Assembly: GCA_963741085.1 (NCBI GenBank) | Contig: CAVUGM010000004.1 | Location: 141,988-205,987, forward strand | DNA: 64,000 nucleotides | Direction of reading: 5' to 3' | From: an uncultured Chloroflexia bacterium | GTDB lineage: Bacteria; Chloroflexota; Limnocylindria; Limnocylindrales; CSP1-4 | Shown here: positions 1-64,000 of the stretch, one piece after another | Layout: each line of letters begins with the position of its first letter | How positions within the stretch are numbered: position 1 is the stretch's first letter | Notes under the pieces: generated by a model | Database searches by the model: none | What the model saw: only the letters and a program-made list of their open reading frames with translations | Told to the model about the DNA's origin: nothing | Position numbers and translations under genes: made by a program

Positions 1-360
1 GCTGCCTCATGTGCAACTACAACATCTGGTTCGACCCGTTCCGCTGCGTGCTCTGCGGGGCGTGCGCGGACGTCTGCCCGGAAGGCGTCATCCACATGGT
101 CGACGTCAACCAGGTGAAGCTCGGAGGGCAACCTGCCCGAGCTCGAGGAGGCGTACGGCTGGAGCCAGGGAGCGGCGATGATCCTCGACGAGGAGCGCTG
201 CATCCGCTGCGCCCTGTGCGTGAAGCGCTGCCCGTTCGACGCCATTACGATGGAGCGGTTCGAGCTCCAGGAAGTCTCGACCGACGGGCGGCTGTACAAA
301 GAGTCGTACCGTGACGCGCAGCTGGCCGGGACGCCCGGCGTCGCAGGAGGAGCCAGGTAG
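1..360 (+). CDS. C-terminal part of a 4Fe-4S dicluster protein, probably a GltD-like FAD oxidoreductase (5' end outside window, one frameshift)
   Basis: CLMC followed by CVLCGACADVCP (ORF 9..314) and CIRCALCVKRCP (ORF 178..360); stop abuts the cytochrome b start. Confidence 0.75.
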
Positions 361-1089
361 GTGAGCTTCCTGGAGCGGGTGGATCAGACGATCCGGCGGA
401 GTCCCGTCTTCCGGTCCATCTTCCGCAACCCGTACCCCAACGACGAGCGGTCGCGGGCGTACGCGGTGATGAACAACGTGTTCCTGCACCTGCACCCGGT
501 GCGCGTGCGCCAGCACGCCGTCAAGTTCGCCTACACCTTCTGCCTGGGCGGGCTGTCGTTCTTCCTGTTCCTGGTCCTGACCGTGACGGGCGTCTACCTG
601 ATGTTCTTCTACGCCCCGACGTCCACCTCGGCCTACTCGGACATCCTCAACATCCAGGCGCAGGTGCCGTTCGGGCTCCTCACCCGCAACATCCACCGGT
701 GGGCCGCCCACCTGATGGTCTTCTTCGTCTTCCTGCACATGATGCGGGTCTTCTACCACGGGGCCTACAAGCCGCCGCGTGAGTTCAACTGGGTCGTCGG
801 GGTCATCCTCCTCTTCCTGACCCTGATGCTCAGCTTCACGGGCTACCTGCTCCCATGGGACCAGATCGCCTACTGGGCGATCACGATCGGGTCCAACATG
901 GCCGGCTACGCCCCGCTCTTCAACACGCCGAGCAAGCTCCTGCTCCTTGGCGGGCTGGAGGTGAGCGGCAACACCCTGCTCCGCTTCTACGTCCTCCACA
1001 TCATGGTCTTCCCGCTCGTCGGGGCGATCTTCATGGCCGTCCACTTCTGGCGGATCCGGAAGGACGGCGGGATCTCAGGCCCGCTATGA
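361..1089 (+). CDS. petB: Cytochrome b, N-terminal b6-type subunit of a Rieske/cytochrome b complex
   Basis: 242 aa; heme histidines in IHRWAAH..FLHMMRV and LHIMVFP..AVHFW; TFCLGG heme-ci Cys motif; C-terminal GGISGPL. Confidence 0.92.
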   Translation: MSFLERVDQTIRRSPVFRSIFRNPYPNDERSRAYAVMNNVFLHLHPVRVRQHAVKFAYTFCLGGLSFFLFLVLTVTGVYLMFFYAPTSTSAYSDILNIQAQVPFGLLTRNIHRWAAHLMVFFVFLHMMRVFYHGAYKPPREFNWVVGVILLFLTLMLSFTGYLLPWDQIAYWAITIGSNMAGYAPLFNTPSKLLLLGGLEVSGNTLLRFYVLHIMVFPLVGAIFMAVHFWRIRKDGGISGPL

Positions 1090-1226
1090 ACGGGAACGCC
1101 ATGACGGCCCATCGCTTCGTGGTCGCCTCCGCGCGCTCGCTCACGCACGCCGAGGTGCGCACGCTCGCGCGCTCGTCTCCGCCTCGCGCTGGGCGCGCCC
1201 TGGCGTCCCCGAGGGTGGCGGCATGA
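1086..1226 (+). repeat. ATGA-bounded palindromic mini-ORF element (46 codons) between cytochrome b and subunit IV
   Basis: Starts at ATGA 1086-1089 (overlaps upstream stop), ends at ATGA 1223-1226 (overlaps downstream start); internal hairpin cgcac-gccgag-gtgcg flanked by gcgcgc. Confidence 0.5.
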
Positions 1227-1820
1227 CCGACCCGAAGAGCCCGCCCGAGCGCCGCGCCGTCGCTGCCGGTCGACCCGACGCGGCGGACCGAGATCGACAA
1301 GCAGCGCGTGCCGATGTCGGCGCGCCCGTACCGGCTCCTCGCGCTGGTCAAGCAGGACGCCGTCGTCCGTGTCCAGAAGGAGCCGGACGACACGGTCATG
1401 ACCTGGCCGCACCTGCTCACGATCGAGTTCCTGGCCGCGGCCGCCATGAGCGTCTTCGTCCTCTTCATGGGGCTCATCGTGAACGCGCCCCTCGAGGAGC
1501 TGGCCAACCCGAACGTGACGCCCGAGGTGGCGAAGGCGCCCTGGTACTTCCTGGGCCTCCAGGAGCTGCTTGCCTACTTCCACCCGGCGGTGGCGGGCGC
1601 GCTCGTGCCGATCTTCGTGCTGGTCGGGGCGGCCCTCGTCCCGTTCGTCGACACGGGCAACCTCGCCGCGGTGCGGCCCTCGGAGCGCAAGACCACGGTG
1701 ATCCTGTTCACCCTCTTCTGCGGCCTGGGCCTGCTCGTCACCTTCATCGGGATCTTCTTCCGGGGCCCCGGCTACTCGTTCATCCTTCCCTGGGTGAACG
1801 GCTTCTTCTTCACCCTGTGA
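1223..1820 (+). CDS. petD: Cytochrome b6f subunit IV-like protein (frameshift near 1250)
   Basis: ORF 1308..1820: TWPHLL, ANPNVTP, KAPWYFLGLQELL (PEWY equivalent), three TM helices. Confidence 0.85.
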
Positions 1821-1851
1821 CCGGCGCAGCGAGGAGACGGGACCGGAGCGC

Positions 1852-2520
1852 ATGAGCAACTACCACGTCGAGCCGGCGAGCAAGCCCCAGGCGCTCACCT
1901 CCGAGGCGCTCAAGTCCCTGCGCAACGAGGCCCCCAAGGGCCTGTCCCGCCGCCAGCTCCTGCGCACCTCGCTGGGCGCCGGGATCGGCCTCTGGCTGCT
2001 GGAGGTCGGTGCCGGCACGATCAGCTTCCTGTGGCCCAACCTGTCGGGCGGCTTCGGGGGCAAGGTCACGATCGGGACGTACACCCAGATCAAGAACACG
2101 AACGCGAGCCTGCCGATCTCGCAGGGCTTCCCGGCCTACTACCAGGAGGCACGGGCGTTCGTCATCCTGGTGGATCCCTCGCGCCAGGAGTTCATCCCCG
2201 GCACCGACACCAAGGGCGACGGCACGGCGCTCAACGTGCGGGCCCTCTACCAGCGCTGCCCGCACCTGGGCTGCAAGCCCAACCCGTGCGTGAAGAACTT
2301 CTGGCTCGAGTGCCCTTGCCACGGCTCGCGCTACGACCGACTCGGCACGAAGGTGAAGGAGCTGGGGCCGGCGCCCCGGAGCATGGACCGCTTCAGCGAA
2401 ACCGTCGAAGCAGATGGGACGCTGACCCTCGACACCAGCAAGATCACCCTCGGTCCCCTCCCGATCGCGCTCGGCCAGCCGGGCCTGGAGCCGGCGAAGA
2501 GCCCGACGGGGTGCATCTGA
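1852..2520 (+). CDS. petC: Rieske 2Fe-2S subunit
   Basis: Tat-like SRRQLL plus TM helix; CPHLGC and CPCHGS boxes. Confidence 0.92.
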   Translation: MSNYHVEPASKPQALTSEALKSLRNEAPKGLSRRQLLRTSLGAGIGLWLLEVGAGTISFLWPNLSGGFGGKVTIGTYTQIKNTNASLPISQGFPAYYQEARAFVILVDPSRQEFIPGTDTKGDGTALNVRALYQRCPHLGCKPNPCVKNFWLECPCHGSRYDRLGTKVKELGPAPRSMDRFSETVEADGTLTLDTSKITLGPLPIALGQPGLEPAKSPTGCI

Positions 2521-2551
2521 TGCCGGCCGCCCTCCAGCCCCGAGGCAACCG

Positions 2552-3599
2552 ATGACCGACCAGCCCGGCCCGCCGCGCGACGAGCAGCGCCTCCCGGTTC
2601 CCCGGGAGCCCGTCGAGATCGCCCCCACGGAGCGCTTCAGCGCGCCAGCCCAGGCCCATTCGTTCGGGCTGACCCCCGAGCGGGCCGCCAAGATCGTGCG
2701 CCAGAGCGGCAGCTCGCGGTGGGTCGCGTTCCTGGCCGTGACCCTCGTCACGATCTTCGTCATCGGCTACTACTTCTACGAGCTTGGCGTCCCCGGCGTC
2801 CCCGATTCCAGCCGGCTGGAGAAGGAGGCCTCGGCGCAGGCGGTCACGAGCGTGCAGCGTGGCTACGCGCTGTTCGAGGCCAACTGTGCGCGCTGCCACG
2901 GCGCCCAGGGCCAGGGCTTGATCGGGCCGGTCCTCAACGATCAGGCGAAGCTCCTGACCCACCTGACCGAGAAGTACATCACGACGGTCCTCACGGTCGG
3001 CGGGCGCTACGTGTGCGGAGACGCGAACTCACTCATGCCAGCCTGGCTCGAGCCCAACGGGCCGCTCAACTACGTGCAGGTCGACGAGATCGTGTCGTTC
3101 CTGCGGGCGCCGAACACGATGACGTATACGGCGGTCGATCCGACGACGGGGGCGACGAGCCAGTCTCCCGGCTGGCGTGACCCCAACTACGTGATGCCGC
3201 CCGACCGCGACGCCGGTGCCCGCCTGCTGGAAGGACGCGTTCCTCACGGGCGGCAGCCCGGCTCCGTCGGGAGCGGCCTCGCCCGCGGCTTCCAGCCCGG
3301 CCGCCAGCACGGCACCCGGCCAGGGCACAGTCCTCACGCTGACGGCCGAGAACATCCGGTACGACAAGGTCACGCTGCAGGCGCCCGCCAGCCAGCCATT
3401 CCAGATCACGTTCACCAACAACGACGCCGGCACCCCCCACAACGTGGAGATCCTGCGCGACGGGATCTCGGTGTGGAAGGGCGAGATCTTCAGCGGCGTG
3501 GACATGCGTACGTACGACGTGCCGGCCCTCGCCGCGGGGTCCTACACGTTCGTCTGCTCGGTGCACCCGAGCATGAAGGGCACGCTCGAGGTCAAGTAG
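2552..3599 (+). CDS. Membrane-anchored cytochrome c fused to a C-terminal cupredoxin domain (frameshift near 3205)
   Basis: TM helix, CARCH, axial Met in LMPAW; second frame 3216..3599 has an SPAASS linker and type-1 Cu ligands PHN...CSVHPSM. Confidence 0.85.
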
Positions 3600-3645
3600 C
3601 AGGCTCCGGACCGCGCGGGTCCGGCCGACGGTCACGGGAGGAACG

Positions 3646-5132
3646 ATGGCGGCTCAGGCGCTCGGTCCCGGCACGACGATCGTCCGACGACGCGCCTTCT
3701 TCGGGCTGCTCGACGCCGGCGGCTGGGCCTGGGCGTTCCTCAAGGCCGTTCTTCTGGTTCGTCGTGATCGTCATGATGATCGCCTGGCTTCCGGACCGGG
3801 CGCTGTATGCCACCGTTCAGCCCACGATCGAGCTCGGGGTGCCGCTCTCGACGTTCAACAGCAGCCTCGACGTGACTCCGATCAACCTGTGCCCGCCGAC
3901 CATCCAGACGCTGCCCTGCCCGGCCCCGGTCGGCGCCGTCCTGCCCTGGCAGCCGAACCCGCCCGAGCTGGGTCTGCCCGCAGGCGCGCACCAACGCGGC
4001 GATCGTCGCCGCCGGCCGCCAGACGCTCCTCGTCGGCGGCTCGGACGGCAAGGCCGCCCAGGCGAGCGTCTTCGCCACCGTGCTCCGATCAGACGGCAAC
4101 ATCGACGGCTGGAACGCAGGCCCGGCCCTGCCGGCTCCCCGCGCCGGTGCCGCGGCGGTCTTCTTCTCGGGCTCGGCGTACGTCATCGGGGGCCTCGACG
4201 CCGGCGGCCAGCCGACCGACACGGTCTTCGTCGGCACGCCTGACGCCAGCGGCAACGTCACCTCGTGGACCGAGTCCACGGACCTCAAGCTCCCCGCCCC
4301 CATCGCCGATGCGACAGCGATCGTCACGGGGGACGGGATCTTCCTCGTCGGCGGGCGGGACGCCAAGGGCCCGGTCGCCAACGTCTGGAAGGCCCAGCTC
4401 GTCTCCACGACCGGCAAGCTCAAGCCCTGGCAGCCGGCCGCGGCGCTGCCGGCACCCCGCGAGGGGGCGACGGCGGTTCTCGCAGGGACGCACCTGTTCG
4501 TCTACGGCGGCGAGGACGCCAGCGGCCCGACCGCCGTGGTCGTGCGCGGTGAGATCGGCACGTCTGGCGACCAGCTCGGCCAGATCACCGGCTGGTCCAC
4601 GCCGACCGCGGATGCGGCCGCCACGACGAACCTCCCGAAGGCTGCCCGAGGCGCCGTCGGCTTCGTCTCCAACGGGACCCTCTACTACGTGGGCGGCGAG
4701 GGAAGCGGGACGCTGTACTGGACGATCCCCGACACCCAGGGCAACCTGACGGGCTGGAAGACGCTCGCCCAGAGCAACCTGCCGGCGAACCTGCAGCTTG
4801 TCGATGCTGCGCCGATCGTCAACGGCTCGAACGCCTTCCTGATCGGCGGCACGGCCGGTGGGGCGCCGACGCAGGGGATCGCGCGGGCGAACCTGGCGCC
4901 GCCCCTGCCGTTCTTCCGCCTCGGCCTCTTCTACGTCACCCTGCCGGCGCTCGGAATCCAGGGAGAGGTTGGCCAGCAGCTCTCGTACCTCGTCGCCGCC
5001 GGCGTGGCGACGACGGACTTCGTCATCCTGCTGATCATCGGTTACGCGTACAACCACCCCAAGCAGACCGGGCTCTTCTTCAACCGGATCCGCGACCGCC
5101 GCCGTCGCCGCGGTGGCCCACCCACTGCCTGA
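3646..5132 (+). CDS. Membrane-anchored Kelch-repeat beta-propeller protein (two frameshifts)
   Basis: N-terminal TM, repeats YVIGG, FLVGG, FVYGG, YYVGG, FLIGG, C-terminal TM and basic tail; pieced from ORFs starting at 3646, 2552 and 4080. Confidence 0.75.
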
Positions 5133-5139
5133 CCCCTCG

Positions 5140-5511
5140 TCAGGCGGGGTCGCCCTCTCCCGGCGCGAGGGGGCCACGCCGGACCGGCAGTCCCGCGCGC
5201 TCCCAGGCCGTCATCCCGCCGGCCACGTTGACGACGTCCGCCAAGCAGTTCCGCAGGAGCCAGGCGGTCACGGCCGCCGAGTGGCTGCCGCTGGCGCAGA
5301 CGACGTGGAGCGTACGGTCCCGGGGAAGGTCCTGGGAGCGCAACAGAAACGACGAGGTCGGGTAAAGGACGGCGCCCGGCGCCCGGACCGGCAGGCCGCC
5401 GAGGCGGCCGAGGAGGCGACGTCAACGTCGCCACTCCTCGTGGACGTTCGCGAGCGCGACGGAGTTCGTCCAGACGTCGATCGTGGGAATAGGGGGCTGG
5501 CGACTGAACAT
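5140..5511 (-). pseudogene. Single-domain rhodanese interrupted by an internal 84-bp inversion
   Basis: N-terminus MFSRQPPIPTIDV and C-terminus VVCASGSHSAAV..NVAGGMTAW on minus; the missing LLVDVRERD segment reads on the plus strand at 5389-5472. Confidence 0.75.
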
Positions 5512-6053
5512 CAGGCGCCGCCCTTGGTTCGGATCGCGGGGAGATGGAGACCGAGAGGTGGCTGCCACGATCGCGCGGGCGGCCCGGCGACCTCGTGGGA
5601 GGGCGGATCGGGGAGGCGGTCCTTCGCTTCCGGGCTCGCGGGCGTGCCCATCGTCACTTCGGCCAGGCACGCGTCAACGTCGTGGATCAGCGCCGGCAGG
5701 TCCATGCCGGCGTCCAGCCCCGCGTCCTGCGCCCGTGCCAGGCGCTCCCGCGAACCGCGCAGGTTGGTCGCTACGCCGGCGGGATTGCCGCGGGCCGCGT
5801 GCACGCCGGCGGCTGCCAGCTTGATGAGCCCGGCCAGCAGCTCGCGCTCCGCCGGGTCGTCGGCGGCCATCCAGGCCGGCTCGAGCTCCTCGTGGGCCAG
5901 GTAGAAGGCGCCGCGGGCATAGGCGTCGAGGCCGCGTGCCTGGGCGGCCGCGCGCTCCGACTCCGGCAGGGGACGGTACGCCTTGGACCGGCCGCGGGGA
6001 TCGACGATGCGGCCCGGCGCATCGGCCGGCAGGAAGGAGCCGTCTCCCGTCAT
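5511..6053 (-). CDS. DUF309 family protein
   Basis: GLDAYARGAFYLAHEELEPAW...GLIKLAAAGVH motif; stop overlaps the rhodanese ATG. Confidence 0.75.
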   Translation of the reverse strand: MTGDGSFLPADAPGRIVDPRGRSKAYRPLPESERAAAQARGLDAYARGAFYLAHEELEPAWMAADDPAERELLAGLIKLAAAGVHAARGNPAGVATNLRGSRERLARAQDAGLDAGMDLPALIHDVDACLAEVTMGTPASPEAKDRLPDPPSHEVAGPPARSWQPPLGLHLPAIRTKGGA

Positions 6054-6493
6054 CGCAGCTCGACGAGTGGCTTGCGTCCCGCGACCCCGGCCGTGAGCTC
6101 GTGCCACCAGGCGACGTCATCCTCGCCAAGGCGCCAGCAGAGCCACACCTGGCGGCCGTTGACCAGCGCGGGGAAGTCGATCAGGCCGGTCTCGATGTCG
6201 CGGAGGGTGATGCTCCGGCCGTCGAGGCGCTCGACCGCCGCCTGCATCTGGTCGATCACCGCCTGCATCCGCGCCGCGAGGACCTGCGACGACTCGGGGG
6301 TGCCGGCGCTCGCGTCCGTCAGCGCCTCGTCGACGAGGGAGCCGCGCCCGCCGGGAACCTCCGCGCCGCTTGCGGCATGCAGGCGATCGCGAAGGGTGAC
6401 GAGCTCCCTCCGCCGGGCCTGCAGGTCCTCCAGGATGCCGCGTACCTCCGCGAGCTGCGCGTTCGCCCGGTCGAGTGTGTAGAAGGTTGCCAC
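6050..6493 (-). CDS. DUF2203 family protein
   Basis: FYTLDRANAQL; LRDIETGLIDFP; LCWRLGE..WWHELTAGVAGRKPL. Confidence 0.85.
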   Translation of the reverse strand: MATFYTLDRANAQLAEVRGILEDLQARRRELVTLRDRLHAASGAEVPGGRGSLVDEALTDASAGTPESSQVLAARMQAVIDQMQAAVERLDGRSITLRDIETGLIDFPALVNGRQVWLCWRLGEDDVAWWHELTAGVAGRKPLVELR

Positions 6494-6622
6494 GCGGCCA
6501 TTCTACCGAGGGAGTCGCAGGGGCCCCCGGGGCGCGCTGCTCCCGCCCACACCGCCGTCGCTGCCCGGCCGGGTGGCCGGGCGCGCCTGCGCCGGCTCGG
6601 CCCGCTATCGTTCGGAGAGCGT

Positions 6623-6697
6623 GGGCCCGTAGCTCAGTGGCAGAGCGAGGGACTTTTAATCCCTGCGTCCTGGGTTCGAATCCCAGCGGGCTCACCA
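6623..6697 (+). tRNA. tRNA-Lys(TTT)
   Basis: Acceptor gggcccg/cgggctc, anticodon arm aggga-ctTTTaa-tccct, GGTTCGAATCC T arm, encoded CCA. Confidence 0.95.
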
Positions 6698-6821
6698 GCG
6701 TTCTTCGTCCCCAGACCGCGCCGTTGTCGATCTCGACCGCGAGGGCAACCGACGGATGCCCTGCTGAGGAGATCGACGATGAGGCTGGTCTCGGACGCCC
6801 CCCGACGGCCATGATGGCACG

Positions 6822-9800
6822 ATGACGACGCGCTGCGACGCATGTGCGACCGAGAACCCGGCCACCTCCCGTTTCTGCGGGAGCTGCGGGGCCGCGCTCG
6901 GCCAGCGCTGCCCGGTCTGCTCGGCTCCGGTCATCCGTGGCTTCCGCTACTGCGGCTCATGCGGCACCGAGCTGGCGGCCGAGCCGACTCGCTCAACGAG
7001 CGGAGCCGACGGCACGGGCGAGTCTTTCGCGAGCCGGACCGGCGAGCCGATCGCCGTCGTGCCGAGCGCCGAGCGGCGACGCGTGTCGATCCTGTTCGTC
7101 GACCTCGTCTCCTTCACGGCCCGATCCGAGGACCGCGATCCGGAGGAGGTTCAGGAGCTGCTGGCCCGCTACTTCGAGTCCTGCCGCGGGATCATCGCCC
7201 GCTACGGCGGGACGGTCGAGAAGTTCATCGGCGACGCGGTCATGGCGATGTGGGGCGCGCCCGTCGCGCACGAGGACGACGCGGAGCGGGCCGTGCGGGC
7301 GGCCGTCGAGCTTGTGGCCGCGGTCGCCGCGGTCGGGGAGCAGGTCGGCCTGCCGCGGCTCGCGGCGCGGGCCGGGGTGGTCAGCGGCGAGGCGGCGGTC
7401 ACGGTGGGCGCCGTCGGCCAGGGAATGGTCGCCGGGGACGTGGTGAACACGGCCTCGAGGCTGCAGGCGGCGGCGCGAGCGGGGACCGTCCTCGTGGACG
7501 AGTCCACGTACCGCGCCGTTCACGGTTCCGTGACCTTCGAGCGGGCCGGGGAGCGATCGCTCAAGGGAAAGCGTCTGCCGGTCCCGGCCTGGGAGGCCGG
7601 AAAGGTCGTTGCGCGCCGACGAGGCGAGGGCCGGAGCGTCCTGCCCGAGGGCCCGCTGGTGGGCCGCGAAAGCCTCGTGGCGATCGTCAAGAGTCTCCTC
7701 GCGGCCGTCCGCGACGAGCGCAGCCCGAGGCTCGTCTCGCTCTTCGGCCAAGCCGGCCTGGGCAAGAGCCGAATCGCCTGGGAGCTCGAGAAGTACGTCG
7801 ACGGCGTGGTCGAGAAGATCCGCTGGCATCGGGCCCGCTCGCCGGCCTATGGCGAGGGTCTCGCGTTCTGGGCCCTGGCCGAGATGGTCCGCAGCCGGGC
7901 CGAGATCACCGAGGACGATCCCCCAGATGTCGCCCGCCGACGGCTCGCCGCCTGTCTTGCCACGTACGTCCCCGACGAGGGGGAGCGGCGCTGGATCGCA
8001 CCCTACCTGGCCGGGCTCATCGGCGCCGGCCCGGTGCCCGGTGGCGAGCGCGCCGAGGCCTTCGCCGCGTGGCGGACCTTCTTCGAGCGGGTCGCCGACA
8101 CCGCCACCACCGTCCTCGTGTTCGACGATCTGCAGTGGGCCGATCCCGGCCTGCTCGACTTCATCGAGTACCTCGTCGACGCCTCGACCGGGCGACCGAT
8201 CCTGGTCGTCACCCTCGCTCGGCCGCAGCTCCTCGACATGCGTCCCACGTGGGGCGCCGGCCGGCGCAACTTCATCGCCCTCCACCTCGACCCGCTCCCA
8301 CCCCCGGCCATGGCCCAGCTGCTCGGAGACCTCGCCCCGGGTCTGCCCGCCGACGTCGCCGAACGCATCCTCGAGCGGGCCGAGGGTATTCCTCTCTACG
8401 CCGTCGAGATCCTCCGGATGCTGGTCGACCGTGGCGCGCTCGAGGCGGTCGACGGGGTCTATGAGGTCCGGAGCCGGCTCGAGCGACTGGCCATCCCGGA
8501 GAGCCTCCACGCCCTCGTCGCTGCCCGGCTTGACGACCTCGAACCGATTGATCGGGCGCTCGTCCGCCACGCTGCCGTGCTCGGGCAGGCGTTCCTGCCG
8601 GCCGCCCTGGCCGCCATCGACGGAATTGAGGCCGGGGCAGTCGAGCCCCATCTCCGGCGGCTGGTTCAGCGGGAGCTCCTTTCGCTCGAGACCGACGAGC
8701 GGTCGCCGAGCCGCGACCGCTACCGGTTCGCCGAGGCGCTCGTCCGGGAGGTCGCCTATGGCACCCTGTCGCTGCGCGACAGGCGCGAGCGGCACCTGGC
8801 CGCCGCCGCCTACTTCGAGTCGGTCGACGATCCCGACCTCGCCGGCGCCATCGCCAGCCATGTCCTGTCGGCCTATCGGTCAGGGCCGCCAGCCCGGCCC
8901 GACCCGGGGCTCGCGACCCGAGCTGTGACCGCCCTGCGCGCTGCTGCCGATCGGGCGGCCGCGCTCCACTCGCCCGCGCAAGCGCTGGAGTACCTCGAGG
9001 GCGCCCTCTCGGTGACCGCCGACGACACCGAGCGGGCGCAGCTCTGGGAGCAGGCTGCGATCGCCGCCCAGGCGACCGCACGTCTGAAAGATGCCGCCAG
9101 CTATGCCCGTCAGGCCGTGGACTGGCACGCGGCCCACGGGGATCGCTCGGCCCGGGCGCGGACGACCGCGCGGCTGGGTTCCATCCTTGCCCTCGAGTAC
9201 GAGACCGAGGCGTCGATCGCCGTCGTCCGGGCCGCCCTCGACGAGCTCGTCGGCGACGGCGTCCTGGGCGACGATCCGGAGCTCGTCGGGCTCATGGCCA
9301 ACCTGGCCCGGGCATATCTCCTTGGCGGCCGGTTCGAGGACGCCGTCGCGTGGGCTGAACGGGCCATCCGGGAGGCCGAGCGGCTCGGCCTCCGGACGAT
9401 CGTAGCCGAGGCGCTGGCGACCAAGGGTGCGGCCCGGCTCGAGGAGGGCCGCAACGCGGAAGGGATCGGACTGCTTCGCGGATCCCTGGCGATGTCCGAG
9501 GAGCACGGCCTGGTCGTGCCGGCGCTCCGGGCCCGGAACAGCATCGCGGTGGGCCTGTTGACCGATGACCCGCGGGCCGCCTTCGCGATGTCGGATGCCG
9601 GGCTCGAGACGGCCCGGCGTCTCGGGCTGCTCGACGTGGCCGTGCGACTGGCCAGCAACTGGGCCGGGGCTGGGCTCGACATCGGGGCCTGGGACCAGGT
9701 CCTGGCTACGATCAGCGAGCTCGACCACGACGACCTGCCGGTCCCGGACCGGATCGACCTCGGCTCGGTGGTGGCCACGATCCTGACCTGGCGCGGCGAG

Positions 9801-10430
9801 CCGGACGCGGATGGCCGGTTCGCGCGCCTCGCGGCGCTCCTGGCGACCCAACCGGACACGCTAGCCTCGTCGGTGCTGCTGGCCCGTCGGTCGCTCGCGC
9901 TCCTGTCGCTCGGTCGAGCTCGCGAAGCCCTGGCTCACACGGAGGCGACCACCCTGGCGCTCTCTTCGACCGGCCTGTCGACGATGCTCCTCGAGAACTC
10001 GGTCCTGACGACCCGGGCGGCGCTCTGGGCGGCCGACCGCGGCCGCCTCGCAGGAGCGCTCGACGCGATCCGGGCGCGTGGACCCCGGGGCCGCTGGCTG
10101 ACCGCCGTGGCGACCACGCTCGCGGCCGGCCTCGACGCCCTCGACGGCAGGACCGCGGCGGCCCGCGACCGGTACGACCTCGCCGCCGCCCGCTGGCGGA
10201 CGCTGGATGTGCCGCTCCAGCTCGCCCTCTGTCAGGTCGAGGCCGCCCACTTCCTGCCGCCCGGAACTGTCGAGGCGGCGGCCGCGGCCGCCGAGGCCAG
10301 GACGATCCTCGCCGGTCTCGGCGCCGTGGCGTTCATCTCGAGGCTGGACGGGGATCTCGCCGAGCCGTTGTCGGCCGCGGCCACGGGCGGACCGCCGACG
10401 ACGGGCGACCCGCTTACCGGGTCTGCTTGA
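6822..10430 (+). CDS. Double zinc ribbon + class III nucleotide cyclase + STAND-type AAA ATPase + TPR protein
   Basis: Four CxxC pairs; LFVDLVSFT, EKFIGDAVM, GDVVNTASRLQ; Walker A GQAGLGKS, Walker B LVFDDLQWAD; helical repeats. Confidence 0.9.
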   Translation: MTTRCDACATENPATSRFCGSCGAALGQRCPVCSAPVIRGFRYCGSCGTELAAEPTRSTSGADGTGESFASRTGEPIAVVPSAERRRVSILFVDLVSFTARSEDRDPEEVQELLARYFESCRGIIARYGGTVEKFIGDAVMAMWGAPVAHEDDAERAVRAAVELVAAVAAVGEQVGLPRLAARAGVVSGEAAVTVGAVGQGMVAGDVVNTASRLQAAARAGTVLVDESTYRAVHGSVTFERAGERSLKGKRLPVPAWEAGKVVARRRGEGRSVLPEGPLVGRESLVAIVKSLLAAVRDERSPRLVSLFGQAGLGKSRIAWELEKYVDGVVEKIRWHRARSPAYGEGLAFWALAEMVRSRAEITEDDPPDVARRRLAACLATYVPDEGERRWIAPYLAGLIGAGPVPGGERAEAFAAWRTFFERVADTATTVLVFDDLQWADPGLLDFIEYLVDASTGRPILVVTLARPQLLDMRPTWGAGRRNFIALHLDPLPPPAMAQLLGDLAPGLPADVAERILERAEGIPLYAVEILRMLVDRGALEAVDGVYEVRSRLERLAIPESLHALVAARLDDLEPIDRALVRHAAVLGQAFLPAALAAIDGIEAGAVEPHLRRLVQRELLSLETDERSPSRDRYRFAEALVREVAYGTLSLRDRRERHLAAAAYFESVDDPDLAGAIASHVLSAYRSGPPARPDPGLATRAVTALRAAADRAAALHSPAQALEYLEGALSVTADDTERAQLWEQAAIAAQATARLKDAASYARQAVDWHAAHGDRSARARTTARLGSILALEYETEASIAVVRAALDELVGDGVLGDDPELVGLMANLARAYLLGGRFEDAVAWAERAIREAERLGLRTIVAEALATKGAARLEEGRNAEGIGLLRGSLAMSEEHGLVVPALRARNSIAVGLLTDDPRAAFAMSDAGLETARRLGLLDVAVRLASNWAGAGLDIGAWDQVLATISELDHDDLPVPDRIDLGSVVATILTWRGEPDADGRFARLAALLATQPDTLASSVLLARRSLALLSLGRAREALAHTEATTLALSSTGLSTMLLENSVLTTRAALWAADRGRLAGALDAIRARGPRGRWLTAVATTLAAGLDALDGRTAAARDRYDLAAARWRTLDVPLQLALCQVEAAHFLPPGTVEAAAAAAEARTILAGLGAVAFISRLDGDLAEPLSAAATGGPPTTGDPLTGSA

Positions 10431-10794
10431 CGAGCATGATCCCGACCGACGGGTTGTCGGGATTGAGGGTCACGATCGCGTTGAGGTGCCGGATCGACAG
10501 GGTCGCCTGATGGTTCACCACGATCGTGCTCACATGCCAGTCCCGGGTGATCTGCCCGAGCGCCTCGACGTCGCCCTTGGCGGGGTCGATGGCATCGTTC
10601 ATCAGGACCGTCAGCGGGTCATGGAGGAACGCCTCCGAGTCCGGCGAGCTGCTCTTGAAGCGCTTCCCGAGGACCCTGATCGGCATCCACGAGTCGTCCG
10701 TCGGGGCCACCTTGGCGAAATCCCGGAGCTCGACCCAGGGACTGCTGTCGTTGGGCTCACGGTCGCCGTAGGAGGTCGTGTCGTCACCGAGCAT
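10414..10794 (-). CDS. Hypothetical protein (126 aa)
   Basis: Strong RBS ggagaggagggg before ATG 10794; protein-like composition; no family recognised. Confidence 0.6.
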   Translation of the reverse strand: MLGDDTTSYGDREPNDSSPWVELRDFAKVAPTDDSWMPIRVLGKRFKSSSPDSEAFLHDPLTVLMNDAIDPAKGDVEALGQITRDWHVSTIVVNHQATLSIRHLNAIVTLNPDNPSVGIMLVKQTR

Positions 10795-11004
10795 CTCGAA
10801 CCCCTCCTCTCCACGCCGTGGGCGGGCAGCGCTCCATCGGCGAGCGGAGCGTACTCCCCCAGTGTCGCTTGTGATGTCGCGATCACGGGCCCGGCAGGCA
10901 CCATCGGACGCGCCATCGACGGGGCCACAGAGGGTGATCCCGGTCCGGGCAGCTCGCGGTAGCCGAGCTCGCTGACCCACGCTGCCATGTCGCGACTGGT
11001 GGGC

Positions 11005-11032
11005 TTGACGCCCGGTGGGTTATACGTATACT
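11005..11032 (+). promoter_or_regulatory. Sigma70-type promoter with overlapping perfect palindrome TATACGTATA
   Basis: TTGACG 11005-11010, 16-bp spacer, TATACT 11027-11032; palindrome at 11021-11030. Confidence 0.65.
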
Positions 11033-11069
11033 CATGCGTGTACAAACCTTGGGCGAAGGAGGCTAGGAT

Positions 11070-11594
11070 GTGGCCGTGCCGAACAAGACCATCTACGTGT
11101 CCGACGGGGACCTGCCGCTCTTCCAGCGCGCGCAGGAGCTGGCGGGCGACAACCTCTCCGCGGCCATCGCGAAGGCACTCAGACGCTGGGTCGACGCGAC
11201 CGAGAGCGTCAACGAGGGCTTCGACGACATCACCGTTCGCGTCGGGCTGGGCGGTGGGCGCAAGGTGCGCTTCACCGGTGTCCTCGTCGGCGAGTGGATG
11301 GACAGCAGGTCGAGCCGGGTGGAGCGGCTGCGGGTCTACCGAGGCCGGAGCGGCAAGTACGTTCTCCATGTCGAGCGCGAGTCCGAGTGGTGGATGCTCG
11401 ACGCCGAGGGGAAGCCTGCCGGGTGGCGCGGCTACCTGGGCATCGGGGACATCAAGTACGGCGGGACGCCGCGCGAGTCGACGCTCGAGGTCGTCGGGAC
11501 GCTGGACGAGCTCCGAGACAAGGTGCCGCCCGAGCTGTTCGAGATGGTCTCGCGCTCCGCGCGCCAGCCGACCGTGGAGGAGCTGGACATCTGA
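11070..11594 (+). CDS. EXLDI protein
   Basis: N-terminus PNKTIYVSD..LSAAIAKALRRWV, C-terminus VEELDI; directly upstream of an ABC exporter. Confidence 0.85.
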   Translation: MAVPNKTIYVSDGDLPLFQRAQELAGDNLSAAIAKALRRWVDATESVNEGFDDITVRVGLGGGRKVRFTGVLVGEWMDSRSSRVERLRVYRGRSGKYVLHVERESEWWMLDAEGKPAGWRGYLGIGDIKYGGTPRESTLEVVGTLDELRDKVPPELFEMVSRSARQPTVEELDI

Positions 11595-11633
11595 GGTGCT
11601 GCGCCCGGCGCCCTGCGTGACTGGAGCCGCAGG

Positions 11634-12653
11634 GTGACGGCGCAGCGGGCTGCCGTCACGGCGCCACCGGCTGCCGTCACCGCGCCACGGGTTGTCGTCA
11701 CTCCGCGACCCGCCGCGGCGATCCATGTGCGCGGCCTCCGCAAGTCGTACGGCTCGCAGGTCGTCCTCGACGGCATCGACCTCGACGTCCCCGAGGCAAC
11801 GGTTTTCGCGCTCCTTGGGCCGAACGGGGCCGGCAAGACCACGGCGATCCATATCCTCTCGACCCTGATCTCGGCCGACGCGGGCGAGATTCATGTCGCA
11901 GGCTTCGATGCGATCCGCGAGCCAGATGCCGTCAGGCGCCAGATCGGCCTGACGGGCCAGGTCTCGGCGGTGGACGGCCAGTTCACCGGCGAGGAGAACC
12001 TGCGGCTGATGGCCGACCTGCATCACCTCGGCCGCGAGCGGGGCCGGCGGCGCGTGGCGGAGCTGCTCGAGCGGTTCGACCTCGTGGAGGTGGCCGCCAA
12101 GCCTGCCATGACGTGGTCGGGCGGGATGCGGCGGCGCCTCGACCTCGCGATGACGCTCGTCGGGGAGCCACGGATCATCTTCCTCGACGAGCCCACGACG
12201 GGCCTCGACCCGCGAAGCCGGCGGGTGATGTGGGACATCGTCCGCGACCTCGTCGCCCGCGGCGTCACGATCCTCCTGACGACGCAGTACCTGGAGGAGG
12301 CAGACCGGCTCGCGACGAGGATCGCGCTGCTCGACGGCGGCCGCATCGTTGCCCAGGGCACCCCCGCCGAACTGAAGCGGCTCGTGCCCGGGAGCAGCAT
12401 CCGGCTCGTGTTCGCCGATGTGACGACCCTCGACCGTGCCGAGCGAGTGGTTGACGGCGCGTCGCGGGACGACCAGGGGCTCGCGCTCGAGCTGCCGAAC
12501 GACGGCGGCGTCGCGTCGCTGCGCGAACTGCTTGGACGACTGGAGGCTGCATCGATCGAGGTGGAAGGCCTTGCCATCCGGTCCGCTGACCTCGATGACG
12601 TCTTCCTCTCGTTCACCGGCCGGCACGACAGCCCGGAGGTGCCCACCTCATGA
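11634..12653 (+). CDS. DrrA-like ABC exporter ATP-binding subunit
   Basis: GPNGAGKT, WSGGMRRR, FLDEPTTGLDP. Confidence 0.92.
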   Translation: MTAQRAAVTAPPAAVTAPRVVVTPRPAAAIHVRGLRKSYGSQVVLDGIDLDVPEATVFALLGPNGAGKTTAIHILSTLISADAGEIHVAGFDAIREPDAVRRQIGLTGQVSAVDGQFTGEENLRLMADLHHLGRERGRRRVAELLERFDLVEVAAKPAMTWSGGMRRRLDLAMTLVGEPRIIFLDEPTTGLDPRSRRVMWDIVRDLVARGVTILLTTQYLEEADRLATRIALLDGGRIVAQGTPAELKRLVPGSSIRLVFADVTTLDRAERVVDGASRDDQGLALELPNDGGVASLRELLGRLEAASIEVEGLAIRSADLDDVFLSFTGRHDSPEVPTS

Positions 12654-13477
12654 TCACCCGTACCCTCACCGACTCGGTGACCATGCTCCGGCGCAGCCTG
12701 CGCCGGATGCGCCGCTACCCGTCCCTTACGCTGTTCATCGCTGGCATCCCCGTGGTGCTGCTGCTGATGTTCGTGTACGTGTTCGGCGGAACGCTCGGCG
12801 CGGGACTCGCCGGCCCGGGCGCCCTGCTTCCCGGCCCGCTGGCGGGGAGGTCGATCGGCCGCGACGCATACGTCGCCTACGTCGTGCCCGGGATCCTGCT
12901 CATCACCGTCGTCGGCGCGGCGCAGGGGACCGCGATCTCGGTGGCCATGGACATGACGACCGGGATCATCGCCCGCTTCAGGACGATGGCGATCGCGCGG
13001 ATCTCCGTCCTCGCCGGGCACGTCATCGGCAGCGTCATCCAGGCCCTCCTCGCCACGGCGCTCGTCCTGGCCGTCGCGGTCGTGATCGGCTTCCGGCCGA
13101 CGACGGGTCCCGCCGCGTGGCTGGCGGCGGGCGGGCTGATCGTGCTGGCGGCTGTTGCCATGGCCTGGCTCTCCGTGGCGCTCGGGCTCGTGTCGGACAG
13201 CGTGGAGACCGCCAGCAACCTGCCGATGTTCCTGATCCTCCTTCCGTTCCTCGGGTCCGGGTTCGTGCCGACCGCCTCGATGCCGGGTCCGCTGCAGTGG
13301 TTCGCGGAGCACCAGCCCTTCACGCCAGTCATCGAGACGCTGCGCGGCCTGCTCCTCGGCACCCCGATCGGCGACAACGGCTGGATCGCCGTGGCCTGGT
13401 GCCTGGTGCTCTCGCTCGCCGGGTACCTTTGGGCGCGGCGGCTCTACGAGCGGGTGCCGGCGCGCCCCGCCGCCTGA
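12650..13477 (+). CDS. ABC-2 type permease (DrrB-like)
   Basis: Six TM segments, GIIARFRTM, QPFTPVIETLRGLL; ATGA coupling to the ATPase. Confidence 0.9.
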   Translation: MITRTLTDSVTMLRRSLRRMRRYPSLTLFIAGIPVVLLLMFVYVFGGTLGAGLAGPGALLPGPLAGRSIGRDAYVAYVVPGILLITVVGAAQGTAISVAMDMTTGIIARFRTMAIARISVLAGHVIGSVIQALLATALVLAVAVVIGFRPTTGPAAWLAAGGLIVLAAVAMAWLSVALGLVSDSVETASNLPMFLILLPFLGSGFVPTASMPGPLQWFAEHQPFTPVIETLRGLLLGTPIGDNGWIAVAWCLVLSLAGYLWARRLYERVPARPAA

Positions 13478-14070
13478 TCCGCGTCGGAGCTCGATGCCGT
13501 CGGGCGATCATCTGCTCCGCCGGGGACCTGGTCAGCGGCGCGCCGCAGGAATGCCGCCGCCCGGTCAAGGACGTCCTCCAGCACGGGCGAAAGCCCGTGC
13601 CCGAGGCGCGGGTAGGTCACGAGCTCCGCGCGGGGCAGGCGATCCCTGACTGCGCGCTCCAGGAGAGCATGCGTGGCGAACGGGTCCGACGTGCCCGAAA
13701 GCAGGAGCACGGGGCACCTGATCCTGGGCCAGTGCGAGGTACGCAGCGCCCAGTCGTCCTGCCGCCCGGGGGCGTGGAGCGGGTACGAGAAGAGCACCAG
13801 CGCGAGCGGCTCACGCCCGGCGTCGCAGGCGTCCGCGGCGGCCAGGCTGGCGACCCGGCCGCCGAACGAGTGGCCGCCGACGGCGATCCGTTCGGGCCCG
13901 CCGAGCAGGGACGCGAACACCGGGATCGCCCGCTCGGCGCGACCGTGGGGCAGGTCGACGGCCCGGGCGTCGATCCCCCGCGCCCGGAGGCCGCCCACGT
14001 GGCGTGCCATCGTCGCCGCGCTGCCGGACGCGCCGTGGCCCAGGATGAGGACGGGGTCAGAAAGATGCAT
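13444..14070 (-). CDS. Alpha/beta hydrolase (KANL3/Tex30-like)
   Basis: LGHGAS, GHSFGGR, YPLHAPG, GTSDPFA, GHGL. Confidence 0.8.
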   Translation of the reverse strand: MHLSDPVLILGHGASGSAATMARHVGGLRARGIDARAVDLPHGRAERAIPVFASLLGGPERIAVGGHSFGGRVASLAAADACDAGREPLALVLFSYPLHAPGRQDDWALRTSHWPRIRCPVLLLSGTSDPFATHALLERAVRDRLPRAELVTYPRLGHGLSPVLEDVLDRAAAFLRRAADQVPGGADDRPTASSSDADQAAGRAGTRS

Positions 14071-14325
14071 GCAGTCACGATAGCGTCGCGAGGCCAGGTG
14101 GGAGCTCGGACGCCCTCTTGCGCCATGTCGCGCACATTGGAGAGGATGTCGATCCAGGAGCCGCGTGGACCCACGTTCCTGGGTGTCCGCGGGGCATCGT
14201 TGGACCGGCGTGGTAGGCTTGACAGTAGCCGCCCCGTGGGCGGTGCGTCGCGTGGTCGATCACCCTTCTCGAACTGACCCTGCGTCTCGCCCTCCCTTTG
14301 TTCGGGAAGAGTGTGGAGGTCCCTC

Positions 14326-14529
14326 GTGGCCACCGGCACCGTCAAGAAGGTCGTCGCCGAGCGCGGCTTCGGCTTCATCCTCGCCGAGGACGGCAAGGAG
14401 TATTTCTTCCATCGCAGCGGTCTCGACTCGTCGCTCGACTTCGACCGCCTCGCCGGCGGCGAGCGGATCGAGTTCGAGATCGAGCAGAGCCCGAAGGGGC
14501 CTCGCGCCGCGCACGTGCGCTCCGCTTAG
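14326..14529 (+). CDS. cspA: Cold-shock domain protein
   Basis: GTVKK, RGFGFI (RNP1), YFFHRS (RNP2), KGPRAAHV; RBS ggagg. Confidence 0.9.
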   Translation: MATGTVKKVVAERGFGFILAEDGKEYFFHRSGLDSSLDFDRLAGGERIEFEIEQSPKGPRAAHVRSA

Positions 14530-14649
14530 CCGGCATCGCGGCCCGCCCTACCCGGGCGGGCCGTACTCGCGCCTGGCACACGCCGGCCTTGTCGCCGTGC
14601 AGAGCCGCAGCGGTTCGCACCCCGGCCATCCCGGCGTTGCCGGCGCCCC

Positions 14650-15828
14650 GTGAGGAGCGACGTCATCGTCCGCACCGTCTTTGCGTCCACCTACCCGCCC
14701 CGCCACTGCGGCATCGCGACCTTCACCCAGGCGCTCTCGAGCGCGACGGGCGAGCGCGAGATCCTGGCCCTGGTCGGCCCCGGGGCGAACCTCCTGTACC
14801 CCTCCGAGGTCCACCACCGGATCCGGCGCGATGAGCCCGGCGACTACGCGCGGACGGCGCGCGACCTCGCCCGATGCGCCGATGTGGTCTCGGTCCAGCA
14901 CGAGTACGGAATCTGGGGTGGCGAGGACGGAGCAGCTGTCCTCGACTTCGTGCGAGCGCTGGACGCCCCGGCGGTCACGACGTTGCACACCGTGCTGCGC
15001 CACCCCACGCCGGACCAGCGGGCCATTCTCATGGAGCTCGTCCGGGCCTCCGCTGCCGTCGTCGTGATGTCGCGCGCCGCGGCGCGCGTCCTCACGGGCA
15101 CGTACGGGGTCGATGACCGCGAGACCGAGGTCATCCCGCACGGCGTGCCGAACCTGCCGCTCGTTCTCTCCGAGTCGGTCAAGCCCGCCCTCGACCTGGT
15201 CGGCCGCGAGGTGATCCTCAGCTTCGGCCTGATCGGTCCCGGAAAGGGCCTCGAACTCGTCATCGACGCCCTCCCGGCAATCGTCGCGGCGCGTCCGACC
15301 GCCTGCTACGTGGTGCTCGGCGCCACGCACCCGAATCTCCTGGCCGCCGAGGGCGAGGCCTACCGACACTCGCTCGAGGAGCGCGTCGCGCGGCTTGGGA
15401 TGCAGCGGCACGTCCGCTTCGTGGATCGCTTCGTGGGCCGGGTGGAGCTCACGCGCTGGCTCGAGGGCGCCGACGTCTTCGTGACGCCGTATCCGAACCT
15501 CGAGCAGATCGTCTCGGGGACCCTGTCGTATGCCATGGGTGCCGGGCGCGCGATCGTCTCCACCCCGTACGCCTACGCGACAGAGCTCCTCGACGGCGGG
15601 CGGGGCGTGCTCGTGCCACCCGGCTCCCCGGCGGCATGGGCCGACGCGCTCATCACCCTGCTCGAGAACGACGAGCTGCGGGCCGCGGTCGGGCGCCGCG
15701 CGCACGAGCACAGCCGGGCGATGGTCTGGTCGAACGTCGGAGCCCAGTACCGGGCGCTCTTCTCACGGGTCGTGGCCCGCGGCCGGATCCCGGCGATTTC
15801 GCTCCCCAGCATTGCCGCTCGTGGTTGA
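14650..15828 (+). CDS. GT4 family glycosyltransferase
   Basis: TYPPRHCGIATFT, QHEYGIWGG, SFGLIGPGKGLE, SGTLSYAMGAG. Confidence 0.9.
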   Translation: MRSDVIVRTVFASTYPPRHCGIATFTQALSSATGEREILALVGPGANLLYPSEVHHRIRRDEPGDYARTARDLARCADVVSVQHEYGIWGGEDGAAVLDFVRALDAPAVTTLHTVLRHPTPDQRAILMELVRASAAVVVMSRAAARVLTGTYGVDDRETEVIPHGVPNLPLVLSESVKPALDLVGREVILSFGLIGPGKGLELVIDALPAIVAARPTACYVVLGATHPNLLAAEGEAYRHSLEERVARLGMQRHVRFVDRFVGRVELTRWLEGADVFVTPYPNLEQIVSGTLSYAMGAGRAIVSTPYAYATELLDGGRGVLVPPGSPAAWADALITLLENDELRAAVGRRAHEHSRAMVWSNVGAQYRALFSRVVARGRIPAISLPSIAARG

Positions 15829-16912
15829 CGACGCCCCTCTCATGCCCGTCAACCGGGCCTACCTCGAAACGCTGTGCGACGCGACCGGGATCCTACAGCA
15901 CGCCGTGGGGGCGCGGCCCGACCCGGCGCACGGCTACTGCACCGACGACGTTGCCCGCGCCCTCCGGGTGGACCTGCTGCACCAGGGCGAGCTGGGCTGG
16001 GCGGCGGTCGAGGCGAGCGTAGGTCGCCATCTTGCGTTCCTCCAGGCCGCGTTCGTGCCGGGCCCGGGTCGCTTCCGCAACTTCCGGGCTGTCGGGGGCG
16101 CGTGGCTCGACGATGGCGGCTCGCAGGACTCCCAGGGCCGGGCCATCCAGGCGCTCGGTGAGACGATCCTGCTCGCTCCGGACGACGACATGGTCGCGAC
16201 GGCCCGGCTGCTGCTCGGTCACGCCCTGCCTATGGCGCGGCAGCTGACGGCCCTCCGTGCGCGCAGCTCGGCCTTGCTCGGCTGCGTCGCCGCGGTGCGC
16301 GGCGGCATGGATCGTGACGTCGAGTCGACCCTGCGGCTCCTCGCCGACCGGCTCGCCGCCGCGTTCGAGGCGTGCCCGGAGCCGGCCTGGCCCTGGCCTG
16401 AGCGGGTCCTGACCTACGAGAACGGGCTCCCGGTCCAGGCGCTGGTCGAGGCGGGAGCTCAGGTGCGATCGGACGAGATGCTGCGGATCGGCCTGCGCGT
16501 CCTCGACTGGCTGGTCGCCTGCCAGACCGCGCCCGAGGGTCACCTCGCGCCGATCGGGAACGGCTGGTGGCCGCGCGGCGGCACACGGTCCCGGTTCGAC
16601 CAGCAGCCGATCGAGGCATCCGCGCTCGCGCTCGCGGCGGCGAGCGCCTACGAGGCGGCCGGGCGTGACCGCGACCGGCGCGCCGTCGAGCAGGCGTACG
16701 CCTGGTTCCTTGGCGCGAACGATCTCGGGGTCGCGGTTGCGACAGCCGAGCGGGGCGCCTGCTTCGATGCCCTGACGCCAGCTGGTGTGAACGGCAACCA
16801 GGGCGCCGAGTCCACGCTGGCCTGGCTCAACGCGCTCGAACAGGTGCGCCTCGTGCGCTCTGCGCCCGCCCGCGACCTGGTCGCGACGGGCCACCCGCCC
16901 GTCGTCGAATGA
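15821..16912 (+). CDS. GT4-associated helical-barrel (six-hairpin glycosidase-like) protein
   Basis: GILQHA, HGYCTDDVARAL, FDQQPIEA, WFLGANDL, NQGAESTLAW. Confidence 0.7.
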   Translation: MVDDAPLMPVNRAYLETLCDATGILQHAVGARPDPAHGYCTDDVARALRVDLLHQGELGWAAVEASVGRHLAFLQAAFVPGPGRFRNFRAVGGAWLDDGGSQDSQGRAIQALGETILLAPDDDMVATARLLLGHALPMARQLTALRARSSALLGCVAAVRGGMDRDVESTLRLLADRLAAAFEACPEPAWPWPERVLTYENGLPVQALVEAGAQVRSDEMLRIGLRVLDWLVACQTAPEGHLAPIGNGWWPRGGTRSRFDQQPIEASALALAAASAYEAAGRDRDRRAVEQAYAWFLGANDLGVAVATAERGACFDALTPAGVNGNQGAESTLAWLNALEQVRLVRSAPARDLVATGHPPVVE

Positions 16913-17892
16913 CCCGCGCCGACGACGCCCAGGTGCTCAGGCGGTCCGACGCCAACCCGATCCTGACCTCGGCCGACGTTCCGTACCCGGCGAACTCCAT
17001 CTTCAACCCGGGTGCCGCACGCGTCGGCGACGAGACCGTCCTCCTCCTCCGCATCGAGGACCTCCGCGGCATCTCCCAGCTCCACGTGGCCCGCAGCACC
17101 GACGGGGAGTCCGACTGGCGCTTCGAGCCGGAGCCGCTGCTCCGCCCGGACGTCGATCACTACCCCGAAGAGATCTGGGGCTGCGAGGACCCGCGCCTGA
17201 CCTGGCTCCCCGAGCGCGAGGAGTGGGCGATCGCCTACACGGCCTACAGCCGCCGCGGCCCGCTCGTCTCGCTGGCGATGACCCACGACTTCCGCAGCGT
17301 CCGCAGGCTCGGTCCGGTCATGCCGCCGGAGGACAAGGATGCCGCCCTCTTCCCGCGCCGGTTCGACGGCCGTTGGGCGATGATCCACCGTCCCTCGCCG
17401 CTCCGCGGCCTCGCCAACATGTGGATCTCGTTCTCGCCGGATCTTCGCCACTGGGGCGACCACACGATGTTCCTCGAGGCCCGCGACGGAGCCTGGTGGG
17501 ATGCCGGCAAGATCGGCCTGGGGCCGCCGCCGCTCGAGACACCGGAAGGGTGGCTCCTGATGTACCACGGCGCCCACACCACCGCCGCCGGCCCGATCTA
17601 CCGCGCTGGACTGGCCCTCCTCGACCTCGACAACCCCCGGCTCGTGATCGGCCGGACCGACGAGTGGATCTTCGGTCCCTCCGCGCCCTATGAGATCGCC
17701 GGCGACGTGGGCAAGGTGGTCTTCCCGTGCGGGTGGACCCTCGACCCGGCCGGCGAGATTCTCAGCGTCTACTACGGTGCCGGCGACACGTCGGTCGGCC
17801 TGGCGACGGTGCGCCTCGCGGAACTCCTGGCGTGCGTGCGCGCCCAGCCCGCCGAACCGGGCGGATCCGGGGGCGTCGTCGCTGTACCCTGA
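16909..17892 (+). CDS. GH130 family glycosidase/phosphorylase
   Basis: NPIL, FNPGAA, GCEDPR, EDKDAALFP, YHG, VVFPCG, YYGAGDT. Confidence 0.9.
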   Translation: MTRADDAQVLRRSDANPILTSADVPYPANSIFNPGAARVGDETVLLLRIEDLRGISQLHVARSTDGESDWRFEPEPLLRPDVDHYPEEIWGCEDPRLTWLPEREEWAIAYTAYSRRGPLVSLAMTHDFRSVRRLGPVMPPEDKDAALFPRRFDGRWAMIHRPSPLRGLANMWISFSPDLRHWGDHTMFLEARDGAWWDAGKIGLGPPPLETPEGWLLMYHGAHTTAAGPIYRAGLALLDLDNPRLVIGRTDEWIFGPSAPYEIAGDVGKVVFPCGWTLDPAGEILSVYYGAGDTSVGLATVRLAELLACVRAQPAEPGGSGGVVAVP

Positions 17893-17899
17893 GGGCGAG

Positions 17900-18178
17900 A
17901 TGGCGACCTGGGACGCGCGCGACTGGCTGGCCGGCCTGATGGGCTGCGACCGGAGCGCGCTCGCGGTGCGCAGCACCGACCGCTACGGCGAGCACGAGAC
18001 CCAGGTGCGTTACGAGCGCGGCGGGGAGTCGGTGGCCCGTCTCATCGTCACCGGGCCGGTCCACGAGATGGGCGAGCGGGAGGGCCAGGGCCACTGGATC
18101 GTCTCCGCACAAGTGGGATGGGACGCCGCCGGCGCCCACACCATCCCGGTCCCGGAGACGGACGAGATCGTCTACTAG
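17900..18178 (+). CDS. Hypothetical protein (92 aa)
   Basis: ATG 7 nt after the GH130 stop, in ORF 17690..18178; no family recognised. Confidence 0.5.
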   Translation: MATWDARDWLAGLMGCDRSALAVRSTDRYGEHETQVRYERGGESVARLIVTGPVHEMGEREGQGHWIVSAQVGWDAAGAHTIPVPETDEIVY

Positions 18179-18250
18179 GCAGGTCTTGCGGCCCGACCTG
18201 GCGCCGCCTGGCGGCGCACCCGGCGCAGGGTCGATGGCTCGGTCGTTAGG

Positions 18251-19540
18251 ATGGAGACGATGACGCCTGCGCCTGTCGAGCGCGCCCGCGGACGCGTCGC
18301 GGGGACGCTCCCGATCCTGCCCGTCCTGCTGGCCGAGGCGATCCTCTGGCTTGGCTTCGGCGCCCTGCTCCCCGTCCTGCCGCTGTACCTGCAGGAGCAG
18401 GGGGTCGATACCGCGACGCTGGGCTGGATCGTTGCCGCCTGGCCGGCCGCCCGTCTGCTGGGTGAGCCGCTGTTCGGGTGGCTGGCGGACCGCGGCGATA
18501 AGCGCGTGCTGATGCTGGGCGGCCTGGTCGGGGCGGCGGTCGTGGTCCCGATGCCGCTGGTATTCACCGGCGTCCCGGCGTTCATCCTCGCGCGCGCCCT
18601 CGCCGGCCTCGCGACCGCGGCCTACGATCCCTCGGCCCGGGCGTACATCCTCGACGCCACGCCGCCCGCCGAGCGGGGCAGAGCGTTCGGGCTGTACGGG
18701 TCTGCCTCCATGGGCGGCCTCCTCCTGGGTCCCGCGATCGGCGGCCTTGGGGCGGCGATGGGCGGCGGCTACGCGTTTCCGTTCGTCTTCTGCAGCCTTG
18801 CCCTGCTGGGCTCGGCAGTGCTCCTCGCCCTGACCGTCGGTCGGCGGCCCGTGCCGCTCCACGCCGGGGACGAGGAAGAGGTCGCCCGAGCCATCGCCGA
18901 CGCGCCGGCGTCGCTCTGGAACCGCCTGCTGATGGCGGCAATCATCATCAATGTCGGCGGCTACTTCGCGTCGGGCACGTACGAGGTGATCTGGAGCCTC
19001 TGGATGACGGGCCTCGGCGCCGACCTCGGCCTGGTCGGCCTGACGTTCGCCGCCTTCGGGCTCGGCGTCCTCGTCGTGTCACCGTTCGCCGGGCGTTGGG
19101 CCGACCGGCGCGGGCCGTTGCCGTTCATCATCCTCGGCAGCCTGGGCGCGGCCGCCGCCGGCCTGCTCTACACGGCCATCCGCGACCCGGTCCTCGTGGT
19201 GCCAGTCGTCGTCTTCGAGGGAGTCTCGTTCGCGTTGCTCGGGCCGGCCCTCTTCACGGTCGTCGCGCGCGGCACGCCGATCGGCCACTCGGCGACGGCG
19301 CAGGGGATCTACGGGGCGGCCGGGACCGTTGGCACGATCGTCGCCTCGATCTCGGCCGGCATCCTGTTTGGGATCGACGTCCACCTGCCGTTCTACACGT
19401 TCGCCGCGACGATGCTGGCGTCCCTGGGGTTGGGTTTGCTCGTTGGGGGCCGCCGGCTGCTCCACCTGCGGCCGTCCTCGCCGGCGACCAGCGCCCCCCA
19501 TCCATCGCCGGCGCCGCGGGATGCCCAGGGGGCTGCGTGA
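18251..19540 (+). CDS. MFS transporter
   Basis: About 12 TM helices; motif A GWLADRGDKR and GRWADRRG; alternative start at 18260. Confidence 0.9.
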   Translation: METMTPAPVERARGRVAGTLPILPVLLAEAILWLGFGALLPVLPLYLQEQGVDTATLGWIVAAWPAARLLGEPLFGWLADRGDKRVLMLGGLVGAAVVVPMPLVFTGVPAFILARALAGLATAAYDPSARAYILDATPPAERGRAFGLYGSASMGGLLLGPAIGGLGAAMGGGYAFPFVFCSLALLGSAVLLALTVGRRPVPLHAGDEEEVARAIADAPASLWNRLLMAAIIINVGGYFASGTYEVIWSLWMTGLGADLGLVGLTFAAFGLGVLVVSPFAGRWADRRGPLPFIILGSLGAAAAGLLYTAIRDPVLVVPVVVFEGVSFALLGPALFTVVARGTPIGHSATAQGIYGAAGTVGTIVASISAGILFGIDVHLPFYTFAATMLASLGLGLLVGGRRLLHLRPSSPATSAPHPSPAPRDAQGAA

Positions 19541-20358
19541 GCGCCCCAATCTGGATCGACACCGACCCTGACGACCTCGCCCCGGTCGTCCTGGTGGCGA
19601 CGGGCTTCCTTACGATGCCCGGCTGGTACCGGCAGATGGCCGAGGCGATCCGCGCTCGCGGGGCGTCCGACGTGGTGATCGCGCCCGTCTATCCGCCCGA
19701 CTGGATCCTGAGCGCTGTCCGCGGGCTCGCACCGGTCACGACGCGCGTGGGCCGGGCGCTCCTGCAGGCCGGCGAACGGAGCCGATCACTCCCGGCGAGC
19801 GGCGGGGCGCCGATCCTCTTTGTCGGCCACAGCGCGGGCGGGATCGTGGGGCGCCTCCTGACATCGCCGGTTCCGTTCGAGGGCCGTCGGCTCGACGCAA
19901 GCGGCCGGATCGGGGCACTCGTGACACTCGGGGCGCCGCACCTGGTCGGCGACGAGGCGCGCTGGGGGCGACGCGTCGCGCACGCGGGAGCACGCTTCGC
20001 GAACCGGCACGTGCCCGGCGCCTTCTTTGCGCCGACCACCGGCTACCTCGCCGTGGCATCGCGCTCGATGGTCGGCGACGCGGCGTCGGAGGACGAGCGC
20101 GCTCGCTTCGTGCGGAGGCTCTACGACGAGGTCCACCCATCGTCGGACGAGGTGATCGCGGGTGACGGCCTGGTGCCGGTCGCGTCGGCGCTGCTGCCCG
20201 GGGCGCGCCACCTCGTCCTCGAGGATGCCTCGCACGGCCCCGGTGCCGGGGTTCCGTGGTACGGCCGGGAGCCGCAGCTCGACGCCTGGTGGCCGGCCGC
20301 GCTCGAGACCTGGCGTGACGCCCTGCGCGCCCGGCGGGAGTCCGTTCGCGCCGGATGA
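19537..20358 (+). CDS. Alpha/beta hydrolase (lipase/esterase-like)
   Basis: VGHSAGG, LVTLGAPH, GDGLVP..SA; GTGA coupling to the MFS gene. Confidence 0.8.
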   Translation: MSAPIWIDTDPDDLAPVVLVATGFLTMPGWYRQMAEAIRARGASDVVIAPVYPPDWILSAVRGLAPVTTRVGRALLQAGERSRSLPASGGAPILFVGHSAGGIVGRLLTSPVPFEGRRLDASGRIGALVTLGAPHLVGDEARWGRRVAHAGARFANRHVPGAFFAPTTGYLAVASRSMVGDAASEDERARFVRRLYDEVHPSSDEVIAGDGLVPVASALLPGARHLVLEDASHGPGAGVPWYGREPQLDAWWPAALETWRDALRARRESVRAG

Positions 20359-20449
20359 GGTCGCGCGCCCGGGTGGGGTTGACGAGCGCCGGGCGGGTTG
20401 ACCAGCTCTCGCGCCCTCCAGTCGCGTGCCGCCGCGGCATCGGCTTCTC

Positions 20450-20478
20450 TTGACATGGCGCGTGCTCCGGCGTACGGT
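20450..20478 (+). promoter_or_regulatory. Sigma70-type promoter of the microcompartment operon
   Basis: TTGACA, 17 bp, TACGGT; followed by two ATGAGCA direct repeats (possible operator). Confidence 0.6.
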
Positions 20479-20506
20479 GCGCGCATATGAGCACGTGTCC
20501 GCGCGA

Positions 20507-21505
20507 ATGAGCATGCCCACGGAGAATGCCCTCCTGCGTGCCGACGAGCCGGCATCCGGCGAGACGCGGCTCATGCTTCGCGCGGCCCAGCTCTACTACC
20601 GCCTGAACCTGACCCAGGACGAGGTCGGCAAGCGGCTGGGTGTGAGCCGCTTCAAGGTCGGTCGCCTGCTCGACCGCGCCCTGCGCGAGTCCGCTGTCCG
20701 GATCGAGATCGTTCATCCCGCGGCGCGCTTGGTCGCGCTCGAGGACGCCCTCGTCACGAGGTTCGGCCTGCGAGCCGCGGTCGTCGTCGACGTGCCGGCC
20801 ACGGGGGAGGTGTCCGACGACGAGCTCCTGGCCCGGGAAGGTGTCGCTGCCGCGGCTGCGGCGCACCTGGCGTCCGTGCGCCCCGAGGGCGCCATCGGCG
20901 TGTCGTGGGGCCGCACGATGCTCGAGCTCGCGGCCCACCTTCGACCCGGCTGGACGTCGGCCGTCGAGATCGTGCAGCTGAACGGCGCCATCTCGCGATC
21001 GGCCCGTCCCACTCGCGCGCAGGAAGTCGTCGAGCGGTTCGGGACCACGACCGGGGCGGCGATCCGCCTGATGTCGGCGCCGGCGATCGTCGGCACGGAG
21101 GGGCTGCGCCGGGCGCTCGAAGCCGATGCCTCGGTCGGGGCGACGCTGGCGGCGGCCCGGCTCGCACCCACCGCGGTCTTCGGGATGGGCGTGCTCGGCC
21201 CTGACAGCGCGCACGTCGCCTCCGGGTACCTTGACAACGCGGATGTGGCCACGCTCGAGGCTGCCGGCGCGGTGGGTGACGTCCTCGGGCGCTTCCTTGC
21301 CAAGGACGGCCGGATCGCCCTCGCGTCCCTGGACGGCCGGACGGTGGGCCTGCCCCTCGAGGATCTCCGCGCAAAGCCGCTCCGGGTGGGCCTCGTCGCG
21401 GGCGCCGGCCGCGGACCGATCGCGCTGGGGGCGCTGTCGGCCGGCATCGTCTCGGACATCGTCGCGGACCAGCGGACGGCGGAATGGGTGCTCGCGCATG
21501 GCTGA
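20507..21505 (+). CDS. SorC/DeoR(Bacillus)-family sugar-binding transcriptional regulator
   Basis: [30 protein letters not shown]; IGVSWGRTM; [10 protein letters not shown]. Confidence 0.9.
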
Positions 21506-22154
21506 GCAGCGCATGCCCTCCTCCGAAGAGGTCCGGGCGCTGGTCCGGAGGATCGTCGACGCCACGCTGGACGGTGCCCCGGGCGGCTCGGTGGTCACGC
21601 AACCCGCTCCCGCCGGCTCCCGGTCCGCGACACCTGCGACACACGTGACACCTGCCGCCTCGTCGTCCGCGATTGCGATCGCGATCGGCGCCGACCACGG
21701 GGCCTGGCAGCTCAAGGACGTTATCGGCAGGACGCTTGTCGACGCCGGCTATGCCGTCACCGACTGCGGCACGAACGGGCCGGAGGCGGTCGACTACCCC
21801 GACGTCGCCCACGCGGTCGCGCGCCTCGTGGCCGACGGAACGTGCCGCTGGGGGATCATCCTCGACGGGGCCGGCATCGGCTCGGCGATGGTCGCCAACA
21901 AGGTGCCCGGCATCCGGGCTGCCATCTGCCATGACCTGTCGTCGGCCCGCAACAGCCGCGAGCACAACCATGCCAACGTCCTGACCCTCGGCGCCCGCTT
22001 CGTCGGGGAGGGCCTGACGATCGAGATCGTGCGCGCCTGGCTGGGCACCGACTGGGCGCCCGGGCGGCATGCCGCACGCGTGGACAAGATCACCGACGTG
22101 GAGCGCCAATACGTGAGGCCGACCGGCGAGGGCGACAGGCGAGGGACGACCAGG
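21498..22154 (+). CDS. rpiB: Ribose-5-phosphate isomerase B domain with N-terminal encapsulation peptide; no stop, in frame with DeoC
   Basis: [49 protein letters not shown]; peptide [15 protein letters not shown]. Confidence 0.85.
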
Positions 22155-23051
22155 ATGACCGAGACCACCGACCAGCGGAACGACCTGGTGGAGGCGATCA
22201 CCCGCGAGGTGCTCGCGGCGCTGGGTTCCCCTGGCGCCCCGGGCCCCACCGGAGCGCCGGCAGACCCATGTGCCTCCTGCGTCCGCGGCTGTGCCGCCCA
22301 GTGCGCCACGAAGGTCCGCGACATCGTGGCCGGTGGCGCCTCGCGAGTGGAGTACCACGGCCAGGCCGCCGATGTCCCGGTCGACCTCGCCCGCTACATC
22401 GACCACACGCTCCTGAAGCCCGACGCCACGGCCGCCGAGATCGACCGGCTGTGCGCCGAGGCGGCGGAGCACGGCTTCGCGGCCGTCTGCGTCAACCCGA
22501 CCTGGGTCCGCCGCTGCGCCGACAACCTGCGCGGGACCGAGGTCGGCGTCGCCTCGGTCATCGGCTTCCCCTTCGGGACGAGCACGACCGAGGTCAAGGC
22601 GCTCGAGGCGCGCCGGGCGATCCGCGACGGCGCCCGCGAGATCGACATGGTGATCAACATCGGGGCCCTCAAGAGCGGCATGCGCGACGCGGTTCGCGAT
22701 GACATCGCGCGGGTCTCGGACGCCTGCCGCGAGGCCGGCGCCATCAACAAGGTGATCATCGAGACGGCCCTCCTCAGCGACGAGGAGAAGGTGGTCGCCT
22801 GCCGCCTGGCCGTCCAGGCCAGGGCCGACATGGTCAAGACCTCGACCGGCTACGCGAAGGGCGGCGCCACGGTCTTCGACGTGGCGCTCATGCGCGAGGT
22901 GGTCGGCCCGAAGATGGGCGTGAAGGCGGCCGGTGGGATCCGCACCGCCGAGGACGTGCAGGACATGATCGCGGCCGGCGCGACCCGCATCGGGGCCTCC
23001 GCCGGCGTCAAGATCGTCACGGGAGAGAAGGGCGCGCATGGCAACTATTGA
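22155..23051 (+). CDS. deoC: Deoxyribose-phosphate aldolase with encapsulation peptide and Cys-rich extension
   Basis: [44 protein letters not shown]; peptide [14 protein letters not shown]. Confidence 0.92.
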
Positions 23052-23669
23052 TCTCCGGGCCTACGTCTTCCTCGACAGCCTGCAGGCCCAGTACGCGGCC
23101 TTCCTGGGGACGGTCGCGCAGGGCTTCCTGCCGCTGGCGGGCGACGCCTCGCTCTCGATCGAGGTCTCGTCCGGGCATCGAGATCAACCGGCTGACCGAC
23201 GTCGCCCTCAAGTCGACGACGGTCAAGCCGGGGATGCAGATCATCGAGCGCTACTACGGCATGCTCGAGATCCACTCGCCGTCGCCAGGCCGAGGTGCGT
23301 GCCGCCGGAGCGGCGATCCTTTCCGAGATCGGGCTCACCGAGACCGACCGGATCAAGCCCCGGGTGCTCTCCAGCCAGATCATCCGCCGCATCGACGACC
23401 ACCAGGCCCAGCTCATCAACCGGACCCGGCACGGCCAGATGCTGATCCCGGGCCAGACCCTCTACGTCCTCGAGCTCGAGCCGGCGGCGTACGCAGCGCT
23501 TGCCGCCAACGAGGCGGAGAAGGCAGCCCACATCAACATCCTCGAGGTCCGCACGTTCGGCTCGATGGGCCGCATCTACCTCGGCGGCGAGGAGCGCGAC
23601 ATCGACGTCGGCTGGCGGGCGGCGCTGGCCGCGATCGAGGGTCTGGACGGCCGCGAGGCAAAGGCCTAG
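23038..23669 (+). CDS. Microcompartment tandem-domain shell protein, permuted stacking (CcmP-like) type (two frameshifts)
   Basis: [54 protein letters not shown]. Confidence 0.85.
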
Positions 23670-23774
23670 TCGAGGGGCGACCCGACAAGGGATCAGGGCG
23701 GCCGTCGGGCGGCCGGCCACACGCAAGAACAGGACGATGGACGCGAGAAGCGACTCGGGAAGGAGAACGGATCG

Positions 23775-24083
<309 letters not shown>

Positions 24084-24092
24084 AACCCGGGT

Positions 24093-24121
24093 GGGTGCGC
24101 CGGCGGTCCGTCGGCGCACCC
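24093..24121 (+). terminator. Strong hairpin after the BMC-H gene (partial terminator or stabiliser)
   Basis: gggtgcgccggcg / cgtcggcgcaccc inverted repeat, no U-tract. Confidence 0.45.
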
Positions 24122-24146
24122 GGCCCGACCAGCAGGTGGTGTGAAC

Positions 24147-24435
24147 ATGCTGCTTGGACGAGTGACCGGGACGGTGGTCGCCAGCCGCAAGGAGCCCCTC
24201 ATCGAGGGCTGGAAGCTCCTCGTGGTGCGCCAGCTCGACGCCGCGGGTGCCGAGAGCCAGCGGGTACGTCGTCGCGGCCGACGCGGTCGGCGCCGGCGTG
24301 GGCGAGGTCGTCCTCTACGCCACGGGCAGCTCGGCCCGCCAGACCGAGATGACGAAGGACCGGCCCTGCGACGCCGTGATCATGGCGATCGTCGACACCT
24401 GGGAGGTCGGCGGGACCGAGGTCTTCCGCAAGTAG
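24147..24435 (+). CDS. Microcompartment pentamer (BMC-P, EutN/CcmL family) (frameshift near 24260)
   Basis: [17 protein letters not shown]; [29 protein letters not shown]. Confidence 0.9.
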
Positions 24436-24447
24436 CGGACGGGAGCG

Positions 24448-25915
24448 ATGAGCGAGCTCGACGAGCGCGAGATCCGGGAGATCATCGAACGGGTCCGCCG
24501 GCGCGTGGCGGCGGCCGGCGACGAGCGGCCCGGCGCGGGCCTGCGCGCGGAGGCGGAGCTGTCGGCCGCGGCGACGGCCGAGCTCGGCGACGGCATCCAC
24601 GCCACGATCGACGACGCGGTGGCGGCGGCCGCCCGCGCGTTCGCGGCCTTTGGCGGCCACGGCCTGGCCGCCCGCAAGGTCGATCATCGAGGCCATTCGG
24701 CGTGCGATGCTCGACCATGCCGAGCAGCTCGCGCGCATCGCTCACCAGGAGACCAGGCTCGGTCGGGTCGACGACAAGGTCGTCAAGAACCGCCTCGTCG
24801 CGTCGAAGGCGCCGGGTCCCGAGGACCTCGAGGTCCAGGCGATCACCGGCGACGCCGGGATGATGGTCACCGAGTGGGCGCCCGTTCGGCGTCGTGGCCG
24901 CCATCACGCCGGTCACCAACCCGACCTCCACGATCATCAACAACACGATCAGCATCGTGTCCGCTGGGAACGCGGTCGTCTTCAATGCCCACCCCAGCGC
25001 CCGGCGCTGCTCGGCCGAGACGATCCGGCTCATCAACCGGGCGATCGTGGCGGCCGGCGGACCGCCCAACCTCGTCACCGGCGTCGCCGACGCCGACGAT
25101 CGACAGCGCGCGCGCCCTCATGGCGCACCCTGGCGTGCGGGTCCTGCTGGTCACCGGCGGCCCGGGCGTCGTACGGGAGGCCCTCAAGACGGACAAGCGG
25201 GCGATCACGGCCGGCCCCGGCAATCCGCCGGCGGTCGTAGACCAGACCGCCGACATCGAGCGCGCCGCGCGCGACATCGTCCGCGGCGCCTCGTTCGACA
25301 ACAACGTCGTCTGCATCGACGAGAAGGTCGTGCTGGTGGTGGACTCGGTCGCCGACCGGCTTCTCCGCGCGATGAGCCAGAACGGCGCCTACCTGCTCAA
25401 GGAGCACGAGCTGCGCCGTCTCGAGCGCGTCATCTTCAGCGAGCCGGCCCAGCCCGGGAAGCCCGGCCACATGACGCCCGCCTGGATCGGCCAGGACGCG
25501 GCGAAGATCCTCGCCGAGATCGGGGTCCAGGTGGAGCCGGCCCCGCGCCTGCTCGTCTGCCGATGTGCCGCGTGACCACGGGCTGGCCTGGACGGAGCAG
25601 ATGATGCCGGTGCTTCCGATCGTCCGGGTCGGGACGGTGGACCAGGCGATCGAGCTGGCCGTCCGCATGGAGCATGGCTTCCGTCACACGGCGTCGATCC
25701 ATTCCACCAACGTCGAGACGATCACGAAGATGGCCCGCGCCATGAACTGCAGCATCTTCGTGACGAACGGCCCGAACGTCGCGGGCCTCGGCGAAGGTGG
25801 CGAAGGCTTCACCTCGTTCTCGATCGCCAGCCCGACCGGCGACGGCCTCACGCGCCCGCGGACCTTCTCGCGCGAGCGGCGGATCACCGTCGTCGGCGCG
25901 CTGCGGATCGTGTGA
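24448..25915 (+). CDS. CoA-acylating aldehyde dehydrogenase (EutE/PduP family) with encapsulation peptide (several frameshifts)
   Basis: [57 protein letters not shown]; N-terminal [13 protein letters not shown]. Confidence 0.9.
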
Positions 25916-26646
25916 CGTGCCTCCCCGATCCGCGTCCGCGCCGCCATCCGGGGCCGAGCTCGTCGTGGAGCCCGCCCTCGGCCTCCTGGAGTTCGATTCG
26001 ATCGCCGCCGGCATCGAAGCCGGCGACGCGATGGCGAAACGCGCCCCGATCGACGTCATCCGGGCAGGCACGGTTCACCCCGGCAAGTACCTGGTCCTCG
26101 TCGGCGGGGCGGTCGCTGACGTCGAGGAGGCGCTCGACGCGGGCCGCGACGTCGGAGCTGCCGCGCTACTCGATGCCGTCTTCCTGCCCAACGTCCACCC
26201 GGATGTCGTCGGGGCATTGCGCGGGGAGCGGCTCGACGCCGCCGGAGAGGCCCTGGGGGTCATCGAGACGTCGACCGTGGCGGCGATCCTCGAGGCGGCC
26301 GACGCGGGCCTCAAGGGAGCCGACGTGCGGCTCCTCGAGATCCGGCTGGCCGACGACCTGGGCGGCAAGGGCGTACCTGCTCTTCGACGGCCCGGTTGCG
26401 GACGTCGAGGCGGCTGTCGAGATCGGGGCCGCGCGTATCGCGGGTTCGCCCGGGATGGTTCGGCGCGTGATCGCCCGGCTGCACGTCGAGATGGCCGAGA
26501 ACCTGGCAGCCGACGGCCGCTTCGCCGCCCGGATCCACGCCACGGCCGGCACGGGTAGCGGAGCCGGGCCGGGCACGGGTGCCAGCCTGCGGTCCGCGAC
26601 CCCGCGTCCGACCGCGCGGCCGCGCCCCACGAAGGGAGCGCGGTAG
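25912..26646 (+). CDS. Microcompartment tandem-domain shell protein, PduT-like (frameshifts)
   Basis: ALGLLEFDSIAAGIEAGDAMAK..PGKYLVLVGG and ALGVIET..AADAGLKGADV..LGGK. Confidence 0.85.
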   Translation: MTCLPDPRPRRHPGPSSSWSPPSASWSSIRSPPASKPATRWRNAPRSTSSGQARFTPASTWSSSAGRSLTSRRRSTRAATSELPRYSMPSSCPTSTRMSSGHCAGSGSTPPERPWGSSRRRPWRRSSRRPTRASREPTCGSSRSGWPTTWAARAYLLFDGPVADVEAAVEIGAARIAGSPGMVRRVIARLHVEMAENLAADGRFAARIHATAGTGSGAGPGTGASLRSATPRPTARPRPTKGAR

Positions 26647-26648
26647 CC

Positions 26649-27017
26649 TTGCAGCTCGCGCGCGTCGTCGGGACCGTCGTCGCCACGGTCAAGACCCCCG
26701 GCCTGGCTGGGGTCAAGCTGCTCGTCGTGCAGCCGCTCGATCGCGACCTCCAGCCGGTCGGGGGCCAGGTGGTCGCGGCCGACGCGGTGCACATGGCCGG
26801 GCCCGGCGAGCTCGTCTACTTCGTCGCGGCCCGCGAGGCTGCCGCGTCCATGCCCGATCCGTTCGTGCCGGTCGACCATGCGATCGTCGGGATCGTCGAC
26901 GCGATCGGCTCGGTAGGGCCACACGCACGGATGGGATCGGCGGCCCTGGCCCCCGCCCGGGGGCCGGCGGTGACGCAGCCGGCACGGAAACCACGCGCCC
27001 GGAGGAGCAGGACGTGA
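26649..27017 (+). CDS. Microcompartment pentamer (BMC-P)
   Basis: LARVVGTVVATVK..KLLVVQP..VAAD..AGPGE..VDHAIVGIVD. Confidence 0.9.
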   Translation: MQLARVVGTVVATVKTPGLAGVKLLVVQPLDRDLQPVGGQVVAADAVHMAGPGELVYFVAAREAAASMPDPFVPVDHAIVGIVDAIGSVGPHARMGSAALAPARGPAVTQPARKPRARRSRT

Positions 27018-27283
27018 AGCTCGCCCGCGTCGTCGGGACGGTGGTCTCCACCATCAACGCGCCGGCACTCGACGGCCGCACGCTGCTCCTCTGCGACCTG
27101 CTGGAGCCGAGCGGCGCGATGGCCGGCGGTTACCTGATCGCGGTGGATGCGGTCGGCGCCGGTGCCGGCGAGACGGTCCTGCTCCTCGACGAGGGCAACG
27201 GCGCACGCCAGGTCCTCGCCGCGCCCGGCGCGCCGATCCGGACCGTCGTCGTCGGGATCGTCGACGAGGTGGCTTCGGGCTAG
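27014..27283 (+). CDS. Microcompartment pentamer (BMC-P)
   Basis: LARVVGTVVST..IAVDAVGAGAGETVL..EGNGAR..VVGIVD; RBS ggagga. Confidence 0.9.
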   Translation: MKLARVVGTVVSTINAPALDGRTLLLCDLLEPSGAMAGGYLIAVDAVGAGAGETVLLLDEGNGARQVLAAPGAPIRTVVVGIVDEVASG

Positions 27284-27325
27284 CCGGCGCGACACCAGGT
27301 CGGCCCGGCGGTCGATACTGCGAGC

Positions 27326-28045
27326 ATGCCGCCCCTGGATGAGCCGAGCCCGGATCGGGCCGAGCCTGGCGTCGCCCCGCGATTCGCCGCCGTCGCCGCC
27401 GTCGTGATCGCCTACGCGATCGCCATGGCCTACCTCGAATCCGCCGTGGTCGTGTACCTCCAGCGCGCCCTCGGCATCGACCCGCGGGCGCTCTATCCGG
27501 TCCAGCAGCCCGCGGTGGCCGGCACGCTGGCGGCGATCGAGGCGGGAAGGGAGGCCGCGACCGTGGTCATGCTCGCGGCGGTCGGCTGGCTCGCCGGGCG
27601 CAGCTCCCTCGAGAGGCTCGCCTGGACCGCGGTCGCCTTCGGCACCTGGGACATCCTCTACTACGCCTGGCTGTGGGTCTTCATCGGCTGGCCGCCGTCG
27701 CCCGGGACGTGGGACCTCCTGTTCCTGATCCCGATCCCGTGGGCCGGACCGGTCTGGGCGCCGGTGGCGGTCAGCCTCGCGCTGGTGGGGTTCGGGCTCG
27801 CCGCCGCACGCCGCCTGAGGGCCGGCCGCCCGGTTCGCATGGGCCGGACACAGGTCGCCGCCGGGCTCCTCGGTGGGCTGATCGTCGTGGTGGCGTTCTG
27901 CTGGAACGCTTCCCTCGTTCTCGGTGGCGGCGTGCCGACGGACTTCCCGTGGCTCGTCTTCGCGGCCGGGATGGCGATCGCTTCGGTGGGCGCGGTCACG
28001 GCCCTCCGGCCGCGCCCGCCTGATCCCGGGCCGCGCCCCGCCTGA
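27326..28045 (+). CDS. Uncharacterised integral membrane protein
   Basis: Six to seven TM segments; YLESAVVVYL, REAATVVML, WDILYY, WDLLFLIPIPW. Confidence 0.7.
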   Translation: MPPLDEPSPDRAEPGVAPRFAAVAAVVIAYAIAMAYLESAVVVYLQRALGIDPRALYPVQQPAVAGTLAAIEAGREAATVVMLAAVGWLAGRSSLERLAWTAVAFGTWDILYYAWLWVFIGWPPSPGTWDLLFLIPIPWAGPVWAPVAVSLALVGFGLAAARRLRAGRPVRMGRTQVAAGLLGGLIVVVAFCWNASLVLGGGVPTDFPWLVFAAGMAIASVGAVTALRPRPPDPGPRPA

Positions 28046-28060
28046 TCCCGGTTGGCGCGG

Positions 28061-30745
28061 CTACTTCGTCGCGGACGGGTCGACGACCCGGCCCATGAAC
28101 AGGACCGCACCGGTCGCGACGTCGCGCAGGACGAACAGGAATGGGTGGTCCAGGCGGAGCGTGATCGTCTTGAGCGGACTCGGTCCGCCACCGGTGCTCA
28201 TGCCGACGGCGGTTGCCGCTGCGGCTTCGGTGCCCTTCTCGTCGACGTCGATATTGGCCTGGTGCACGACCTTGCTGATGTAGATGCCATCGCCGGATGA
28301 CCGGGGGACGTGGATCCCCGCGAAGTCGGCGCCCTCGGGCTGGAAGGCGAGCGGCATGCCGGCCGACGCCAGGACCTTGTTGAGCACCGTGCGGGTCTCG
28401 ATCCGGAAACGAGGCATCGACAGCTCCAGGTCGTACGGGTAGCAGCCGCCCATCCCCCAGCCACTGGGACACGCGAGCCCGCCCTCCCATCCCCGTCGCT
28501 CACGGTCGAGGGCCGCGGTGATCGAGGCAAGTCGGGCCGGCGTCAGGCCGCGTTCGAAGGAGGCGAGGCTCGTCGGCATGATGAGCGTCATCGCGAGCGG
28601 CTTCCCGCCCTCCGGGCTCATGTACCGGAGCTCGGTGGCCTGCCAGCCGCTGCCCCTGGAATACGGGGCGACCGTGTCGAACCCGAAGTGCCCGACCATC
28701 GTCGGTACCGAGACGCGGCTGCCATCCAGGCGTGTGAAGGTCCGCGACGCGGTCTCCTCGATCTCGAACCATTTCTCCCACATTGCCTTGAGGTAGACCG
28801 CGTTGACCAGGTAGAGCCGTGTGTCGGTCGTCACGTCCGGGGCCAGGAGGAGCTCCGGGATCCGGCCACCGGTCTTCGACTTCACCCAGCTGTTGATCGT
28901 CCGCCGTGCCCCATCCGGGTTCCGGATGTAGTCGACAAGGCGCAGGCCGGCACCGAACGTGGCGGCGACCTGGTCGAGGTAGCCCTGCACGATCGGCCAA
29001 CCTGCCTGGGCCCACGTGCCGTTCGCCAGGGCCAGCGTCTGCTGGCGGGCGGTGCCGTCTGGGTCCTTCCAGGCCACGTTCCGAGATTCCAGCTCCTGCG
29101 TCAGCGCGTTGAGGCCGGGTCCGAGGGCATTCCAGCCCGGCGTGTGCAGGACCGCGTCCATCTGCGTGGCCGTCGCGCCTTTCGACCCGGCGCGGGCCAT
29201 CCCCAGGGCGACGACGACGCTCGTGGGTGAGAAGACGGCGTTCCTCTTCGCATCCAGGGTGCCGTCGGCCAGCATCCGCCTGTACAGGTCGAGGCCGAAG
29301 GCGGTGATCGAGGCGGACGCCTTCCTGGCGTCGGCCGGGTTCGCCGTCGCCCGCGGGCTGTTCGAGCGGGCCAGGGTTGCCGGCTGCTTCACCGGCGGCG
29401 GGAAGGATGCGAGGTTGCCGGGGACGTACCGGACGGCCGCAGCGACGGGCTCGGGGCACCAGGGCGTGCTCGGCTCGCCGACATAGCCGGCGTCGCCGCC
29501 GACGAGGAGGAGCGTGCGATCCGGAAGCGTGACGAACGTGCCGCCCTCGCGCGGCTGCGCCAGCGGCGCCGCCGGCGACCACGTAGCGGTCGCGGGGTCG
29601 TACAGCGACGCCTCGACGAGCGCTGGGCCAGTACCCGGGTTGTCACTGCTGCCGACCCGCCCTATCCCGCCGGCGACGAACACCCGCCCGTCTCCGAGGA
29701 GCGTGGCGCTCGCGTTCGAGGCCGGTGCAGGCATCGCAGCCACCTGGACCCAGGTCCCGCCCGTGTCGAGCGGGTCGAAGCGGTCGGCAGCCGCGGTGAC
29801 CTCTCCGTCCACGGTGCCGCCGGCGACGAGCGCGCCGCCTCCCGGCAGCGCCGCCAGGACGAAGTCACGGCGCGGCGCAAGCATGCCGCCGGCCGCCGTC
29901 CAGGCTCCCGTCGACGGGTCGTAGATCTCGGCGGACGCCAGCGGGTCGCCGGACGGGCCCTCGCCGCCCACGACGAGCACTCGTCCATCAGAGAGCGTGG
30001 TGGACCGCGGGCCGCTCCGGGCCGTCGTCATGGACCCGGTCTCCGACCACGACCCCGTCTCCGGGTCGTAGAGTTCGGCGCTCGCGAGGACGCGGCTGGC
30101 GGTCGCGTCCACGTAGGCGCCACCCGCAACGAGCACGGTTCCGTCGGGAAGAAGTGCCGCGGTCGGCTCTGTCCGGGCGACGTTCAAAAGCCCGCTCGCC
30201 GTCCACGCGCCGGCCTTCGGATCGTAGAGCTTCGTGCTCGAGTAGGAGCCGAACGCCCCTTCGGCGGGGCTGGCCGAGGTGAGCCCGCCGACAACGAGGA
30301 CCCGCCCGTCGGGCAGGCCCACCGCGACGAAATCGGTGCGCGGTGCGTTGAGGCTGCCGGTTGCCTTGGAGGTCCGGGCGGGCGGGTCCAGGACCTCGGC
30401 CTGGACGCTGTCGTCCCAGGCTCCGCCGGGGGTGCAGATGTTGTCGTTGCCGACGATGAGGACGCGGCCGTCGGCGAGCGTCACCGCGTGCGCGCTCGCG
30501 CGCCCGAGGGCGAGCGCGCCGGCCGCCTGCCAGCGGCCTTCCGCCACGGGCGCGGTCGGGGTGACCGTGCCCGGGGTCGAATTCGGAGATGGCGATGCCG
30601 GGGTCGCGGCGGGAGTGGAAGGTGGCGGTGGCGCCGACGCCGAGGCCGGCGGGAAGGGTGATGTCGGCGTCGAGCCGCAGCCGGCGACGATGATCGCGAT
30701 CGCGATGGCTGAGAGCGTCCTGCGCGGGCCGAGGCGCTGCATCAT
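28061..30745 (-). CDS. Lipoprotein: Kelch beta-propeller fused to a serpin
   Basis: Lipobox IVAGC; repeats LxDGRVLxxGG..AELYDP; serpin FSPTS, LVNAVYLKAMW, DVDEKGTEAAAAT, DHPFLFVL. Confidence 0.9.
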   Translation of the reverse strand: MMQRLGPRRTLSAIAIAIIVAGCGSTPTSPFPPASASAPPPPSTPAATPASPSPNSTPGTVTPTAPVAEGRWQAAGALALGRASAHAVTLADGRVLIVGNDNICTPGGAWDDSVQAEVLDPPARTSKATGSLNAPRTDFVAVGLPDGRVLVVGGLTSASPAEGAFGSYSSTKLYDPKAGAWTASGLLNVARTEPTAALLPDGTVLVAGGAYVDATASRVLASAELYDPETGSWSETGSMTTARSGPRSTTLSDGRVLVVGGEGPSGDPLASAEIYDPSTGAWTAAGGMLAPRRDFVLAALPGGGALVAGGTVDGEVTAAADRFDPLDTGGTWVQVAAMPAPASNASATLLGDGRVFVAGGIGRVGSSDNPGTGPALVEASLYDPATATWSPAAPLAQPREGGTFVTLPDRTLLLVGGDAGYVGEPSTPWCPEPVAAAVRYVPGNLASFPPPVKQPATLARSNSPRATANPADARKASASITAFGLDLYRRMLADGTLDAKRNAVFSPTSVVVALGMARAGSKGATATQMDAVLHTPGWNALGPGLNALTQELESRNVAWKDPDGTARQQTLALANGTWAQAGWPIVQGYLDQVAATFGAGLRLVDYIRNPDGARRTINSWVKSKTGGRIPELLLAPDVTTDTRLYLVNAVYLKAMWEKWFEIEETASRTFTRLDGSRVSVPTMVGHFGFDTVAPYSRGSGWQATELRYMSPEGGKPLAMTLIMPTSLASFERGLTPARLASITAALDRERRGWEGGLACPSGWGMGGCYPYDLELSMPRFRIETRTVLNKVLASAGMPLAFQPEGADFAGIHVPRSSGDGIYISKVVHQANIDVDEKGTEAAAATAVGMSTGGGPSPLKTITLRLDHPFLFVLRDVATGAVLFMGRVVDPSATK

Positions 30746-30869
30746 GGCCTCCCATGCGACGTCCGCGACGATTGCGATCGCGGCAGCGCCGAGTACCCGT
30801 CAGACGCACGCCGGGCCGCCGGTGTTACCAGCCCGACCTGCGGCCCCGCGATGCGCGGCGGCGGGACTC

Positions 30870-32216
30870 TTACGCCGAGACCCTCTCCAGGACGGCCGGC
30901 GCCGGGACGACCGGCGCATCCGCGATGGTCACCGCGGCTCGGACCTCGGCCGCGGCCACTTCGGCCTGGGACGCCGTTCGAGCATGCACGAGGCAGACCG
31001 GCCGGTCGGGTCCCACCTCTGCGCCGATCGGCGCGAAGTGGCTGAAGCCGACCGCGTGGTCGATCGCCTGGTCGGCGCGCGTGCGCCCGCCGCCCATGCC
31101 GACGATGGCGAGGCCGATCGCGCGTACGTCTTCCGCGACCACGAATCCGGGACGAGACGGGACGACCGGCAGGCTGACCTCGGGCAGCGGCAGGTGCACG
31201 TCCGCGCGGTCCAGGATGTCGATCGGCCCGCCGAGTGCGGCGACCATCCGCCCGAACCGCTCGGCGGCCTCGCCGGAGGCGAGAGCCCGTTCGCAGGCGG
31301 CACGGGCCTCGGCGATCGTCGCGAGCAGGCCGCCGGTGACGAGGAGCTCCGCCGAGAGCGACATCGTCACCTCGTGCAGGCGCGGCTCGCGGCCAGTGAT
31401 TGCCTTCGGGCCCGCGCGCTCCTCGCCGACCAGGTATGCGATCGCCTCGCGGACCTCGACGGCGTTGCCGGCCGTCGTCCCCCGCACCTCGTTCATGTCG
31501 GTCAGGAGCGCCGTCGTGCGGCAACCTGCCCCATTCGCGACCCCGACGATGTCCACCGCGAGCGCCCGCGCTTCCTCCTCGGTTCCCATGAAGGCGCCGC
31601 TGCCAAACGTCACGTCCTGCACGAGGCCGGCCAGTCCGGCGGCCAGCTTCTTGGACAGGATCGACGACGTGATGAGGGGGACGCTCTCGACCGTCGCCGT
31701 CACGTCGCGGATGGCGTAGAGCCGCCGATCGGCCGGGGCGAGGTGGCTCGTCTGGCCGATGATCGCACAGCCGACCTCGCTTACGACCCGCCGGAAGAGG
31801 TCATTGTCTGGCGCGGTCGTGTAGCCGGGGATGGCGTCGAGCTTGTCGAGCGTGCCGCCGGAGTGGCCGAGGCCACGCCCGCTGATCATCGGCACCGCCC
31901 CGCCGCAGGAGGCAACGATCGGGGCGAGCATCAGCGACACCTTGTCGCCGACACCGCCCGTGGAGTGCTTGTCCAGCGCCGGCCCCGGGAGGTCAGCCGC
32001 GGACCAGTCGAGGACGGTCCCCGAGTCGCGCATCGCCCGGGTGAGCGCGACGACCTCGCGGCGTGTCATGCCCCGGAAGAAGACTGCCATCGCGAAGGCG
32101 GCGACCTGGCCCTCGGTGATCGAGCCGTCGGTCAGGCCCGCGACGAAGAACGCGATCTCCTCGTCGCTCAGGGCCCGGCCGTCGCGCTTGTGCCGGACAA
32201 CCTCCTGGGGCAGCAC
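30870..32216 (-). CDS. deoA: Thymidine/pyrimidine-nucleoside phosphorylase
   Basis: [43 protein letters not shown]. Confidence 0.93.
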
Positions 32217-32219
32217 GGC

Positions 32220-33094
32220 CTAATCCTCCCCAGGACCGGGGGTCACGGGACCGTCGGGCGCGCCGGCGAACGAACCCACGAACGCGCGCACGAGGCGCGT
32301 CAGGTCCTCGGCCGCCATTGCCGCCCCGCGCAGCGTCTGCTCGTGGTCGATCGGCTCGCTGCTCATCCCGACGGCGAGATTCGTGATCGCGCTGATCGCT
32401 GCCACGCGAATCCCGGCGTGGCGCGCGACGATCACCTCGGGCACTGTCGACATGCCGACGGCGTCCGCGCCGAGTACGCGATAGGCGCGAATCTCGGCAG
32501 GCGTCTCGAAGAGCGGGCCGAGCAGCGAGCAGTAGACGCCCTCGTGGAGGCGGATGCCGAGGTCGCCGGCGATCCGCAGCAGGCGCGCGCGGAGCTCCGG
32601 GTCGTAGGCGTCCTCGAGGCCGACGAAGCGCTCGCCCCACTCGTCGTCGTTGGGTCCCACGAGGGGGTTCGTCCAGGCGAAGTTGAGGTGGTCGGTGATC
32701 AGCATCAGGCTGCCCGGCCCCGCCTCCGCGCGCAGCGACCCCGCCGCGTTCGTCAGCAGGAGCGCCTCGACCCCCAGCGCCGCGAAGGTCCGCACGGGGA
32801 GCTTGATCACTCCCGGGGCGTGCCCCTCGTACAGGTGGAAGCGACCCTGCATGCAGGCAATCGGGACGCCTTCGAGAGCGCCGAGGACGAAGCGGCCGGC
32901 ATGCCCGGGCACGGTCGACGTCGGGAAGCCGGGAATCTCCGCGTAGGGGACCGCGACGGGGTCCTCGAGCACGTCCGCGAGCCCACCCAGCCCCGAGCCG
33001 AGGACGATCCCGAGGCGCGGCCGGAAGCCCGGGAGCGCGCTCGCGGAGGACGTCCGCGGCCAGGCTGCGCGGGATCGAGTCCCGTGTGGCTCAT
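32220..33094 (-). CDS. punA: Purine-nucleoside phosphorylase, trimeric type (frameshift near 5' end)
   Basis: VPGHAG, QGRFHLYEG, TNAAG, FETPAE, VGMSTVPE. Confidence 0.9.
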
Positions 33095-33504
33095 CGGGCG
33101 ACCTCCTTGCCGAGGTGCTCGGGTCCGAAGCTCAACGGGAGGAGCTCGCCGAGCGTCAGCGTCCGGATGACGCCGCTCAGCCCTGCGAGGTGGATCGGAA
33201 CATCGAGCGCGGCGAACTCGCGCAGCCGCTGGCGACAGGCGCCGCAGGGCGACGGGAGACCGAGCCGCTCGTCCGCCACCACCAGCACCTCCGCGATGCG
33301 GCGGCCGCCCGCCGCCACCATGACCCCGATCGCCGACGCCTCGGCGCACTGGGACTGGGGGTAGGCCGCGTTCTCCACGTTGGCGGCGACGTGGATCAGG
33401 CCACCATCGTCGCGCAGCGCCGCCCCGACGAGATACCTCGAGTAGGGGGCGTAGGCGCGCTCGCGGACCGCCAGTGCGGCGGGGTAGAGGTCGTCGGCGG
33501 ACAT
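33091..33504 (-). CDS. cdd: Cytidine deaminase, tetrameric type
   Basis: AYAPYS..VGAAL, NVENAAY, CAE, PCGACRQ. Confidence 0.93.
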   Translation of the reverse strand: MSADDLYPAALAVRERAYAPYSRYLVGAALRDDGGLIHVAANVENAAYPQSQCAEASAIGVMVAAGGRRIAEVLVVADERLGLPSPCGACRQRLREFAALDVPIHLAGLSGVIRTLTLGELLPLSFGPEHLGKEVAR

Positions 33505-33623
33505 CGGCAGGCCTCCTCCGGACTCGCTCGGGCCCGCACGGCCCGAGGGGCGCCACTGTAGCGCGGTCGCCCGGCTCGGTGCGGGCCGGGGGCGCCCATA
33601 CGCCCGGAAGCGTGGACGGGCGA

Positions 33624-33653
33624 TTGACGGAATTGGCCTGCCGGGCCCATACT
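33624..33653 (+). promoter_or_regulatory. Promoter of tRNA-fMet
   Basis: TTGACG, 18 bp, CATACT, 5 nt before the tRNA. Confidence 0.55.
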
Positions 33654-33658
33654 TCTGG

Positions 33659-33733
33659 CGCGGGGTGGAGCAGCGGCAGCTCGTCGGGCTCATAACCCGA
33701 AGGTCAAGGGTTCGAATCCCTTCCCCGCAACCA
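33659..33733 (+). tRNA. Initiator tRNA-fMet(CAT)
   Basis: C1:A72 mismatch, anticodon arm tcggg-ctCATaa-cccga with three G-C pairs, T arm GGTTCGAATCC, CCA. Confidence 0.95.
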
Positions 33734-33751
33734 AGCCGTTTATCGACGTCG

Positions 33752-33780
33752 AGAACCCCGGTCCGCCCGCCGGGGTTCTT
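33752..33780 (+). terminator. Intrinsic terminator hairpin after tRNA-fMet
   Basis: agaaccccgg / ccggggttct perfect 10-bp stem. Confidence 0.7.
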
Positions 33781-33842
33781 GCTCGTCTGGAGCGCAGACG
33801 AGGGCGAACGTCGGGCGGCGGCATCTCCGGCGGCGGGGCGTC

Positions 33843-34493
33843 CTAGAGGACCGCGCGTCCCCTGGCCATCCCCGGCTGCATCTCGGTGGCGGCGACGATG
33901 TGGCGCCGGTTCAGCAGGGCGAACTCGTAGCGCGAGATGATCCGTCGATCCGCGAGCGACCGGGTCCGGACGTCCGTCATGGGGATCCAGTGCGGCGACG
34001 GCGACTCGATGAAGGACGCCAGGACGGCCTCCGTGTTCAGGTAGACCTCACCGCTGAGGGTGTGGCCCGGCGTGACCACGACCAGGGTGTAGGTCCGCCT
34101 CTCCTGCCAGTCCGCCGGCGTGCTCGGCTGGGAGACCTCCGCCTGCTGGCCGATGAGGGTCACCTCCTCGGGGCTCACCCAGATGCTTGGGGCGGTCACC
34201 TTCGTGGGGTCGCCGTTGCGCCGCAGGATCGTCACGCCATCGAGGCGGATCAGCCCCTCGTGGTTGTTGACGAAGTCGGAGAGGCGGCGGTGGAACCCGA
34301 TCTGGACCGAACCGGAGAGCCGGAGGTGCTGGCCCACCAGCTCGATCGGCAGGCCTTCGCTCTCGGACAGGCCGACCTCGCGCGGCGCCTCGTCGAGGAC
34401 GAGGGCCTCGAGGTAGGTGGCTGCGTCGCCGTCGACGAGCCCCGCGGCATCGTCGATCGCGCCCGCGTCGGGAGTATCGGCTGGCTCGACCAT
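33843..34493 (-). CDS. Hypothetical protein with two tandem beta-rich domains (DUF6812-like)
   Basis: Two similar halves: LRLSGSVQI..RRLSDFVN and HTLSGEVYL..LASFIE..LLNRRHI. Confidence 0.6.
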   Translation of the reverse strand: MVEPADTPDAGAIDDAAGLVDGDAATYLEALVLDEAPREVGLSESEGLPIELVGQHLRLSGSVQIGFHRRLSDFVNNHEGLIRLDGVTILRRNGDPTKVTAPSIWVSPEEVTLIGQQAEVSQPSTPADWQERRTYTLVVVTPGHTLSGEVYLNTEAVLASFIESPSPHWIPMTDVRTRSLADRRIISRYEFALLNRRHIVAATEMQPGMARGRAVL

Positions 34494-34726
34494 GGCCTGA
34501 GCGTACACCGTCACGCCCGCAGGGTTGCCGGCCCGGAGGTCCCACGGGCGGGGTCCATGCGTCCCCCGGCACGGTTGACAGCCTGCGGATATCGATCCTG
34601 GCGACGGCGGCCCCCGCGTCAGCCGCGTGACGAATGCCGGGCTCGCTGAACTTCGGTACGATCGAAGCGCCACAGGACAAAACGCCGGTCGTGATCGCGG
34701 CGCCGCCGAGACCAGGAGGACCCACC

Positions 34727-36669
34727 ATGACCCGTACCCGGCGCGGACGAGCCTCCGCACGAATCCTGGTGGGCGTGGTCGCCGTCGCGGCCTTCCTTCT
34801 GCCGCTCGTGCCCGCCGGCCTCGCCGCTCCGTCCGGAACGGTGAGCGGGACACTTCTCGTCCCGGCGGCGCTTTCACCGGCCGCGGTCGCCGTCGTGACG
34901 ATCCTCGACCAGGGCGCCGCAGCCACCGAGCCGATCATCGTGGGACAGCAGCGCTCTCCCGCCTCGGGCGTCGCCCCGGCCGCGGGGAGCTCGCCGACCG
35001 CAGCCTCGACGTCGGTCCCGTTCGCGGTCCGCTACGACGCCGCCCTGATCAACCCGACACGGCCCTACGTGCTCTACGCCGCCATCGTGGATGGAGCGGC
35101 CACCTACCTGAGCTCCGAGCCGGTGCCGGTCATCACCGGCGGCCCGGAGTCGGGCATCGCCGTGCCGATGGTCCTTCGCCCCGACGGGCCCGCCAGCGTG
35201 AAGGTCACCGTCGTCAAGAAAGACAAGACTGCCCTGACCCCGGACGCGGTCGTCCAGGCCGGAGTCGCGAAGGTCGGCAGCGGGCGCATCGCCAGCCGCG
35301 ACCTGGTCGTGTCGACACCCCAGGCGGCCGTGCAGGCGCCGGTGACCCTCGAGATCCCGTACGATCCGGCGCTCGTGGACCCGACCGCCCATTACGTGAT
35401 GAAGGCGGCCATCGTCGACGGCGGTTCCGTGTGGGAGACGCTGATCGCGGTGCCCGTGGTTCCGGGCTCGACGGACCCGATCACGGTCGAGGTGACCCTG
35501 CTGCCGGCGAAGCTGCCCACGATCACGCCCAGCCCGGCTCCCACGGTTGCTCCGACGACTGCTCCCACGGCGGCGCCTACCTCGACGCCGAAGCCGACCG
35601 CGGCGCCCACCGCGACGCCGAAGCCGACCGCGGTGCCCACCGCGACGCCAACGCCGACCCCGACTCCAACGCCCGACCCCGACGCCGGTCGCCAACGCCC
35701 ACCCCGACGCCGGTCGCTACTCCCACTCCGACGCCGACCTCGACCCCGACCACGACGCCTTCGGCGAGCCCGAGCCCGAGCCCGAGCGCGAGCCAGGCCG
35801 CGAGCGCCAGCCCCTCCGCCGCTCCCACCGCTGCGCCGACACCGGCGCCGACCTCGGGCACGATCACCGGGACCCTCGTCTACGCCGAGCCGGCGAAGCT
35901 GTCCGGCGGGGCGAAGGCCGTTGTCGCGCTCCTCGACGAGGGGAACCGGAGCTCCGTCTCGGTCATCGCCAGCGAGGTCGTCGCGACCCCCGGGCAGCAG
36001 CCGGTCGCGTTCTCGCTCCAGTACGCGACTGCGAGCATCGACCCCGCCAAGACCTACACGATCCGGGCCGCGATCATCGACGGCGACAACGCCTGGGTCT
36101 CCGCGAAGGGCGTCCCGGTCATCACCAACGGCGCTCCGACCAGCGGCCTGGTGGTGCCGCTCACGTATCGCCCGGACCTGCTGCTCGGTGACGTGACCGG
36201 CACCCTGACGGGCGTCGACGGGACCCTGGGCGGCGGCGCCTCCTCGGTGACGATGGTCGTCGACCCGACGACCGGCGCGGTGCTCGGCTTCGACGCCCGC
36301 CCGCAGGCCGGAGCCAGCGCGCCCATCCCGTTCCAGGTCCCGTTCAACGTGGCCGACGTCAAGGCCGACGCTCCCTATGTCGTCACGGGCGAGGTGACCG
36401 ACGGCGACAAGTCATGGCAGACCACCACGCCGCCGCGCGTGATCACGGGCGGCAACCCGTTCTCCGGGGTGGAAGTTCCGCTGGCGGCGGTCGCGACCCC
36501 GACGCCGGCACCCACGCCGACCCCGACGCCGGCCGCCACGCCGGTCCCGGTGCCCGAGGGGAACGGTGGAGGTGGCGCCCCGTGGCTCGCGCTGCTCGTG
36601 GTGGCGCTCGTCGTCGGAGGGATCGCCGCGGTCATCTACGCGCGACGGCGCACGCCTCCCCCGGCCTGA
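34727..36669 (+). CDS. Secreted surface protein with four YbaY-like domains, Pro/Thr linkers and C-terminal membrane anchor (frameshift near 35680)
   Basis: RBS aggagg, signal peptide; four PVxF..YD..I.P...Y..A.I.DG-like units; C-terminal TM + RRR. Confidence 0.75.
35525..35855 (+). repeat. Low-complexity Pro/Thr/Ala/Ser linker repeats
   Basis: Repeated ccgacg/cccacc/agcccg encoding PTAAPT, TPTP, SPSP. Confidence 0.7.
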
Positions 36670-36730
36670 CCCGGCGGGGACAGTGGTCTCGGCGATACCG
36701 GGGCCCGCTCCGGCGGACGGCTGAGGGAGC

Positions 36731-37537
36731 CTACTCCCAGCGGAAGGTGCGGGCGGTCAGGATTCCCATTCCGACCGCCCAGGCGACCAGGACGACGAGG
36801 GGCTGGACGACGTCGCCCGTGCTCGCCCCCAGGCTGATCCGCAGCAGGTCTGCGAGAGCCGCAGTCGGCAGCAGCGAGGCCAGCGCGCCGAGCAGGCCGG
36901 GCAGCTGGTGCCCCGGCACGAGCAGGCCGCCGAGCAGCAGCGCCAGCAGGAAGAGCGCGTTCGTGATGGCCATCGTGGTCTCGGCGCGCAGCGTGCCCGC
37001 GAAGAAGAGACCCATCGCGCTGAACGTCGCCGTGCCGAGAACGACTGCCGCCACCACGACGAGGGGATCCCATCCCGGTCCGGGGGTCCAGCCGAAGAGG
37101 GCGACCGCCAGGCCGACGAGTAGCAGCGCCTGGACAGCCTCGACGACGACGATCGTGCCGATCTTGCCGGCGAGCAGCTGGCCCCTGGTCAGCGGCGAGG
37201 CGCCCAGGCGCTTGAGCACGCCGTACGAGCGCTCGAAGCCCGTCGAGATCCCGAGGTTCACGAGCCCGGCGGCGACGATGGCGGTGGCCAGGACCGCCGG
37301 CAGGACGCCGTCGATGGGCTGGGCGCCCGGCACAGCCGTCGCTGCGTCGGGCAGGATCTTGACCGACCCGAAGAAGACGAGGAGGACCGCCGGCAGCACG
37401 AGTGTCACGAAGAGGTTCTCGGGCCGGCGGAGCGTCAGGCGCAGCTCCATCTCCAGCATCGCGGCAACGCGCGCCGGGACCGAGGAAGGACGCCCGTCGC
37501 CCGGGCGCAGGATGTCGGCCGTCGCCCTCGTGGTCAT
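36731..37537 (-). CDS. ABC-2 type permease
   Basis: ELRLTLRRPENL, FERSYGVLKRLGASPL, six TM segments. Confidence 0.88.
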   Translation of the reverse strand: MTTRATADILRPGDGRPSSVPARVAAMLEMELRLTLRRPENLFVTLVLPAVLLVFFGSVKILPDAATAVPGAQPIDGVLPAVLATAIVAAGLVNLGISTGFERSYGVLKRLGASPLTRGQLLAGKIGTIVVVEAVQALLLVGLAVALFGWTPGPGWDPLVVVAAVVLGTATFSAMGLFFAGTLRAETTMAITNALFLLALLLGGLLVPGHQLPGLLGALASLLPTAALADLLRISLGASTGDVVQPLVVLVAWAVGMGILTARTFRWE

Positions 37538-38635
37538 GGCGGCCCTCCACCAGCCCCGATCCCGGCCCCACCGGCCGCGCTCGTCTCGCCGTGGCCCTCG
37601 TCGGGCATGGCCTCGTCTACCGGTTCGGCGATGAGCTCGAGGAAGCGCTCCTCGAGCGTCCCGCCTGTCGTGTGCAGCTCGGCCAGGAGGAGCCCGCGCT
37701 CCGCGCACCAGGCGGCCAGCCTGGCGACGGTCGCCGGGTCCGGCATTCGCCCCGACCAGGCGGTGCCTGCCGGTGGACCCGTCCGGCCCGATCGTGCCGC
37801 CGAGCACGCTCCCGAGGGTGTCGAGGTCCGCCGCGTCCAGGTGGGCGGCGTGGCCGCCCGTCGTCGCCAACCGGAAGCGGAGCACGAGGCCTGCGCCCGC
37901 GACCAGCTCCGCCGGCGTGCCTGCCGCGAGCACGCGGCCGCGGTCGATCACCACGACGTGGTCGGCCAGGCGCTCGACATCGGCCAGCTCGTGGGTGGTG
38001 AGCAGGATCGTCCGCCCGGCTGCGCGCAGGTCGGCGATCAGCTCCCGCACCATCGCCTTCGCGGCGGGGTCCATGCCCGCCGTCGGCTCGTCGAGGATGA
38101 GCAGCTCGGGGCGGCCGACAAGGGCCATCGCGAGCGCCAGCCGCTGCTTCTCGCCACCCGAGAGGAGCTTGTAGCGCCGCGTCGACGCGGTGGTCAGCCC
38201 GAGCAGATCGAGGAGGGCATCGGGATCGGCGGGGTCGGCGAAGAGGCGCGCGTGAAGGCGAACGAGCTCGCCCGGCCGGCCCTGGGGCGTGATCCCGCCC
38301 TGCTGCAACATGACCCCGACCCGTGGCCGGAGAGCCGCCCCGTCATGCTGCGGGTCCAATCCGAGCACCCGGACCTCGCCGGCGTCGGGTCGCCGGTATC
38401 CCTCGAGGATCTCGACCGTGGTCGTCTTGCCGGCGCCATTCGGGCCCAGCAGCGCGACGAGCGAGCCGCGCTCGACGTCGAGGTCCAGGCCGTCGAGGAC
38501 CGTCTGTCCCCCGTACCGCTTGCGGAGTCCGCGCACGGTGATCGCCGGTGGCTTGCCCTCGGTGGCAATTGCGGCGGCGCCCACCGTGGCCAGGGCGGCG
38601 CCCGACCCGATGGCCACGGCATGGCCGGCCCTCAC
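37534..38635 (-). CDS. ABC transporter ATP-binding protein (frameshift near 37746)
   Basis: GPNGAGKTT, LSGGEKQR, ILDEPTAGMDP, TLEERFLEL. Confidence 0.88.
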
Positions 38636-39187
38636 TGAAGAACCGACTTCAGCAGCTGGTCGAGCTCGGCGGCGTCGCGAACCTGGCCCACCTGGACGTC
38701 GCGAATGATGCCGTCGCGGTCGACGAAGAAGGTCTGGGGCGGCGCAAGAACCTTCCACGCGGCGCCGATGGCGCGATCGGGGTCGGTCGACGGTCGCCCA
38801 GGTCGCCTTCTGCTCCGACACGAAGGATCGGGCAGGGGAAACGTCGTCCTTGTAGAGAGCCCCCACGACCACCAGCCCATCGGCGGCGTGGCGCGCGGCG
38901 GCCGCCTGGAGGAGCGGGAACTCGTCGCGGCACGGGCCGCACCAGCTCGCCCAGAAGTTCACGAGCACGGGAGATCCCTTCAGCGAGGCGAGGTCGAAGT
39001 GGCTGCCGTCCAGTGTCGTGCCGGCGAGCGCCGGCGCCGGCTTTCCGATGAGCGGCGACCCGATCGTGATGATGCCCGGAGACGCGCCCGGGGCCGTGGC
39101 GCTCGAGGACGTTGCTCCTCCGCCGCAGGCGGCCAGGGCGACGGCGACGGCGAGCAGGACGGCAACCCGCCGGGAGGTGGCATGCAT
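38632..39187 (-). CDS. TlpA/ResA-type thiol:disulfide oxidoreductase lipoprotein (frameshift near 38785)
   Basis: Lipobox LAAC, VNFWASWCGPC, PPQTFFVDRDG. Confidence 0.88.
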
Positions 39188-39320
39188 GGAGGCGCCATTC
39201 TAGGACGGGAACGAACGGGGCGCCGCGAGGCCCAGGCCTCGGGCCGCGCCGGTCAAGGCTCGCCCCGCGCCGGTGGAGCCCGCCAAGCTCCCGGCGGCCG
39301 GCTGGTCCGGGCCCGAGGCG

Positions 39321-39609
39321 GGCTCTCCTACTTCACCGTGAGGGTGCCGGTCATGTTCGGGTGGACGGTGCAGACGAAGCCGTAGGTCCCCGCGGGAAGG
39401 GCCGGCACGTCGTAGGTCCGGCTGTCCACCCCGCTGAAGATCTCGCCCTTCCAGACCTCGGCCCCGTCGGGCTGATCCCTGTGGATCGAGACGTTGTGGG
39501 GGATCCCCGCGTCGTTGTTGGTGAAGACGATCTGGAACGGCGTGTTCGCCGGCGCCTCGAGGCTCGTCGTGTCGTAGGCGACCCCCGAGGCGGCGATCTT
39601 GAGGACGAC
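39321..39609 (-). repeat. Copy 1 of a ~285-bp direct repeat encoding a cupredoxin domain
   Basis: Near-identical to 43050-43339. Confidence 0.9.
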
Positions 39610-40543
39610 GGCCGCGCCGCCGCCCCCGCCGCCGAGGAGGCCGGGCTCGCCGCACGCGGAGCCGGCCGGGGCTCGCGGGCCGCGCCCGACGCGCCCGGGG
39701 CCTGGGCGGCCGCGCCGGAGGGCAGCGCACGGCGATGTCCGCTCCACCGGTGCTCCGCCGACGTGCCGCTGCGCGGCGGGAACACCCCGCCCGCGACCAG
39801 CACGCGACCCGACGAAGAGGACGGCGAAGACGATGAGCGTGCCCGTCGGGAAGCGTGGCGCCGGGATGTTCTCCAGGTGACCGGTCACGTCGGCCCTCTC
39901 GACCTGGCGGTACTCCTTGCGGGCGTCGTTGAGCCAGCCGAGGAGGCCGATCACGATCATGAGGATTCCAGCCGGCGACGATCGCGGGGTTGAGCACGAG
40001 GCCGAGCAGCAGCGCGCGGACGCCATCGCCGCGAGGAGCGGCCGGAAGGAGGGCCCGGGAACGTGGACACCTTCGGGCGGGCCCGCGGCCGCGACCGCGG
40101 GCAGGGCGGTCGGCGGCTCAAGCCGTCGTACTCCCGGCTGGCCTCGCGGCCCCAGTAGAGGAGCGCGCCGACCATCGAAAGCGAGGCCGATGGCAAGCGC
40201 GACGACTCCCGAACGGCTCCACGCGATCGTGGAGGTCCCGGACGTGGCGCCCGGCGTGATCTTGATGAAGAGCGTCGAGAGGACGAGCGCGAACGCGCCT
40301 CCCGCCGCGAGGAACGGAGCCAGGCTCGGGCCCGGCATGTGGATGCCTGCCGGGAGCCGGCGCGACGGGGAGTGGCCGCGTGACCTGGGGTCCGGCCGCG
40401 GCATAGCGCCGGACGACCCGATGCCAGGTACACCGCGACGACGATCGCCAGGAGCGCGAGTGGGGATCAGGAGGAGGAGCGCTGCCCCAGTCCGGTGAGA
40501 CGAGCGAGCCGACGACCTCGAGGAACTTGTCCCAGAGCGACAT
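39328..40543 (-). CDS. Membrane protein (CtaF/subunit IV-like segments) with C-terminal cupredoxin domain (several frameshifts)
   Basis: Repeated GIHMPGPS..P / GVHVPGPS..P + TM pairs; PHN...CTVHPNM. Confidence 0.7.
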
Positions 40544-40564
40544 GGGAACGAGGCGCGCCTCCGG

Positions 40565-40745
40565 CTACTGTTCGTCGCCGCGCGGGGAGCCGGCGATCAG
40601 CACGTACGACATCAGGCCCATCGCGATGCCCAGCGCGATGAGCAGCGTCGCCCCGATCGGGTCGTGGCTGACGAGCGCGTAGACGATCCCGACCACGATG
40701 AAGAGGAGGCCGGCGAGGAGGGCGTACCTCGGCTTGATCGATCAT
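40565..40745 (-). CDS. Small two-TM protein, probable oxidase small subunit (apparent 4-bp duplication at start)
   Basis: KPRYALLAGLLFIVVGIVYALVSHDPIGATLLIALGIAMGLMSYVLIAG read manually; lies within the cox operon. Confidence 0.55.
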
Positions 40746-40761
40746 CGGTGCTCCCGGGTGG

Positions 40762-41406
40762 CTAGAGCAGGTAGAGCGTGGAGAAGAGGACGATCCAGAC
40801 GACGTCGACGAAGTGCCAGTAGATCGACGTCGCCTCGACCATGTCGTGGTGGCGCGCCGAGAACTGGCCCGGCCAGGCCACGGTACAGCACGACACCGAC
40901 AGCATGATCGCCCCACCCGCCACGTGCGCGCCGTGGAAGCCAGTCAGCGTGTAGAACGTGCTGCCGAAGGCGGTGTCGGTGATCCCGAACTCGAGCTGGG
41001 TGTAGTCCCACATCTGGCCGGTCAGGAAGAGGAGGCCGAGGACGACCGTCACTCCCGTCGCCCTCAGGAAGGCGCGTCCGATCGCCCCGCCGGATCGCCC
41101 AGACGCCCGACCTGCATGGTGACCGAGCTGAGCACCAGGATCGCGGTCAGGGTGCCGGCGACGGCCAGGTGCTCGGGCGTGTGCAGGTTGAAGGGCTCGT
41201 AGGGCCGCTCGTTGACGAGCGGCGGCCACTGCGGCGACGTCGATCCGGACGTTGAAGTAGGCGGCAAAGAGCCCCGCGAAGAACATCACCTCGGAGGCGA
41301 TGAAGAGGATCATCCCGAGGATCGGGTTGCTGATCCCCCGCTGGGCGTGGCCGTGCCACTCGCCGATCCCCGTGTCGTGGACGGCGACGGTCGGGTTGGC
41401 GGCCAT
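40762..41406 (-). CDS. ctaE: Cytochrome c oxidase subunit III (frameshifts)
   Basis: GMILFIASEVMFF, FYTLTGFHGAHV, YWHFVDVVW. Confidence 0.92.
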   Translation of the reverse strand: MAANPTVAVHDTGIGEWHGHAQRGISNPILGMILFIASEVMFFAGLFAAYFNVRIDVAAVAAARQRAALRALQPAHARAPGRRRHPDRDPGAQLGHHAGRASGRSGGAIGRAFLRATGVTVVLGLLFLTGQMWDYTQLEFGITDTAFGSTFYTLTGFHGAHVAGGAIMLSVSCCTVAWPGQFSARHHDMVEATSIYWHFVDVVWIVLFSTLYLL

Positions 41407-41408
41407 CG

Positions 41409-43046
41409 TCAGTGCCCCGCCTGCAGCTGTGGCGGGTCACTCGCGTGGCGCTGGTCGAAGACAGGGCGTTCGGAGCGGATCGGCGGGAGCCGGTCGAAGT
41501 TCCACGGCGGCGGCGGCGAGGAGGTCGCCCACTCCAGGGTGTTGCCCTCCCACGGGTCGTCGCCGGCCGGCTCGCCGCCGCGCAGCGACGTGAAGATGTT
41601 CCACAGGAACGGCAGCATCCCCACGGCGATCGTGAAGCCACCGATCGTCGCCAGCAGGTTGAGGTCGTTCCAGCCCGCGGTGGCGCTGTAGTCGGCGATC
41701 CGGCGGACCATCCCGGATGTCCCCAGGATGTGCATCGGGAAGAAGGTCAGGTTCATGCCGATGAAGATCAGGATGAAATGGATCCTCCCCAGGCCCTCGT
41801 TCAGGCGGCGGCCGAACATCTTCGGGAACCAGTAGTAGGTGGCAGCGAAGATGCCCATGATCGAGCCGCCGAAGAGCACGTAGTGGATGTGAGCGACGAT
41901 CCAGTAGGTCGCGTGGACGTGGTAGTCGACCGGGACCGAGGCGAGGAAGGCGCCGTCGATGCCGCCGATGAGGAAGAGCATCAGGAAGCCCACGGCGAAC
42001 AGCATCGAGGTCGTGAACGTCAGCTTGCCGCGGTACATCGTCGCGATCCAGTTGAACATCTTCACGCCCGTCGGGACCGCGATCAGGAAGGTCATGAGGC
42101 TGAAGAACGGCAGGTAGACGCTGCCGGTCGTGAACATGTGGTGGGCCCAGACGGAGAAGCCCAGGGCGCCGATCGCGGCTGTCGCGAAGACGAACGCCTT
42201 GTAGCCGAAGAGGGGCTTGCGGCTGAAGGTCGGGATGACCTCGCTCACGATCCCCATCGCCGGCAGGATCATGATGTAGACCGCCGGGTGGCTGTAGAAC
42301 CAGAAGACGTTCTGCCAGAGGATCGCGTTGCCGCCCTGGAGCTGGGTGTTGAAGAAGCTCCCGCCGAGGTTGCGGTCGATGAAGAGCATCATCAGCGCCG
42401 AGCGTCAGGACCGGGGTTCCCATCAGGACGAGCACGCTCGTCACGAGGATCGTCCAGACGAAGATCGGCATCCGGAAGAGGGTCATCCCCGGAGCCCGCA
42501 TCTTGAAGATCGTGACCAGGAAGTTCACCGACCCGAGGATCGAGCTGGTGCCGACGAGGAGCAGGGCGACGATCCAGAGGTCGGTGCCGATGCCCGGCGA
42601 GAACTTGTCCTGGGCCAGCGGGCTGTAGCTCGTCCAGCCCTCCGCCGCGGCGCCGCCGAGCGGGAAGCCGAGGATGGCGATGAGGGCCGACAGGGCAGCA
42701 GCCAGAACGAGAGGGCGTTGATGCGCGGGAACGCCATGTCCGGCGCCCCGATCATCAGCGGCACGAAGTAGTTGCCGAAGCCCGCCAGGAACGGGATGAC
42801 GACCCAGAAGATCATCACCGACGCGTGCATCGTGAAGACCTGGTTGTAGGTGGACTCGCTCATGAACTGGAGGCCCGGCTGGGCCAGCTCGGAGCGGACG
42901 GCCAGGGCGAGGAGGCCGCCGATGAGGAAGAGCAGCAGCGAGTTGAAGAAGTAGAGGATGCCGATCTTCTTGTGATCGGTCGTCGTCAGCCAGTCGTAGA
43001 CGCCCGAACGGTAGGTGGCCGCGGGGCGGAGCGCAGTCGTCGCCAT
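41409..43046 (-). CDS. ctaD: Cytochrome c oxidase subunit I, A2 subtype (two frameshifts)
   Basis: [51 protein letters not shown]. Confidence 0.95.
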
Positions 43047-43049
43047 CGG

Positions 43050-43339
43050 GGCTCTCCTACTTCACCGTGAGGGTGCCGGTCATGTTCGGGTGGACGGTGC
43101 AGGCGAAGCCGTAGGTCCCCGCGGGAAGGGCCGGCACGTCGTAGGTCCGGCTGTCCACCCCGCTGAAGATCTCGCCCTTCCAGACCTCGGCCCCGGTCGG
43201 GCTGTCCTTGTGGATCGAGACGTTGTGGGGGATCCCCGCGTCGTTGTTGGTGAAGGCGATCTGGAACGCCGTGTTCGCCGGCGCCTCGAGGCTCGTCGTG
43301 TCGTAGGCCACCCCCGAGGCGGCGATCTTGAGGATGACC
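43050..43339 (-). repeat. Copy 2 of the cupredoxin-domain direct repeat
   Basis: Near-identical to 39321-39609. Confidence 0.9.
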
Positions 43340-44297
43340 GACTGGCCGGGCGCCTGGCTCGCGCCCGGGGAGGCGCTCGTGCCGGGGGCGGCGCTGGAAC
43401 CGGGGGCGGCGCTCGTGCCGGGGGCCGCGCTCGCGGGGCTGCTTGCCGACGGGGCCGGAGTCGGCGTCGGAGGCGGCGTGAGCGCCTGCTTGAGCCAGGC
43501 GTCGTAGGCGGCGCGGCTCTGGACGACGACCTCGAACTCCATCTCCTGGTGCAGCAGCCCGCAGAACTGGGTGCACTGGCCTCGGTACGTGCCTTCGCGG
43601 TCGGCAAGGAACTGGATCACCTGGTCCTTGCGCGGCGTGATGTCGCGCTGGTACAGGAAGGCCGGCACGTAGAACGAGTGGATCACGTCGTTGGAGTGCA
43701 TCTGCAGCTCCACGGTCTGGCCGACCGGGACGTGCATCTGGGGCGGGGTCCAGCCGATGCGGTTGCCGTTGGGGGGCGGCACGCCGATCACCGTGACGCA
43801 CTTGCCCTTGTTCTGGGGCGCCCCGCAGTCCTCCCAGCGGATGTCCGGGGGCGCGTAGACGAACTCCCACTGCCACTGGTAGGCGACGACGCCGATGCGG
43901 ACCGGCGGGTCCGGCTGATGGGCATCGACCGTGTTGAGGGTCTGCCACGAGAGGACGAACAGGGCCAGCACGAGGGCGATCGGGATCGCCGTCCAGATGA
44001 TCTCGAGGCGGTTGCTGCCGTGGATCTGCGGCGGCAGCTCGTCGTCGCCCCGGCGGCGGCGGTAGCGCAGCACCGCGAAGAGGATCAGCCCCTCGACCAG
44101 GAAGAAGATCGCGGCCCCGATCACGAAGACGATGTCGTACAGGTTGCTGGGTCGCCTACGCCCTGGGTCGTGGCCGGATCGGGCGGCATCGCGGAGCGGA
44201 TGTTGAAGTCCGAGCACGCGGACACGAGGAAGGCGACCGCCAGCAGCAGCAGCGCGAGCATCGCGCGGCGGTGCGGCGTCTTCCGGTTGAACGTCAT
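43057..44297 (-). CDS. ctaC: Cytochrome c oxidase subunit II with extra C-terminal cupredoxin domain (frameshift near 44150)
   Basis: Lipobox LVSAC, LEIIWTAIP, QWQWEF, DVIHSF, CTQFCGLLHQEM (CuA); SAAPG linker; PHN..CTVHPNM. Confidence 0.92.
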
Positions 44298-44493
44298 CGA
44301 GCCTCCCTTGCCCTCTGCCCGCCGGCCCACCCCGCCCGGGCGCCGGACAGCCCAGTCCGCGTGCTCCGCGCCGGGACGCGTGCGGACGGGAGCGCGCGCA
44401 TGATACCCGAACCTCGTGCGCAGATGCGCATGCGACGAGATGGTTGCCGTGCGTGCAACAGCCGCGCCGCCGGAGACGCGCGAGAATGACCCG

Positions 44494-45555
44494 GTGACCG
44501 ATCGCCATTGCCGGTCCCCGGAGCGCGCGGCGCCCCTCGCGGGCGCCGTCGGCGCGTTGCCCGTGGCGGCACTTCGTCCTTGCCACCTCGGTCCTGGCCC
44601 ACGGCGGCGACGCCGTCCCGCCGGCGCCCGACCCCGTCGATCCTGCTCTTCGACTGGACGTTCTACCCGCAGGTCGTGGTCTCGCTCCTCGTCGCCGCCG
44701 CCGCCTACCTGTGGGCGGTCCGGCGCGTCAACCGCGGCGCATCCGACGAACCCGGTCCCCGCGGATCGGACCGTCTTCTTCCTTCTCGGGCTCGCCTGCG
44801 TCGCGGTCGCCCTGATGTCCGGCATCGAGCGCTACGACACGGAGCTCTTCTCGGTCCACATGATCCAGCACCTGCTCGCTGGTCTTCGGCGCGGCGCCGG
44901 CGATCATCCTGGCCGCGCCGATCACCCTGCGTCCTGCGGGCCTCGACGCCGGCGGTCCGGACGCGGTGGGTCCTGCCGGTCCTCCGCTCGCGGGTCGTGA
45001 GGGTCGTCGGCCACCCCCTGGTGGCGTGGCTCCTCTTCACCGTCGTGATGTGGGGGAGCCACGTCTCGCCGCTCTTCGACGCGGCGCTCGAGGACCCGCT
45101 GGTCCACGACCTGGAGCATGCCCTGTACATGGCCACGGCCCTCCTCTTCTGGTGGCCCGTCGTCGGCCGCGACCCCAGCCCCTATCGGCTCCCGTATCCC
45201 GCCCGCGTCTTCTACCTGTTCGCTGCAGATGCCGCTGAACTCGCTGCTCGGGGTGGCGATCCTCTTCTCCGAGCAGGTGCTCTATCCGCACTACGCCACG
45301 ACCGGGCGCGCGTGGCCGCCGAGTCCGCTCGCGGACCAGCAGCTCGCCGGCGCGATCATGTGGGGCGTCGGCGACGCCTGCTTCGTGGTCGCGATCCTGC
45401 TCGTCCTGGCGGACTGGATGCGCCACGAGGAGGCCGACACGCGCCGGCGCGAGGCCGCCCAGGACGCGATCGCGGCGCGTCGCGCCGGGGCCGCGCGAGA
45501 CGCCCGGGGGCTGACGACCGGAGGTCAGGCGCCCGGGATCGGGGCCTGCAGGTAG
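44494..45555 (+). CDS. ctaG: caa3-type cytochrome c oxidase assembly factor (several frameshifts)
   Basis: LFSVHMIQHLL, VHDLEHALY..LFWWPV, LADQQLAGAIMW; divergent from the cox operon. Confidence 0.85.
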
Positions 45556-46536
45556 CCCAGGTAGCGCTCGGGGTCCACGTTGCCGCCGGACACGACGCAG
45601 ACGACGGTCCCGGGTCCGGTGCCGGCGCCGATCTCGGCCGCGTGGAACCGCAGCGCCGCGATCGGGAGCGCCCCGGACGGCTCGACCACGAGGCGGGCCT
45701 CCTCGGCGGCGATGCGCACCCCGGCCGCGATCTCGTCCTCGCGAACGGTCACGATGCCGTCGAGGAACGCACGCAGGTGGGCGAAGGTTCGCGCGCCGAG
45801 CGCCTGCGTGCGGGTGCCGTCGGCGATCGTCCGCGAGACGTCGGCGGCCGACCATTCGACGATCTCGCCGCGCGGCGAGCGATTCCCGCGCGTCGGCGGC
45901 CAGCTCCGGCTCCACGCCGATCACCCGCGCCGACGGCCGGAGGGCCTTGACCGCCGCCGCGACGCCCGACGCCAGGCCTCCGCCGCCGACCGGGACGAGC
46001 ACGAGCGCGAGGTCGGGCAGGTCATCCGCGATCTCCAGCCCGCAGGTCCCCTGGCCGGCGATGATCCGGTCGTCGTCGTAGGGCGGGATCATCGCGAGGC
46101 CGCGCTCGGCGGCAAGACGCTCCGCGACCGCCTGCCGCTCCGCGCTCGCGTTGCCGACCGTGACGATCTCGGCGCCGTCGGCCAGCACGCGCGCCCGCTT
46201 GATCGCGGGCGCGTTCTCGGGCATGACGATCACGGCCGGGCACGCCGAGCAGGCGCGCGGCGCGGGCGACGCCCTGGGCGTGGTTGCCGGACGAGTAGGT
46301 GATCAGGCCCGCGCGCGCGCTCCGCGGGCGCGAGCGCCGCGGCCGCCGTTGTAGCGCGCCACGGATCTTGAAGGCGCCGATCGGCTGGAGCGACTCGGCC
46401 TTGAGGAGGTGGCCGCGCGCAGGGTCGCCGAGCGCCACGAGGGGCGTCCGCAGGGACACGCCGCGGAGCGTACTCGGCCGCCGCCCGGATCCGGGCGAGG
46501 TCGACCAGCGGGTGCGCTGGGATCGGAGGCGCTCAC
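45525..46536 (-). CDS. PLP-dependent threonine/serine dehydratase family protein (several frameshifts)
   Basis: [47 protein letters not shown]. Confidence 0.88.
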
Positions 46537-46555
46537 CGGCCGGGTCGCGCAGCGG

Positions 46556-46891
46556 CTAGCGGTGCGCGCGGCCGCACTCGACGCAGGTGGTGGACCAGGG
46601 CACGACCTCGTGACGCTCGGCCGAGATCTGGCCGCCGCAGATCTCGCAGACCGTGTACGTGCCGGCCTCGATCCGCGCCAGGGCGTGCTCGATGGCGTGG
46701 AACCGCCGCTCGGCCTGCTCGCGGAACGCCAGGTCGCGCTGCTGGGCGAAGACCTGCGCCGCGGCGGCGGCCTGCGACCCGTATGTCATCTGGCCGGGCG
46801 CCTCGATCTCCTCGCCGAGCTCGGCGCGAAGGCGCGCCTGCTCCTCCACGAGGCGCGCGCGCGCGGCGACGAGATCGGTCGTCGGGTCCAT
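46556..46891 (-). CDS. TraR/DksA C4 zinc-finger protein
   Basis: ALARIEAGTYTVCEICG..I..ER..VPWSTTCVEC. Confidence 0.85.
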   Translation of the reverse strand: MDPTTDLVAARARLVEEQARLRAELGEEIEAPGQMTYGSQAAAAAQVFAQQRDLAFREQAERRFHAIEHALARIEAGTYTVCEICGGQISAERHEVVPWSTTCVECGRAHR

Positions 46892-47108
46892 GGCGCCATC
46901 CTAGCGGCCCCGTCGAGGCGCCGCGACGCCATCAGGCCGGCGTGACGCCTTCGGCCCGTGTGCGATCTGGGTGCCGTTCTGGCCGGCGGCCGCCCCGGGC
47001 CCTGCTCCGGCCGGTGCCGGAGTGCTACCCTGTGCGCTGCCGACCCTGGCGCCGGCGCCCCTACTGTGTGCGACTCGCCGAACGCCCCTAGCCGGAGGAC
47101 GTCAAGAG

Positions 47109-47396
<288 letters not shown>

Positions 47397-47519
47397 CCGA
47401 CTGACGCCCGGCAGCGGGCGCCCCGTCGCGCTTTCGACGACCGGCCCCCGATCCAGGAGCGGCCGGTCGTTCAACGTCCCGGCCCGGGCCTTCGCCCGGC
47501 TCCGGGGAGGCCACTCGAC

Positions 47520-48371
47520 ATGCGCATCGTCTCGCTCGCGCCGGCCGCCACGGAGATCGTCTGGGCACTCGGGCTCGGCGACGACCTGGTCGCGGTCACG
47601 CCCGCCTGCGACCACCCTCCGGGTGTCGCCGGGCGGCCCGTGGTCACCGAGGCTGAAGTCGTGGCCGGCGCGCTCCGCGACCTGCGTCCGGACCTGGTCC
47701 TCGCGGGTCCCCGCCAGCCTGTCACCCGGGGCGCCCAGGCGCCCATCGGTGCCGCCGACCTTCGGGCCGCGGTGGGCGACGGCGCCAGCCTGATCGTCCT
47801 CGATCCGAGGAGCCTGGAGGGCATCTTCCACGCGATCGCGACCGTCGGTGCCATGACCGACGCGGAGGACGAGGCCGTGGGCCTCGTCGAGATCCTGCGG
47901 GAGCGCCTGGCCGACGTCGAGGAGCTCGTGGCGGCTCGTCACGATGCCGGCCGCCACTCGCCTCGCGTCGTGGCCCTCGACCGGCTCGATCCGCCCGAGT
48001 CGGCCGGCCTGTGGGTGCCGGAGCAGGTGCGCCGGGCCGGTGGGTGGGAGGTGCTCGGCGAGGCCGGCGCGCCGAGCACCGCCGCGACCTGGGAGACGAT
48101 CGCGGACGTCGACCCGGAGATGCTCCTGCTCGCGCCGCGGGGCATGCACCTCTCCGACGTGGAGCGCGCCTGGCGCGCGATGCGGCGGCCGCGCGGCTGG
48201 ACCGAGATCCAGGCGGTTCGTCGCGGCCAGGTGTTCGCCCTCGACGCGGCGTCGTACTTCGACCGGCCGGGCCCGCGGGTCATCGACGGGGTCGAGATCC
48301 TCGCCGAGATCTTCGATCCGGCGGCGTTCGTGGACGTCGCGCCCACGGGAAGCTGGGTGCCGGTCACGTGA
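47520..48371 (+). CDS. BtuF-like (cobalamin/siderophore) substrate-binding protein without signal peptide
   Basis: MRIVSLAPAATEI..LG, YFDRPGPRVIDGVEILA. Confidence 0.8.
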   Translation: MRIVSLAPAATEIVWALGLGDDLVAVTPACDHPPGVAGRPVVTEAEVVAGALRDLRPDLVLAGPRQPVTRGAQAPIGAADLRAAVGDGASLIVLDPRSLEGIFHAIATVGAMTDAEDEAVGLVEILRERLADVEELVAARHDAGRHSPRVVALDRLDPPESAGLWVPEQVRRAGGWEVLGEAGAPSTAATWETIADVDPEMLLLAPRGMHLSDVERAWRAMRRPRGWTEIQAVRRGQVFALDAASYFDRPGPRVIDGVEILAEIFDPAAFVDVAPTGSWVPVT

Positions 48372-49108
48372 CGGGATCCGCGCGCGAGCCTGGCGCGGGC
48401 GCCCCGGCATCCGCCGGGACCGGGGCCTCCCACGAGGCGGAGCTGGTCCCGTACTACGAGGCCCGGGCGGCCGAGTACGACGACTGGTACCGGCGGCGCG
48501 GGCGCTACGCGCACGGGCTGGTCGACGACCTTGCCTGGCAGGCCGAATTGGCCGCGGCCGCGACCTGGCTCGACGGGCTGCCCTGGCGCGGCGAGATCGT
48601 CGAGCTGGCGGCAGGCACGGGATGGTGGACCGCGCTGCTCGCCCCTCGAGGCGAGCTCCACGCTTACGACGCGGCCGCCGCTCCACTGGACCGAGCCCGT
48701 GATCGCCTGCTCACCCACGACCTGCGCGCTCACCTCCAGGTGCGGGACGCATGGGCCCTGCCGGATCGCGCGGTCGATGCTCTCTTCACGGGGTTCTGGC
48801 TGAGCCATGTCCCGCGGGCCCGGCTGCCGGAGTTCCTGCGCGTCGTCCGTGCCTGGCTGAAGCCGGGGGCGCTGTTCGCGGCAATCGACTCCCTCCCCGA
48901 TCCGGCCTCCGGCACCCGGGGCCGGCTGGCGCCGCCGGGTCCCGATCTCGCCAGGCGCCGTCTCGCGGACGGCCGCCAATTCACCATCCCCAAGGTGCAC
49001 TACGCGCCCGAGGAGCTCGACGGTGCTCTTCGCGCTGCCGGTCTCGAGGCGGTCGAGGTGCGCACGACGGGTCGCTTCTTCCTGCTGGCGAGCGCACGAG
49101 GACCCTGA
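48368..49108 (+). CDS. Class I SAM-dependent methyltransferase
   Basis: YYEARAAEYD, VELAAGTGWWT, GFWLSHVP, LKPG. Confidence 0.85.
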   Translation: MTGSAREPGAGAPASAGTGASHEAELVPYYEARAAEYDDWYRRRGRYAHGLVDDLAWQAELAAAATWLDGLPWRGEIVELAAGTGWWTALLAPRGELHAYDAAAAPLDRARDRLLTHDLRAHLQVRDAWALPDRAVDALFTGFWLSHVPRARLPEFLRVVRAWLKPGALFAAIDSLPDPASGTRGRLAPPGPDLARRRLADGRQFTIPKVHYAPEELDGALRAAGLEAVEVRTTGRFFLLASARGP

Positions 49109-49148
49109 CCTCCCGGGGCGGCGCCCGGGGTGGGATACACTCGCGCGC

Positions 49149-50013
49149 ATGTCGCCCCTCGCAGGCCGTACCCTCGCCACGGTCGGCACCGGGGTCATGG
49201 CCGAGTCCATGATCGCGGGCCTCATCAAGGGCCGCCTCGTCGAGCCGGACCGCGTGGTCGCCAGCCATCCGAGGGCGGACCGCCGTGACCAGCTCGCCCG
49301 TGACCACGGCATCCGCGTCACGGCCAGCAACGTCGAGGCCGTGCTGGGCGCCGACATCGTCGTCCTCGCGGTGAAGCCCCAGATGCTGCCGCGGGTGGGG
49401 CGCGAGATCGGTCCCCACCTCGCCCCGGGTCAGCTGGTGCTGAGCATCATCGCCGGGGCCACGACCAAGGCCATCGAGGGGCTCCTCGGCCACCGCGAGC
49501 TCGTCCGAAGCATGCCCAACACGCCGGCCCAGCTCGGTCGCGGGATGACGGTCTGGTACGCGACGCCCGAGACGACCGCCGACCAGCGGGCGCAGGCGAA
49601 GGCGCTCCTGTCCGCGCTCGGCGCCGAGATCGAGGTCGACGACGAGAAGTTCGTGGCCATGGCGACAGCCGTGTCGGGCACCGGGCCGACCTACGTCTTC
49701 CTGTTCATGGAGGCGCTCATCGACGCCGCCGTCCACCTCGGCTTCCCGCGCCACGTGGCCCACGACCTGGTGGTGGAGACGCTCGAGGGGAGCACGCTCT
49801 TCGCCAAGCAGTCCGGCGACCATCCGGCGGTGCTTCGCAACATGGTCACCTCGCCCGGCGGCACGAGCGCGGCCGCGCTCCACGAGCTCGAGTCCGGGCC
49901 GCCTTCGGACCGTCCTCTCCGAGGCGGTCTGGGCTGCCTACCGGCGCACGGTCGAGCTGGGCGACCAGCTCGAGGCGGCCGGGACCGCGCCCGGTGAGAG
50001 CCACGGCGGGTGA
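49149..50013 (+). CDS. proC: Pyrroline-5-carboxylate reductase (frameshift near 49897)
   Basis: GTGVMA, LAVKPQ, RSMPNTP, TAVSGTGP, VTSPGGTS. Confidence 0.92.
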
Positions 50014-50077
50014 AGGCCGGAGCCCTGGCGCAGCTCGACCCGCAGGCGCGCCCGGTCGACACCCGGAGGACGGGCCG

Positions 50078-50909
50078 ATGACGAGTGCGTCGCGCGGGCT
50101 GCTCGCGATCTTCGCGCACCCCGACGACGAGACCTTCGGTGCCGGCGGGACGCTGGCGCTTGCCGCCGCGGCCGGCGTTCCGACCTGGATCGTGTGCGCG
50201 ACCGATGGCGACCTCGGCGGCGTCGAGGGGGCCCGTGAGCTCGACCCCGAGCTGCGGCGGGGCGAGCTCCGCTGCGCGACGTCGGCGCTCGGGGTCGCCG
50301 AGCCGATCTTCCTCGGCTACGGCGACTCGGGCATGGAGGGCTGGCCGAAGCCGGCCGGCTGCCTCGCCCTGGCGGACGAGGAGGAGGTCGTCGGGCGGCT
50401 GGTGGACGTGATCGGCCGGCTCCGCCCCGCGACGATCGTGACGTTCGACCCCGGCGGCATCTACGGCCACCCGGATCACGTCGCAATCTCGGCGCGCGCA
50501 ACCGAGGCCTTCCGGCGCGCGTCGGCCGAGCCCGGCGGGCCCGTCGCGCTCTACCACCAGGCGCTCTCCCGCAGCGGCCTCGCGGGGTGGGGCGAGATGC
50601 AGGCCGAATGGGCTGCCCTGCGGGGCGAGGCCGGCCGCCGCCGAACCCTCGGCCGACGACCTGCTCCAGCAGCAGCGTTTCGTCGAGCTGGCGCGACCCG
50701 ACGAGGACTTCACCACCGAGGTCGACGTGCGGCCCGTCCTCGATCGGAAGCTCGCCGCGTTCGCCTGCCATGCCAGCCAGATCCGGGAGGACTGGTCCGT
50801 GGCGCCGCGCGAGATGCTGGAGCGCTGGATGGGCGTCGAGATGTTCATCCGGGTCGTCCCGGCGCCGGTGCCGGGGGAGCGGGAGAAGACCCTCCGCGGC
50901 GTGGTATAA
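50078..50909 (+). CDS. PIG-L/LmbE family deacetylase (MshB/Mca-like) (frameshift near 50640)
   Basis: AHPDDE, DSGM, GIYGHPDH, CHASQ. Confidence 0.88.
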
Positions 50910-50917
50910 CGCCGGCG

Positions 50918-53253
50918 ATGCCACGCACCGAACGCGCCGGCGACGCCGACGAGGCCCTGCTCCCGAACGCGGACTCCGCCTTGGACGCAGCCCTTCCCGC
51001 GCCGGACGCCGGACGCCGCCGCGCCGGACGCGCGCCACGCCCGCGCCGGACGCGCCCACGCCCGCGCCGGACGCGAACGCCGCGGCGCCGGACGCCGCGA
51101 CCCCGCCGGCCCCGCGCCGCCGCGGGCGTCCACCGGGCTCGAAGAACCGCCCGAAGATCGCGGCGCCGGGCTCCGCCGCAGGCACGGCGGACCAGCCCGT
51201 GGCCGCCGGGCTCCCGCAGATCGCCGTCCCCACCGGGCGCCGCCGCGGTCGCCCGCCCGGACGGGCGGCTCGCCCGGTGTCGCCGTCCCCTGCCCGCCGT
51301 GACCGCCTCACCATCGAGCAGATCGTCGCCGTCGAATCGCCGCGGGAGCCGCGTCTCTCGCCGGACGGCCGTCGTGTGGCCTGCACGATGGAAGCCGCCG
51401 GCTCGCGCCAGGTCTTCGTCATCGACGTGCGCTCGGGACAGGCCCGCCAGGTCACGGCGTCGGAGCAGGCGGTCAGCGATCCGCAATGGTCGCCCGACGG
51501 CTCGTGGCTCGCGTTCGTCCGCGACAGGGCCATCTGGATCGTCGGTGCCGATGGGTCGCCGGCCGACGCTCGTCGCCGACCATCCGGCCGGCCAGCGCTT
51601 GCCGCGCTGGTCGTCCGACGGCCGCAACATCGCCTTTGTCTCGCGGCGCCGGGGCTGGAGCCAGGTCTGGCTCGTGGAGGCTCCGCTGCCCCGCCGCGGC
51701 CGCCCGCCGGCCCGAGGGCGACGCGCCGGAGCCGCGTCGCCGTGACGCCGGTCGGAATCGACGTCGAGGACCTCGTGTGGTCGCCGGACGGTTCCCACCT
51801 CGCCGTCGTGGCCCAGCGCGACGCCGACCTCACGACGATGCAGGTGACGGTGGTCGACCTCGCCTCGGGCGAGGAACGAATCGTGGCGGGTACGCGGCGC
51901 CTGGGAGACCAGCCCGCGCTGGCTCCCCGACTCGAGCGGTCTCCTCCTGGTCTCCGACCGCGATGGCTGGTTCCAGGTGGTCCGGGTGCCGCTGGATGGG
52001 TCAGGCCGGACCACCCTCACCGCGGGCGCGGTCGAGCACGGCGACTACAACGGCGGCTTCGGCGCGCGCTCCGCTCCCGTCGCCAGACGGCAGGCGTTTC
52101 GTCCACGCTCTCGTGCACGACGGGCTCGTGGATCTCCTCGTGGCGCCACTCGCCGCCGCGACCCCGCCGAAGCGCCGCCCGGGCCGGCCGCCCAAGAACC
52201 GGCCGACGGAGCTCGACGCGGCTGCGGGCGTCCGGATCAGCCCAGCCGACGGCGTCTGGCTCGCGGTCGACTGGCTGCCCGACGGGAGCGGCATCCTCGC
52301 GGTCGGCGAAACCGAGCGTGAGCCCGGAGGACCTCTGGATCCTGCCGGTCCCCGGGCCCGATGGGACACCCGCATTCCGGCCGCGCCGGCTCACCCGGTC
52401 ACTCCCGGCCGTGCTTCCCGTGCGGACCTTCACCGAGCCGGAGCGGATCACGATTCGGGCGCGGGACGGCCTCGCAATCCCCCTCACCCTGTGGCGCCCG
52501 GCGGTGGCCTCCGGCAAGCGCGGAGGGGAGACCGTGCCGACCGTCGTCCACGTCCACGGCGGTCCCTCGTGGCAGGCTTACCGTGACTTCCAGCCGTTCC
52601 GCCAGCTCCTGGTCCAGGAGGGCTTCGCGTTCCTGTCGGTCGACTTCCGCGGATCCACCGGCTACGGCCGCGACTTCCGCCTTGCAAACCGGAACGAGTG
52701 GGGCCACGCCGACGTCCACGACGTCCTCGACAGCGCTCGCTGGGCCGCCGGTCAACCATGGTCCAACGGCCGCCTGGCGGTGTACGGCGGCTCGTATGGC
52801 GGCTATCTCACGCTGTGCGCGCTGGTCGAGGAGCCCGGGCTGTGGGCCGCCGGCATCGACCTCTTCGGAGATTCCGAGATCGCCGAGAGCTACCGCCACG
52901 GCGATCGCGTCGGACGCATCGACCTGCAGCGGATGATGGGCTCGCCCGACGACGCGGCCCAGGCCGACCTCTTCAGGCGCGGCTCGCCGCTCTATCGCGC
53001 CGAGCGGATCGAGGCGCCCCTCCTGATCCTCCACGGACGGAAGGATCGCCGCGTGGTGCCCCTGATGACCGAGAAGATGGTCGAGGCGCTCGAGATCGAG
53101 GGCAAGTTCCACGAAGTGCACTGGTACGCCGACGAGGGCCACGGCTGGGAGCGCCGCGAGAACCGGCGCGACGCCTTCGGCCGGATCGTCGCCTGGCTCA
53201 GGCGCTTCGCCATGGAGGAGCCCCCCGCACGGCCACCCCGGGAGGGTCGATGA
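50918..53253 (+). CDS. S9 family serine peptidase with beta-propeller and AT-hook-like motifs (several frameshifts)
   Basis: SPDG repeats, VHGGP, FRGSTGYG, GGSYGG, HGRKDRRV, DEGHG; four RGRP/GRP motifs. Confidence 0.88.
50998..51105 (+). repeat. About 21-bp tandem repeats (gcgccggacgc core) in the S9 N-terminal extension
   Basis: Five to six copies of (c)gccggacgc encoding APDA-type units. Confidence 0.6.
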
Positions 53254-54225
53254 GCGCCGCTCCCGTAAACGGATCGATCCCCGAGCGCGCCCTCCGCACG
53301 ACCTTCATCTGGCTGTCGCATCGCAAGGCGCTCGGCCGCCTGTCGACGCGGATCCCCATCACCCGGCCGATGGTTGCCCGCTTCATCGCCGGGGAGACGT
53401 TGCCCGAGGTGCTCGACGTCCTCGTCCGCCTGCGCGCCGCCGGGTACCTGACGACCGTCGACGTCCTCGGCGAGTCGGTCGACTCCGCGGACGCCTGCGC
53501 GCCCGCCGCCGTGCGCTACGAGGAGACGCTCGACGCCCTCGCGGGCGAGGGTCTCGAGCGCAACGTCAGCCTCAAGCTCACCCAGATGGGCCTCGACATC
53601 GACCGTGACCTCTGCCGCGACACGGTGGCCCGGATCTTCCGCCGGGCAGCCGACCTCGGGGCGTTCGTGCGCATCGACATGGAGGACCACACGCGGACGG
53701 ACGCGACGCTGGGGCTCTTCCGCGAGCTCCGGCCGCTCAACACGAACAGCGGTGTCGTCATCCAGGCGGCGCTCCACCGGTCGCCCGCGGACGTGGAGGC
53801 GATGATCGGCGAGGGGGTGCGCGTCCGCCTCTGCAAGGGTGCCTACAACGAGCCCGCATCCGTCGCGCTGCGCGAGCGCGAGGCCATCAATGCCGCCTAC
53901 GAGGCCCAGGCGCGGCGACTGATGGCCGGCGGCGTCTATCCGGCACTTGCCACGCACGACGGGCGGCTCATCGGGCGCCTGGTCCGCTGGGCCGAGGCCG
54001 AGGGGATCGGCCGTGACCGCTACGAGTTCCAGATGCTCCATGGCATCCGGCGCGACCTCCAGGCCCAGCTCCTGGAGCGCGGCTACCGGGTGCGCGTCTA
54101 CGTCCCGTACGGCGCGGCAGTGGTACCCGTACTTCATGCGCCGCCTCGCCGAGAAGCCGGCCAACGTGACGTTCATGCTCCGGTCCCTCGTGAAGGAAGG
54201 CGCGGGCGCGTCCCAGCAGAGCTGA
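53250..54225 (+). CDS. Monofunctional proline dehydrogenase (frameshift near 54115)
   Basis: RFIAGET, SLKLTQMG, RIDMED, RLCKGAY, ATHD, EFQML, YVPYG, YFMRRLAE. Confidence 0.9.
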
Positions 54226-54305
54226 GGCGTCCGGCGGCGACCGCTATTCGGCCGCAGCGGCAGCGTTCCTCGGCCTGCTCCTGGTCCGCCTCCGGGCCGG
54301 CGCCG

Positions 54306-55133
54306 TCAGCGGACGGCGAACGAGCGCTTGGCGAGCCCCATCCAGTAGCCGTCGATCCGGAAGTCGGGCGTCTCGTCGGCGACGGCAGCGGCGCCCAGCG
54401 TGACGAAGAGCGGGGCAAGATGCTCCACGGTGGGGTGCGCGTACGGCATGCCGGGTGCCCGGTTCCGGAAGTCGAAGAGAGCGTCGACGTCACCCCGCTC
54501 CAGCGCCTCGGTTGCCCAGCGGTCGAAATCCACCGACCACGCGGGGGCGCCGGGCATGCCCAGCATGTAATCGCGGACGAACGGAAGCCCATGTGTCAGG
54601 AAGCCGCTGCCGACGATCAGGACGCCCTCGTCCCGCAGCGGGGCGAGGCGGCGGCCGACCGCGAACAGGTGCTGCGGATCGAGGTCGGGCAGCGACATCT
54701 GCAGGACCGGGATGTCCGCGTCGGGGTACATCACGGTGAGCGGCACGTAGGCCCCGTGGTCCAGGCCCCGGTTCGGCGCCTGGGCCACCGGCTCGACGTC
54801 ACGAATCAGCTTCACCACCGACGCGGCGAGCTCCGGCGCGCCGGGCGCGTCGTAGCGCGTCCGGTAGTAGCGCTCGGGGAAGCCGTAGAAGTCGTAGACG
54901 AGCGGGACCGGGGTCGTCGCCCCCACGGTCAGCGGCTGGGACTCCCAGTGGGCGCTGACCATCAGGATGGAGCGGGGACGCGGCAGCTCGCGGGCCCACG
55001 CGGCCAGCTCCACCGGCCAGATCGGGTCGTCGACGAGGATCGGGGCGCCGTGGCCGATGTAGAGGGCCGGCATCCGCGTCGGGTCGGGCGTCAGCGGCGG
55101 CGCCGCGACATCGGGATGTGCTTCGAGGCTCAT
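54306..55133 (-). CDS. LigB-family extradiol dioxygenase (DOPA 4,5-dioxygenase-like)
   Basis: GHGAP, VSAHW, YDFYGFP, GLDHG, GSGFLTH, AHPTVEH. Confidence 0.88.
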   Translation of the reverse strand: MSLEAHPDVAAPPLTPDPTRMPALYIGHGAPILVDDPIWPVELAAWARELPRPRSILMVSAHWESQPLTVGATTPVPLVYDFYGFPERYYRTRYDAPGAPELAASVVKLIRDVEPVAQAPNRGLDHGAYVPLTVMYPDADIPVLQMSLPDLDPQHLFAVGRRLAPLRDEGVLIVGSGFLTHGLPFVRDYMLGMPGAPAWSVDFDRWATEALERGDVDALFDFRNRAPGMPYAHPTVEHLAPLFVTLGAAAVADETPDFRIDGYWMGLAKRSFAVR

Positions 55134-55275
55134 GCCCCCACGCTACCACGGGGTAGTTGCGCGTGCAACGACCATGCTTTCGTGCGGCCCCGCGTCGGTC
55201 TGCCCGGTCGCGGCGGTGCTCGCACGTGGCGCCGGTGGAACGCCAGCCCGGGCGCGGCCCGCACCGTTGCGCCGG

Positions 55276-56114
55276 TCAGGCCGTCGGGGTGGGGAGCATG
55301 CGCTCCCGGAGCCACGCGATGATCTCGCCCACGATCCGCTCGCCGTCGAACGGGTCGTGGTGCGGTTCGTGGCGGACGCCCGGGTAGACACGTCGCTCGG
55401 TGCTCGCGAAGCGCTCGAGCGTGGCGGTCGAGGCCGTGGGGACGAGGTGGTCGTCGCCCCCGTGCACGACGAGCGTCGGCAACGGGAAGCCGTCGCCATC
55501 CTCCAGCTTCACGCCGACGCGGTCCATGGCTTCGAACAGGAAACCGCCGAGGCGGATGGTGGTGCGCGTCACCGACAGCGGGTCACGCTCGCTGACCACC
55601 AGCCGGCATCGGGTCGCGGGCGATCGCAGAAGGCTTCCACGGGTTCGCGAGGGCGTAGGTGGGCGCGACGTGCGCCAGCGCCCGAGCCAGGCCCCGGACG
55701 AAGGTGCTGCCACCGGCCAGCGCTGGGGCGGAGAGCACCGCCACGTCCGGGAGCGGTCGCTCGGCCAGCAGGTAGTCCGCCACCACGAGGCCACCGAGCG
55801 AGTGCCCGTAGATCGCCGCCGGCAGGCCTGTCGCTTCGGCTGGCCGCGAGGCGGTCCTCGACGTCGTCAAGGTAGTCGGCCCAGCGCTCGACGTAGGCTC
55901 GCCGTCCGCCCGAGGCACCGAAGCCGCGGTGGTCGAACGAGGTGGCAACAAGCCCGGCTGCCGCGAACCGGCCGCCCGTGGCGTCGTGACGGCCCGAGTG
56001 CTCTCCGAGGCCGTGGACGACGAGGACCGTGCCCCACGGCTCGCCGGCCGTCGGCCAGCTCCGGGTGAGAAGCGGCGTGCCGTCACGGGCGGGGACCGTC
56101 TTGAGCGTCGACAT
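55276..56114 (-). CDS. Lysophospholipase-like alpha/beta hydrolase (frameshifts)
   Basis: VHGLGEHSGR, DHRGFGAS, GHSLGG, HGGDD, RHE. Confidence 0.85.
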
Positions 56115-56177
56115 CCGTTGCTCCTTCTCTGTGCGACGCCGCCGGCCCGGGCCGCCGGACGGGCACCCAAAGGATGC

Positions 56178-57141
56178 CTACGGCTCCTCGACGACCACCT
56201 CGATCGTCCCGCCGGGCGTTGTCTGGGCCAGGATGACCCCGCCGATGACGAAGGCTCCGCCAAGGAGCTGGAGGGGGGCCAGCGACTCCCCGAAGATCAG
56301 GGTTGCCAGCGTGATCGTCCAGATCGGCTCCACGGTGGAGACGAGCGCCGTCTGGGCCGCGCCGATGCGGGCCGTCGCCGCGTAGAACGCCGAGATCGCG
56401 ACCGCCGTCGAGAAGACGGCGATGCCGATGAGGCCGAACCACGCGCCCAGAGGGAATCTGGCCGGGCAGGACCGGTTCGCCGGCCGGCACCGCCAGCGCG
56501 GCGACGACGACGAAGGTCCCCGTCAGCATCAGCGCAGCGGCGACCGCGGGGCGTGTCTCGGCGCCGGCTCCCCCGGTTCGCGATGCCGCCGTCTCGCCGC
56601 GGCGTTCGCCCGCCACGCGGGCCGTCAGGATGATGTAGACGGAGTAGATGATGGGCGACGCCACGATCAGGGCGATCCCGATGGGCTCGGCCGCGACCTG
56701 GATCCCGCCGATCGCCATGACCACGCCGGCGCTGACCAGGGCCAGCGCCAGCCAGGGCCGCCGGCCCTGCAGGCCGTGGCCCCAGCGGATCGAGAGGACG
56801 GCCACGAGCGCCGGGTAGATGTAGACGATGAGGGCGGCCAGCGACGCCGAGACGTACTGGAGCGAGGCGTAGTAGGTGGCGGCGTTCATGAAGAAGAACG
56901 CGCCAAGGCCGAGGAGGACGAGCGACCGGCGCGGGGCCAGGGCTCGCAGCTCGGCCCGGTTCTCTCCGACGATCACGACCCAGGCCCAGACCAGCAGGCC
57001 ACCCACCAGGAAGCGCCAGAAGAGGAGGGCGAGCCAGTCGACCCCGGCCTCGTACACGCTCTTGGCAAACAGGGCGCCGGATCCATAGCCGCAGGCGGAC
57101 ACGACCGCGAGGGCCACGCCCAGCAAGCGGCGACGGTCCAT
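56178..57141 (-). CDS. DMT/EamA family transporter (frameshift near 56460)
   Basis: About 10 TM segments, LFWRF, YIYPALV, STVEPIWT. Confidence 0.85.
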
Positions 57142-57339
57142 CTCGCCGGAGCCTAGCAGGGGCCCGGGGCCCGCCGCCGGGCCGCGCCGTCGAAGTGCCC
57201 CCTGCCGCCGGGGCGCCTCCCGCAGCCGGCCCGAACCGGACGCCCGCCGCCTGCTGGGGTACGCTTCGCCGACCGGCCAGCGCCGCGCCGATCCCGCCGG
57301 TGCGCCGGATGATGAGATCCAGGAGGGTCGCCAGGTCCC

Positions 57340-59194
57340 GTGACGACCACGAAGGGCCACGAGGTCCCGGTCCAGGCGCTGGACCGGGTGACGATCCGCT
57401 TCGCGGGTGATTCCGGCGACGGGATGCAGCTGACCGGCACCCAGTTCACGCGCGCCGCCGCCGTCTTCGGCAACGACATCAGCACGCTGCCCGACTACCC
57501 GGCCGAGATCCGGGCGCCCGCGGGCTCGCTGCCCGGCGTCTCGGGCTTCCAGATCAGCTTCAGCTCGAGCGACATCCATACGCCGGGTGACGCGCCGGAT
57601 GTCCTCGTGGCGATGAACCCCGCCGCCCTCCGCGCCAACGTCGGGGACCTCGTCCCCGGCGGCGCGATCGTCGTCAACGCCGACGCGTTCACCCCGAACA
57701 ACCTGACGAAGGCGGGCTACGCATCGAATCCGCTCGTCGACGGGGCGCTGAAGCCCTACTCGGTCTTCGAGATCCCGATCTCGACCCTCAACGCGCGGGC
57801 CCTCGAGGGGCTCGACATGACCGCCAAGCAGGTCGACCTCACCAAGAACTTCTTCGCCCTCGGCGTGATGTTCTGGCTCTTCGAGCGCAGCATGGATTCG
57901 ACCCAGCGCTGGATCGAGGAGAAGTTCGCCAGTCGTCCGATCGTCGCCCAGGCGAACCGGCGCGCCCTCGGCGCGGGCTACGCCTTCGGCGAGACCACCG
58001 AGATCTTCCACACCCGCTACGACGTTCCGGCCGCGCACCTGGCCCCCGGCACGTACCGCAACGTCACCGGCAACGAGGCGACGGCACTTGGCTGCGTCGC
58101 CGCCTCGGTCCTGTCGGGGCGGCCGCTGGTCTACTCGACCTACCCGATCACGCCGGCGTCGGACATCCTGCACCAGCTCGCCGGCTACAAGCAGTACGGG
58201 ATCAAGACCTTCCAGGCCGAGGACGAGATCGCCGCCATCGGTGCCGCACTCGGCGCCTCCTACGGCGGTGCCCTCGGGCTCACCGGCACGTCGGGGCCCG
58301 GGATGGCGCTCAAGGCGGAGATGCTCGGCCTGGCCGTGATGGTGGAGCTGCCCGCTCGTCGTGGTGAACGTCCAGCGCGGCGGGCCCTCGACCGGCCTGC
58401 CCACGAAGACGGAGCAGTCGGACCTCCTCCAGGCGCTCTACGGACGCAACGGCGAGTCGCCCGTCGCGGTCGTCGCGCCGGCCTCGCCGGCCGATTGCTT
58501 CGACGTGGCGATCGAGGCGTGGCGGATCGCGCTCAAGTACATGACCCCGGTCGTCGTTCTCAGCGACGCATTCCTGGCGAACGGCACCGAGCCGTGGCGC
58601 GTGCCCGCCCTCGACAGCCTCCCCGACCTGCACACCCCGGCCCGCGACGAGACGGTCACCTTCTTCCCGTACCAGCGCGACGCGGAGACGCTGGCCCGAC
58701 CGTGGGTCGTGCCGGGCACCCCGGGGCTCGAGCACCGGATCGGTGGCCTCGAGAAGCTCGACGTCCTCGGCACGGTCAGCTACGACGCCGACAACCACCA
58801 CCGGATGTCGATCCTGCGCGCCGAGAAGATCGCGGGGATCGCCCGCGACATCGCCCCCCTGGAGGTCCTCGGGCCGCCCGAAGGGGACCTGCTCATCCTC
58901 GGCTGGGGATCCACGTACGGCGCCATCCGGACTGCCGTGGAGCGGCTCCAGGCGCGGGGTCGGAAGGTCTCCCAGGCCCACCTGCGCCACCTGAACCCGT
59001 TCCCTGCCAACACCGGCGAGGTCCTGCGGGGCTTCGACAAGGTCCTGGTTCCCGAGGTCAACCTCGGCCAGCTGCGGACCCTCGTGCGCGCCGAGTTCCT
59101 GGTCGACGCGATCGGCTTCAACCTCGTGCGCGGCAAGCCGTTCTCCATCGGGGAGATCGAGGCCAAGGCCGAGCAGCTGCTCGGCAACCTGTGA
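57340..59194 (+). CDS. korA: 2-oxoacid:ferredoxin oxidoreductase alpha subunit (frameshift near 58350)
   Basis: FAGDSGDGMQLTG, YPITPAS, QAEDE, QRGGPSTGLPTK, GWGSTYG. Confidence 0.93.
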
Positions 59195-59204
59195 GGCCGG
59201 CTCG

Positions 59205-60242
59205 ATGACCGAACAGACCGCGACGGCCGCCGAGCCGCTCAAGCTCACTCGCAAGGACTTCGCGAGCGACCAGGATCCGCGCTGGTGCCCGGGCTGCGGC
59301 GACTACTCGATCCTGGCCCAGACGCAGAAGATCATGCCCGACTTCGGGGTGCCCAAGGAGAAGATCGTCTTCGTGTCCGGGATCGGCTGCTCGGGCCGCT
59401 TCCCGTACTACATGAACACGTACGGGTTCCATTCGATCCACGGCCGCGCCCCGACCGTCGCGACCGGTCTCAAGCTCGCCCGCCCCGACCTCATGGTGTG
59501 GGTGATCACCGGCGACGGCGATGCGCTCTCGATCGGCGGCAACCACATCCTCCACGCGATGCGCAAGAACGTGGACATCCGCGTCGTGATGTTCAACAAC
59601 CGGATCTACGGCCTCACCAAGGGCCAGGCCTCGCCGACGTCCGAGTTCGGGCAGCGCACGAAATCGACTCCGGTCGGATCCATCGACTACCCGATCCACC
59701 CGCTCATGATCGCGCTGGCCGCCGAGGCGAGCTTCGTCGCCCGCACCGTCGACACGCAGGTGGACCATATCCAGCACGTGATGGAGCGGGCCGGCTTCCA
59801 CCGCGGCTCGACGTTCGTGGAGGTCCTCCAGAACTGCAACATCTTCAACGACGGCGCCCACCGCTCGTTCACCGACCGCGAGGTACGCGACGACCGGATG
59901 CTCGTCCTCGAGCATGCCAAACCGATGATCTTCGGGAAGGGCCGCGACTTCGGCCTGCGGCTCGACGGCCTCCGGCCCGAGGTCGTGCGGATCGGCGAGA
60001 ACGGCATCACCGAGGCCGACATCCTGGTCCACGACGAGACCAGCGAGGACCCGACGATCCACAACATGCTGGCGCGGATCTACCAGCCGGAGTTCCCGGT
60101 CCCCATCGGCGTGATCCGGAACGTCCCCCGTCAGACCCACGACGAGCTGATCGAGGCGCAGATCCGCGACGCCGTCGGCCGCCACGGGGCCGGCGACATC
60201 GCCCGGCTGCTCCGCTCCGGCGAAACCTGGACCGTCGAGTGA
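59205..60242 (+). CDS. korB: 2-oxoacid:ferredoxin oxidoreductase beta subunit
   Basis: WCPGCGD, SGIGCS, IHGRA, GDGD, NNRIYGLTKGQ. Confidence 0.95.
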   Translation: MTEQTATAAEPLKLTRKDFASDQDPRWCPGCGDYSILAQTQKIMPDFGVPKEKIVFVSGIGCSGRFPYYMNTYGFHSIHGRAPTVATGLKLARPDLMVWVITGDGDALSIGGNHILHAMRKNVDIRVVMFNNRIYGLTKGQASPTSEFGQRTKSTPVGSIDYPIHPLMIALAAEASFVARTVDTQVDHIQHVMERAGFHRGSTFVEVLQNCNIFNDGAHRSFTDREVRDDRMLVLEHAKPMIFGKGRDFGLRLDGLRPEVVRIGENGITEADILVHDETSEDPTIHNMLARIYQPEFPVPIGVIRNVPRQTHDELIEAQIRDAVGRHGAGDIARLLRSGETWTVE

Positions 60243-60742
60243 GCGACGCGGGGGCCGGCGCCCCCGCCGGCGCGCCGGGCGAGGCCGGTCGTGGTTCGGG
60301 CGTGTCTGCCGTGCCCGGAGGCGCGCTCACCGTGATCGTGCTCGCCGACGACCTGATCTGGGCGACGCGCCTCGTCGGCCAGCTGCGCACCCTCGGCGCG
60401 ACCCCGGTCCGGGTGGGGAGCGCCGCCGCGTTCGCAGGCGCCCTCGCGGGTGGGACCGCGACGCGCGCCGTCGTGGACCTCACCGCGCGGGCATACGACG
60501 GGATCGCGGCGACCGGGGAGGCCGTCGGTGCCGGATTGCGGGTCCTGTGCGTGGGGCAGCACGATGACGCAGCACTCCGGCGGGCCGCCCGCGCGGCGGG
60601 CGCCGAGCGGGTCTACGCCTACCGCAGGCTCTTCGAGGACGGCCACGCTGCGCTGGCGGCCTGGCTCGGCGTGCCAGCTCCGGCGCCCGGCTCGCGCGTG
60701 CCTCCCTCATCGGCCGGGAGTGCCGAGGTTCATCGCCCATGA
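60239..60742 (+). CDS. Atypical stand-alone receiver-like domain protein
   Basis: VIVLADDL, AVVDL, GQHDD..ARAAGA; translationally coupled on both sides. Confidence 0.6.
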   Translation: MSDAGAGAPAGAPGEAGRGSGVSAVPGGALTVIVLADDLIWATRLVGQLRTLGATPVRVGSAAAFAGALAGGTATRAVVDLTARAYDGIAATGEAVGAGLRVLCVGQHDDAALRRAARAAGAERVYAYRRLFEDGHAALAAWLGVPAPAPGSRVPPSSAGSAEVHRP

Positions 60743-61911
60743 GCGCCCCGGCCCGGGCCGGCGATGCCGCGGCCGGCGATCCCTGCGTCCCGGTATGGCG
60801 ACCGGATCGCTCGCTCGCAGGCGGGAGCCCGGGCCCGTGGCCTCGACGCCCTGCTCGTCGGGGTCGGGCCGGACCTCCGGTATCTCGCCGGGCTACGCGG
60901 CGATGCCACTGGAACGGCTCACGATGCTGGTGCTGCCAGCCGAGGGACCGGCGACGCTGCTCGTGCCGCGCCTCGAGGCGGCGCCGGCCCGCGCGTGCCC
61001 CGCGGCAACCGGCTCTCACGTGACAGTCGCCACGTGGGAGGAGACCGAGGATGCGGTCGGTCGCGTATGCGATCTCCTGCCCGGCGCAAGCGGCGCGCAT
61101 CGGTGTCTCCGACCGGCTCTGGGCGCTCCACCTGCTTCGCCTCCAGGCCGCCCTACCTGGAGTGGTCGCGGAGCCGGCGTCGCTCGTTCTGCGCGACCTG
61201 CGCGTGGTCAAGGACGCGGACGAGATCGCCCTCCTGCGGCTCGCCGCGGAAGCCGCCGACCGCGTCGTCCACGAGGTGGCCCACGGGCGACTCGTCGGCC
61301 GTACAGAGGCCGACGTCGCCCGGGAAGTCCGCGATCGCCTCGTGGACGAGGGTCACGACAGCGCCGATTTCGCCATCGTCGCCTCCGGCCCGAACTCGGC
61401 CTCGCCGCACCACGAGGCGTCCGACCGGGTGATCCGCGGCGGCGAGCCGATCGTGCTCGACATCGGCGGACCGCTTGGAGGCTACGGCAGCGACATCACG
61501 CGGACGATCTGGGTCACCGGGGGCGACGCCGCCCACGGACCCGACGACGAGTACCTGCGCCTCTACTCCGTGCTGCGAGCCGCCCAGGCCGAGGCAACCC
61601 ACGCGGCGAGGCCGGGTGTGGCCTGCGAGCGGGTCGATCTCGTCGCCCGCGAGCTGATCTCGGCGGCCGGGCACGGGATGCACTTCATCCACCGCACGGG
61701 CCACGGCATCGGCCTTGAGGCCCACGAGGATCCGTACATCGTGGCCGGCAACGGCGAGGCGCTCGCGCCCGGAATGACCTTCAGCGTGGAGCCGGGGATC
61801 TACCTCGATGGCCGATACGGAGCACGCATCGAGGACATCGTCGTCTGCGGCGAGGACGGCCCGATCGTGCTCAACGAGGCGCCGCGCGACCTCCTCGTCG
61901 TGACCGGCTGA
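60739..61911 (+). CDS. M24 family Xaa-Pro peptidase (frameshifts)
   Basis: DLRYL, PHH, LDIGG, SDITRT, HRTGHGIGLEAHE, VEPGIY, RIEDIV. Confidence 0.9.
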
Positions 61912-61950
61912 GCCACCGCCGGCGGAGGGTGCGCGTCCGACACGCGACAT

Positions 61951-62040
61951 GCCGTCGGGCCGGCTGTCGAGCGCCATGCCGTCAGGCCGGCTGTCCTGCG
62001 CGCCGCCGTCGGGCCGGCTGTCGAGCGCGCCGCCGTCGTG
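61951..62040. repeat. 27-bp intergenic tandem repeat, 3 full copies plus a partial copy
   Basis: gccgtcRggccggctgtc...cgcc units at 61951, 61978, 62005, partial at 62032. Confidence 0.85.
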
Positions 62041-62128
62041 CGGGCGGTATGATCGACCCCAGCCTGCGGGACGCCTGCCCGCCTGATCAGCCACCATGCG
62101 CGGCTCGGCGCCGCGGAGCTGCAGAGCC

Positions 62129-62569
62129 ATGACAGAGCACGCGCTGGAGCGAGCCGTCCAGCCAGATTCCGCCGCCTCACCAGCGCCCCTCCAGGGCGTC
62201 CTCCAGGAGAACCACCCCGGGAACCGTGGCGGGGAGTCCTGGAACGGGAACGCCGCGCCCGATGATTCCGTTGCCCGGGGAGAGAGCCCCGCGACCTGCA
62301 CCCAGGCCCAGCTGCGGCGCTTCATCAAGAGCCGGCCCTACGTTCCGCTCCACGAGCTGCGTCGCCGCTTCGGCCTCAGCGGCCCCGACGACGACGTGTC
62401 GCCCGTTGACGTCGATGGACGCCGCGTCTTTGTCGGCCTCCCTGCCCGGGAAACAGGGCTCCTCGGGGAGCTCCTGCGCCAGGGCGACGTGGGCTACGAG
62501 CTGTTGCTCGACCCGACGAGCCCGATCATCATCGGCGTCTTCCCGATGCGGCCGGTCCAGCGATCCTGA
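62129..62569 (+). CDS. Hypothetical protein, possible winged-helix-like domain
   Basis: Disordered N-terminus then QLRRFIKSRPYVPLHELRRRF...GDVGYEL..IIIGVFP. Confidence 0.65.
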   Translation: MTEHALERAVQPDSAASPAPLQGVLQENHPGNRGGESWNGNAAPDDSVARGESPATCTQAQLRRFIKSRPYVPLHELRRRFGLSGPDDDVSPVDVDGRRVFVGLPARETGLLGELLRQGDVGYELLLDPTSPIIIGVFPMRPVQRS

Positions 62570-62697
62570 CCGCGACCATTGTCGCCGAGCCGACAGCCCG
62601 GGCGTCATCTTGTCACTTCCGCTCGACGACCGTTCCGGTCATCATCCGGGAACCGGCGCGGGCCGGCGGCACCGCACGACCACCACGGAGGATTGAC

Positions 62698-63330
62698 ATG
62701 ACGACCGCGAAACCGTCGCCGGACGACCTCAAGAAACTGGCGCCCGACGACCTCAAGAAGGCGTCCGCCGATGACGACGTCGAGGGTCACCTCAAGAAAC
62801 TGGCTCCCGACGACCTCAAGAAGCTGGCGCCCGACGACCTCAAGAAGGCGTCCGCCGATGACGACGTCGAGGGCCACCTCAAGAGAACTGGCCCCGACGA
62901 CCTCAAGAAGGCGTCCGCCGATGACGACGTCGAGGGCCACCTCAAGAAACTGGCCCCCGACGACCTCAAGAAGCTGGCGCCCGACGACCTCAAGAAGGCG
63001 TCCGCCGATGACGACGTCGAGGGCCACCTCAAGAAACTGGCTCCCGACGACCTCAAGAAGCTGGCGCCCGACGACCTCAAGAAGGCGTCCGCCGATGACG
63101 ACGTCGAGGGCCACCTCAAGAAACTGGCTCCCGACGACCTCAAGAAGCTGTCGCCCGACGACCTCAAGAAGGCGTCCGCCGATGACGACGTCGAGGGCCA
63201 CAACTTCGGCACCCTGAGCCCGATCCTCGCCCGCGACCTCATGCGGTCAAAGGAGCGCGACATCGAGCGCGCGGCGTCCAGGAACAACCTGATCAACGAG
63301 GCGAAGAAGGGGACAACCCGCAAGGCGTGA
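62698..63330 (+). CDS. Nested tandem-repeat protein with six DDDVEGH motifs
   Basis: RBS ggagg; units LKKLAPDD-LKKLAPDD-LKKASADDDVEGH; synonymous third-position differences between copies; unique 42-aa C-terminus. Confidence 0.8.
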   Translation: MTTAKPSPDDLKKLAPDDLKKASADDDVEGHLKKLAPDDLKKLAPDDLKKASADDDVEGHLKRTGPDDLKKASADDDVEGHLKKLAPDDLKKLAPDDLKKASADDDVEGHLKKLAPDDLKKLAPDDLKKASADDDVEGHLKKLAPDDLKKLSPDDLKKASADDDVEGHNFGTLSPILARDLMRSKERDIERAASRNNLINEAKKGTTRKA

Positions 63331-63363
63331 TCCCACATCCTCCGGGGTCGAACGCGCACCGGG

Positions 63364-63393
63364 CGTGAGGGCGGGCGGGGGCCCGCCCTCACG
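63364..63393 (+). terminator. Hairpin after the repeat-protein gene
   Basis: Perfect 13-bp stem cgtgagggcgggc / gcccgccctcacg, 4-nt loop. Confidence 0.7.
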
Positions 63394-63480
63394 GCGTTCT
63401 CGGCGATTCCGTTGTCACCGCGTCGGCCGCCCCGTAGCATTCAGCTGTCGTGGCGCCGGCCTGATCGCGGGAGGAAGAGT

Positions 63481-64000
63481 GTGGCGGCGGAGATGCGGGT
63501 GAATGCCGGAGAGGCGCTGCGTCGGTGCGCCCTCTTCTCGCGCGTCGACGACCCGACGTTGGGGCGCTGCATCGACTCGCTGCGCAGCCGGCGCTATCGA
63601 CGCAACGAGACGATCTTCCATCAGGGTGACCCCGGGGACTCGCTCTACGTGATCCAGGCCGGCGCGGTGAAGATCGTCCTGCCTGACCCCGAGGGCGAGG
63701 AGGGGGCCATCATCGCCACCCTCGGCGCCGGAGACTTCTTCGGCGAGCTCGCGCTGCTCGATGGCGAGCCGCACTCCGCGACCGCGATCGCCCTCGAGGC
63801 GACCGAGGCCCTGGTCCTGCACCGCGACGCGTTCGATCGCCTCGTGGACGAGGATCCGAGCCTCCGCCGTGCACTCTTCGCCGGCCTCGTCGGCGAGCTG
63901 CGTCGGTTGACCCATCATGTCGGGGAGCTGCACTTCCTCAACCTGCCGGGACGCCTTGCCCGCCAGATCGTGCGGATGGCCCGCGAGGCCGACCCGTCCG
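63481..64000 (+). CDS. Crp/Fnr family regulator, cyclic-nucleotide-binding domain (3' end outside window)
   Basis: Manual translation: IFHQGDPGDSLYVIQAGAVKI..GDFFGELALLDGEPHSAT..LPGRLA; RBS ggagga. Confidence 0.9.
   Translation, partial: MAAEMRVNAGEALRRCALFSRVDDPTLGRCIDSLRSRRYRRNETIFHQGDPGDSLYVIQAGAVKIVLPDPEGEEGAIIATLGAGDFFGELALLDGEPHSATAIALEATEALVLHRDAFDRLVDEDPSLRRALFAGLVGELRRLTHHVGELHFLNLPGRLARQIVRMAREADPS

Follow-up and report, generated by a model that had tools for sequence, protein, structure and literature searches.

Two respiratory operons with fused cupredoxin domains

The stretch of DNA analysed here (the window; 64,000 nucleotides) belongs to an uncultured, Limnocylindrales-type Chloroflexota bacterium from soil and freshwater. 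It holds a bc operon (complex III end) and an oxidase operon (complex IV end), annotated with reference to an intact relative, G004:

3..314, plus strand: 3′ end (4Fe-4S part) of a gene for a GltD-like NAD(P)H iron-sulfur flavoprotein, heading the bc operon (Fer4 matches)
361..1086, plus strand: cytochrome b6-type subunit, petB-like (PF00033, E 2.1e-44; 97% identity to G004)
1227..1817, plus strand: subunit IV of a split cytochrome b, petD-like (PF00032; tblastn against G004, 92%)
1798..2517, plus strand: Rieske iron-sulfur protein (PF00355; tblastn against G004, 92%)
2552..3599, plus strand: membrane-anchored monohaem cytochrome c, Ser/Ala/Pro linker and cupredoxin (3333-3596) (Pfam, tblastn; frameshift ~3201)
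3646..5129, plus strand: Kelch-repeat membrane protein, downstream of the cytochrome c-cupredoxin gene (frameshifts ~3747, ~3979)
38638..39187, minus strand: TlpA-like thiol:disulfide redoxin, end of the oxidase operon (AhpC-TSA/Redoxin matches, tblastn; frameshift ~38784)
39328..40543, minus strand: Cyt_c_ox_IV-like six-helix membrane protein, long linker and cupredoxin (39331-39600) (tblastn; many frame errors)
40762..41409, minus strand: oxidase subunit III, short form (PF00510, tblastn)
41409..43061, minus strand: oxidase subunit I (tblastn, Pfam; frameshifts ~42402, ~42693)
43057..44324, minus strand: oxidase subunit II (CoxB) with two TM helices, CuA domain, Pro/Ser/Ala linker (~45 residues) and cupredoxin (43060-43341) (frameshift ~44150)

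Matches to PF00033, PF00032, PF00355 and PF00034 on consecutive genes identify a b6-type Rieske/cytochrome b complex. Its cytochrome c reading frame, which begins at 2552, matches Cytochrom_C and carries the haem motif CARCH; a linker of ~25 residues leads from the haem c domain to the cupredoxin, and the G004 orthologue is intact at 344-346 aa. The GltD-like protein is full-length in G004 (Pyr_redox_2 plus Fer4), and its gene is kept upstream of petB in the related families f2 and f4. About 33 kb of unrelated genes separate both operons within the span 2552-44297.

At the oxidase end, subunit I is the only haem-copper oxidase that our search of the window's own genome (G000) returned, and the enzyme is of the aa3 type (family A). 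The subunit II frame (43057-44586) matches COX2_TM (PF02790) and COX2 (PF00116), with two N-terminal TM helices and a CuA site of the form H...C-x3-C-x3-H-x2-M, whose ligands H164, C199, C203, H207 and M210 do not vary across 40 sequences. About 40-55 low-complexity residues connect the CuA domain to a C-terminal domain that is Cupredoxin_1; no cytochrome c Pfam domain was found on CoxB, either in the window frame or in G004. The intact IV-like protein of G004 matches PF12270 (34.2 bits; cut-off 26.9) together with PF13473. PF12270 scores 41.7 bits in a further homologue (L105), stays below the cut-off in two f2 proteins (24.2 and 22.9 bits) and is recorded on 46 of the best 120 relatives. A model of the protein comprises six helices, a linker of ~50 residues predicted to be disordered (residues 257-304, pLDDT <50) and the cupredoxin. 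Structure searches with it were filled by the cupredoxin domain and barely covered the membrane part, for which profile searches gave weak matches (E 1.9e-4 to 9e-3) to the COX3 N-terminus and to extensions at the C-terminus of subunit I.

A first-pass annotation of this DNA had proposed three homologous cupredoxins fused to these proteins. By tblastn, we recover them at 3333-3596 (+), 43060-43341 (-) and 39331-39600 (-), on the very partners named: a Cytochrom_C protein, CoxB after its CuA domain, and a subunit-IV-like protein, the last identified through PF12270 in intact G004. The fusions are genuine despite the frameshifts in the window. All three are intact reading frames in G004, the CoxB fusion is free of stops in five genus genomes and forms a single open frame in others, and relatives scored as 92-95% complete carry the fusions intact. 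The concern that the fusions might vanish as sequencing artefacts was thereby put to rest. Among the best 120 database proteins for each query, a cupredoxin Pfam domain is present on 103 CoxB, 118 cytochrome c and 115 IV-like relatives. More than 100 metagenomic protein clusters from several sources carry the fusions as intact frames; their number suggests that metagenomes from soil, sediment and freshwater commonly contain the host group.

The module varies among relatives. The window's family (f1) has both fusions, with the domain at every attachment site. In f2, cytochrome c is fused to cupredoxin (3/3) and CoxB is unfused (4/4). In f4, CoxB bears the cupredoxin (11/11) with only 71-72 residues between the CuA Met and the type-1 His, and four of five operons encode a dihaem cytochrome c subunit (the fifth is broken), whose second haem c domain occupies the place of the cupredoxin in the window's cytochrome c. 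Nothing matched in two genomes of the same genus (G001, 91% complete, and G021) or in genus g5, so the module is not universal in the family.

The cupredoxin domain and its homogenised copies

What kind of domain is this? All three window frames score above the cut-offs for Cupredoxin_1 (PF13473) and Copper-bind (PF00127) and share the motif PHN...C.VHP.M. All 45 aligned domains keep the ligands H44, C86, H89 and M92, which follow the type-1 pattern His...Cys-x2-His-x(2-4)-Met and align with the plastocyanin ligand region. With ~95 residues and a ligand loop of amicyanin length, the domain is modelled by AF2 as an eight-stranded cupredoxin fold (pLDDT 95.2), for which Foldseek returned amicyanin (E 5.7e-8), auracyanins (TM 0.80-0.82) and plastocyanin at probability 1.00. 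Auracyanin B matches structurally at Z 13.1 (31% identity), and the best PDB sequence match is plastocyanin (E 1.7e-6). From ligands and models alike, the domains are predicted to bind copper as type-1 sites. The top structural (VIA) matches also include the copper chaperone CupA and FtrB/EfeO-type cupredoxins; the FtrB and EfeO types handle metal ions, which we count against an electron-carrier role.

The count of three tethered domains holds for the window, but a fourth copy lies on another contig (C5), outside the view of the first pass. It is a lipoprotein, with a lipobox recognised by eye (...AAALAGC in G000, ...ALSAC in G004) and ~60 residues between anchor and cupredoxin; its mode of anchoring resembles that of auracyanin A. 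Other blue-copper lipoproteins occur in the genome.

Within genomes, gene conversion has homogenised the DNA of the copies. Cupredoxin protein identity is 89.6% within and 74.8% between genomes; of 45 within-genome pairs, 14 reach a DNA identity of 99% or more, as compared to a between-genome maximum of 91.5%. This near-identity includes third codon positions, while orthologues differ; the conversion tracts have sharp ends, and the set of matching copies varies from genome to genome. Consequently, copies cluster by genome rather than by attachment site: the attachment-site label has to change 20 times on the tree, against a minimum of 3 and a mean of 17.5 after shuffling. Near-identity and sharp tract ends are as in bacterial interlocus gene conversion, but here conversion acts on a 280-bp domain cassette that recurs in four genes of one electron-transfer pathway which are otherwise unrelated. 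Newly seen here, this concerted evolution marks the redox domain as functionally interchangeable, a signature that is unusual in population-genetic terms.

A probable tethered copper relay between haem c and CuA

The quinol-oxidising and the oxygen-reducing end of an aerobic respiratory chain are both encoded in the window, and we think it likely that tethered type-1 copper domains relay electrons between them, from haem c to CuA. One copper domain would then serve at four sites: the cytochrome c of complex III, CoxB, the IV-like subunit (behind the last helix of this CtaF-like protein) and the lipoprotein. All four copies are expected on the outer side of the cytoplasmic membrane, the IV-borne one by its presumed topology. 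Electrons would pass from the Rieske centre to haem c and on to the copper domain of the same polypeptide, which may deliver them to CuA directly or by hopping via the oxidase-borne and lipid-anchored copies; we infer both direction and route. The cupredoxin would thus take over the job of a soluble or fused cytochrome c. A supercomplex would not be required, since the lipoprotein copy could diffuse in the membrane.

Is there another carrier? The families Cytochrom_C and Cytochrome_CBB3 gave one match each in the window's own genome and in each of five genus genomes (92-95% complete), in the latter always at the bc operon. In all six genus genomes, these two Pfam families thus detect a single class-I cytochrome c domain, the fused one; multihaem or unusual c-type cytochromes may occur besides. 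This makes a copper relay between complexes III and IV the economical reading, and the copper domain probably replaces free cytochrome c. The proposal of the first-pass annotation that copper arms stand in for cytochrome c gains partial support from the ligand set, the amicyanin/auracyanin-like fold, the disordered linker, the missing second cytochrome c domain and the complementary distribution in f2 and f4, where a second haem c domain (f4) takes the place of the cupredoxin, at the level of sequences and models.

Parts of this arrangement have precedents. In caa3 oxidases (Thermus thermophilus 2yev_B, Bacillus CtaC), an electron-entry domain likewise sits on the C-terminus of subunit II, directly after CuA. 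The CoxB core is closest to 2yev_B (E 3.3e-51) and to actinobacterial CtaC; the match to 2yev_B stops where the extra domain starts, the very point at which that of 2yev_B begins. Unlike in caa3, the domain here is a type-1 cupredoxin instead of haem c, another oxidase subunit bears a second copy, and the connection is, in the genus, a low-complexity linker of ~40 residues rather than short and fixed. Fused or anchored carriers (caa3 oxidases, actinobacterial cytochrome cc, auracyanin) are the established means by which bacteria that lack a periplasm prevent the escape of respiratory electrons, and Chloroflexota are thought to have no outer membrane. The auracyanins A and B of Chloroflexus and Roseiflexus (2aan, 1qhq/1ov8, 6kol) are membrane-tethered blue-copper carriers of similar fold from the same phylum, yet they are separate proteins of ~140 residues, whereas the domains here are shorter (~95 residues) and extend subunits of an oxidase and of a bc-type complex. 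Auracyanins work with alternative complex III (PMC10873879). Cytochrome b6f with plastocyanin (cyanobacteria, chloroplasts) shares the split b6/subunit IV, the Rieske protein, a single c-type haem subunit and a plastocyanin-like acceptor; here, however, a class-I cytochrome c takes the place of cytochrome f, and the acceptor is covalently fused and would deliver to an oxidase rather than to a photosystem. We found no description of these fusions in the literature searched, nor of the combination of one copper domain on the donor complex, the acceptor complex and a lipid anchor.

The closest contender is an actinobacterial-type supercomplex of complexes III and IV, in which haem c feeds CuA directly and the cupredoxins act as side ports or electron stores, the ports giving further redox enzymes or donors access to the chain via the lipoprotein copy and the other blue-copper lipoproteins. 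In the bcc-aa3 supercomplexes with dihaem QcrC (6adq, 6hwh, 7q21, 8hcr), there is likewise no free carrier, and the cytochrome c subunit bridges to CuA with an additional redox domain. The putative CtaF-type subunit (PF12270), a CoxB as close to the CtaC of solved supercomplexes (8hcr_E, 6adq_E) as to caa3, the QcrC-like dihaem cytochrome c of f4 and the further blue-copper lipoproteins in the genome all fit this arrangement. Here, in contrast, the second domain is copper, cytochrome b is split and b6-type, and the CtaF-like protein is modelled with six helices instead of the four of the CtaF fold and bears a cupredoxin of its own. Moreover, f4 combines its dihaem cytochrome c with a CoxB cupredoxin whose very short connection would place the copper domain beside CuA, in the main path. 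Side reactions hardly explain fusion at both ends of the pathway, and neither operon encodes a partner enzyme. We therefore consider this reading improbable. Still, haem c in such a supercomplex could reach CuA directly, and the main path could then do without the copper domains; we count this against the relay, as we do the finding that no RNA run was among the sequencing runs listed as holding the stretch.

Could the domains instead handle copper, as metallochaperones or stores for CuA/CuB assembly? A TlpA-like redoxin, a protein type known from CuA maturation, closes the oxidase operon, and CupA and FtrB/EfeO cupredoxins rank among the top VIA matches. Yet His-Cys-His-Met at amicyanin spacing, kept in every aligned domain, is the signature of electron-transfer type-1 sites and unlike known chaperones, and a chaperone would be unexpected on the cytochrome c of complex III, which leaves this role very little credence.

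A tentative extension of the tethered relay, which we rate as possible but rather doubtful, is that the four interchangeable domains make up a network for electron hopping on the outer face of the membrane, in effect a copper wire of protein that works by self-exchange between identical domains on flexible arms. If true, gene conversion would be tolerated or favoured because each copy must dock the same partners as well as the other copies, and the alternative of dihaem cytochrome c versus cytochrome c plus cupredoxin would record a change of carrier metal within one class. With a dihaem subunit or a one-sided tether in close relatives, the lineage represents a natural experiment on haem versus copper carriers and on rigid versus flexible tethering. 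The domains are small and should express easily, opening the idea to spectroscopy and kinetics.

Frame breaks in the window

The window carries many frameshifts, and its assembly is 56.75% complete in only six contigs, a combination expected from indel errors throughout the assembly. Relative to G004, tblastn places frame changes at ~3201, 3747, 3979, 38784, 40345, 42402, 42693 and 44150, with several more in the IV-like gene. Taken at face value, at least eight frame changes in ~12 kb of respiratory genes, several of them in the IV gene alone, could mark decaying pseudogenes of this strain. Against decay, identity to G004 between the breaks is 62-97%, without being riddled with stops, and the low completeness fits indel errors assembly-wide. 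In addition, contigs of relatives from three runs have one base fewer at 3746, exactly at the frame break, and one relatives' contig spanning 2920-3289 is one letter shorter than the window. Genuine pseudogenes are thus highly improbable. That the fusions themselves are artefacts of assembly or gene calling, as the lack of continuous frames for two of three genes might suggest from the window alone, can practically be dismissed given intact fused frames in many independent assemblies and in the >100 protein clusters.

Frame errors also distort the annotation of the IV-like gene. Its window frame has no PF12270 match because it is too frameshifted. The Ser/Ala/Pro linkers reported by the first pass are borne out in the CoxB and cytochrome c genes, but the linker of the IV gene reads Arg/Gly-rich in the window, owing to frame errors.

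Two respiratory operons and their fused genes

At the left end of the window lies a Rieske/cytochrome b operon and, ~35 kb beyond it on the minus strand, an oxidase operon. The genes separating them are unrelated to respiration and include a cyclase-type regulator, ABC and MFS transporters, a microcompartment locus, a Kelch-serpin protein and nucleoside phosphorylases.

Features of the two operons and of the region between them (window coordinates)
3-314: GltD-like flavoprotein, 4Fe-4S end; first gene of the Rieske/cytochrome b operon, at the window's left end
361-1086: cytochrome b6, same operon
1227-1817: subunit IV of cytochrome b, same operon
1798-2517: Rieske protein, same operon
from 2552: cytochrome c gene, N-terminal membrane helix and CARCH cytochrome c domain
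3646-5129: Kelch-repeat membrane protein, directly downstream of the cytochrome c-cupredoxin gene
6783-10427: large regulator, double zinc ribbon, adenylate/guanylate cyclase domain and AAA_16 ATPase
20402-27014: sugar-phosphate/microcompartment locus, with Sugar-bind regulator, RpiB/DeoC fusion frame, BMC shell protein, EutN pentamer and aldehyde dehydrogenase fragment
28064-30799, minus: Kelch-serpin protein, one long frame with Kelch repeats and a C-terminal serpin domain (PF00079, E 1.7e-83)
43057-44324, minus: CoxB, oxidase operon
41409-43061, minus: CoxA, oxidase operon
40762-41409, minus: CoxC, oxidase operon
39328-40543, minus: IV-like membrane protein with C-terminal cupredoxin, oxidase operon
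after the IV-like gene, minus: TlpA-like redoxin, oxidase operon

Past a frame change at ~3201, the cytochrome c gene encodes a Ser/Ala/Pro linker and then a cupredoxin domain, which ends at 3596. The first-pass annotation had placed such domains on this cytochrome c, on CoxB and on the IV-like protein, and all three fusions prove to be real. Decisive here are the relatives: in G004, a relative of the same genus that is 95% complete, all three genes are unbroken (cytochrome c plus cupredoxin, 346 aa; CoxB plus cupredoxin, 424 aa as translated; Cyt_c_ox_IV plus cupredoxin, 400 aa), and in each of them both halves score above the Pfam cut-off. The window's CoxB, used as query, matched 39 of 41 related genomes, the relatives in this collection being MAGs of uncultured Chloroflexia bacterium. 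In five genomes of the same genus (G002, G004, G005, G006 and G020) the match extends across both domains with no stops, and the remaining ones include some with the CoxB and cupredoxin parts in one open frame. Searching a collection of 5.8 billion proteins and counting the best 120 matches of each query, we find a cupredoxin Pfam domain on 103/120 CoxB, 118/120 cytochrome c and 115/120 IV-like relatives, with PF12270 also present on 46 of the 120 best IV-like matches. Given these intact fused genes, an artefactual origin of the fusions can practically be dismissed.

What, then, of the broken frames in the window itself? Its genome, 3.14 Mb in 6 contigs, scores only 56.75% complete, and the GC content is ~72%. 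Relative to G004, the frame changes at ~3201, 3747, 3979, 38784, 40345, 42402, 42693 and 44150; the IV-like gene carries several further changes, including several compensating pairs, and two breaks fall even within the essential subunit I (CoxA). This is a high indel density (at least eight across the two respiratory operons), and single-gene readings in this assembly need a relative as guide. Because identity to G004 stays at 62-97% between the breaks, they look like indel error throughout the assembly rather than decay, and true pseudogenes in this strain are, on the same evidence, very improbable. One base is absent exactly at 3746 in short contigs from three sequencing runs, and one contig bridging 2920-3289, and thus position 3201, shows a single gap and falls one letter short of the window; these contigs belong to relatives, not to the strain itself, as no run contained more than 0.09 of the window's sampled words, shares too small for the run labels to indicate a habitat. 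No RNA run was among those listed as containing the window.

Some close relatives seem to lack the module altogether: two genomes of the genus, G001 (91% complete) and G021, gave no match to CoxB or cupredoxin, nor did any sampled genome of g5, a genus of the window's family.

The copper domain and the proteins that carry it

In an alignment of 45 domains that covers every attachment site and three families of the class (f1, the window's own, f2 and f4), exactly five columns are invariant: H44, C86, H89, M92 and G94. The two histidines, the cysteine and the methionine are the predicted four ligands of a type-1 copper. Their C-x2-H-x2-M spacing is amicyanin-like in the window's genus, with slightly longer loops elsewhere. 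The domain is confidently modelled as eight strands (pLDDT 95.2); a structure search places amicyanin (E 5.7e-8) and three auracyanin structures (TM 0.80-0.82) at the top, and the best PDB matches by sequence are plastocyanin, auracyanin B and amicyanin.

In CoxB, the CuA ligands H164, C199, C203, H207 and M210 are invariant among 40 sequences. The core of the protein is closest to subunit II of the Thermus caa3 oxidase (2yev_B) and to CtaC of actinobacterial supercomplexes, and the alignment to 2yev_B stops where the haem c domain of the latter starts. The caa3 analogy drawn in the first-pass annotation thus holds for the position of the fused domain but not for its type, which is cupredoxin rather than haem c.

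The IV-like orthologue in G004 matches PF12270, the actinobacterial CtaF family; the window's own ORF gave no PF12270 match in Pfam, owing to the frame errors. In the model of the G004 protein, six membrane helices are followed by a stretch predicted to be disordered (pLDDT below 50 at residues 257-304) and then by the cupredoxin; loop charges, read from a crude hydropathy scan, suggest that the C-terminus lies outside. Two HxPGPS hairpins weakly match the N-terminal helices of a long subunit III (1m56_C, E 1.9e-4) and also C-terminal extensions of subunit I (2yev_A and 6kob_A, E below 0.01), a possible kinship that we take as a lead, not as proof. When the whole IV-cupredoxin model was used in a structure search, the cupredoxin domain filled the match list.

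A fourth copy of the domain resides on contig C5 of the window's genome. Frameshifted too, it has a signal peptide with LAGC at its end, followed by ~60 linker residues and the cupredoxin; its equivalent in G004 is intact, with LSAC. This lipoprotein would be a lipid-anchored, auracyanin-A-style carrier, able to diffuse in the membrane. In the genome G011 (L172:1889), a second, divergent cupredoxin directly follows the lipoprotein copy, keeping H, C, H and M and carrying a longer insert.

Variation across the class and among the copies

The class was sampled with 151 genomes. Oxidase loci were read in 32 representatives; the complex III fusion was searched in 30, the operon itself being read in six (five of f4, one of f2). 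Four genomes flagged as unpublished (G102, G122, G131 and G157) enter the class tally, and three (G218, G328 and G345) that of f19, a family outside the class; no other claim uses them.

Fusions by family
f1 (the window's): cytochrome c with cupredoxin 9/10; CoxB with cupredoxin 10/11; IV-like with cupredoxin 9/11 (one truncated at the edge of its contig)
f2 (same order, 1.1-Mb genomes): cytochrome c with cupredoxin 3/3; CoxB unfused 4/4; IV-like with cupredoxin
f3: none of the three fusions in 6
f4, complex III: two Cytochrom_C stretches in 4/5 (fifth broken), no cupredoxin
f4, oxidase: CoxB with cupredoxin 11/11; IV-like short, with cupredoxin 0/11

Depending on the family, the copper domain may thus sit on the donor, the acceptor or both. 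From the CuA methionine to the type-1 histidine, three f4 proteins span 71-72 residues, with almost no linker, as opposed to 82-107 in 36 f1-like proteins (105 in the window), so that rigid and flexible versions both exist. Outside the class, matches spanning CoxB and cupredoxin occurred in 4/4 sampled genomes of f19.

Several neighbouring genes vary as well. In f2 (G028 L191 and G027 L192) there are two IV-like proteins with cupredoxin, one after coxC in a 336-aa frame, the other (366-379 aa) on the strand opposite to the bc operon and ~4 kb away from it. The pair of cytochrome c-cupredoxin and Kelch genes is present in f1 and f2; in the five operon loci read for f4, where the cytochrome c is dihaem, no Kelch gene was found. 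The flavoprotein upstream of petB is kept in f1, f2 and f4, and in G004 (L018:1-1704) this operon leader is a GltD-like NAD(P)H iron-sulfur flavoprotein with Pyr_redox_2 and Fer4.

Within the window's genome, the CoxB, IV and lipoprotein copies have ~290 nearly identical bases in common, a stretch that stops ~10 bases past the stop codon; IV and lipoprotein copies also have the linker in common. Our comparison within the genus covers 31 domains of 8 genomes and leaves out both halves of the broken lipoprotein copy and the divergent extra domain of G011. Domains at different sites of the same genome are on average 89.6% identical (median 94.7%), those at the same site of different genomes 74.8%. 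The domain tree groups by genome, and the attachment-site label takes 20 changes on it, against a minimum of 3 and a mean of 17.5 after shuffling. In DNA, third codon positions included, identity reaches 99% or more in 14 of 45 within-genome pairs and at most 91.5% between genomes. Which copies match differs: CoxB, IV and lipoprotein in G004; CoxB with IV, and cytochrome c with lipoprotein, in G005 and G006; cytochrome c, IV and lipoprotein in G011; in G007 and G022 all four come close to matching; and in G013 the copies are 90-96% alike in DNA. Judged by these sequences, the four genes, otherwise unrelated, evolve in concert through repeated gene conversion, which implies that the four copies would be functionally interchangeable. 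Collapsed or mis-polished repeats as a source of the identical copies were discounted because the flanks differ up to sharp boundaries, and the recurrence with different pairings in 8 genomes likewise opposes them.

A proposed electron path

What might the domains do? The first-pass annotation envisaged copper arms in place of a cytochrome c shuttle, and we consider a tethered type-1 copper relay from the haem c of complex III to CuA the probable arrangement. Quinol would be oxidized at the b6-type complex, and the electron would travel from the Rieske centre via the anchored haem c to the copper domain, tethered by 25 residues. The next step would lead to CuA, directly or via the oxidase-held copies on their 40-55-residue arms and the lipid-anchored copy, with haem a and the binuclear centre as the last stations. 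Auracyanin-type potentials, at ~+200 to +240 mV, fall in the range between a menaquinol-type high-potential chain and CuA. Chloroflexota are not known to have an outer membrane, which would explain why all carriers are tethered.

The strongest argument for the domain as a link between haem c and CuA comes from f4, where the donor is without a copper domain and has a second haem c domain in its place. A six-frame profile search for two Pfam families, Cytochrom_C and Cytochrome_CBB3, returned one match to each in the window's genome, both at the bc operon, and exactly one to each in five genomes of the genus that are 92-95% complete; the window's genome encodes one haem-copper oxidase and one cytochrome bd. 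The main rival, direct transfer from haem c to CuA within a supercomplex with the copper domains as side ports, strikes us as unlikely, and a copper-chaperone role for the domains as highly so.

Tethered electron carriers are of a known kind; here, the haem is swapped for copper and the tether multiplied. A full-text search of openly accessible papers found no published description of any of the fusions, and a term look-up in PMC8239418, PMC8756737, PMC13212565 and bioRxiv 10.1101/2021.08.23.457424, two of which concern this lineage, found no mention of them.

The window's genome harbours further copper-protein loci, L193-L195 (C3:245818-246054, C6:135291-135542 and C3:337307-337561). Among them are a lipoprotein that combines long Ala/Ser/Pro repeats with a plastocyanin-like domain (H, C, H, M), another lipoprotein bearing two cupredoxin-like domains, and a cupredoxin-like domain ahead of a heavy-metal P-type ATPase.

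What the first reader, a model, noticed from the sequence alone, without database searches (positions are those of the whole stretch)
62698..63393. Orphan multi-core repeat protein (6x DDDVEGH): candidate precursor of an undescribed peptide system
Seen: 210-aa ORF with RBS and its own downstream hairpin, built hierarchically. A 24-bp unit (LKKLAPDD; PDDLKK occurs 11 times) is nested in an 87-bp unit ending in invariant ASADDDVEGH (6 copies, one unit shortened to 63 bp), followed by a unique helical basic tail. Copies differ mostly at synonymous sites, so the peptide appears to be under selection. No signal peptide or Cys. Established: invariant recognition motifs alternating with short cores and dibasic sites are the layout of multi-core RiPP and repeat-processed signal-peptide precursors. 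Inference: DVEGH is a protease or receptor recognition motif, or a His/acid metal site. Neighbours (unknown HTH-like gene, Crp regulator, M24 peptidase) and the TPR cyclase are candidate partners. No modifying enzyme is visible in the window.
Basis: partly seen in the sequence, partly recalled or inferred. Interest (0 to 1): 0.8.

Follow-up and report, generated by a model that had tools for sequence, protein, structure and literature searches.

The report
Repeat protein tied to a protease module
This repeat-rich small protein is real and belongs to a conserved, undescribed gene module of uncultured soil Chloroflexota, in which proteins carrying the invariant motif DD(V/T)EGH sit beside a regulator, a sensor protein, a subtilisin-like protease and a transporter, so it is probably cut by that protease.

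Summary
It is not an orphan. Relatives with 1-12 copies of an invariant DVEGH motif occur in 28 Chloroflexota MAG loci, and 298 short metagenomic proteins match; none has a name or a Pfam family.

The gene travels with a Crp-family regulator, a GAF protein, a cytoplasmic S8 (subtilisin-like) peptidase and an MFS transporter fused to a cNMP-binding domain. The last three lie just beyond the window end. This linkage survives three different gene orders, including a second family where the repeat gene lies between crp and the GAF gene (16 of 16 loci). The module is missing as a block from two genomes of the same genus.

A palindrome, TGTCG-N6-CGACA, lies upstream of the repeat genes in 26 of 26 and 45 of 67 cases. 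About 0.013 would be expected by chance.

Best reading (inferred, confidence about 0.45): a Crp-controlled multi-site substrate or precursor, cut by the GAF-S8 protease at each DD(V/T)EGH. No modifying enzyme was found, so it is not a demonstrated RiPP.

The parts
62580..62595 (.). Palindromic box TGTCGCCGAGCCGACA (TGTCG-N6-CGACA), the candidate operator of the module's Crp-family regulator. Its centre is about 110 nt upstream of the ATG.
   Evidence: It is one of only 4 exact matches in the 3.14-Mb genome. The same box, with at most 1 mismatch, lies upstream of the repeat gene in 26 of 26 loci L001-L028 that hold upstream sequence. It also lies within 450 nt upstream of 45 of 67 motif arrays in L030-L096. 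The background is 92 sites per 3.14 Mb, or 0.013 per 450 nt. Binding by Crp is inferred, not shown.
62687..62691 (+). Ribosome-binding site GGAGG, 6 nt before the start codon.
   Evidence: Read directly from the sequence.
62698..63330 (+). Coding sequence of the DD(V/T)EGH-repeat protein (210 aa plus stop).
   Evidence: ORF list. GC3 is 0.90. Homologues were found.
62698..63201 (+). Repeat region of six units, each ending in ASADDDVEGH (residues 1-31, 32-60, 61-81, 82-110, 111-139, 140-168). Each unit holds one or two 8-aa sub-repeats (L/S)(A/S)PDDLKK.
   Evidence: TRF and unit dissection. DVEGH is invariant in all 28 aligned loci. Repeat number ranges from 1 to 12 and the period from 14 to 41 aa across loci. 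This region is predicted unstructured, pLDDT 56-57.
63202..63327 (+). Conserved basic C-terminal tail (NFGTLSPILARDLMRSKERDIERAASRNNLINEAKKGTTRKA), predicted as one long helix at about 63220-63321.
   Evidence: Alignment A3 has G, A, R, S and R invariant in the tail across 28 loci. AlphaFold2 places a helix at residues 25-58 of 60, pLDDT about 80. The tail is specific to this sub-type: the second family's repeat proteins and the 'type-2' proteins lack it.
63364..63393 (+). G+C-rich hairpin (13-bp stem, 4-nt loop) 34 nt after the stop codon. It is a likely terminator or attenuator between the repeat gene and crp.
   Evidence: RNA fold. It has no T-run, so the consensus terminator scan does not list it.
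63412..63440 (+). Promoter-like site TTGTCA-17-TAGCAT in front of crp.
   Evidence: Consensus scan: 1 site found against 0.0 expected. This is a consensus match only.
63493..64000 (+). 5' part of the Crp-family regulator gene (cNMP-binding domain). The gene runs past the window end and is frame-broken in this assembly.
   Evidence: Pfam cNMP_binding 6.2e-29. HTH_Crp_2 lies in another frame just beyond the window. An orthologue is adjacent in 28 of 28 loci. The next genes lie beyond the window, given here in window-equivalent coordinates: GAF protein at about 64200-65019, S8 peptidase at 65016-65855, and MFS_3 plus cNMP-binding transporter at 65922-67711 on the minus strand.

Best explanation
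The gene encodes a disordered, highly charged protein. Its only constrained elements are a short linear motif, A-(T/V)-(E/D)-D-D-(V/T)-E-G-H, repeated six times here, and a basic C-terminal helix. It is one component of a conserved accessory module in uncultured Chloroflexota. The module consists of one or more DD(V/T)EGH-repeat genes, a Crp-family regulator, a GAF-domain protein translationally coupled to a cytoplasmic S8 peptidase, and usually an MFS_3 transporter fused to a cNMP-binding domain. The proposed mechanism has three steps. First, the Crp regulator binds the TGTCG-N6-CGACA box in front of each repeat gene and switches it on or off in response to a cyclic nucleotide. Second, the GAF-gated S8 peptidase recognises each DD(V/T)EGH, with V/T-E-G-H occupying P4-P1 as in ordinary subtilisin substrates. 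It cuts the protein into its units, which are 21-31 residues long here. Third, the fragments act as peptides, possibly exported by the linked transporter, or the cutting simply destroys the protein. Shown: the family, the invariant motif, the gene linkage across rearrangements, the operator and the intact catalytic residues. Inferred: binding of Crp to the box, recognition and cleavage by S8, and any role of the fragments.
For: 1. Family. DVEGH is invariant in 28 of 28 loci, while spacer length (period 14-41 aa), spacer sequence and copy number (1-12) vary freely. A further 298 proteins of 33-109 aa match at E<=0.01.
2. Linkage within the family f1. An S8 orthologue is present in 75 of 121 genomes. 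Tallied by hand against the strict DDVEGH DNA pattern, the table is: both 56, pattern only 11 (isolated single hits), S8 only 19, neither 35. Of those 19, 15 do have D(V/T)EGH genes within 4 kb once variants are allowed. The expected number by chance is about 0.012 per locus.
3. Rearrangements keep the linkage. In f1 the order is repeat-crp-GAF-S8, with a second, tail-less DDVxGH gene convergent on S8 in 11 of 28 loci. In G496 the whole block sits away from M24 and the upstream ORF. In family f3 the repeat gene lies between crp and the GAF gene in 16 of 16 loci fetched, with the MFS next to it in 13 of 16. Of 28 metagenome contigs recruited through the repeat protein alone, 24 carry crp, GAF, S8 or MFS.
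4. Same-genus genomes G253 and G088 keep M24 and the upstream ORF but lack the whole block.
5. The operator data are given under 'parts'.
6. The S8 catalytic residues D50, H94, N178 and S238 are invariant in 43 orthologues. No hydrophobic signal-like stretch is visible in its N-terminus by eye.
7. The complex prediction of S8 with the last unit plus tail gave weak support. The score was 0.39 (runs 0.34, 0.39, 0.41) and the best of 3 controls was 0.03. The pass mark was reached by 58 of 80 solved complexes and 2 of 110 mismatched pairs, but at 0.60 or under by only 7 of those 80 and by both mismatches that passed. The runs share at least 64% of contacts and the partner's pLDDT is at least 46. 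No interface was given.
8. Precedent: the S8 protease PatA cleaves after GLEAS in repeated cyanobactin cassettes (PMC4282754, passage read; PMC4663559, passages read).
Against: No cleavage has been observed and no peptide detected. The complex score is in the band where passes are more often wrong than right without a strong prior. No contacts were returned, so it is unknown whether the motif sits in the active-site cleft. Solved subtilisin-inhibitor and propeptide complexes could also inflate the score from memory. Gene linkage fits a regulator, inhibitor or scaffold of the protease as well as it fits a substrate. The products would be odd peptides: low-complexity, zwitterionic, without Cys and without a signal peptide. 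An MFS pump is an unusual exporter for 14-40-residue peptides. The basic helical tail of this sub-type has no role in the model. Four of the 19 'S8 only' loci show no strict motif gene; one of these has only 2 nt of upstream flank and one has only an EDVEAH variant. 22 of 67 arrays have no box within 450 nt. Genomes within a family are related, so the co-occurrence counts overstate independence. Evidence for expression is a single 117-nt contig from an RNA library with 3 mismatches.
Confidence: 0.45

Rival explanations
1. The repeat protein is a multivalent regulator, not a substrate. It would present many pseudo-substrate or docking motifs that hold, inhibit or scaffold the GAF-S8 protease or the GAF protein. 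The basic helix would anchor it to a third partner such as DNA, RNA, a membrane or Crp.
For: It rests on the same linkage evidence as the best explanation and the same weak complex score. Free variation of linker length and sequence around a fixed motif is typical of multivalent disordered binders. The conserved helix calls for a partner that the cleavage model does not supply.
Against: The helix is absent from the f3 repeat proteins and from the type-2 proteins, so it cannot be essential to the shared function. Single-motif members exist (L024, L027), which argues against a need for multivalency. V/T-E-G-H matches an ordinary subtilisin P4-P1 substrate pattern; that preference is recalled general knowledge and was not tested here.
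Confidence: 0.2
2. It is an acidic, His-bearing disordered protein that binds metal ions or acts as a hydrophilin-like stress protein. It would be co-regulated with the neighbouring genes but not processed by them.
For: The composition is D 42, K 36 and H 6 of 210, with no Cys and no aromatic residues except one Phe. The repeat part is predicted disordered. Asp, Glu and His are metal ligands; this is general knowledge.
Against: Generic metal binding or hydration would not keep a nine-residue motif invariant while everything around it changes. There is only one His per 14-41 residues. The strict linkage to an S8 peptidase through three gene orders would be unexplained. No Pfam or NCBIfam family for LEA proteins, hydrophilins or metallochaperones matches. 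The Pfam hits (CAAP1, AvrM_N and others) are inflated by the repeats and unrelated to each other.
Confidence: 0.12
3. It is a true multi-core RiPP precursor whose modifying enzyme lies elsewhere in the genome or is one of the uncharacterised module proteins.
For: Conserved recognition motifs alternate with hypervariable stretches, and a dedicated S8 protease and a transporter are present, as in cyanobactin clusters (PMC4663559 passages). The S8 scores 103.6 bits against the QhpE model, a protease that matures a cross-linked peptide, though the cutoff is 165.
Against: No heterocyclase, radical-SAM enzyme, ATP-grasp, YcaO, lanthipeptide synthetase or similar enzyme appeared among the module genes or their immediate neighbours in the arrangements examined. 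Those calls searched only with the six window-derived proteins plus Pfam on this genome's flank, so an unrelated enzyme in other loci could have been missed. The upstream ORF gives only weak winged-helix-like fold matches (E>=0.25) and is not linked to the module. The spacers lack Cys and are poor in Ser/Thr here. The PatA/PatG model scores 32.6 against a cutoff of 421.
Confidence: 0.08

Closest known systems
Cyanobactin precursors (PatE) with the subtilisin-like proteases PatA and PatG
   Same: One gene holds several cassettes. Short conserved recognition sequences flank hypervariable stretches, and an S8-family protease is encoded next to it. PatA cuts after G-L-E-A-S (PMC4282754). Here the candidate site ends V/T-E-G-H, sharing a hydrophobic or beta-branched P4, a Glu at P3 and a small P2.
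   Different: There is only one small (about 280 aa) S8, without the DUF or macrocyclase insert. The PatA/PatG model scores 32.6 bits against a cutoff of 421. No heterocyclase, prenyltransferase or oxidase was found. The organisms are Chloroflexota, not cyanobacteria. The spacers are charged and low-complexity. The module has Crp, GAF and cNMP sensor domains, which the passages read on cyanobactin clusters do not mention.
Yeast prepro-alpha-factor processed by Kex2 (a kexin, family S8). This comparison is recalled, not from a call.
   Same: Tandem copies of a unit in one precursor are cut at a short repeated site by a dedicated subtilase, and acidic spacer residues sit next to the site.
   Different: Alpha-factor is a secretory-pathway substrate with a signal peptide and dibasic sites, and its released unit is the conserved part. 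Here there is no signal peptide, the candidate site is acidic plus His, and the conserved part is the site while the unit between sites varies.
Crp/FNR-family regulons
   Same: A regulator with cNMP-binding and HTH_Crp_2 domains is paired with a 16-bp palindrome with a TGT-N10-ACA frame upstream of the target genes.
   Different: The half-site is TGTCG rather than the classical TGTGA (recalled). The ligand and the binding were not tested. The apparent regulon in this genome may be as small as this one gene, since 2 of the other 3 exact boxes lie inside ORFs with coding-like composition.
Intracellular subtilisins (for example PDB 7y6m) and regulated subtilases such as PopC/PopD of Myxococcus (the latter recalled)
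   Same: A cytoplasmic S8 domain without an I9 propeptide is encoded with a partner protein that could gate it. Its best PDB relatives are subtilisin BPN' (1.6e-23) and an intracellular serine protease (1.3e-18).
   Different: The partner here is a GAF-domain protein, and no GAF-gated subtilase was found in the literature search. No named S8 subfamily model reaches its cutoff: mycosin 114.8 against 278.75 and QhpE 103.6 against 165.

Membership tests
Peptidase family S8 (the linked protease, not the repeat protein) | Asp-His-Ser catalytic triad in subtilisin order, plus the oxyanion Asn | tested here: met
   Pfam Peptidase_S8 3.7e-29. D50, H94, N178 and S238 are invariant in 43 orthologues.
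Cyanobactin pathway (PatE/PatA/PatG) | Two PatA/PatG-type proteases with a DUF domain, one of them carrying a macrocyclase insert | tested here: not met
   There is one S8 of 279 aa. TIGR03895 scores 32.6 bits against a cutoff of 421.05.
Cyanobactin pathway (PatE/PatA/PatG) | A precursor with repeated cores flanked by conserved recognition sequences | tested here: inconclusive
   The layout is analogous. There is no sequence similarity to PatE-type leaders and no evidence of cleavage.
RiPP precursor (general) | A co-encoded enzyme that modifies the core peptide beyond proteolysis | tested here: not met
   Pfam on this genome's flanks gives only Crp, GAF, S8, MFS/cNMP, MGMT, M24 and OFOR. The other loci were screened only with these proteins, so absence there is not proven.
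RiPP precursor (general) | A RiPP recognition element (PqqD-like) near the precursor | tested here: not met
   The upstream ORF folds confidently (pLDDT 86). Foldseek gives only weak winged-helix-like matches (E>=0.25), and the gene is not linked to the module.
Graspetide (multi-core omega-ester/amide peptides) | An ATP-grasp ligase next to a precursor with repeated Thr/Ser/Lys...Asp/Glu cores | tested here: not met
   There is no ATP-grasp domain among the genes flanking the repeat gene in this genome.
Crp/FNR regulon member | A palindromic TGT-N10-ACA type operator upstream, together with a Crp-family regulator | tested here: met
   The box is at 62580-62595. It is conserved in 26 of 26 and 45 of 67 upstream regions, against 0.013 expected. 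Protein-DNA binding is not testable with these tools.
Secreted pheromone or polyprotein precursor (Kex2/alpha-factor type, Phr type) | An N-terminal signal peptide that routes the precursor to an extracytoplasmic protease | tested here: not met
   The N-terminus MTTAKPSPDDLKK has no hydrophobic stretch. None was seen by eye at the N-terminus of the S8 either. No signal-peptide predictor was available.
LEA or hydrophilin stress proteins; metallochaperones | A match to a described family model | tested here: not met
   There is no such Pfam or NCBIfam match. The Pfam hits are repeat-inflated and mutually unrelated.

The most novel reading that the evidence does not exclude
The module is a cyclic-nucleotide-gated peptide factory. 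Three separate nucleotide-sensor domains would coordinate transcription (Crp), processing (the GAF protein gating S8) and export (the CAP domain on the MFS pump). The substrate is a tandem-repeat precursor whose variable units become species-specific peptides for signalling or antagonism. This would be a bacterial counterpart of the Kex2/alpha-factor logic. It would be found in one of the most abundant uncultured soil lineages, with a fast-evolving 'cassette' region that diversifies by unit duplication.
Probability: 0.22. Interest if true: 0.85.

Novelty: new variant of a known kind. Interest (0 to 1): 0.62.

Why it matters
If the reading holds, it defines a protein family that the libraries and papers searched here do not describe, and a five-part gene module in uncultured soil Chloroflexota, several of them labelled Limnocylindria/Limnocylindrales by their depositors. 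These organisms cannot yet be grown, and next to nothing is known about their regulation or cell-cell interactions. The module gives three concrete, cheap in-vitro tests: protease with substrate, regulator with a 16-bp box, and sensor domains with nucleotides. These could assign function to five gene families at once. The motif-plus-variable-spacer design is also a natural, sequence-programmable protease substrate. If the fragments are active peptides, it would be a new source of ribosomal peptides that does not depend on known RiPP enzymes, so genome-mining tools would miss it. If instead the protein only regulates or feeds the protease, it is still a clean example of a short linear motif kept invariant while the rest of the protein turns over by repeat expansion.

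Tried and rejected
- Pfam on the repeat protein gave CAAP1, AvrM_N and 13 other unrelated families, each aligned to a short stretch of the repeats. I treated these as low-complexity artefacts. NCBIfam gave nothing.
- A full-text search for 'DVEGH' found 11 papers, none relevant; they concern human peptides or unrelated words. Searches for subtilisin-like, GAF domain, precursor peptide and tandem repeats (3 papers, none relevant) and for Limnocylindria (17 papers, listing only) gave no description of such a module. Supplements were closed and could hold relevant gene lists.
- The ESM Atlas gave one cluster at score 0.76, below the level at which hits mean anything.
- The upstream ORF as a RiPP recognition element or partner was rejected.
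- M24 peptidase as a partner was rejected on the same distribution evidence.
- The profile search of 401 genomes across the phylum with the tail alignment found only 4. The tool scored only 16 candidates per genome and missed known positives, so I did not use it to delimit the family.
- Sequencing runs: three runs hold only 5-6% of the sampled words. The DNA contigs cover the intergenic region and stop at the repeat. The RNA-library contig (117 nt on 62934-63050) is too little to claim expression.
- Of the other three exact TGTCG-N6-CGACA boxes in the genome, two lie inside ORFs with coding-like composition and the third is unresolved. I did not follow them further.
- A sixth-frame 'MTDREPAPDVEGH...' hit on contig C6 looks like a chance match and was dropped.
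Full report
**Observation.** The ORF at 62698-63330 (+) encodes 210 aa. GGAGG lies 6 nt before the ATG. Tandem Repeats Finder reports periods of 24, 87, 63 and 150 nt at 84-97% matches. Dissection gives six units ending in ASADDDVEGH, of 31, 29, 21, 29, 29 and 29 aa. PDDLKK occurs eleven times, and the composition is dominated by D (42), K (36), L (29) and A (26), with no Cys. A 13-bp G+C hairpin follows at 63364-63393. The frame has coding-like GC1/2/3 of 0.69/0.34/0.90.

One inference does not hold from the window alone. The four full-length 87-bp units differ at only two codons, one synonymous and one not. The copies are simply young or homogenised, and within-gene comparison says nothing about selection. 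The aberrant unit 'LKRTGPDD' equals 'LKKLAPDD' plus a +1 G and a -1 C twelve bases later. The same assembly has frame-broken crp, M24 and oxidoreductase genes and only 56.75% estimated completeness for 3.14 Mb in 6 contigs. An indel error is a fair suspicion.

**The family.** A word-indexed search of 5.8 billion proteins found 14 relatives of 115-254 aa. Thirteen of them share three to five DDVEGH motifs and a conserved C-terminal tail; the weakest, P0014, has the motifs but no tail. A scan of one genome per species found 28 loci, all in Chloroflexota MAGs, one of them labelled Candidatus Limnocylindrales by its depositor.

In all 28 loci the tail is present and DVEGH is invariant. Copy number runs from 1 (L024, L027) to 12 (L026), and the period from 14 aa ('GGVRRATEDDVEGH' nine times in L004) to 41 aa. 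A profile of the last unit plus tail retrieved 298 further proteins of 33-109 aa at E<=0.01. None has a Pfam domain or a name beyond 'hypothetical protein'. Over 163 distinct units, conservation falls off sharply outside A-(T/V)-(E/D)-D-D-(V/T)-E-G-H; the last five positions are fixed there by the search pattern. Their invariance is shown independently by alignment A3.

AlphaFold2 on that alignment predicts a single helix for the tail (residues 25-58 of 60, pLDDT about 80) and no structure for the motif region (pLDDT 56-57). Within each genome the spacers are internally repetitive and nearly identical to each other. Between genomes they are unrelated. This is concerted evolution around a fixed motif. 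In 11 of the 28 loci the motif appears in more than one frame within the array. Because the motif is intact in each frame, assembly indels are the likelier cause, but this was not tested.

**The neighbourhood.** Beyond the window end lie the rest of the Crp-family gene (cNMP_binding plus HTH_Crp_2), a GAF-domain gene and an S8 peptidase gene. The start of the S8 gene overlaps the GAF stop. A convergent MFS_3 transporter gene carrying a cNMP-binding domain follows. All of these are syntenic in the 28 loci, but those loci were chosen through the repeat gene and are related to each other, so synteny alone proves little. Four further observations make the link specific.

- **Presence and absence.** In 121 genomes of the same family (f1), the strict DNA pattern for DDVEGH occurs in 67 and an S8 orthologue (E<=1e-40) in 75. 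My hand tally of the two tables gives both 56, pattern only 11, S8 only 19 and neither 35. The 11 'pattern only' genomes have isolated single hits. I fetched all 19 'S8 only' loci. Fifteen carry D(V/T)EGH genes within 4 kb once DTEGH and EDVEGH variants are allowed; of the four without, one has only 2 nt of upstream flank and one has only an EDVEAH variant. The chance expectation is about 0.012 per locus, from 12 motif hits in 6.28 million six-frame positions of this genome, six of them in this gene.
- **Block loss within the genus.** Genomes G253 and G088 keep the M24 peptidase and the upstream ORF but have no repeat gene, crp, GAF, S8 or MFS downstream. They also have no S8 orthologue or DDVEGH pattern anywhere. 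In G496 the whole block sits about 240 kb from the upstream ORF.
- **A second motif gene.** In 11 of the 28 loci a second, different motif protein is encoded convergently, right after S8. It carries '...DDDVSGH...TEDDVEGH...' and has an acidic end and no basic helix.
- **Other lineages.** In another family of the class (f3; S8 orthologue in 47 of 66 genomes, against 0 of 66 in f4 and 0 of 7 in f2), all 16 loci I fetched have a DD(V/T)EGH array. There it lies between crp and the GAF gene on the same strand, with the MFS gene adjacent in 13 of 16. These f3 proteins have basic, internally repetitive, hypervariable spacers and no conserved tail. Of 28 metagenome contigs recruited through a divergent repeat protein alone, 24 carry at least one of crp, GAF, S8 or MFS despite their short length (1-9 kb). 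The four without are L074, L079, L081 and L083.

The tallies include genomes that the tool flags as unpublished: G463 in the first, G568 and G540 in the second. No DNA was read from them.

The upstream ORF has a 90-aa conserved domain, 364 representative clusters and a confident model (pLDDT 86), but only weak winged-helix-like fold matches. It is near-universal in f1 (114 of 121 genomes), whether or not the module is present, and it is not near the module in f3.

**An operator.** The palindrome TGTCGCCGAGCCGACA at 62580-62595 is one of four exact TGTCG-N6-CGACA sites in the genome. With at most one mismatch, the box lies upstream of the repeat gene in all 26 of L001-L028 that include upstream sequence. 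By my reading of the same table it lies upstream of the type-2 gene in 9 of 11 loci. In L030-L096 it lies within 450 nt upstream of the first motif in 45 of 67 arrays with enough flank. The genome-wide density is 92 sites per 3.14 Mb, or 0.013 per 450 nt. Its TGT-N10-ACA frame is that of Crp/FNR-type sites (recalled). The obvious candidate binder is the module's own Crp protein.

**The protease.** The S8 protein has an invariant Asp, His, Asn and Ser in 43 orthologues and no evident signal peptide. Its closest solved relatives are subtilisin BPN' (1.6e-23) and an intracellular serine protease. It reaches no NCBIfam subfamily cutoff: mycosin 114.8 against 278.75, QhpE 103.6 against 165, PatA/PatG 32.6 against 421.

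A complex prediction of S8 with the last unit plus tail gave 'weak support'. The score was 0.39 (runs 0.34, 0.39, 0.41) and the best of three controls was 0.03. That mark was reached by 58 of 80 solved complexes and 2 of 110 mismatched pairs, but at 0.60 or under by only 7 of the 80 and by both mismatches that passed. The runs agree in at least 64% of contacts, the partner's pLDDT is at least 46, and no interface was reported. Solved subtilisin-ligand complexes may contribute by memory.

**Interpretation.** Several things are shown: a protein family defined by an invariant acidic-His motif; a five-part module kept together through three gene orders and lost as a block; a dedicated palindromic box; and an apparently active cytoplasmic subtilase.

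What I infer is that the motif is the recognition site of that subtilase. V/T-E-G-H fits the usual P4-P1 pattern of a hydrophobic or beta-branched P4 and a small P2 (recalled). It also resembles L/V-E-A/P-S, after which the S8 protease PatA cuts the repeated cassettes of cyanobactin precursors (PMC4282754, passage read; the VEPS variant is recalled). The general cassette logic is described in PMC4663559 (passages read). Three sensor domains, Crp-CAP, GAF and MFS-CAP, suggest control by a cyclic nucleotide at the levels of transcription, processing and transport. A class III cyclase is present in the window at 6822-10427, but nothing ties it to the module.

The rivals are a multivalent pseudo-substrate or scaffold of the protease, a co-regulated metal-binding or stress protein, and a true RiPP with an unseen enzyme. 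The first cannot be separated from the substrate model with sequence data.

**Novelty.** No family model, structure relative or paper in the searched library describes these proteins or this gene combination. The searches are limited to open-access text, and supplements were closed. By logic it is a variant of a known kind, a repeated-site substrate with a dedicated subtilase. By content it is new.

Noticed in passing
window 62096-62569 (+): The upstream ORF has a conserved 90-aa C-terminal domain after a variable, probably disordered N-terminus. It has no Pfam or NCBIfam match and 364 representative clusters, most of them 150-280 aa. The AlphaFold2 model is confident (pLDDT 86, two helices, a hairpin, a helix and two strands), with only weak winged-helix-like fold matches. 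It is near-universal in the family (114 of 121 genomes) and is an uncharacterised core gene in its own right.
   Followed up: partly
L004, L006, L009, L010, L015-L018, L021, L023, L024 (minus strand, just after the S8 gene): A second family of motif proteins ('type 2') has the pattern M-x-D-R-D-E-x-R-P-D-G-L...R-R-R-M-G-P-G-D-G-F-A-D-D-D-V-S-G-H-G-M-P-E-I-P-G-A-G-D-G-F...T-E-D-D-V-E-G-H. It has an acidic C-terminus and no basic helix, and is usually preceded by its own TGTCG-N6-CGACA box. It is absent from this window's genome.
   Followed up: partly
window 63990-64000 and beyond (crp); 60764-61911 (M24); 57340-59208 (oxidoreductase alpha): Several ordinary genes are split between frames, and the genome scores only 56.75% complete despite 3.14 Mb in 6 contigs. 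This fits frequent indel errors in a long-read assembly, so single-base features in this window should be read with care.
   Followed up: partly
L003, L005, L013, L014, L016, L017, L019, L020, L021, L025, L026 (repeat arrays near position 6000-6600): The DDVEGH motif continues intact in a different reading frame part-way through the array in 11 of 28 MAG loci. These are probably assembly indels in homopolymers. Real frameshifting or phase variation in the repeats was not excluded.
   Followed up: no
L003, L005, L007, L020 (about 4670-4780), L001 (3975) and L019 (3798 and 4249), plus 1-mismatch sites in L008, L012, L013 and L022: In L003, L005, L007 and L020 a further copy of the TGTCG-N6-CGACA box lies between the M24 gene and the upstream ORF, so the same regulator may also control that ORF in some species. 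No such site, with at most 1 mismatch, exists at that place in this window.
   Followed up: no
window 28064-30745 (-): An 894-aa protein combines Kelch repeats with a full serpin domain (Serpin 1.6e-83). This is an unusual bacterial fusion, and serpins inhibit serine proteases. No link to the S8 module was examined.
   Followed up: no
window 6822-10427 (+): A 1202-aa protein has a double zinc ribbon, a class III adenylate/guanylate cyclase domain and an AAA_16 (STAND-type) ATPase domain. It is a possible source of the cyclic nucleotide sensed by the module, but it lies 52 kb away and its co-occurrence was not tested.
   Followed up: no
window 62490-62698: Short-read soil metagenome contigs (runs X1, X2) match the intergenic region and the end of the upstream ORF at 97-99% and stop exactly where the repeat array begins. 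This shows how such arrays are lost from short-read assemblies.
   Followed up: partly
P0286, P0309, P0319, P0325 (metagenome proteins): More divergent small proteins carry 4-9 D(V/T/A)EGH motifs followed by G-x-R ('DVEGHGVRV', 'DTEGHGIRG'). Their organisms and neighbourhoods are unknown, so the motif family may reach beyond the two families examined.
   Followed up: no
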